Shown here piece after piece: positions 1 to 24,000 of a DNA stretch of 24,000 nucleotides; the first letter of the stretch is position 1, and every line of letters begins with the position of its first letter. Origin of the DNA: Desulfobacteraceae bacterium (GTDB taxonomy: Bacteria; Desulfobacterota; Desulfobacteria; Desulfobacterales; JAUWMJ01); contig JAUWOH010000005.1 in the NCBI GenBank assembly GCA_030612225.1, positions 1-24,000 on the forward strand, in the 5' to 3' direction. The position numbers and the translations under genes were made by a program. The notes beneath the pieces were generated by a model that searched no databases, was not told where the DNA came from, and was given only the letters and a program-made list of their open reading frames with translations.

Positions 1-910
1 GCATCAGGCTTGCTGCAACAGCTTCCCTTGTGCTCTTGAGCAATTCGGAAATGGCAATAACCCCAAGGAGTGAAGAATCTTTAATCAAGCTGATAAACTG
101 ACCCGCAAGAGGTGGTAATATCCTCCGTAAAGCCTGTGGCAAGATGATATGCCGCATGGACTGCATATATGTCATTCCAAGGGAGCTCGCGGCTTCTATC
201 TGCCCCCGATGTATGGACTGGATACCGGCTCTGACGATTTCCGTGACATATGCTCCCGCAAAGCAGGCCAAAGAGGTGACTCCATACCAGAATGCAGGGA
301 TACGCCCGATTCCGTACGAGGCAAGAAGATCGTTTATCACAGTCCCCAGAACATAATACCAGATAATGATTTGAACGAGGAGCGGTGACCCGCGGATCAA
401 TTCAATGTAGACAATGGTTAACCATTTAAGTGCGGGATTATCCGAGATGCGAAACAACCCTCCGATTATGCCGATCAGGATTCCAAAAATTGTCGCAATT
501 ACACTGAGTTTTATTGTAATCCAGAGACCAACTATTAAAAGACCCGCTTTCCATTCTTTATAACTTGCAAGTATATCTGCTTCAGATATCGAATCTCCTT
601 CTTCGACTTTCACGCTGGATGCAGGAACAGTGAAAATTTCGCTTTCTTCTGTTCCTTTTAGGGTGATTACAGCCTTTTCACCCTTAATTTCGATGGATCT
701 GATTCTTCCGCCGAATTCAGCTACAGTATTAATATCGTCTTCATAAAGGAAATATTGGGGAATCCGATACCACCCCCATATATACTCTACTTGTTGTGTT
801 GCAAGGTAAAACAATCCGATCCCGGTCAATATTATCGCGACAAATACTCCGACCCACAAATTGTAATGAGGTATTTTGTTTAATTGGCTATGATTTTCTG
901 GTTCATTCAT
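1..910 (-). CDS. Polar amino-acid ABC transporter permease (HisM/GlnP type); 3' end lies beyond the left window edge
   Basis: It is not in the ORF track because its stop lies outside the window. The ATG is at 910-908 and the frame appears open down to nt 2. Hand translation gives MNEPENHSQLNKIPHYNLWVGVF (910-842), then ...VYIELIRGSPLLVQI...YVTEIVRAGIQSIHRGQIEAASSLGMT...ILPQALRRILPPLAGQFISLIKDSSLLGVIAISELLKSTREAVAASLM (to nt 2). This is the classic conserved-loop signature of this permease family. The gene lies 97 nt downstream of the binding-protein gene on the same strand. Confidence 0.8.
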   Translation of the reverse strand, partial: MNEPENHSQLNKIPHYNLWVGVFVAIILTGIGLFYLATQQVEYIWGWYRIPQYFLYEDDINTVAEFGGRIRSIEIKGEKAVITLKGTEESEIFTVPASSVKVEEGDSISEADILASYKEWKAGLLIVGLWITIKLSVIATIFGILIGIIGGLFRISDNPALKWLTIVYIELIRGSPLLVQIIIWYYVLGTVINDLLASYGIGRIPAFWYGVTSLACFAGAYVTEIVRAGIQSIHRGQIEAASSLGMTYMQSMRHIILPQALRRILPPLAGQFISLIKDSSLLGVIAISELLKSTREAVAASLM

Positions 911-1007
911 GGTTTTAGTTTTCTTTCCGTCAGATAGTTATAATGAAACAGGCCAACCATGTAAATATCAGCCATGATTGACCTGTTAAGTTTATTATAA
1001 TACCTTG

Positions 1008-1835
1008 TTATTTAACATCTTTTTTCCACTCAGAACCGCTGATCCAGTAATTGTAGGTTTTTTCGTAGAACCCGTCACCTCTGGTCTGCCTCAAGAAATT
1101 GTTGAGATAGTTCAAAAAGTCAGGATCACCCTGATTGATTGCCCATGCAAGAGGCTCATATGTAAAAGGTTCATTCAGGAAAACGGTTTTGCCTTTACCC
1201 TGGGCTGCATACATATAACCGCAGAAGGGAAGGTCATATATGAAAGCATCAGCCTTGCCGTTGATGACTTCCATTGCCGCATCGGATTCAGTTTCATAAC
1301 CTTTATATGTAGCATTGGGCAGGTATGTTTTAATAGCCTTTTCACCTGTTGTTCCCACTCTTGATGTAACAAGATATTTTTTCCTGTTTAGATCTTTGTA
1401 GGATTTAACTTTTTTTGCATGTTTTTTGTTCAAAAGAACTGACTGCCCCACAACAATATAGGGGTTAGCAAACGCTACTCTAAGATTTCTTTCCTGGGTA
1501 ATGGTCATACCGCCCATGATAATATCGAATTTATTTGTCACGAGTGCGGGAATAATACCATCCCATGCGGTGTTGACCGGTACGAATTTAACACCCATTG
1601 CCTTGGCCAGCCTTTTTCCAAAATCCATGTCAAAACCGATGTAGGCACCTTTTTTATTAGTCATTTCAAAAGGTACATAACCTGACTCAAATCCGACACG
1701 AAGTTCTCCTCTTTTTAAAATCTTCTGGATTGTCGATTTTGTTGCGAGATTAATATCTGCACCAATTGCAGGCATGCAAATACTAAAAGAAAATAAAATG
1801 CTTACTGCCAACCCAATTACTAAACTTTTTTTCAT
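1008..1835 (-). CDS. Amino-acid ABC transporter periplasmic substrate-binding protein (family 3)
   Basis: 275-aa ORF with an N-terminal signal peptide (MKKSLVIGLAVSILFSFSICMPAIGA). It has the typical SBP-3 core (GFDMDFGKRLAKAMGVKFVPVNTAWDGIIPALVTNKFDIIMGGMTIT). A strong SD, AAGGAGGA, lies at 1841-1848 on the minus strand. Confidence 0.85.
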   Translation of the reverse strand: MKKSLVIGLAVSILFSFSICMPAIGADINLATKSTIQKILKRGELRVGFESGYVPFEMTNKKGAYIGFDMDFGKRLAKAMGVKFVPVNTAWDGIIPALVTNKFDIIMGGMTITQERNLRVAFANPYIVVGQSVLLNKKHAKKVKSYKDLNRKKYLVTSRVGTTGEKAIKTYLPNATYKGYETESDAAMEVINGKADAFIYDLPFCGYMYAAQGKGKTVFLNEPFTYEPLAWAINQGDPDFLNYLNNFLRQTRGDGFYEKTYNYWISGSEWKKDVK

Positions 1836-1932
1836 TTTTCTCCTCCTTAATTAATGTTGTTTTGTCATATTGCAGCAAAAGCTTTACAGTTCACCCGCAA
1901 ACTAATATGACTTCCCCCCTTTAAAAATGAGA

Positions 1933-2115
1933 GCATCACCGATTTGTTAAAATGGTTCTCACTTATTAAATTATTTATTTTTTAGCGAAAACCTCGCAAG
2001 CATGTTTCAGGGGTCAGGTTTCAGGTGGCAGTAGTAAGAAGCGAATTAGCTGACACCTGAACACTGAAACCTGAAACCAAAAAGTCTTGGAAAGCCATTA
2101 ACAAACTGGTAATGC
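1933..2115. repeat. Nested inverted repeat element
   Basis: The outer arms are GCATCACCGATTTGTTAA (1933-1950) and TTAACAAACTGGTAATGC (2098-2115), 15/18 complementary. The inner arms are 2004-2027 and 2054-2077, built of GTTTCAGG-type units. Confidence 0.7.
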
Positions 2116-2411
2116 ACCCTTAAAAATACCGACATGACCATGCGTGTATCACACTCTCAACATTTGGGTATATCTTCCCTTTGAAGGCAGATTATCTCTG
2201 TATGCTTAAACTTAGGGCATCACTTCAACTGGTTTTTGTTTATCCCGCATGTTCACACTACTTTGATTACATTCTCTTTAGCACAATAATTTAAAATCGC
2301 AAGATGTTTTTTCAAAATCGGTATAGAAGCAAGCAGGGATTAATACCTACAACGCAACTTACCAGCATTATTTAGCAACAACTTCTTTTTGTGTCATTCG
2401 ATATTGTTGCT

Positions 2412-2530
2412 GGTTACGTGTTTCGGGTTGCGGGGTATAAAAAATGATTATTTTTTTTAAAACTCGCCTGTCTGCGTGCGATCACGCACAGGCAGGCAAC
2501 CATCAACTCGTAACTCGAAACACTTACGAG
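2412..2530. repeat. Nested inverted repeat element with central GC-rich hairpin (module M5)
   Basis: The arms are 2412-2435 (GGTTACGTGTTTCGGGTTGCGGGG) and 2504-2530 (CAACTCGTAACTCGAAACACTTACGAG), which are imperfectly complementary. The central hairpin at 2466-2497 recurs in inverted orientation at 21137-21164. Confidence 0.65.
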
Positions 2531-2616
2531 ATAGCCAAACAAGCAATTGAAAAGGCACATTATGATTAGCGATAAATATCTTTGTAGAGCTATACACCCT
2601 CTGAGAAACGTTTACC

Positions 2617-2646
2617 TTGACACAAATGTTGATGGAAAGCTATAAA
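2617..2646 (+). promoter_or_regulatory. Candidate sigma70-type promoter for pfp
   Basis: TTGACA (2617-2622), an 18-nt spacer, then TATAAA (2641-2646). It would give an ~80-nt leader. Confidence 0.45.
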
Positions 2647-2679
2647 GGCTGGGAAGCTGGAAGGTTGGGAGGTTGGGGG
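2647..2679 (+). other. G-run tract (7 runs of G2-G5 in 33 nt, 8-nt periodicity) in the predicted pfp leader
   Basis: The sequence is GGctGGGaagctGGaaGGttGGGaGGttGGGGG. I found no complementary C-rich partner in the same spacer. Confidence 0.7.
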
Positions 2680-2730
2680 CTGTAAAACCGGGATGGCCAA
2701 AAATCAACATTAAAAAGATGGAGGATATCG

Positions 2731-4818
2731 ATGCCGGTAAAAAAATCTGTAAGCATTGAGAAGCTTTTGGATAATGCTAAAGTTAAGGGTGTAACTGATA
2801 ACATTAACCGGGAAGTAATCGAAAGAAGAGAAAGCATTCCGCCAAAGTGTGGTGTTTTTTTAAAAGATTATACAATGTTAAATGAGGATTTGGACTACAA
2901 TTTTGACATTGGTAAAGAAGCAACTAAAAGCCTTCCAAAGATAATTAAAAATAAGGTTCAAAAGGTTATTGGTATCGATTCTCCTGACGAATCTTTTAAA
3001 AAAGAATACTGCAAAAGGCGCAATATCGGTCTTGTATTTTCCGGCGGGCCAGCCCCTGGAGGACATAACGTTATTGCAGGGCTCTATGATGCAGCAAAAA
3101 AAGCAAATCAAAATTCAAAAATATACGGCTTTTTGCTTGGTCCTGACGGGATAATTGAAAACGAGGCTGTTGAGTTGACCGACGATATTGTGGATACATA
3201 CAGAAACCTGGGCGGTTTTGGTATGATCAAGACAGGCAGAACAAAAATTGATACGGACGAGAAAATGGCACTTTCCAGAGAAACCTGTAAGCAGCTTGAG
3301 CTTGATGCTATAGTCATCGTGGGCGGAGATGATTCAAACACAAATGCTGCATTTCTTGCCCAGGAGATGTTTGAAGACGGTATTCAGGTTATTGGTGTTC
3401 CGAAAACAATTGACGGAGATATCCAGGTAAGAGACGCAGACGGCCAAGTTTTATGTGCCATATCATTTGGCTTTCATACAGCAGCCCGGTCCTTTGCCAA
3501 TTCAATAGGAAACCTGTGTACAGACAGCGGTTCTGATGTCAAATACTGGCACATCTGCAAAGTTATGGGACGGGTAGCAAGTCACCTCGCGCTTGAGGTT
3601 GCCCTCCAGACTCATGCGAATATTACCCTTATCGGAGAGGATCTTGCCGACTATAAGGACAAAGAGAGAATCAAAAGGGCTGAAAAAGAAAACACTGTGG
3701 ATTATACCGCATACGGTATGACACTTCGGCATCTTTCCCGCTTGATATGTAACGGCATTGTCAGGAGAGCGGCTGTGGGTAAAAATCACGGCGTAATAGT
3801 CATCCCCGAAGGCGTACTGGAATTTATAAACGAAATACAGGTTTTTATTATAAAGCTTAGTACAATCATTGCAGAGTATAATAGATCCCATGATACAAAT
3901 TTTCATTCCCACTTTCCTTTGCGTAAGGACAAGCTGAACTACTTAAGAGGGCTTGCCCGACGTTCACGGGAGGATGAATCTTTTACGGTATGGAACACCA
4001 GGGATGATGACCTGTTTAATGTTATCCCGGCATTTTTTCAGGAGGGGCTCCTCACAGAAAGGGACAGTCATGGAAATTTCCAGTTTTCGCAGGTTGAAAC
4101 CGACAAAATTATTATGGGACTGGTTAAGGATTACCTCAATATTTTAAAGGAAAAAGGTGTGTATAAAATAGGAATTAAAAAATCCTATTACAAAAAGGCT
4201 CTTCAAAAAGAAGAGCTTGATCCGGATTCTTTCGGCCCGGTTATCTTTAAGAACTACATCGATGCTGATTTTCTGCTTGTTAAACCATCAATAGTATCCA
4301 TAAAAACTCTTAAAAAGGCTCTTGTAAGGGAATGCATAATAGATAAAGATGAAAAAATTCCTGTTTCGATTGAAAATATTTACAAAAAATCAGTCCCAAA
4401 TTTCAAAACCCAGACTCATTTTTACGGCTATGACGGCAGGGGAAATGATCCAACCCGGTTTGACTGTAATTACACATACAACCTGGGACTGACTGTATTC
4501 AGTTTAATAGCTAACAAAGCCACAGGACAAATGGCTGCCATTAAGAATTTGGATCTTGATTTTTCAAAGTGGGAACCTGTGGGAATACCGATTGCACCTC
4601 TGATGCACCTTGAGGAAAGAAAGGGAAAACTGGCACTGGTATTGGAAAAAAGTATTGTGGATATAAATTCGAATTCTTTCAGAATTGTGAAGGCTTTAAG
4701 AGAAAAATGGCTCGCAGCTGAGCCAGGGGAGGACAACTACAGACGGCCGGGTCCTATACGCTTTACAGGAAAAAGTGAGGAGGACAGACCGATAACTCTT
4801 GAGTTGAATGCTATTTAA
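2731..4818 (+). CDS. pfp: Diphosphate (PPi)-dependent 6-phosphofructokinase, long form
   Basis: 695-aa ORF with SD GGAGGA at 2720-2725. PFK motifs are present: GLVFSGGPAPGGHNVI, IVGGDDSNTNA, GVPKTIDGD and HFYGYDGRG. The Asp in GGDD and the Lys in PKTIDGD are the residues established as discriminating PPi- from ATP-dependent enzymes. Confidence 0.85.
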   Translation: MPVKKSVSIEKLLDNAKVKGVTDNINREVIERRESIPPKCGVFLKDYTMLNEDLDYNFDIGKEATKSLPKIIKNKVQKVIGIDSPDESFKKEYCKRRNIGLVFSGGPAPGGHNVIAGLYDAAKKANQNSKIYGFLLGPDGIIENEAVELTDDIVDTYRNLGGFGMIKTGRTKIDTDEKMALSRETCKQLELDAIVIVGGDDSNTNAAFLAQEMFEDGIQVIGVPKTIDGDIQVRDADGQVLCAISFGFHTAARSFANSIGNLCTDSGSDVKYWHICKVMGRVASHLALEVALQTHANITLIGEDLADYKDKERIKRAEKENTVDYTAYGMTLRHLSRLICNGIVRRAAVGKNHGVIVIPEGVLEFINEIQVFIIKLSTIIAEYNRSHDTNFHSHFPLRKDKLNYLRGLARRSREDESFTVWNTRDDDLFNVIPAFFQEGLLTERDSHGNFQFSQVETDKIIMGLVKDYLNILKEKGVYKIGIKKSYYKKALQKEELDPDSFGPVIFKNYIDADFLLVKPSIVSIKTLKKALVRECIIDKDEKIPVSIENIYKKSVPNFKTQTHFYGYDGRGNDPTRFDCNYTYNLGLTVFSLIANKATGQMAAIKNLDLDFSKWEPVGIPIAPLMHLEERKGKLALVLEKSIVDINSNSFRIVKALREKWLAAEPGEDNYRRPGPIRFTGKSEEDRPITLELNAI

Positions 4819-4821
4819 CTG

Positions 4822-4975
4822 AGGGGTCGGGGAGTTTTTCAGTCTCCGCTATGTTCGTATGAGGGAAAGCCCTATCGCTCGGGCGATAGGGCTTTCCCTC
4901 ATACGAACCGCTGAATATCAATAAAGCGCTAACAGTTTACCAAAATGGCCTTTGGGGAAAAACTCCCCGACCCCT
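4822..4975. repeat. Perfect double-nested palindrome directly after the pfp stop
   Basis: The outer stem is 19 bp and perfect (4822-4840 / 4957-4975). The inner hairpin is 26 bp and perfect (4853-4878 / 4883-4908) with a 4-nt loop, TCGG. Confidence 0.9.
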
Positions 4976-5091
4976 TATTTAACTTACGGTATTGTCTTTT
5001 GTCCGGTAATCAAGACGCTATTCATGTTTTCCATAGCATTTTTTGTAACCATATTCCTTTTTTGTCTGACCATTGCAAGCGGAGCGAATGA

Positions 5092-5850
5092 ATGTTCACA
5101 AGAGCCATTGTAAGAAAGCCTGGAAAAAACATTGCAGAGGGTATTACCACGGCCAACCTGGAACAACCTGACTATGACAAAGCCATTGACCAGTTTGGTG
5201 CCTATATCAAAACCCTTAAATCTTTTGGTCTGACCGTGGACGTTATCGAGTCATCCCCTGTTTATCCGGATGCACATTTTGTTGAAGATACAGCGGTTGT
5301 GACACCGGATATTGCGGTAATAACCAACCCGGGTGCTGCAGCAAGAAACGGAGAACAGCTCGATATCGAACCTGTTTTGAAAAAGTATAGAAATATCGCT
5401 CACATCAAAAACCCCGGGACCGTAGATGGGGGCGATGTGCTGATGGTTGGCAACCATTTTTTCATCGGTATCTCGGACAGAACCAACGAAAAAGGAGCCC
5501 AACAGCTTGGCAACATCCTGGCATCATACCGAAATACATGGACGACAATTCCTGTTGATGTAGGACTTCATTTCAAATCAAGCGTGAATTATGTCGGTAA
5601 AAACACCTTGTTGGTAACACCGGATTTCGCCGACCATCCGGCACTGGCTTCCTATGAAAAAATCATGGTAGGATCAGGCGAAGACTATGCCGGCAATACC
5701 TTGCTAATCAACAACAAACTGATTGTTCCAAAAGGCTTTCCCGAAACCAGAAAAAAACTTGAAAGGCTTAAACTGGACATCGTTGAACTGGACATGAGCG
5801 AGTTCAGAAAAATGGATGGGGGGTTGACCTGTCTTTCCATCCGGTTTTAG
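5092..5850 (+). CDS. NG,NG-dimethylarginine dimethylaminohydrolase (DDAH; amidinotransferase superfamily)
   Basis: 252-aa ORF with end-to-end resemblance to bacterial DDAH as I recall it. Shared elements include an N-terminal MF..AIVRKPG...PDYDKA, then FVEDTAVV, PGTVDGGDVLMVGNHFFIGISDRTN, and the C-terminal catalytic-Cys motif MDGGLTCLSIRF. SD GGAG lies just upstream. Confidence 0.85.
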   Translation: MFTRAIVRKPGKNIAEGITTANLEQPDYDKAIDQFGAYIKTLKSFGLTVDVIESSPVYPDAHFVEDTAVVTPDIAVITNPGAAARNGEQLDIEPVLKKYRNIAHIKNPGTVDGGDVLMVGNHFFIGISDRTNEKGAQQLGNILASYRNTWTTIPVDVGLHFKSSVNYVGKNTLLVTPDFADHPALASYEKIMVGSGEDYAGNTLLINNKLIVPKGFPETRKKLERLKLDIVELDMSEFRKMDGGLTCLSIRF

Positions 5851-5916
5851 CCGAAATTTCTTTTATTTATTGAGCTTTGACAAAAGGCGTGTAATACTTT
5901 GGGACTATAACATATT

Positions 5917-6073
5917 TGATGAATTCGTAAAAAGTCGAATTCATCAGGTTTTAGGTGTTAAGTTTTAGGTTTTAAGTTAATGATATTATCTGTTTTAACA
6001 GAGACTTAAAACTTAAATCCTAAAACTTAAAACGTTTCGTAAAAAGTGGTTTTTTACTTTTTACGAAACCATC
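5917..6073. repeat. Composite palindromic element between the convergent DDAH and CBS-ACT genes
   Basis: Hairpin 5917-5927 / 5936-5946 is 11 bp. The tandem-unit arms are 5947-5978 / 6004-6033. Hairpin GTTTCGTAAAAAGT (6034-6047) / ACTTTTTACGAAAC (6056-6069) is 14 bp; on the minus strand it is followed by a T-rich run. The M4 core TTCGTAAAAAGT is present three times. Confidence 0.85.
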
Positions 6074-6077
6074 GAGG

Positions 6078-6683
6078 TTAATCCATGGCATCCGGCACTT
6101 CAAAACCGCTGTCTTCAAGAGCTTTTTTTATAATATCCGTTTTGCAGACAGAAAGCCTAAAATAGTATATTCGTTTGCTTGTTTGCTGAGCCGCCATCCC
6201 AACATTAATTATATCTCCGCCATTGTCATTGATAATCTGCAAGGCCTTTCTGAATAATCCGGGTTCATCTTTTACCTCAACATCTATACGTGAACTTGCG
6301 GTAAGAATGCCCATCATATCGATAAAAGTCCGAAGTATATCCGATTCAGTTATTATGCCTACAAGCTTATTTTTTTTAACTACCGGGATGCCGCCTATCT
6401 TGTGCTTGTAAATAAGCTGTGCCGCGATCTCTATATCACTATCAGGATCTACGGTTATCGGTTTTTTTATCATTAGATCTGTCAAAGTAAGGTCTCCCAC
6501 CATGGCAGGGATAAGGCCCTGTTTTAAATCAGCAAGTGTTAGAAAACCCTTCAGTATCTTTTTTTGTGAAACAACAGGCAGGTGCCGAATGGAGTTTACT
6601 TTCATAAGTTCAATAGCATCACTGACAGAAGCTTTTTCCGTGATAGTGATCGGGTCCGGAATCATTAAGGCATTGATTTTCAT
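6078..6683 (-). CDS. CBS-pair plus ACT domain protein (AcuB-like)
   Basis: 201-aa ORF with two CBS repeats (..IRHLPVV.. and ..IGGIPVVKKNKLVGIITESDILR..) followed by an ACT-like C-terminal domain. Its start lies 18 nt after the ahbD stop and has SD AAGGA, so cotranscription is predicted. Confidence 0.8.
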   Translation of the reverse strand: MKINALMIPDPITITEKASVSDAIELMKVNSIRHLPVVSQKKILKGFLTLADLKQGLIPAMVGDLTLTDLMIKKPITVDPDSDIEIAAQLIYKHKIGGIPVVKKNKLVGIITESDILRTFIDMMGILTASSRIDVEVKDEPGLFRKALQIINDNGGDIINVGMAAQQTSKRIYYFRLSVCKTDIIKKALEDSGFEVPDAMD

Positions 6684-6701
6684 AACGCGATATCCTTGGT
6701 T

Positions 6702-7799
6702 TCAAGTTGAAACTGGTTGATAATTACAAAGGGGCTCTTCGGCCAGGAAATCACCGGTGGCTTCATAGGCCCTTGCCCGGCATCCACCACAAACTCTTTT
6801 AAACTCACATTTTCCGCACTTTCCCTTCAGTTTATCATAATTGCGCAGAGATAGAAAGGTATCTGAATTATTCCATATTGTGGCAAAAGAATTTTTTGTA
6901 ACATCGCCGCAATTTAAATCCAAAAATCCGCATGGCTGAACAACTCCTGTGTGTGAAATAAAACAGAACCCGATACCACCCAGACACCCCCGGGTTACGG
7001 CATCCAGACCATGTGATTTGAATGTGACGGACTTGTTTTCTTTTTTTGCCCTTTGTCTGAGTATCCGGTAGTAATGTGGAGCACATGTCGCTTTCAGTTG
7101 CAGGGGAGTTGTTTCTCTCTGGTCATAAAACCAGTTCAATGTATTTTCATATTCATCTGCCGTAATCTCCTGATCTACAATATATTTTCCTCTGCCGGTA
7201 GGCACAAGGAGAAAAATATGATGGGCGACAGCGCCAAGTTTTATGGCAAGATCCTGGATTTTTGGAATTTGATCAAGATTTGTCTTTGTAATCGTAGTGT
7301 TTATCTGAAATTCAACACCTGCTTGCTTTGCCAGTTTGATTCCGTTTAGAGCGCCTTCAAAAGCCCCCTTAACCCCGCGGAAGCTGTCATGGCTTTCTGC
7401 TGTAGCACCATCTAAGCTGATACTTATCCTTTTAATGCCGGAATCGGCCATTTGTTCGGCATAAGCTTCGGTTATCAAAGTACCGTTAGGCGCCATAACC
7501 ATCCTGAGACCTTTGCCCGTGCCATATTTTGCAATATTAAAAATATCAGGACGCAGCAAAGGTTCACCACCTGTAAGTATGACAATCGGTTCACCTACAA
7601 GGGCAATTTGATCCAGAAGACGAAAAGAGGCCTGAGTGTCAAGCTCCCCGGCGTACGGGCCTTTTGTTGCCGATGCCCGGCAGTGTACACAGGTCAGGTT
7701 GCAGTTGCGTGTAGTTTCCCATGCAACAAGTCGAAGGGTTGCTTCTTTTTTCTCGCTGTGTGGATGAGATGGTTTTTTATGTTCAGTTTTTTTTATCAT
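6702..7799 (-). CDS. ahbD: Radical SAM/SPASM heme synthase of the alternative pathway, AhbD (NirJ1-like)
   Basis: 365-aa ORF. It has the radical SAM motif CNLTCVHC within LRLVAWETTRNCNLTCVHCRA. It also has a C-terminal SPASM-type Cys cluster (CGFLDLNCG...CGKCEFKRVCGGCRARA...PLC). Clustering with hemB and a second NirJ-type gene supports the call. Family membership is confident; the AhbD-versus-AhbC assignment is from memory of N-terminal patterns. Confidence 0.65.
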   Translation of the reverse strand: MIKKTEHKKPSHPHSEKKEATLRLVAWETTRNCNLTCVHCRASATKGPYAGELDTQASFRLLDQIALVGEPIVILTGGEPLLRPDIFNIAKYGTGKGLRMVMAPNGTLITEAYAEQMADSGIKRISISLDGATAESHDSFRGVKGAFEGALNGIKLAKQAGVEFQINTTITKTNLDQIPKIQDLAIKLGAVAHHIFLLVPTGRGKYIVDQEITADEYENTLNWFYDQRETTPLQLKATCAPHYYRILRQRAKKENKSVTFKSHGLDAVTRGCLGGIGFCFISHTGVVQPCGFLDLNCGDVTKNSFATIWNNSDTFLSLRNYDKLKGKCGKCEFKRVCGGCRARAYEATGDFLAEEPLCNYQPVST

Positions 7800-7880
7800 T
7801 TTTTAAAGTGAAGAATCTTGGCCCGAAGGCCGTAACATTGATTTATCTCTCGAAGGTGCTGTCAGATATACTATGTTTTA

Positions 7881-8075
7881 AGTGACTAAAGTGTCTAAAG
7901 TGAACTAAAGTGACTAAAGTTAAGGAATTCTGTCTATTTTATAAAAAAGATGGCTTGCCGGGGCGTCTTGTCAAGGCGTAGCTTAAAAGCGTAGACTGAA
8001 GCCAAAGGCGAAGCCTGGAGCGGAGCGACACCACAACTTTAGGCACTTTAGACACTTTAGTTCACTTTAGACACT
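7881..8075. repeat. Long-armed palindromic element enclosing module M1 (7962-8014), between hemB and ahbD
   Basis: The ~40-nt arms, 7881-7920 and 8037-8075, are each made of four GTGNCTAAA / CTTTAGNCA units with a 9-10-nt period. They are complementary except for 1-2 nt per unit. Confidence 0.85.
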
Positions 8076-8108
8076 CATATTCACTCAGGCAAAGCCAACT
8101 ATCTCTGA

Positions 8109-8135
8109 CCACGCATAAAGTACGTGGTTTTAAAA
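8109..8135 (+). repeat. Module M3 copy (CCACGCA..GTGGTTTTAAAA)
   Basis: CCACGCATAAAGTACGTGGTTTTAAAA here matches CCACGCACAATGTGGTTTTAAAA at 15249-15271. Both copies lie downstream of an M1 copy in the same orientation. Confidence 0.7.
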
Positions 8136-8143
8136 AGGAGAAC

Positions 8144-9121
8144 TTAGCTATCCCTAAGTTCCTGTGCCGCTTCCATTGCAAAATAAGTAAGAATCATATC
8201 AGCACCTGCCCTTTTGATCGCTATGAGGGTTTCCATCATAACCTTTTTGCCGTCTATCCAGCCCATTTTTTCGGCTGCCTTGATCATTGCATACTCACCA
8301 CTGACGCTATAAGCTGCCAGCGGGAGATCTATCTCATCACGGATGCGGCAGATAATGTCAAGGTAGGCCAGAGCTGGCTTTACCATTATTATATCAGCAC
8401 CTTCTTCCACATCCATAGTAACTTCCCGGACAGCTTCTAATGCATTAGCTGGGTCCATTTGGTAAGTTCTGCGATCTCCGAACTTTGGGGCTGAATCTGC
8501 TGCCTGACGAAAAGGACCGTAATAAGCTGAGCAATATTTTGCAGCATAAGACATTATGGGAATATTGCTCAGGCCGTTTTCATCAAGGGCATTGCGAATT
8601 TCAGCCACACGGCCGTCCATCATATCTGAAGGGGCAACCATGTCGGCACCCGCTTTTGCATGGGACAGCGCAGTCCTTGCAAGAAGATCCAAAGTGGCAT
8701 CATTGTCTATTATATTGCCTTCAACAATACCGCAGTGGCCATGATCCGTATACTGGCACAGGCAAACATCGGTTATAACCACAAGCTCAGGCAATTTGTC
8801 TTTCAGCGATTTTACTGCTTTCTGGACAATCCCGTCCTTTGCATATGCACTGGTAGCAAGAGGGTCTTTTTTGTCCGGTATTCCAAAAAGCATTACGGCA
8901 GGGATACCCAACTCAAACGCCTTTCTCGACGTTTTTATCAAATTGTCTACTGATAACTGAAAATGCCCGGGCATGGAAGGAATTGGGTTCTTAACGTTCT
9001 TGCCGTTAATGGCAAAAACCGGGAGGATAAGGTCATCCACAGAAAGGGTTGTTTCGCGTATCATTCGCCGAAACGCTTCACTTTGCCGCAGCCTTCGTGG
9101 CCGGTAGTCAGGGAACAGCAT
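8144..9121 (-). CDS. hemB: Porphobilinogen synthase (delta-aminolevulinate dehydratase), zinc type
   Basis: 325-aa ORF with the canonical N-terminus (RPRRLR...MIRET.LSVDDLILPVF). It has the Cys-rich metal site DVCLCQYTDHGHCG, active-site Lys contexts (IIMVKPAL and SGEYAM) and SD AAGAGGA upstream. Confidence 0.95.
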   Translation of the reverse strand: MLFPDYRPRRLRQSEAFRRMIRETTLSVDDLILPVFAINGKNVKNPIPSMPGHFQLSVDNLIKTSRKAFELGIPAVMLFGIPDKKDPLATSAYAKDGIVQKAVKSLKDKLPELVVITDVCLCQYTDHGHCGIVEGNIIDNDATLDLLARTALSHAKAGADMVAPSDMMDGRVAEIRNALDENGLSNIPIMSYAAKYCSAYYGPFRQAADSAPKFGDRRTYQMDPANALEAVREVTMDVEEGADIIMVKPALAYLDIICRIRDEIDLPLAAYSVSGEYAMIKAAEKMGWIDGKKVMMETLIAIKRAGADMILTYFAMEAAQELRDS

Positions 9122-9167
9122 GATATTGTCCTCTTTTTGGAAAAAATGAGTAAACTAAAATTGTAAG

Positions 9168-9277
9168 CGTTCACGGAACGTTGAAATTAGAAATTGGAAA
9201 TTTGGCTTTCAACTCGTAAACGCGTTTCATCTCTCCCGAATTTCTACTTTCTAATTTCAAGTTTCAAGCCGTGAACG
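9168..9277. repeat. Palindromic element between ahbC and hemB
   Basis: The outer stem CGTTCACGG (9168-9176) / CCGTGAACG (9269-9277) is 9 bp. The inner arms, 9181-9205 / 9236-9267, are built of GAAATTN heptamer units and are 22/25 complementary in the best register. Confidence 0.85.
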
Positions 9278-9278
9278 G

Positions 9279-10457
9279 CTACTTTATTTCATCATCAGTA
9301 AGATAACAAGCCGGATCCGGCGCCCACACATCTCCGGTCACAGCTTCAGCACGAACCCTGAAATTGCCTGCACAGATATCGAGCCATTTGCACCCTGCGC
9401 ACCTGTCTTTCACATGCTTTTTCTTTTCCTTGAGCTTTTTCATAAGAGGTTCTGACGTGTCTGTCCAGATTTCGGAAAACGGGCGGGCCTTGATGTTCCC
9501 AAAACTGTAATGACGCCAGAATTGATCGGCGTAAACTTCACCATCCCAGCTAATACACCCTATGCCTCTTCCTGAATTATTTCCTTCATTCATATTGAGA
9601 AGTTCGAGAACCTCTTTTGCACGCGAAGGATTTTCTTTTAGAAGCCTCAAATACAGGTATGGACCGTCTGCATGATTATCAACGGTTAAAACTTCTTTTG
9701 GTTTTCCCTTTTCATGCAGCGCTTTTGTTCGATCAATTATAAGGTCAACAGCTTTTCTTGATTCTTCATGGGACAAGTCTTCATCAACAAGTTTTGAGCC
9801 GCGCCCGGCATATACAAGGTGATAAAAGCAGACTCGAGGGATTTCCATATCCTCAAGAAGATCAAATATCTGCGGAATCTCTGCCGCATTGAACTTATTT
9901 ATCGTAAATCTAAGGCCGACTTTTATGCCTGCTGCCTTGCAGTTTTCAATTCCCTTAAGTGCGGATTTAAAAGCTCCTTTAATTCCTCTGAATTTATCAT
10001 TGATCTCCTCCATTCCGTCTATGCTTATACCGACATAGGACAGACCGATCTCTTTCAGTGTTTCGGCCACTTGCCTGGTAATAAGTGTACCGTTTGTTGA
10101 TATCACGGCGCGCATACCTTTTTTTACAGCATAAGCTGCAAGCTCCGGGAGATCCTTTCTAACCAGTGGTTCTCCTCCGGAAAACAAAAGCACCGGTACG
10201 CCGAATTGGGACAGATCGTCAATAAGACGTTTGCCCTCTTCGGTAGACAGCTCGTTGTCAAAGGGAATATCTTTAGCGTGGGCGTAACAGTGAACGCATT
10301 TTAAATTACATCTTCTGGTGATATTCCATACTACCACAGGTTGCTTATCACGGGAGAACTGAAGGAGATGTGATGGCAGCTTAGAAGACATACGTCCATA
10401 GCGAAGGGCATCTGACGGTTCGACTGTGCCGCAGTATAATTTAGAAATTCCGATCAT
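9279..10457 (-). CDS. ahbC: Radical SAM/SPASM Fe-coproporphyrin III synthase of the alternative heme pathway, AhbC (NirJ2-like)
   Basis: 392-aa ORF. The N-terminus MIGISKLYCGTVEPSDALRYG is typical of NirJ2-type proteins as I recall them. The radical SAM motif is CNLKCVHC, and there is a C-terminal Cys cluster (CAGCKWLDICAGNFRVRA...PACY). The gene lies 26 nt downstream of the ClpX-like gene. Confidence 0.65.
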   Translation of the reverse strand: MIGISKLYCGTVEPSDALRYGRMSSKLPSHLLQFSRDKQPVVVWNITRRCNLKCVHCYAHAKDIPFDNELSTEEGKRLIDDLSQFGVPVLLFSGGEPLVRKDLPELAAYAVKKGMRAVISTNGTLITRQVAETLKEIGLSYVGISIDGMEEINDKFRGIKGAFKSALKGIENCKAAGIKVGLRFTINKFNAAEIPQIFDLLEDMEIPRVCFYHLVYAGRGSKLVDEDLSHEESRKAVDLIIDRTKALHEKGKPKEVLTVDNHADGPYLYLRLLKENPSRAKEVLELLNMNEGNNSGRGIGCISWDGEVYADQFWRHYSFGNIKARPFSEIWTDTSEPLMKKLKEKKKHVKDRCAGCKWLDICAGNFRVRAEAVTGDVWAPDPACYLTDDEIK

Positions 10458-10483
10458 GGAAGTTAGAACCTTTTTTATGGGTT

Positions 10484-12229
10484 TTATGTACTCAGTTCAT
10501 GTTTAATTAATTCGCTTATAAAAGATTCAGGGTTCAGCAACGCTTTTCTTGTAACAAAAAAGCGATTTTTTCCTGTTTTTTCCCGAACCAGCTTCAGCCC
10601 GAGCTCAAAGTCTTTTGTCAGCTGTTTATAAAAAGTATCAAGGTGGATTTCAGATATTACAAACTGTTCAATGATATAATCGATGGCATCTTCTTCCAGA
10701 ACGATATTTATATCATGTGTTTTAAAAAAGTACAGTTCGATTTTTTTAATTTCGTCATAAAAGGATTTTATTTTTTTTATACCACTTCCGGTATCCATTA
10801 TATACCTGGTGTAATACTCAGCAATAATGTCAATACGGGATGAAGTCATTGTCAGGTTGTGTTTTTCAGACAGATTTTTTTTGTTCGATTTTAAATATGT
10901 TTTAATAAACTCTCTTTCTTTGTTTGAGAGCTTTTCGAAAGAATCGTTTATTTTTTTCTCATCCGGTGAAACTATTAAGGCTTCAAGTGATTCTTCAGGA
11001 TTTTCAATGACCGTAGCTGTAACCGGAAATTTTTTAGTGCCTTTTGATGGCAGTTTTTTTTCAAAGAGGAGCATTTTTCTTTCAATGGCGCTGACCAGGC
11101 CTCTTGCCCCTGTCTTTTCACTAAAGGCATTTTCCGCAAAAATACGGAGCGCCTCATCTTCAAATTTTATGCTTATGCCATAGGCGTCAAAATCGAGTTT
11201 TTTACTAAGAATTATCGGGTTGTTGGGATTTTTAAGGATTTCAAAAAGATCATTTTCAGTAAGGTTTTCTAAAACAGATATTACCGGCAGGCGACCTACG
11301 AATTCAGATTCAAATCCATACTCTATGAGATCTTCAGACTTTACATGTTTAAGCAGGTCGATATCTTTCTTCGGGCTTGTGATGTGTGCTCCAAAACCGA
11401 TACCCTGATCCATTATACGTTTTTTAATGATTTGTGTCAGATCGTTAAAAGCACCGCTCATGATAAATAATATATTTTTAGTACTTACAATGCGTTTATC
11501 TCGCTTGCCTGTTTTGCGAAACCGTTCAATCTCCTGGATCATTGAAATGGGATCATGAGGAACTTTTAAATCGATGTCTGTTTCTTCCATCGGCTTGAGC
11601 AAAGCGCGCTGGACACCGGTTCGCGATACATCAGCACCTATCAGGTTGCGGCTTGATGCAATTTTGTCGATTTCATCAATATATATAATTCCATTCTGCG
11701 CAAGCTCTATATCATCATCCGCTTCACGAACCAGATCCCGAATAAGATCTTCAACATCTCCGCCCACATAGCCTGTTTCGGAAAATTTAGTAGCATCGCC
11801 TTTTACAAAGGGAACGCCGATTTTTTTTGCGATTAGCTTGACAATGTATGTTTTTCCAACTCCGGTTGGGCCGATCATCAGTACATTATTCTTTATGCTG
11901 CCTACCATTTCGTTGATATCATCAGGATAATCTTCGGCTCGTTTTATTCTATTAAAATGAGTGCATATTTTTGTGGCTAAGATAGCCTTGGCCATATCCT
12001 GCTTGACAATGTACTGGTCGAGGTAAGCGATAAGATCTTCAGGCAATAAATCAAAGTTGATTTTTTTAATCTTGTGGGGCAGTTCTTTGTCTTTTTCCAC
12101 CGTTAATTCCTGGGGCAGAACCACAGGAGACATAATTTTAACATTGCTTTTAAACTTCTTTGCTAAAAATTCGCTTATCTCTTTTTCGATCTCCCTGGGA
12201 CTCGGTATTTTTTCATTTTGTTTTTCCAT
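10484..12229 (-). CDS. ClpX-family AAA+ unfoldase paralogue lacking the N-terminal zinc-binding domain, with a ~175-aa C-terminal extension
   Basis: 581-aa ORF. ClpX motifs present: Walker A GPTGVGKT, pore-1 loop GYVGGDVE, Walker B GIIYIDEIDKI, IGF-type loop QGIGFGA, FVGRLP, and sensor-2 KTGARGL. There is no Cys4 cluster in the first ~60 aa. Residues from about 406 to the end (nt ~10487-11014) have no resemblance I can name. Confidence 0.8.
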   Translation of the reverse strand: MEKQNEKIPSPREIEKEISEFLAKKFKSNVKIMSPVVLPQELTVEKDKELPHKIKKINFDLLPEDLIAYLDQYIVKQDMAKAILATKICTHFNRIKRAEDYPDDINEMVGSIKNNVLMIGPTGVGKTYIVKLIAKKIGVPFVKGDATKFSETGYVGGDVEDLIRDLVREADDDIELAQNGIIYIDEIDKIASSRNLIGADVSRTGVQRALLKPMEETDIDLKVPHDPISMIQEIERFRKTGKRDKRIVSTKNILFIMSGAFNDLTQIIKKRIMDQGIGFGAHITSPKKDIDLLKHVKSEDLIEYGFESEFVGRLPVISVLENLTENDLFEILKNPNNPIILSKKLDFDAYGISIKFEDEALRIFAENAFSEKTGARGLVSAIERKMLLFEKKLPSKGTKKFPVTATVIENPEESLEALIVSPDEKKINDSFEKLSNKEREFIKTYLKSNKKNLSEKHNLTMTSSRIDIIAEYYTRYIMDTGSGIKKIKSFYDEIKKIELYFFKTHDINIVLEEDAIDYIIEQFVISEIHLDTFYKQLTKDFELGLKLVREKTGKNRFFVTRKALLNPESFISELIKHELST

Positions 12230-12237
12230 AGTATTTA

Positions 12238-12266
12238 ATTATAATCATACCTGATTAAAAATGCAA
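12238..12266 (-). promoter_or_regulatory. Candidate promoter for the ClpX-like gene, implying a leaderless or near-leaderless mRNA
   Basis: The minus strand reads TTGCAT (12266-12261), a 17-nt spacer, a perfect TATAAT (12243-12238), then 8 nt to the ATG at 12229. There is no SD between the -10 box and the ATG. Confidence 0.4.
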
Positions 12267-12286
12267 GCATGAGCGACGCAACTAAA

Positions 12287-12514
12287 GGCTCGCGTAAAAA
12301 TAAGTTTGCATTTTAGGCGCATGGATTTAGGTTAGATTCGGAGTCTGCGCTTACCTGTTCGATCCGAGGCTGCAGGTAAGCGAAGACTCCGAAACCACAG
12401 GAATAGCGAACTATTTTGAGGATTTTGGAGTTGAGGATCGGGCAAATCCGGGATGTGCCGCGAAGCAAATGCCCTTGGGGTGCATAAAATATGAAGTTAT
12501 TTTTACGTGAGCCC
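12287..12514. repeat. 228-nt palindromic element upstream of the ClpX-like gene
   Basis: The terminal arms are GGCTCGCGTAAAAATAA (12287-12303) and TTATTTTTACGTGAGCC (12498-12514), 16/17 complementary. The inner 21-bp hairpin, 12337-12357 / 12373-12393, has one mismatch. Module M2 lies at 12457-12484. Confidence 0.85.
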
Positions 12515-12684
12515 TAAGTCACACATTGCGTAATTTGCAATGTCCCCGGCTTTAATTTTTCCAAAAGTGTTTCAGCTTTTAAAAGGTGCTGCACACTTGT
12601 AAAGAAAATTCGGCACGCAGATGTCTGAGTGGTATAGGAGAAAAAGGTATTTCAGGCCGCAGTGTACAGGGGAAATGATTTGTT

Positions 12685-13680
12685 TCAAACCGTACCGGTA
12701 ATAATCCCCGAATCATTCGGCCCCTGGAAAGAAAGTCGCCGGATCTCCTTTACACCGGCTTTGTCGAGCATGTAGGTAATCTGTTTTTCAGAATAGGACT
12801 GACCGTCAGATGTACCCAGAAACATATTAAGGGAAAAAAGTGCTGGGAAAAGAGGCCCGTCCATTGTGTTGTTTAAAATAAAATCATGGATAATTATCAT
12901 ACCCCCAGGCTCTAAAGCTGAAACAGTTTTTTCTATGATCCTTTGACAATCCTTTTGGCCTTCTCCGTGGAGAATGTGGGATAGCCATGCCACATCATAG
13001 ATTCCTTCAATGTCTTCTTCCACATAGTTGCCATCCATGAAATCTATCCGTTCAGTTAGCCCGAATTTGCCAATGGTTTTTTCCGCAAATGGTCTGGTTG
13101 TTGGAAGATCATAGACCGTTGCTTTGAGCCCCGGGTTTTTCAGACAATAATGGATGGCATAGGTTCCGGGCCCACCTCCCAGGTCGAGTATGTGACGTCG
13201 CCCGGAAAGATCTATTTTATCCGCCAGCAAAGGAGCCACGCTCATGGCTATATTGAACATTCCCATAAGGAAGCTTTCCCGCCACTCAGAACTTGTGTGA
13301 GATCCCCGAACTCTGACAGGCGTTCCGGTCTTAACTCCCTGATCCAGCTTGGACCATGAATCCATCAAGTGGTGATGGTGGGTAATCATATGGCCTATAT
13401 ACTCCGAAGAGTTTTTTGAGAGAAAAGTTTTGCCTGCCGGGACGTTGGAAAATTTATCATCTGATTTCTCCAACAGGTTCATGGCAGTAAGAGCATTAAG
13501 AAGTCTAACTGTTCCTTCTTTGCTTATATTCAATTTTTGTGCGATATCTCCCCCTGCAAGCTGCTGATCGCCTATTGCAGTAAACACATCAAGCTTAACT
13601 GCGGCATGAAGCGTACATGTTGCCCAGTATTGCCCGGATAATTGAAGCAGACTCCCAGGATTCCATTGTTGCTGTTCCAT
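12685..13680 (-). CDS. Class I SAM-dependent O-methyltransferase (family 2, with N-terminal winged-helix dimerisation domain)
   Basis: 331-aa ORF with the SAM-binding motif ILDLGGGPGTYA and an acidic-loop VYDLP. The N-terminal helix-rich domain is typical of COMT/CrtF-like bacterial O-methyltransferases. The substrate is unknown. Confidence 0.75.
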   Translation of the reverse strand: MEQQQWNPGSLLQLSGQYWATCTLHAAVKLDVFTAIGDQQLAGGDIAQKLNISKEGTVRLLNALTAMNLLEKSDDKFSNVPAGKTFLSKNSSEYIGHMITHHHHLMDSWSKLDQGVKTGTPVRVRGSHTSSEWRESFLMGMFNIAMSVAPLLADKIDLSGRRHILDLGGGPGTYAIHYCLKNPGLKATVYDLPTTRPFAEKTIGKFGLTERIDFMDGNYVEEDIEGIYDVAWLSHILHGEGQKDCQRIIEKTVSALEPGGMIIIHDFILNNTMDGPLFPALFSLNMFLGTSDGQSYSEKQITYMLDKAGVKEIRRLSFQGPNDSGIITGTV

Positions 13681-13723
13681 CTCAGTTCTCCTTTGTTTGT
13701 TTTATAGAAAACTTGAAAAAGTA

Positions 13724-14299
13724 CTACACTCGCCCGCTTTCAGCAAACGAGGAAAGAACCAGCCATGTTTTAACATCGAGCTTGATCTTTGAATCTTTGC
13801 ACAACTCGGATGCTTCCGGCGGCGATATAAATATGGTTGTGATGTCCTCAGAATCTTCATTGCCCTTATTTGATGGTTTTCCATCACATTCGACATAGAC
13901 CATTGAAACCGATTCGTCCGTCATTCCACTGGAAGAATATACCGGCGGACTTATCTTTTTAATGCGGGTTATATTTAGGCCCGTCTCCTCTTTTAACTCC
14001 CTTATGCAAGTTTGTTGAATTTTTTCACCCTCATCAACAAGTCCGGCAGGAAAGCCGTATTGATACCCCCCAAGCGGCACACGGAATTCCTTTATTATAA
14101 CGAGTTTATCTTTTTTTTTGTGAAAAGGTACGATCACCACCGCATCAGGCATGTCAAACTGTCCTGTTACACACTTTGGTTTATCAGCTCTTGAAGCGAT
14201 ATGCCACGATTTTTCAATACCCTTTTGATTAATGTATGATATCTCATACAGATTTAGATGTCTGCAATTGGTTATTTTGTCAATATTTTGAATTTTCAT
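13724..14299 (-). CDS. NUDIX hydrolase (ADP-ribose pyrophosphatase-like)
   Basis: The Nudix box is GFPAGLVDEGEKIQQTCIRELKEETGL. I place the start at ATG 14299 (MKIQNID...) because it has SD AAGGGTGGA 4-5 nt upstream. The longer track ORF (to 14389) adds 30 aa with no support. The stop lies 43 nt upstream of the methyltransferase start. Confidence 0.8.
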   Translation of the reverse strand: MKIQNIDKITNCRHLNLYEISYINQKGIEKSWHIASRADKPKCVTGQFDMPDAVVIVPFHKKKDKLVIIKEFRVPLGGYQYGFPAGLVDEGEKIQQTCIRELKEETGLNITRIKKISPPVYSSSGMTDESVSMVYVECDGKPSNKGNEDSEDITTIFISPPEASELCKDSKIKLDVKTWLVLSSFAESGRV

Positions 14300-14413
14300 T
14301 ATTCCACCCTTATAAAGACGTTTTACGGTATTAAAAAATGCAATTAACATAGGTTGATAGCATTGAAAACGATATGAAGCAACTGCCAAAAATTATCGTA
14401 AAGTTGTGATATT

Positions 14414-14446
14414 TTGCTTGCCATACTACGATATGCGTAGTATATT
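14414..14446 (+). promoter_or_regulatory. Candidate higBA promoter with an overlapping palindromic operator
   Basis: TTGCTT (14414-14419), an 18-nt spacer, then TAGTAT (14438-14443); alternatively TATATT (14441-14446). An 8-bp inverted repeat, ATACTACG (14423-14430) / CGTAGTAT (14436-14443), overlaps the -10 box. The ATG is at 14453 with no SD. Confidence 0.45.
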
Positions 14447-14452
14447 TTACGT

Positions 14453-14740
14453 ATGATTAAAACGTGGGCTAACAGTCGCTCTCGCCGTTTTTATGAAGAG
14501 GGGAAAATCTCGAAATTTCGAAGTCTTGATATTGAAGCGGCTGATGAATTGCTCGCAGCCCTTGATGCTGCAACATCTTTACATGATTTAAGCCCGTTAA
14601 AAAGTGTTGGACTACATAAGCTATCTGGTAATAGGGCTGGCCAATGGGCTATGACTGTTAATGGCCCATGGCGTATTTGTTTTCGGTTTAAAAACGGAAA
14701 CGCGTACGGTGTTGAAATTACTGATTACCATAAGGGATAA
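14453..14740 (+). CDS. higB: HigB-type toxin (RelE/ParE superfamily, plasmid maintenance system killer protein)
   Basis: 95-aa ORF. MIKTWANSRSRRFYEEG...LHKLSGNRAGQWAMTVNGPWRICFRFKNGNAYGVEITDYH is the canonical HigB pattern. The toxin-first order followed by the HigA antitoxin is typical of higBA. Confidence 0.9.
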   Translation: MIKTWANSRSRRFYEEGKISKFRSLDIEAADELLAALDAATSLHDLSPLKSVGLHKLSGNRAGQWAMTVNGPWRICFRFKNGNAYGVEITDYHKG

Positions 14741-14745
14741 GCACT

Positions 14746-15027
14746 ATGAAACCTATCCACCCAGGACGTATTTTAAAACGTGAAATGACGGCACGCAATC
14801 TTTCGGCAAACAAGTTGGCACTTGCATTACGCGTTCCTTCAGGGCGCATAACTCAAATTCTTAACGGCAAGCGTGGTATCTCCGCAGAAACAGCTCTGCG
14901 ACTTGGCCAGTATTTTAACAATAGCGCTCAATTTTGGATGAACCTTCAATCAAAATACGATTTAATCACAGTTGAGCAAAATATAGGTGCTAAAGTTATC
15001 GCCGAGGTTGAACAGGCAGTAGCGTGA
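14746..15027 (+). CDS. higA: HigA-type antitoxin (XRE-family HTH)
   Basis: 93-aa ORF. IHPGRILKREM..RNLSANKLALALRVPSGRITQILNGKRGISAETALRLGQYFNNSAQFWMNLQ is the canonical HigA HTH pattern. The start lies 5 nt after the higB stop, with SD AAGGGA. Confidence 0.9.
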   Translation: MKPIHPGRILKREMTARNLSANKLALALRVPSGRITQILNGKRGISAETALRLGQYFNNSAQFWMNLQSKYDLITVEQNIGAKVIAEVEQAVA

Positions 15028-15184
15028 ATGGGAAAGCAGGCTGCCCAGGAAAATATCTGCTGTAAATCATCTCTCTGTGGCCTTCTAAATCGCTACTATA
15101 TCGACAAATAAGCTGCATAATATCATATCGGTCTTTTGTCATTTACTCTATTCATGCTACTTAGAAGGCACAAAGGGCATGTCC

Positions 15185-15271
15185 TGCGTCTTGTCGCGGC
15201 GTAGCTTGGAAGCGAAGTCTGAAGCCGCAGGCGAATAATATACTGAATCCACGCACAATGTGGTTTTAAAA
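15185..15271 (+). repeat. Modules M1 (15185-15235) and M3 (15249-15271)
   Basis: This M1 copy is 45/51 identical to the reverse complement of 21044-21096. Confidence 0.8.
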
Positions 15272-15307
15272 TTGATGAACTCCTAAAAAAGTATCCCAGA
15301 TGGCTAA

Positions 15308-15452
15308 GTAGAAAGTTTCATATACGCCCCGCAGGAAGTGCCCTTGGGGTGCAAGGCGCAACGGTTTTTCAGGAAGGAGGCAATACATGTAGTATGCCGA
15401 GTTTCTGAAAAACCGCTGCAACGCAGTAGATGGGACTTTCTACGACGCCATC
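15308..15452. repeat. Palindromic element with M4-type ends, module M2 and an inner hairpin
   Basis: The ends are GTAGAAAGT (15308-15316) and ACTTTCTAC (15435-15443), continuing as ACTTTCTACGACGCCATC. Compare 6056-6073 ACTTTTTACGAAACCATC. M2 lies at 15326-15353. The inner 11-bp hairpin is 15362-15372 / 15405-15415. Confidence 0.8.
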
Positions 15453-15487
15453 AAAATTGAATATATTATAGATGAAGGAGAAATGAA

Positions 15488-16042
15488 ATGGAGAAAATAA
15501 AACTTGGACCACAGACACTGCTTTTTCCAATGCCCGCTGTTCTGGTAGGCTCAAAAGTAAATGGAATTGCTAATTTTATGACAGCTGCCTGGTGTTGTAT
15601 CGCTTCGCACAAACCACCTGCCCTTTCTGTTGCGATTCGTGAGAGCCGGTTTACAATGAAAGGCATAGAAGAAAACGGAAGCTTTTCCATTAATGTTCCT
15701 TCTGCCAGTCTTGTAAAAAAAGTAGACTTTTGTGGCATCTATTCAGGAAAAAAGAAAGACAAATCTAAAATATTTCAGGTTGATTATGGAGTTCTTAAGA
15801 CTGCCCCACTTATTCAGGAATGCCCGGTAAATCTTGAATGCAAAGTGATTCATTCAATTAAGCTTGGGAGCCATACACTGATTGTTGGTGAAATAATTGA
15901 AACCTATATAAACGACAATTGCCTGACTGATGGAAATGCAGATGCCGAAAAAATAGATCCCCTTGTCTATTCACCCGGTACTATACAATACCAGCGACTG
16001 GGAGAGGTTATTGGCAGGGCATTTCACATTGGAAAGGAATAG
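15488..16042 (+). CDS. Flavin reductase-like FMN-binding protein (flavoredoxin type)
   Basis: 184-aa ORF. The N-terminal pattern LGPQTLLFPMPAVLVGSKVNG.ANFMTAAWCCIASHKPPALSVAIR resembles Desulfovibrio flavoredoxin and the split-barrel flavin reductase domain. SD GAAGGAG lies at 15474-15480. Confidence 0.75.
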   Translation: MEKIKLGPQTLLFPMPAVLVGSKVNGIANFMTAAWCCIASHKPPALSVAIRESRFTMKGIEENGSFSINVPSASLVKKVDFCGIYSGKKKDKSKIFQVDYGVLKTAPLIQECPVNLECKVIHSIKLGSHTLIVGEIIETYINDNCLTDGNADAEKIDPLVYSPGTIQYQRLGEVIGRAFHIGKE

Positions 16043-16044
16043 AC

Positions 16045-16515
16045 ATGATAAAAATTGAAATTCCGGGTTTCAAGACTTTGCAGCTTAAACACCTTGTACT
16101 TGACCATAACGGTACCCTTGCCTGTGATGGGATACTGATTAAAGGCGTCAAGGAATGCCTGGAAAAGCTGGCGGTTGATTTACAGATCCATGTCCTTACT
16201 GCTGATACGTTCGGCAAGGCCGCTTCACAGCTTGAAGGGGTTCCTTGCGGTTTGTCAATCCTTCCGACAGATAATCAGGACGTGGGCAAACTGAATTATG
16301 TAAAAGACCTTGGATGCGAAAACACGGTTTGCATCGGAAACGGCCGTAACGACAGGTTGATGCTGAAAGAAACAATCCTTGGCATTGCTGTTGTTCTAGA
16401 AGAAGGTGTTGCCCTGACAACCCTGGTTTCAGCAGATGTGGTTTGCACAAGTATTGTTTCAGCACTGGAGCTTTTGATACACCCACTGAGGCTGACTGCT
16501 ACATTGCGGTCTTAA
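16045..16515 (+). CDS. HAD-superfamily protein resembling an isolated P-type ATPase phosphorylation/hinge domain (soluble P-type ATPase-like, COG4087-like)
   Basis: 156-aa ORF. LVLDHNGTLA resembles the DKTGT phosphorylation motif, and IGNGRNDRLML resembles the GDGxND hinge motif. The start lies 2 nt after the flavoredoxin stop. Confidence 0.6.
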   Translation: MIKIEIPGFKTLQLKHLVLDHNGTLACDGILIKGVKECLEKLAVDLQIHVLTADTFGKAASQLEGVPCGLSILPTDNQDVGKLNYVKDLGCENTVCIGNGRNDRLMLKETILGIAVVLEEGVALTTLVSADVVCTSIVSALELLIHPLRLTATLRS

Positions 16516-16592
16516 GATGGAAATTGCTCCCATAAAAAATTGATGCTAAGTACATTTATTCTTAAATGCGGTTACGTATAATGTTTTATTTT

Positions 16593-16619
16593 CACCGCAA
16601 AGCCGCAAAGCACGCAAAG
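16593..16619 (+). repeat. Short tandem tract CACCGCAAAG-CCGCAAAG-CACGCAAAG
   Basis: Three units with an 8-10-nt period. I saw no complementary partner arm. Confidence 0.7.
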
Positions 16620-16629
16620 AATTATTTTT

Positions 16630-16756
16630 TTATTGCTTTCCGCTGAGAGGGCGGAAAGCAATAAGGAATTCACCCCTTTGATATAAAAACATATAGTTAT
16701 AACAATCTAAACGCTGACTGATTTTCCTTTGCCGTCCTCTCAACGGCAAAGGAAAA
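16630..16756. repeat. Two mirrored 14-bp hairpins with reverse-complementary 7-nt loops
   Basis: Hairpin 1 is 16630-16643 / 16651-16664 with loop TGAGAGG. Hairpin 2 is 16722-16735 / 16743-16756 with loop CCTCTCA. Both stems are perfect but differ in sequence. Confidence 0.9.
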
Positions 16757-16881
16757 AGCTTTTCACCCTGCGCCTCAGCGTCTTGAGCAAAGCCCCGCTT
16801 AGCGGGACAAGCCGGGCGGTAAAAGAAATCTATATAAAATTCGTCATCGAATTAACGAATTAGAGCACTAAGGCTTATGAC

Positions 16882-17355
16882 ATGAAAAAACCGAATCCGG
16901 AACATATAAAATCAATTTGTGACCTCGTAAATATATCTCCGTACCCTTCGCTGCTTTCTATGAAGCTTGTAAATATAGGCATTGGATCTGCGGTAATCGA
17001 AATTTATATTAAAAAAAAGCATATGCAGCTTTTGGGAGCTGTCCATGGAGGCGTTTTAGCATCGCTAATTGATACGGTTGCTTTTTGGGCAGTCTATTAT
17101 GGGATAGAAAATCATGACGCCTGGCTGACATCCGTTGATCTGAAACTCAATTATCTTGCGCCTGCTACTTCTGGAAAGCTAATTGCCAGAGGGCGACAGA
17201 TTAAGGTTGGAGGAAAGCTGTGCTATGCAGAGGCTCAGGTTAATACCGAAGATAACAGGATAATAGCCCATGGAACTGCAACTCTTATGATCATGCCTGA
17301 GTTGAAGATGCCGGCAGGGTTTATTTTTCCCCCAAAATTTATCGAGAAAAAGTAA
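16882..17355 (+). CDS. PaaI-family hotdog-fold thioesterase
   Basis: 157-aa ORF with the characteristic GAVHGGVLASLIDTVAFWAV segment and a size typical of PaaI/YigI-type thioesterases. Confidence 0.8.
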   Translation: MKKPNPEHIKSICDLVNISPYPSLLSMKLVNIGIGSAVIEIYIKKKHMQLLGAVHGGVLASLIDTVAFWAVYYGIENHDAWLTSVDLKLNYLAPATSGKLIARGRQIKVGGKLCYAEAQVNTEDNRIIAHGTATLMIMPELKMPAGFIFPPKFIEKK

Positions 17356-17525
17356 AAAATCCTTGTCCGGAGGGCCAAGTTTTCTAAGGAAAACTAAGGT
17401 ACTGAAAAAAATTGCTTTATTTAAAAAAAAGTGTTGCTTTGTTGTTTTCAGGGTGCTAAGTGCTGCAATTATTAGCTATCTCGAACCTCAATTGCTTTTT
17501 TCCAGTGATTCCGGTTAACATACTA

Positions 17526-17597
17526 GCCTGGGCCGTATACTATTGTTTTGTGTGAGTAAATGTAGCCTCCCACTGATACGGTCCAGGCCTTTTTTTT
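17526..17597 (+). terminator. Intrinsic-terminator-like hairpin followed by T8
   Basis: GCCTGGGCCGTAT (17526-17538) pairs with ATACGGTCCAGGC (17576-17588): 12 Watson-Crick pairs plus one G-U. It is followed by CTTTTTTTT (T-run 17590-17597). The 37-nt loop is unusually large. The hairpin lies between the convergent thioesterase and moaA genes. Confidence 0.45.
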
Positions 17598-17601
17598 GGT
17601 T

Positions 17602-18594
17602 TTAGCCTCCAATTGAAGACATCTGACTTAAAACCTCTGTTGGATTGCTGATTGAAAGGTTGTGGTCGGAAGGCTTGTGGCGTACAGCAGTTAGGAAAAT
17701 ATCAGCCAGCTCTTCATCGGAACATCCTTTTCTTAAAAGGCTCTTTAAATCTTCGTGATGGTCTGATAAAAGGCAGGGTCTTAGTTGTCCGCTTGCAGTT
17801 AATCTTAGTCTGTTGCACCTGTTGCAGAAGTGATGGCTCAAGGCACCTATAAATCCTATTTCTCCCTTTGCCCCTTCAAATTTGTAACGTTCAGCAGGTC
17901 CGTCATTTATACTGTTTTTAACAGGAATAAGTTTTCCGATTGTACTTATGCGTCTTTTTATTTCGGGTACAAGTAACAGTGGACCGTATTTCATGCGAGA
18001 TTTTCCTATGGGCATATACTCGATAAATCTGATATGAAAGGGATATGAAAATGACAGCCTTGCAAAATCTGCAAGTTCATCATCATTAACCCCGCTAAGA
18101 GCAACCATGTTCAGCTTAATCGGATCAAAGCCTTTTTTATGGGCAAGCTCTATCCCTTCCCAGACTTGCTCGAACTTGTCGTGCCCGGTTATTTCCTTAT
18201 ATTTATTTCTGCTCAATGTATCGAGACTTATATTTATCCGTTTTATACCTGCTGCTTTGATTTTCTCAATATTATCTTTGAGGGAAACACCGTTGGTTGT
18301 CAACGCGATATCGCTAAGTCCATCCATATCGGCCAGTCGTTTAAGAAAGTCATAAACGCCTTTTCTGACAAGAGGTTCGCCTCCTGTTATTCTGACTTTG
18401 GAAATTCCGAGGCTAATTCCTACCTTAATAATTCTTATAATTTCTTCATAGCGTAATATTTCGTTGTGGTGAAGTCTTGGAATAAAACCAGGAGGCATAC
18501 AATACATGCATTGCAAATTACAGCGGTCTGTAATTGATATGCGAAGATAGTTAAGGTGTCGGTTATATTTATCGATTAATTTTTGTTTTAGCAA
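17602..18594 (-). CDS. moaA: GTP 3',8-cyclase (molybdenum cofactor biosynthesis protein A)
   Basis: 330-aa ORF. It has YLRISITDRCNLQCMYCMP (radical SAM cluster), a second cluster CNRCNRLRLTASGQLRPCL and the C-terminal GG. The only possible start in the right place is TTG at 18594-18592, 6 nt after the gpgS stop. Confidence 0.9.
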   Translation of the reverse strand: MLKQKLIDKYNRHLNYLRISITDRCNLQCMYCMPPGFIPRLHHNEILRYEEIIRIIKVGISLGISKVRITGGEPLVRKGVYDFLKRLADMDGLSDIALTTNGVSLKDNIEKIKAAGIKRINISLDTLSRNKYKEITGHDKFEQVWEGIELAHKKGFDPIKLNMVALSGVNDDELADFARLSFSYPFHIRFIEYMPIGKSRMKYGPLLLVPEIKRRISTIGKLIPVKNSINDGPAERYKFEGAKGEIGFIGALSHHFCNRCNRLRLTASGQLRPCLLSDHHEDLKSLLRKGCSDEELADIFLTAVRHKPSDHNLSISNPTEVLSQMSSIGG

Positions 18595-18600
18595 TTTATT

Positions 18601-19575
18601 TTAGCCTATATTGAATTTTTCACGATATTCAGGGATGGTTTCTATTGGAGGTCTTTCAAAACATTCTATTTCCAGTTTGTCGGGTTTAATTCTGTCTTTA
18701 ACAAGATTGTATTGAATCATTTCGGAAAAAATGTCTTTTTTCAAATCGATTAGTTCAAGTTTTTCTATGCGGTTAAAAAATGTTTTAAGAATAACAAACG
18801 CCATTTTCCCCAAAGCTTTCGTGTCCTGGTTTCTGTGGATCCGTCTTTCCAGATCCACCTGTGCCATAACATCAAGCCCCCATTTTTCACAAATATCAAG
18901 AATCATGCTCGTTTCAACACCGTATCCGATGGGAAAAGGTATTTTTTCAAATATTTCCCTGAAACCGGCATACTCCCCTGACAGGGGCTGCAATATCTGG
19001 GTTAATTCAGGGAAAAAAAGTGAAAACAAGGGTCTGATAACGAGCTCCGTAACTCTGCCTCCACCGGTGGGCCTGATCTTACTTTTTCCAATGGCGATGG
19101 GCCTGTCGTAAAAGGCCTTGGTATATTTTATATTATCAAAAAGAAGAAGGGGAGCTATGAGTCCATAAACAAACCTGTGGTGAATGTTTTTAATATCCGC
19201 ATCAATATAAACAATAATATCGCCTTTGGTGACGTAAAGCGCTTTCCAGAGGTTTTCGCCTTTTCCTTTAAATTGTTCAAGGTTTGGTAAAATACTGCTC
19301 GCTTCATATACATCTGCGCCAAAAGATTTCGCAATTTCCAGTGTATTATCCTTTGAACCGGAATCTATAACAACGATTTCATCTAGAAGCGGATGACGAG
19401 TCATGAGTTCCGACTTCATAATTACTATTTCTTTGGCAATGGTTTTTTCTTCATTAAGGGTGGGCAGGCACAGAGATATCAAAATATTTTTTTTCTTTTT
19501 TTCTTCAACAAGACGGCTTATATCCGTAAATTCAGAATAATGAAAAGTGTTTTTTTTTAGCCAGCTATCATTCAT
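18601..19575 (-). CDS. gpgS: Glucosyl-3-phosphoglycerate synthase (GT81 retaining glycosyltransferase)
   Basis: There is strong block similarity to mycobacterial GpgS as I recall it. Shared blocks are LPTLNEE.TI, IVVIDSGSKDNT, KGKGENLWKAL..TKGDIIVYIDADI, PTGGGRVTELVIRPL, LQPLSGEYAGFRE, PIGYGVE and RIHRNQ. I prefer ATG 19575 (MNDSW..), which overlaps the upstream stop as ATGAATGA. The track ORF starts at 19593. Confidence 0.75.
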   Translation of the reverse strand: MNDSWLKKNTFHYSEFTDISRLVEEKKKKNILISLCLPTLNEEKTIAKEIVIMKSELMTRHPLLDEIVVIDSGSKDNTLEIAKSFGADVYEASSILPNLEQFKGKGENLWKALYVTKGDIIVYIDADIKNIHHRFVYGLIAPLLLFDNIKYTKAFYDRPIAIGKSKIRPTGGGRVTELVIRPLFSLFFPELTQILQPLSGEYAGFREIFEKIPFPIGYGVETSMILDICEKWGLDVMAQVDLERRIHRNQDTKALGKMAFVILKTFFNRIEKLELIDLKKDIFSEMIQYNLVKDRIKPDKLEIECFERPPIETIPEYREKFNIG

Positions 19576-20731
19576 CACACACTCCGCTGTCAATAGCCAT
19601 AATTACGCCAATGATCTGTGCAATCCCTTTAAACATAGGATCAATTTTTACCTGCGCATTTTTCTGATGATGATTTTCGCCGTTGGTAATTCCCAATGTA
19701 ATTGCAGGTATTTTCCGAGAGAGAAAAATTGAAAGCTCGGATTCACATGGACCTCCTGCCGGGTTAATTTCCAGCTCTTTCATAACTTTTCTTGTGCTTT
19801 TTACAAGAGGATGGTTATATGTTAATGTTGACGCTTTGAGATTGCTTATGGTTTTGAAAGTCAGTTCAACTTCATATTCATGGCTGATGGCTTCGATTAT
19901 ATCTTTTATATCATTGAAAATCAATTTTACCATTTTGTCGGAATCACTTTGTATTTCAAATCCCAATGTTGATTCAAGGGCAATATCTCCATGCTTGAAC
20001 CCGCCGGCAACTTTTCCAATTATCACCCTTGCCCGCGGTCTCTGGGGCAGGCGTAATTTTAATATCTGGTTAATCACTTCGTTTAGTACCAGTATTGCAT
20101 TTGGTTTAAATTTGTGTTTAACGCCATTTAAAGCAGAGATGTTGCATTCGACTTCACATCTCACCATTCCGTCGGAGTAATAGTTGAGCCTGCCAAGCTC
20201 AATCCCCTCAATACAGACCGCTCCTCTTATAGGAGTAGGCCATGTCTTAACAAGGTGACGAACACCTCGCAGATTGCCTTTTCCTATTGATTGAATTACT
20301 CCGGCCAGAACTAAATCCGATTGAAACCGTACTTTGAGTTTACGAAGAATTTCAGGCAGGGAAAGAAGGACGCCAACGCCGACTGAGTTGTCTGTAACTC
20401 CTGGTCCTGTAATCGAATTTTCCTCTACGATAAAATTATGATCAACATCCCTGGCAAAAATTGTATCAATGTGTGCAATGAGAAAAATCGGTGGTTTGGA
20501 GCTTGAAGTTCCCCTGACGATTCCGATTGGATTTCTATAGCCGTCGGTAGTGCATTCATCAACCCGACATTCGGCAAGCCTGTCCATAAAAATTCCTGCG
20601 CGCCTTTTTTCTTTAAACGTAGGAGCGGGAATCTGGCCGATTAATACTATATTTGCGATAATCGTCTCTTTTATGGATTCGATTGTATCGACAAATGACG
20701 GCAGTTTTTCAAGATAATTGTTCATAAACAT
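19568..20731 (-). CDS. M20-family metallopeptidase/deacylase homologue (ArgE/DapE/PepT-like)
   Basis: 387-aa ORF. Motifs present: IFLIAHIDTIF (the HxD metal site), GPGVTDNSVGVG (bridging Asp) and a late NGENHH. The usual catalytic EE dyad seems to be replaced (..LAGVIQSIGKG..), so catalytic competence is uncertain. Confidence 0.6.
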   Translation of the reverse strand: MFMNNYLEKLPSFVDTIESIKETIIANIVLIGQIPAPTFKEKRRAGIFMDRLAECRVDECTTDGYRNPIGIVRGTSSSKPPIFLIAHIDTIFARDVDHNFIVEENSITGPGVTDNSVGVGVLLSLPEILRKLKVRFQSDLVLAGVIQSIGKGNLRGVRHLVKTWPTPIRGAVCIEGIELGRLNYYSDGMVRCEVECNISALNGVKHKFKPNAILVLNEVINQILKLRLPQRPRARVIIGKVAGGFKHGDIALESTLGFEIQSDSDKMVKLIFNDIKDIIEAISHEYEVELTFKTISNLKASTLTYNHPLVKSTRKVMKELEINPAGGPCESELSIFLSRKIPAITLGITNGENHHQKNAQVKIDPMFKGIAQIIGVIMAIDSGVCDE

Positions 20732-20750
20732 TTACTTTTCAATCATATTA

Positions 20751-20849
20751 GACGGTTTCGTAAAAAGTTCAAATTCCCCGCTAAAAAACAGCGGGATAAA
20801 AAGGTCGTGTCCCGCTGAACTTAAGCGGAAGACTTTTTACGAGACTGTC
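20751..20849. repeat. Element with M4 ends enclosing two M6 hairpins
   Basis: The ends are GACGGTTTCGTAAAAAGT (20751-20768) and ACTTTTTACGAGACTGTC (20832-20849), 16/18 complementary. The inner CCCGCT..AGCGG(G) hairpins lie at 20777-20795 and 20811-20828. Confidence 0.85.
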
Positions 20850-20944
20850 ATATTTAATACACTAAAAGACAGCAAAAGGTCAACATATCATTATTTTCAA
20901 ACTTTTCCTTTGAATTCTCTATGACTTTATGGTTGAAATAGACT

Positions 20945-21019
20945 GTGCTCGTTGCTCGTTGCTGGTTGCTCGTTGCTGGATACTCGATGCTCGATAAAAA
21001 ACGAGCAACCAGCAACCAC
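20945..21019. repeat. Heptamer-unit palindrome (GCTCGTT/GCTGGTT units)
   Basis: The left tract, 20945-20979, has five 7-nt units. It forms a 17-bp perfect stem, 20958-20974 / 21000-21016. Confidence 0.85.
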
Positions 21020-21043
21020 TTATACTCAGGGAAAGGCACCCAT

Positions 21044-21215
21044 GCTTCGCCTCCGGCTTCAGTCTACGCTTTTAAGCTACGCCTCGACAAGACGCAGGGC
21101 AAGGAAAGGCACAGAGGCACAAAGGGAATGAACATCGCCTGCCTGTGCGTCGCACACAGACAGGAACATCGAACGTCCAACACGTGTCTTGTCGTAGCAT
21201 TTGCGAAGCCAGATC
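21044..21215. repeat. Module M1 (inverted, 21044-21096), module M5 (21137-21164) and a degenerate direct M1-like copy (21181-21215)
   Basis: The reverse complement of 21044-21096 is 49/53 identical to 7962-8014. M5 matches the reverse complement of 2466-2497, apart from a 3-nt indel and one substitution. Confidence 0.85.
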
Positions 21216-21245
21216 GAATGTTGAATGGAAAAGGGTTCGGTGGTT

Positions 21246-21373
21246 ATTAACCGTGAACCTTGAACCCATGAACCTAGAGCGAAGCGACGGCAGAAGGAAA
21301 AAGTTCACGGTTAATCCCGCTTTCAGCGGGAAACCCTTGAACCCTTGAACGTTGAACCCTGAACCTTGAACCT
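21246..21373. repeat. 12-bp palindrome flanked by direct NTGAAC tandem units running into the SD of the NifX-like gene
   Basis: The palindrome is TTAACCGTGAAC (21246-21257) / GTTCACGGTTAA (21303-21314). The M6 hairpin lies at 21316-21330. Three NTGAAC units lie at 21253-21273 and five at 21337-21371, with a 7-8-nt period. Confidence 0.85.
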
Positions 21374-21383
21374 GGAGGTATTC

Positions 21384-22181
21384 TTGAAAATTGCAGTTTC
21401 AGCTGATGGTCCAGACCTGGAATCTGAAGTAGGACAAAGGTTTGGAACCTCAAAATACTTTATAATTTTTGATAAAGAAACTCTTGCTTTTGAGTCTATA
21501 CCAAATCCAGGCGCTTCAAGCGACAGCGGTTCAGGTGTGCAGGCCATTATACTGGTTGTCGGCAAAAAAGTTGACACAGTTTTGACTGGATACTGCAGCC
21601 CGACAGCAATGGGTCACCTCACTAAAAATGGAATCAAGATAGTAACAGGTGTTGACGGTAATGTTTACGATGCTGTTAAAAGATATAAAGAGAGTGAGTT
21701 AAAACACATCAAAGAGACTGACCATAAATCAGATTCATGGACCAGTGAAAATAATAGAGCAGCGATAGCTGGAGCATTTAAAAGCTCAGCCAGACAGTTT
21801 GTCAACATTCTACCCACACTGGCGGGTGTTGTATTGCTCATAGGCTTGTTTAATGCGCTAATGTCAAAAGAACTTTTATCTTTAGTTTTTTCTGGCAATG
21901 CTTTTTTTGATACCCTTTGGGGAGCATGTTTCGGCAGTATTTTCGCCGGAAATCCTGTAAACAGTTATGTCATAGGAGGAGAGTTGCTTAAATACGGTAT
22001 CAGTCTGTTTGCAGTTACTGCTGTTATTGTAGCATGGGTGACTGTGGGTTTAGTGCAAATGCCGGCAGAAATATCAGCTTTGGGCAGAAAGTTTGCCGTA
22101 GTCCGAAATGTCGTATCTTTTTTTATGTCTATAGCTGTAGCTGGCGCAACTGTATTGGTTTTTAACTCCATAAGGTGGTAA
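21384..22181 (+). CDS. Fusion protein: N-terminal NifB/NifX/NafY-like cofactor-binding domain plus C-terminal four-helix membrane domain (first half of a split permease)
   Basis: I place the start at TTG 21384 (giving MKIAVSADG...), 5 nt after SD GGAGG (21374-21378), instead of the track's TTG 21366. The first ~110 aa (KIAVSADGPDLESEVGQRFGTSKYFIIFD...GVQAIILVVGKKVDTVLTGYCSPTAMGHLTKNGIKIV) fit the dinitrogenase FeMo-cofactor-binding fold family. The C-terminal ~140 aa contain 4 hydrophobic segments. Confidence 0.65.
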   Translation: MKIAVSADGPDLESEVGQRFGTSKYFIIFDKETLAFESIPNPGASSDSGSGVQAIILVVGKKVDTVLTGYCSPTAMGHLTKNGIKIVTGVDGNVYDAVKRYKESELKHIKETDHKSDSWTSENNRAAIAGAFKSSARQFVNILPTLAGVVLLIGLFNALMSKELLSLVFSGNAFFDTLWGACFGSIFAGNPVNSYVIGGELLKYGISLFAVTAVIVAWVTVGLVQMPAEISALGRKFAVVRNVVSFFMSIAVAGATVLVFNSIRW

Positions 22182-22187
22182 ATTAAA

Positions 22188-22712
22188 ATGAACAAAGAGA
22201 AATCAAAGAGCATTACATGGAAAAAACGCACGATTCGGTTGATTCTATTTCCGGTTTTAATGCTGATTGTTTACGGATTCCTTTTTGCTGTTCTGCCGGA
22301 GAAAGCTATTGCAGCATTTAAAAGCAGCGGAAAGGTTTTCCTTAATATAACTATACCCCTTGGCTTTGTTTTCATTCTTTTGGTAATTTTTAATCTTTTT
22401 TTAAATCCCGCACATATTGTAAAACTTTTTGGTAAAAAGTCAGGTATTAAAGGAATCATTCTTTCATCAACAGCAGGGATCATTTCCATGGGACCGGTTT
22501 ATGCATGGTATCCTCTGCTCAGGGAACTGCGCAAAAAAGGCGCTGCAAATTATTTAATGGCCATTTTTATTAACAGCAGGGCTGTAAAGCCTTTTCTTTT
22601 GCCTGTAATGATTTCTTATTTTGGTGTAAGATATGTAATAGTGCTGACCGTGGTTACTGTGACAGGCACAATCGTTGCAGGGTACATTACAGGCGTTCTT
22701 AGTGGAGATTAA
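22188..22712 (+). CDS. Integral membrane protein, second half of the split permease (COG0701/ArsP-like)
   Basis: 174-aa ORF with 4-5 hydrophobic segments and SD AAGGTGG 7-8 nt upstream. It starts 6 nt after the previous stop, in the same frame. Confidence 0.6.
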   Translation: MNKEKSKSITWKKRTIRLILFPVLMLIVYGFLFAVLPEKAIAAFKSSGKVFLNITIPLGFVFILLVIFNLFLNPAHIVKLFGKKSGIKGIILSSTAGIISMGPVYAWYPLLRELRKKGAANYLMAIFINSRAVKPFLLPVMISYFGVRYVIVLTVVTVTGTIVAGYITGVLSGD

Positions 22713-24000
22713 TTTTTATAATGCTCACAAATCGCTTCGCACAGCCCTTTAATAGTGAAAGATTTTGCAACGATGTGAACGTCAAATCCTGATTTTTTAG
22801 CTGTTTCTGCAGTTATGGGGCCGATACTTGCGATTGTAACACCAGCCATAAGGGTTTTGAAATTGTCAGTAGGCAGAAGTTCCCTGAAATTTTTTACTGT
22901 GGATGAACTTGTAAAAGTTATCAGATCTATTTTTTTTTCTTGAAGTTTTTTTAATAGAAAATTCGCTCTGTCTGGAACTTTTTTTGTACAATATGCGGTA
23001 ATTTCATCAACAACGGCACCCATTTTTCCAAGTTCAACCGGAAGGATCAGTCTTGCTTCCTTAGCCCTGGGCAGGAGTATTTTTTTCCCGCTTATTTCCT
23101 TTTTGCCAAAGGCTTCAACGATAGACTCAGCCCTGTACGTTTCAGGAATAATATCGCTGTTCAGCCCAAAACTCAGGAGTTTTTTCGCTGTTGCAGGACC
23201 TATGCTCGCAGTTTGTAGATTGTACAGTGCACGGACATCCATACCTTTTGCGAAAAGTCTTTCAAAGAAAAACTTTACACCGTTTACACTGGTAAAGATC
23301 AGCCAGTCATAAGATGAAAGGTTTTCAATTGCCATGTCAATGGGCTTAAGATCATCAGGAGGTTGTATTTCAATAGTCGGGCACTCCAGACACTCGGCGC
23401 CAAGATCGGACAAAAGTCTGGTAAGGTCGCTTGCCTGCTCACGGGCTCGTGTTACAACGATTTTCTTTCCCATCAGCGGGCGGTTTTCAAACCACTTCAT
23501 GGATTGCCGCAGACTGACGACATCACCTACAATAATGACTGCGGGCGCTTTCATGCCGGCTTCATCGGCCTGATGGACAATCGTGTCGAGCGTGCCGGTC
23601 ACAGTAACCTGTCGGGATGTTGTCCCCCAGCGTACCAGAGCTACAGGTGTTTTTGGGGGTCTGCCATTTTTAATAAGTTTTTGAGTAATATTCGGCAGAT
23701 TTTTTATTCCCATCAAAAAAACAAGCGTTCCAATGCCCTTTGAGATAGATGCCCAATCGATATTTGATTCTGCCTTGTCCGGATCTTCATGGCCTGTAAT
23801 AAAGGCCAGGGTGGATGTAAATTTTCTGTGTGTCAGGGGTATCCCTGCATAAGCCGGGGCCGCAATTGCCGAAGTCACGCCAGGCACGATCTCAAACTCA
23901 ATTTTATTTTCTACCAGAACCTGAACTTCTTCCCCTCCCCTTCCGAAGATAAAAGGATCACCGCCTTTCAGCCGTGTAACCGTTGCACCTGCTTTTGCCT
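22709..24000 (-). CDS. cobA: Bifunctional uroporphyrinogen-III C-methyltransferase / uroporphyrinogen-III synthase (CobA-HemD fusion); 5' end lies beyond the right window edge
   Basis: The frame stays open to the window end. Hand translation of 23998-23882 gives AKAGATVTRLKGGDPFIFGRGGEEVQVLVENKIEFEIVPG, continuing into VTSAIAAPAYAGIPLTHRKF (SUMT signature). The C-terminal ~250 aa (KKIVVTRAREQASDL...) are HemD-like. This fusion is known from Desulfovibrio-type organisms. Confidence 0.85.
   Translation of the reverse strand, partial: AKAGATVTRLKGGDPFIFGRGGEEVQVLVENKIEFEIVPGVTSAIAAPAYAGIPLTHRKFTSTLAFITGHEDPDKAESNIDWASISKGIGTLVFLMGIKNLPNITQKLIKNGRPPKTPVALVRWGTTSRQVTVTGTLDTIVHQADEAGMKAPAVIIVGDVVSLRQSMKWFENRPLMGKKIVVTRAREQASDLTRLLSDLGAECLECPTIEIQPPDDLKPIDMAIENLSSYDWLIFTSVNGVKFFFERLFAKGMDVRALYNLQTASIGPATAKKLLSFGLNSDIIPETYRAESIVEAFGKKEISGKKILLPRAKEARLILPVELGKMGAVVDEITAYCTKKVPDRANFLLKKLQEKKIDLITFTSSSTVKNFRELLPTDNFKTLMAGVTIASIGPITAETAKKSGFDVHIVAKSFTIKGLCEAICEHYKN

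Follow-up and report, generated by a model that had tools for sequence, protein, structure and literature searches.

Modular mosaic repeats that form stable hairpins in spacers are exemplified by BOX of Streptococcus pneumoniae and BIME of E. coli; neither is known to have terminal repeats with target duplications. For heterocystous cyanobacteria, Elhai et al. (2008, Genome Res 18:1484) are said to have described very small palindromic units that sit within other repeats and within hairpins, and tandem STRR heptamers that are abundant in spacers. Insertions could reportedly be inferred there from orthologous comparisons. Bacterial MITEs include Correia (Neisseria), Chunjie (Geobacter uraniireducens) and the Coxiella QMITEs (PMC10969869). 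The published hallmarks of IS66 are a GTAAGCG terminus and an 8-bp repeat (PMC11946415, PMC12888890). In Geobacter metallireducens, paired tandem heptanucleotides, described along with other multicopy nucleotide sequences, have been termed class 3 global regulator binding sites; they were read as IHF/HU-type regulatory sites (Aklujkar et al. 2009, PMC2700814).

The DNA analysed here, a stretch of 24,000 nt that we call the window, belongs to an uncultivated relative of sulfate reducers, and its filled gaps separate housekeeping genes. Non-coding DNA amounts to ~4.27 kb (17.8%), in agreement with the ~18 percent given by an earlier, sequence-only reading. The same reading had counted nine filled gaps among 11 longer than 150 nt; nine are indeed filled, but such spacers total 10. 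All nine hold hairpin-forming inserts which are absent from the same spacers of relatives, as judged by orthologous spacer comparison with flanking proteins 84-99% identical. Spacer 17356-17601, the only exception, is conserved and has no insert. The hemB-rSAM spacer measures 344 nt in the window and 19 nt in L015/L016 (L numbers denote the loci compared), the MT-clpX spacer 455 nt and 75 nt in the same pair, the 156aa-4HBT spacer 366 nt and 10 nt in L018, and the NifX-peptidase spacer 634 nt against 217 and 133 nt in relatives. Local inverted repeats are 28 times as dense in spacers as in genes (10.0 versus 0.36 per kb). The open reading frames at 20718-20924 and 20945-21250, previously called spurious, have no Pfam match and their DNA is missing in relatives.

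We consider it probable (about 0.85) that the long spacers consist of several unrelated MITE families, which have entered both AT-rich spacer DNA and each other. For at least three families, M4-ended, IS66-type and TGAGGGGTCGGGG-ended, both the ends and the duplications are defined. Nesting is seen for an M4-ended MITE within an M1+M3 unit, M5 within family D, and M1 within hairpin centres. The proposed mobile, non-autonomous and nested nature of the elements is borne out by filled and empty orthologous sites in relatives, by copies at unlinked loci of other genomes and in metagenomes, and by terminal repeats with target-site duplications of 6 and 8 bp. There is no transposase gene within the window, as had been stated. 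Like known bacterial MITEs, these are short non-coding elements that end in inverted repeats, lie between target-site duplications and occur as many dispersed copies in intergenic DNA; they vary in size, and truncation of copies is frequent. Their sequences and termini are, however, unrelated to any family named in PMC10969869. They differ further in that a single spacer can hold several families, densely stacked and nested within it, and in that one family is rendered mosaic by the optional modules M2 and M6.

The M4-ended family has termini GATGnnnTCGTARAAAGT and a 6-bp target duplication at AANNTT. Exact matches to the 21-nt end of the 15274-15452 element occur at at least 120 metagenomic loci; copy numbers throughout are metagenome-derived and not those of a single genome. 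Of 125 copies listed, 32 lie too near a contig end for analysis (<250 nt upstream or <30 nt downstream). Among the matches listed, perfect and diverse 6-bp duplications adjoin the GATGnnnTCGTAAAAAGT-type end in 25 of 88 copies (~0.2 expected per offset), and all copies but one (124/125) lie outside long ORFs. Orientation bias, suggested as a check, was not found among these matches (16 vs 23). Two copies sit within a ribosomal-protein operon, which recalls the insertion of Chunjie within operons without destroying them. M2 and M6 are optional internal modules of this family, present in 20 and 21 of 90 metagenomic copies among the matches listed. The three modules do belong to one mosaic element type, as had been proposed, and co-occur in variable combinations. 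Within the window alone M4 is borderline (28.4 bits, equal to the shuffle 95th percentile), but it is validated as the inverted repeat that terminates a true MITE. M2 (12457-12484 and 15326-15353, aligned at 24/28) is likewise marginal at 33 bits and gains its validation from the metagenomic M4-ended copies; its supposed echo at 4945-4957 is not supported and belongs to another element, where it lies in the terminal repeat. The M6 pattern holds at 20777-20795 and 21316-21330 (two matches, 0.01 expected), while 16793 and 20811 are looser hairpins.

The full M4-ended MITE at 15274-15452 (+) has two left termini, one outer and one inner, along with M2, a conserved hairpin in its interior and the right terminus; its fold has a z of -7.0. 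It is flanked by the 6-bp duplication AAAATT (15268-15273 and 15453-15458) and sits in the tail of the M1+M3 element; L015 has the uninterrupted target site. Copies 81-93% identical occupy non-orthologous sites in L015, L017 and L003. The short M4-ended MITE at 20751-20849 (GACGGTTTCGTAAAAAGT ... ACTTTTTACGAGACTGTC), which holds M6 at 20777-20795, is precisely inserted when compared with L018 and with L019, its flanks being ATATTA and ATATTT, and the module is seen again in L015 and L003. The M4-ended element at 5918-6073 (GATGAATTCGTAAAAAGT ... ACTTTTTACGAAACCATC) carries a nested GTTTTAG-heptamer hairpin at 5946-6033; its right junction beside the CBS gene stop is common to L015, but the interior differs. 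M4-like ends (GGCTCGCGTAAAAATAAG / TTATTTTTACGTGAGCC) bound the element at 12287-12513, which contains M2 at 12457-12484 and an inner hairpin at 12333-12397, has flanks CTAAA and CTAAG, and forms part of a ~380-nt insert missing in L015/L016. Its relative in L025 is 86-94% identical.

The IS66-type family has GTAAGCGTTCAC termini, an 8-bp duplication and tandem heptamer arms that extend the terminal GTTCAC motif. In the window it is represented by the MITE at 9163-9282 (GTAAGCGTTCACGG / CCGTGAACGGCTAC; GAAATTR heptamer arms), which is identical in L014, missing in L015 and L017, and has at least eight non-orthologous copies. The sequence-only reading could place none of the elements in a described family. 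That holds no longer for this one, which bears the published IS66-family hallmarks: the element and its ~25 relatives begin GTAAGCG/GTAAsCG. Perfect 8-bp duplications are found in six of the ~25 copies; the flanks of 9163-9282 itself agree at 5/8 only. These elements differ from IS66-family insertion sequences in having no tnpA, tnpB or tnpC, in their length of just 100-270 nt, and in arms built of tandem GTTCANN or GAAATTR heptamers.

The TGAGGGGTCGGGG-ended family inserts at TTAA-containing stop-codon sites with a 6-bp duplication. Its MITE at 4820-4977 has 21-26-bp termini TGAGGGGTCGGGGAGTTTTTC / GAAAAACTCCCCGACCCCTTA and a nested perfect 26-bp hairpin at 4853-4908; the fold has a dG of -59.1 kcal/mol and a z of -14.1. 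The duplication TTTAAC (4814-4819, 4978-4983) includes the PFK stop codon; in L019 the duplication is ATTAAT, likewise at a stop codon.

M1 is a core of ~65 nt found at one to three copies per genome across Desulfobacterales MAGs. The module is sound and stands far above chance: the three window copies, aligned at 7963-8018 (+), 15180-15235 (+) and 21040-21101 (-), score 55-77 bits, whereas shuffled sequence reaches 30 at most. M1 occurs within other elements and in the centres of several hairpin kinds. Copy A (7953-8021, +) is the centre of the hairpin at 7880-8075, whose arms (7880-7920 / 8036-8075) are made of CTAAAGTGA 9-mers. Copy B (15177-15239) lies with GGCACAAAGG and M3 (15249-15271) in the M1+M3 element at 15167-15273 (+). 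That unit is also present in L003 and L033, and L015 has a version without the M1 core. Copy C (21040-21104, -) is followed by GGCACARA 8-mers on the + strand (21105-21125). M3 copy a (CCACGCATAAAGTACGTGGTTTTAAAA, 8109-8135, +) is a small hairpin followed by a T-run; M3 itself stands, with two exact pattern matches against 0.00 expected. The M1 copies examined have no target duplication, and the core's two variable dinucleotides match each other in direct orientation. A resemblance of M1 to Gmet_R10xx was tested and rejected.

These properties bear on a second, rather improbable reading, in which the elements or a subset (heptamer arrays, M1, M3) would be host-functional, kept by selection and only secondarily spread, as protein-binding arrays of the kind proposed for the paired heptamers of G. 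metallireducens, small RNAs, transcript stabilisers or terminators. The M1 core has blocks invariant in species of different orders and a strand-asymmetric fold (-13 vs -3 kcal/mol), and the T-run after the M3 hairpin, the paired-heptamer architecture in Geobacter and the tolerance of M4-ended copies by a ribosomal-protein operon would also fit. Against this, the predicted M1 helices show no covariation, an Rfam search gave no match, promoter-like and terminator-like sites are not above shuffles, and the M4-ended copies have no orientation bias. Near-identical relatives also differ in the presence of elements at housekeeping operons, and one spacer can be filled by different inserts in different relatives: the entire window content of the hemB-rSAM spacer, ~330 nt, is missing in L015/L016, and in L014 and L017 it is replaced by unrelated hairpin inserts.

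The family D element at 2346-2590 (~245 nt, dispersed, with GTTNCGN heptamer arms) is missing in L015 and L017 and has three other copies, 73-85% identical, at the unrelated loci L080, L117 and L027. Its loop holds M5 copy a (2467-2496), a GC-rich palindrome of 30 nt that is absent from all three other copies. M5 copy b (21138-21164, 27 nt) lies between two perfect direct copies of AACATCG (21131-21137, 21165-21171), which could be a 7-bp duplication or could reflect insertion into a heptamer array. M5 was correctly recognised as a two-copy palindrome (0 pattern matches expected by chance), and no more copies were found in 882 kb of related DNA. Neither M1 nor M5 has convincing terminal repeats or duplications, the flank repeat of M5 copy b being ambiguous. 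Only M1, M5 and M2 behave as the tiny nested units of the cyanobacterial small dispersed repeats. The likeness to those and to STRR repeats lies in nested tiny palindromes, spacer heptamers and insertions inferable from orthologues; phylum and sequences differ, and most units here are classical MITEs with duplications. The composite insert of ~340 nt at 16530-16870 has hairpins at 16624-16670 and 16722-16756, GTCCCGCTAAGCGGGGC, and CCGCAAAG 8-mers; it is missing in L018, and parts recur in L003, L033, L075 and L129.

We also regard as doubtful, slightly more so than host function, that the small GC-rich palindromes (M5, M6 and the 16530-16870 hairpins) are REP/REPIN-type and spread by RAYT, an IS200/IS605-like tyrosine transposase, independently of the MITEs. 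They are 27-35-nt GC-rich imperfect palindromes whose terminal repeats are not clear, M5 sits in the loop of another element with no evident duplication at 2467-2496, and the M6 stem recurs widely. Most M6 matches, however, are a fixed 19-nt module within M4-ended MITEs, M5 has just the two copies, one with its perfect 7-nt flanking repeat, and the window has no RAYT gene. For the main elements the earlier REP/BIME label is unfit because they bear terminal repeats and duplications. This also separates them from BOX and BIME, with which they share the variable combination of few modules and stable hairpins in spacers, but no sequence relationship.

Heptamer arrays recur beyond the elements with firm ends. 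The PFK-SBP spacer contains a lineage-specific insert of 188 nt (1929-2116) that forms a hairpin with inverted tandem heptamers as arms, GTTTCAG (2004-2026) and CTGAAAC (2050-2078), flanked by the direct repeat CCCTTTAAAAAT (1917-1928) / CCCTTAAAAAT (2117-2127). It is missing at the orthologous site of L015 and L017, its heptamer arrays are reported by TRF, and no second copy was found in the related DNA compared. A GTTGCTS heptamer hairpin (20946-21018) is missing in L018/L019; similar arrays adjoin M1 in L001 and occur in L051 and L108. CTTGAAC-type arrays at 21249-21373, also reported by TRF and missing in L018/L019, lie in direct orientation (21249-21275, 21335-21373) around the hairpin CCCGCTTTCAGCGGG (21316-21330). 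IS66-type MITEs in L073, L075, L110 and L114 have subterminal arms built of the same units, and the segment looks like a decayed IS66-type arm. Cleanly defined ends are lacking for 1929-2116, 16530-16870 and most of 20945-21365. The design resembles the G. metallireducens class 3 sites: a spacer holds two arrays on opposite strands, each with about five degenerate tandem heptamers, at a distance of 80-110 nt. The unit is MTYCTGA there and MMCCTGA at window 2050-2078, a likeness of design and not established homology. The arrays here differ in that they are subterminal arms, and the elements to which they belong have transposon ends and duplications. We infer that the tandem GTTNNNN arms repeat the terminal motif in subterminal position; they plausibly offer multiple candidate transposase-binding sites.

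That all modules form one mosaic family of palindromic elements had been the original claim; in this reading they would be non-autonomous and recombine under one mobilisation system. The variable co-occurrence of M2, M4 and M6, the GTTNNNN design common to many hairpin arms and the presence of M1 inside several hairpin kinds speak for it. Yet it is very improbable: the termini GATGnnnTCGTAAAAAGT, GTAAGCGTTCAC, TGAGGGGTCGGGG and CCTACAACGC are unrelated, M1, M3 and M5 are separate units, most inserts have no similarity linking them in an all-against-all spacer comparison, and the two duplication lengths already contradict it. The unrelated termini together with duplications of 6 bp and 8 bp imply at least two different transposition machineries. 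Equally improbable is de novo birth of hairpins at each site by replication slippage with fold-back or template-switch repair, which could make the tandem-repeat arms, the M1 core (it resembles paired duplications of arm units, with its dinucleotides identical in direct orientation) and the single-copy 1929-2116 insert, but not the recurrence of the same 100-250-nt sequences, with their defined ends and varied duplications, at unlinked loci of different genomes, nor exactly mirrored arm variants (7890-7920 / 8045-8075 are 97% complementary over 31 nt).

In the MITE reading, each element would be non-coding, 90-250 nt long and bounded by inverted repeats. These ends would be recognised by a transposase whose gene lies elsewhere and which would cut or copy the element; insertion of the element at a new site would duplicate a short target sequence. 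Mobilisation in trans is probably by an IS66-family transposase for one element type and by other transposases for the rest; a search of 882 kb of related DNA yielded no autonomous element or parent IS that shares these ends. Any consequences for the host, long hairpins in operon transcripts among them, would be incidental. The low copy number of M1 and its conservation across orders are unusual for a decaying selfish element. MITEs are already known as a kind of selfish DNA; what is new here is their unusual density, and families that were previously undescribed.

The 22 housekeeping genes of the window include hemB, two Ahb-type radical-SAM enzymes, a clpX-like ATPase, a PPi-type PFK, moaA, a cobA/hemD fusion and a higBA pair. 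The non-coding share amounts to ~4.27 kb (17.8%), in agreement with the ~18% put forward in the sequence-only reading; ten spacers rather than the 11 reported there exceed 150 nt. Spacers contain 10.0 local inverted repeats per kb (stem ≥14 nt, ≥85% complementary, loop ≤200 nt) as against 0.36 per kb in the genes, and tandem arrays of period 7-9 are nearly all intergenic and paired (five inverted, one direct). The recurring modules M1 to M6, aligned by eye in the earlier work, were assessed by an all-vs-all spacer comparison with 100 dinucleotide shuffles. The M1 repeat scored 55-77 bits, far beyond chance given a shuffle maximum of 30. Written as explicit patterns, M3 gave 2 matches with 0.00 expected and M6 gave 2 with 0.01 expected, although the other two of the four sites assigned to M6 do not fit. 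Within the window the M2 repeat is marginal (33 bits), its supposed echo at 4945-4957 belongs to the terminus of another element, and the M4 and M5 repeats (28.4 bits) equal the 95th percentile of the shuffles. The ORFs that overlap the elements lack Pfam matches.

Close relatives differ drastically in the length of the orthologous spacers. The nearest, L014 (GCA_030668395.1), shares 99% hemB identity with the window; the corresponding values are 95% for L015 and L016 and 94% for L017, while the peptidase marker is 90% identical in L018, 88% in L020 and 84% in L019. The hemB-rSAM spacer measures 344 nt in the window, 19 nt in L015 and L016, 183 nt in L014 and 319 nt in L017; the three long versions share no relationship, each with a hairpin of its own. 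The MT-clpX spacer is 455 nt long in the window vs 75 nt in relatives, PFK-SBP 895 nt vs 482 and 487 nt (with two clean additional blocks in the window), 156aa-4HBT 366 nt vs 10 and 75 nt, and NifX-peptidase 634 nt vs 217 and 133 nt. The reverse case is seen for the NUDIX-MT spacer (215 nt in L015, 43 nt in the window) and the clpX-rSAM2 spacer (286 nt in L017, 26 nt in the window). Lineage-specific, hairpin-bearing DNA is present in nine of the ten long spacers, compared with nine gaps of 11 in the sequence-only reading. Tallied from the coordinates of their parts, defined or probable elements total ~2.6-2.7 kb, or ~60% of the non-coding DNA. The sole long spacer without an insert, 17356-17601, is conserved in L018 and L019; it is flanked by moaA and the thioesterase gene in convergent orientation and contains a long conserved hairpin (GGCCTGGACCGTAT ... 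ATACGGCCCAGGC), which is probably a bidirectional terminator. We also note a AGGCTGGG 8-mer tandem array at 2646-2682, directly upstream of the PFK start, which unlike the other arrays is conserved in L015 and L017 and could represent a true regulatory or leader sequence instead of an insert.

The element at 15274-15452 folds into a long hairpin (z -7.0) and has copies of 81-93% identity in L015, L017 and L003, in spacers that are not orthologous. About 105 nt, with the terminus ...GTAGATGGGACTTTCTACGACGCCATC at the end, are common to all copies; the left terminus matching that end is M4, and the inverted termini (GATGnnnTCGTARAAAGT) extend over 18-27 nt. The MITE terminus sequences are GTAAGCGTTCAC, GATGnnnTCGTAAAAAGT and TGAGGGGTCGGGG, the GATGnnnTCGTAAAAAGT type being the left end of these M4-ended copies. 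Their left part is variable and holds M2, the CCCGCTAAAAATCAGCGGG module (M6), both, or neither. AAAATT flanks the 15274-15452 element on both sides, and the target site is intact in L015. Comparison with L018 and L019 shows a short related element, at 20751-20849, to be precisely inserted; ATATTA and ATATTT flank it. The elements 5918-6073 and 12287-12513 also carry the M4-type terminus, with different interiors.

Scanning metagenomes with the 21-nt end of the M4-ended element returned at least 120 loci. Copies with <250 nt of contig on the upstream side or <30 nt on the downstream side were excluded (32 of the 125 among the matches listed), a position that is expected because a repeat breaks assemblies. 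About one in four of the listed terminus matches in the metagenome loci (L021-L140) is no farther than roughly 100-250 nt from a contig end. A perfect 6-bp direct repeat abuts the GATGnnnTCGTAAAAAGT-type left end in 25 of the 88 distinct copies listed; the background level is 0.2 per offset. These duplications are diverse, with the consensus AANNTT in the matches listed (A at position 1 in 94% and at position 2 in 81%; T at position 5 in 58% and at position 6 in 81%). The core has a modal length of 127 nt, and in many listed copies the outer left terminus lies 24 nt farther out; M2 is found in 20/90 and the M6 module in 21/90 of the copies listed. All but one of the 125 listed copies fall outside long ORFs. 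Their orientation relative to co-directional neighbour genes is unbiased (16 vs 23), which argues against a strand-specific function, and viral contigs yielded no copy. In locus L079 two copies (3808-3828 and 8376-8396) occupy spacers within a ribosomal-protein operon (rplC-rplD ... rplP-rplN), and long hairpin elements are therefore tolerated in an essential, highly expressed operon. The inverted termini in L079, 4.6 kb apart, were considered as the ends of an autonomous element and rejected, since they merely bracket ribosomal-protein genes. We note that the HigB/HigA toxin-antitoxin pair (14453-15027), with spacers 14390-14452 and 15028-15487 around it, is missing in the syntenic L018, where NUDIX directly follows the flavin reductase gene. 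The pair is itself a lineage-specific insertion, one border of which is the M1+M3 unit (15167-15273) together with the M4-ended MITE.

L014 has an identical copy of the hairpin at 9163-9282, L015 and L017 lack it, and the hairpin has at least eight non-orthologous copies. Its family has the termini GTAAGCGTTCACRG; the window copy reads GTAAGCGTTCACGG and its relatives GTAAsCGTTCAC. With GTAAGCGTTCACGG and its complement taken as termini, ~25 elements were defined in the related DNA examined; flanking 8-bp duplications are perfect in six of them and match at 7/8 in two. The flanks of the window copy itself match at 5/8 only. A terminal repeat starting GTAAGCG and 8-bp direct repeats are hallmarks of the IS66 family (PMC11946415, PMC12888890), for which an example terminus has also been published; the terminus is found in 9163-9282 and its relatives, and the duplications in members of this group. 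The terminus runs straight into tandem heptamers that reiterate the GTTCAC motif, and the opposite arm mirrors them. The same units make up the CTTGAAC arrays at 21249-21373. It follows that, at least in the IS66-type family, the simple-sequence hairpin arms are the subterminal repeats of transposon ends. Such arms would provide multiple putative transposase-binding sites.

A third family is represented in the spacer 4819-5091 by an element (4820-4977) with the termini TGAGGGGTCGGGGAGTTTTTC and complement, containing a nested perfect 26-bp hairpin (fold z -14.1). The duplication is 6 bp long in both copies of this family: TTTAAC in the window, with the PFK stop codon included, and ATTAAT in L019, again at a stop codon. 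The ISDol1 group, which generates 6-7-bp duplications, may offer a lead for the IS family of the 6-bp-duplication MITEs. A separate insert at 2346-2590 has three further copies elsewhere; M5 is absent from each, and is therefore a ~30-nt palindrome inserted in the loop of the element. The second M5 copy has a perfect AACATCG repeat on its flanks, and no further copy of M5 was detected in 882 kb of related DNA. An amidinotransferase/ADI-like gene (5092-5850) separates PFK from the CBS gene in the window only; the same interval is a 104-nt spacer in L015 and holds two different genes in L017. The PFK-CBS site is a hotspot of both gene-level and MITE-level variation.

The elements have no coding capacity, are 99-245 nt long (the size limit for MITEs is <~600 bp), occur in multiple dispersed copies and are polymorphic in their insertion between relatives; structurally they are MITEs. 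Terminal repeats, duplications, filled and empty spacers and unlinked copies all support the earlier description of the spacer DNA as mobile, non-autonomous, nested and mosaic. The unrelated termini and the existence of two lengths of duplication refute the idea that it forms one family. A search of the 882 kb of related DNA for a cognate autonomous IS found, for either family, no long element bounded by such termini and a duplication. Many accepted MITE families have, to our knowledge, no known partner IS, and its absence does not exclude membership. REP, BIME or REPIN sequences are 20-40-nt GC-rich imperfect palindromes that lack terminal repeats and duplications and number tens to hundreds per genome; the terminal repeats and duplications of the main elements argue against this assignment, M5 has only 2 copies in the DNA examined, and there is no RAYT gene within the window. 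A generic promoter or terminator role was dismissed, as site counts were not above those of shuffles, and Rfam covariance models gave only three sub-threshold chance matches (E ≥0.38). Desulfobacterales, IS66-derived, nested or mosaic MITEs do not figure in a 2024 review of the prokaryotic elements (PMC10969869); we therefore consider these families new members of an already known concept.

The M1 copies in the window are at 7953-8021 (+), 15177-15239 (+) and 21040-21104 (-), and a profile search located 23 in all DNA examined. The invariant 20-nt block occurs in only 13 stretches of a 596-Gb genome collection, mostly in Desulfobacterales MAGs with 1-3 copies each; elsewhere, one Desulfatiglandales MAG contains two stretches, Akkermansia MAGs account for another two, and a further one is probably a chance match. 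The Akkermansia MAGs are from ruminant gut, and their M1-like sequences (L006 2886-2934 and L007 2118-2180) contain the exact 20-nt block GCGTCTTGTCnnGGCGTAGCTT and tandem GCGTCTTGTCTCG units; their presence in Verrucomicrobiota MAGs reflects either cross-phylum spread or binning contamination. M1 is nested in other elements, lying between 9-mer arms in the window and in the centre of an IS66-type MITE in L095, and it also adjoins GTTGCTS or GAACC heptamers. An array of period 6-10 is present within 130 nt of 9/21 M1 copies vs 29/300 random positions. An IS66-type MITE at L073 7762-8027, with a 7/8 duplication, has an M1-like centre (TTTGTCTCGGCGTAGCTTTCAAGCGAAGCTTGG), which hints that M1 possibly originated as the central region of one lineage of such MITEs. 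Homologous units differ by the presence or absence of a 33-35-nt M1 core (L095 vs L099; window vs L015), with no duplication. The two variable dinucleotides of M1, one after GTC and one after GAAGCC, equal each other in direct orientation in six of ~10 independent copies (AA/AA, GC/GC, AC/AC, AG/AG and GG/GG among the three window copies, L003, L005, L095 and L096). Base pairing is no explanation for identity in direct orientation, which suggests that one direct-repeat unit was converted by, or copied from, the other as a template. As to a structured RNA, M1 has a strand-asymmetric fold, but every predicted pair is invariant, so that covariation is absent.

Among known systems, the paired tandem-heptamer 'class 3 global regulator binding sites' of G. 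metallireducens (PMC2700814) come closest to the heptamer hairpins in architecture. By analogy, these Geobacter 'regulatory sites' may themselves be transposon arms or ends. A broader reading is that heptamer arms (tandem GTTNNNN) and the M1 core are more than decaying transposon ends and form one functional architecture shared across Desulfobacterota and identical to the Geobacter sites, in which the arms would be binding-site arrays for one protein (a transposase, a domesticated protein or a factor of the host) and M1 would be propagated or maintained in hairpin centres by a templated, non-cut-and-paste mechanism. If true, this would explain the lack of target duplication at M1, its conservation across orders and its identical direct-orientation dinucleotides; we nevertheless regard it as unlikely. 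Homology of the M1+M3 unit to the Geobacter Gmet_R10xx sequences was rejected, as the resemblance CTTGTSGCGTAGC ... AATCCACG failed both a profile search and a shuffle test. The profile of the Gmet_R1001-1024 'short RNA element' family (GRCGTAGCGCTGCTACGCC-centred, ~113 nt), built from 12 published sequences, gave no match with E <1 and a best local score of 10 (shuffle mean 9.2, sd 1.3).

The findings leave the known concept of the MITE unchanged. They add MITE families that are new, come from an uncultivated group and are well defined in termini, duplication lengths and target motif; one is IS66-derived with heptamer subterminal arrays. The M4-ended family is a frequent and systematic cause of contig breaks and fragmentation in sediment Desulfobacterales metagenome assemblies, and the elements produce spurious ORF calls; binning and annotation would benefit if they were masked. 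Because they insert at stop codons and within essential operons, they are candidates for shaping mRNA processing, and the elements account for the unusually large, hypervariable spacers of this Desulfobacterales lineage.
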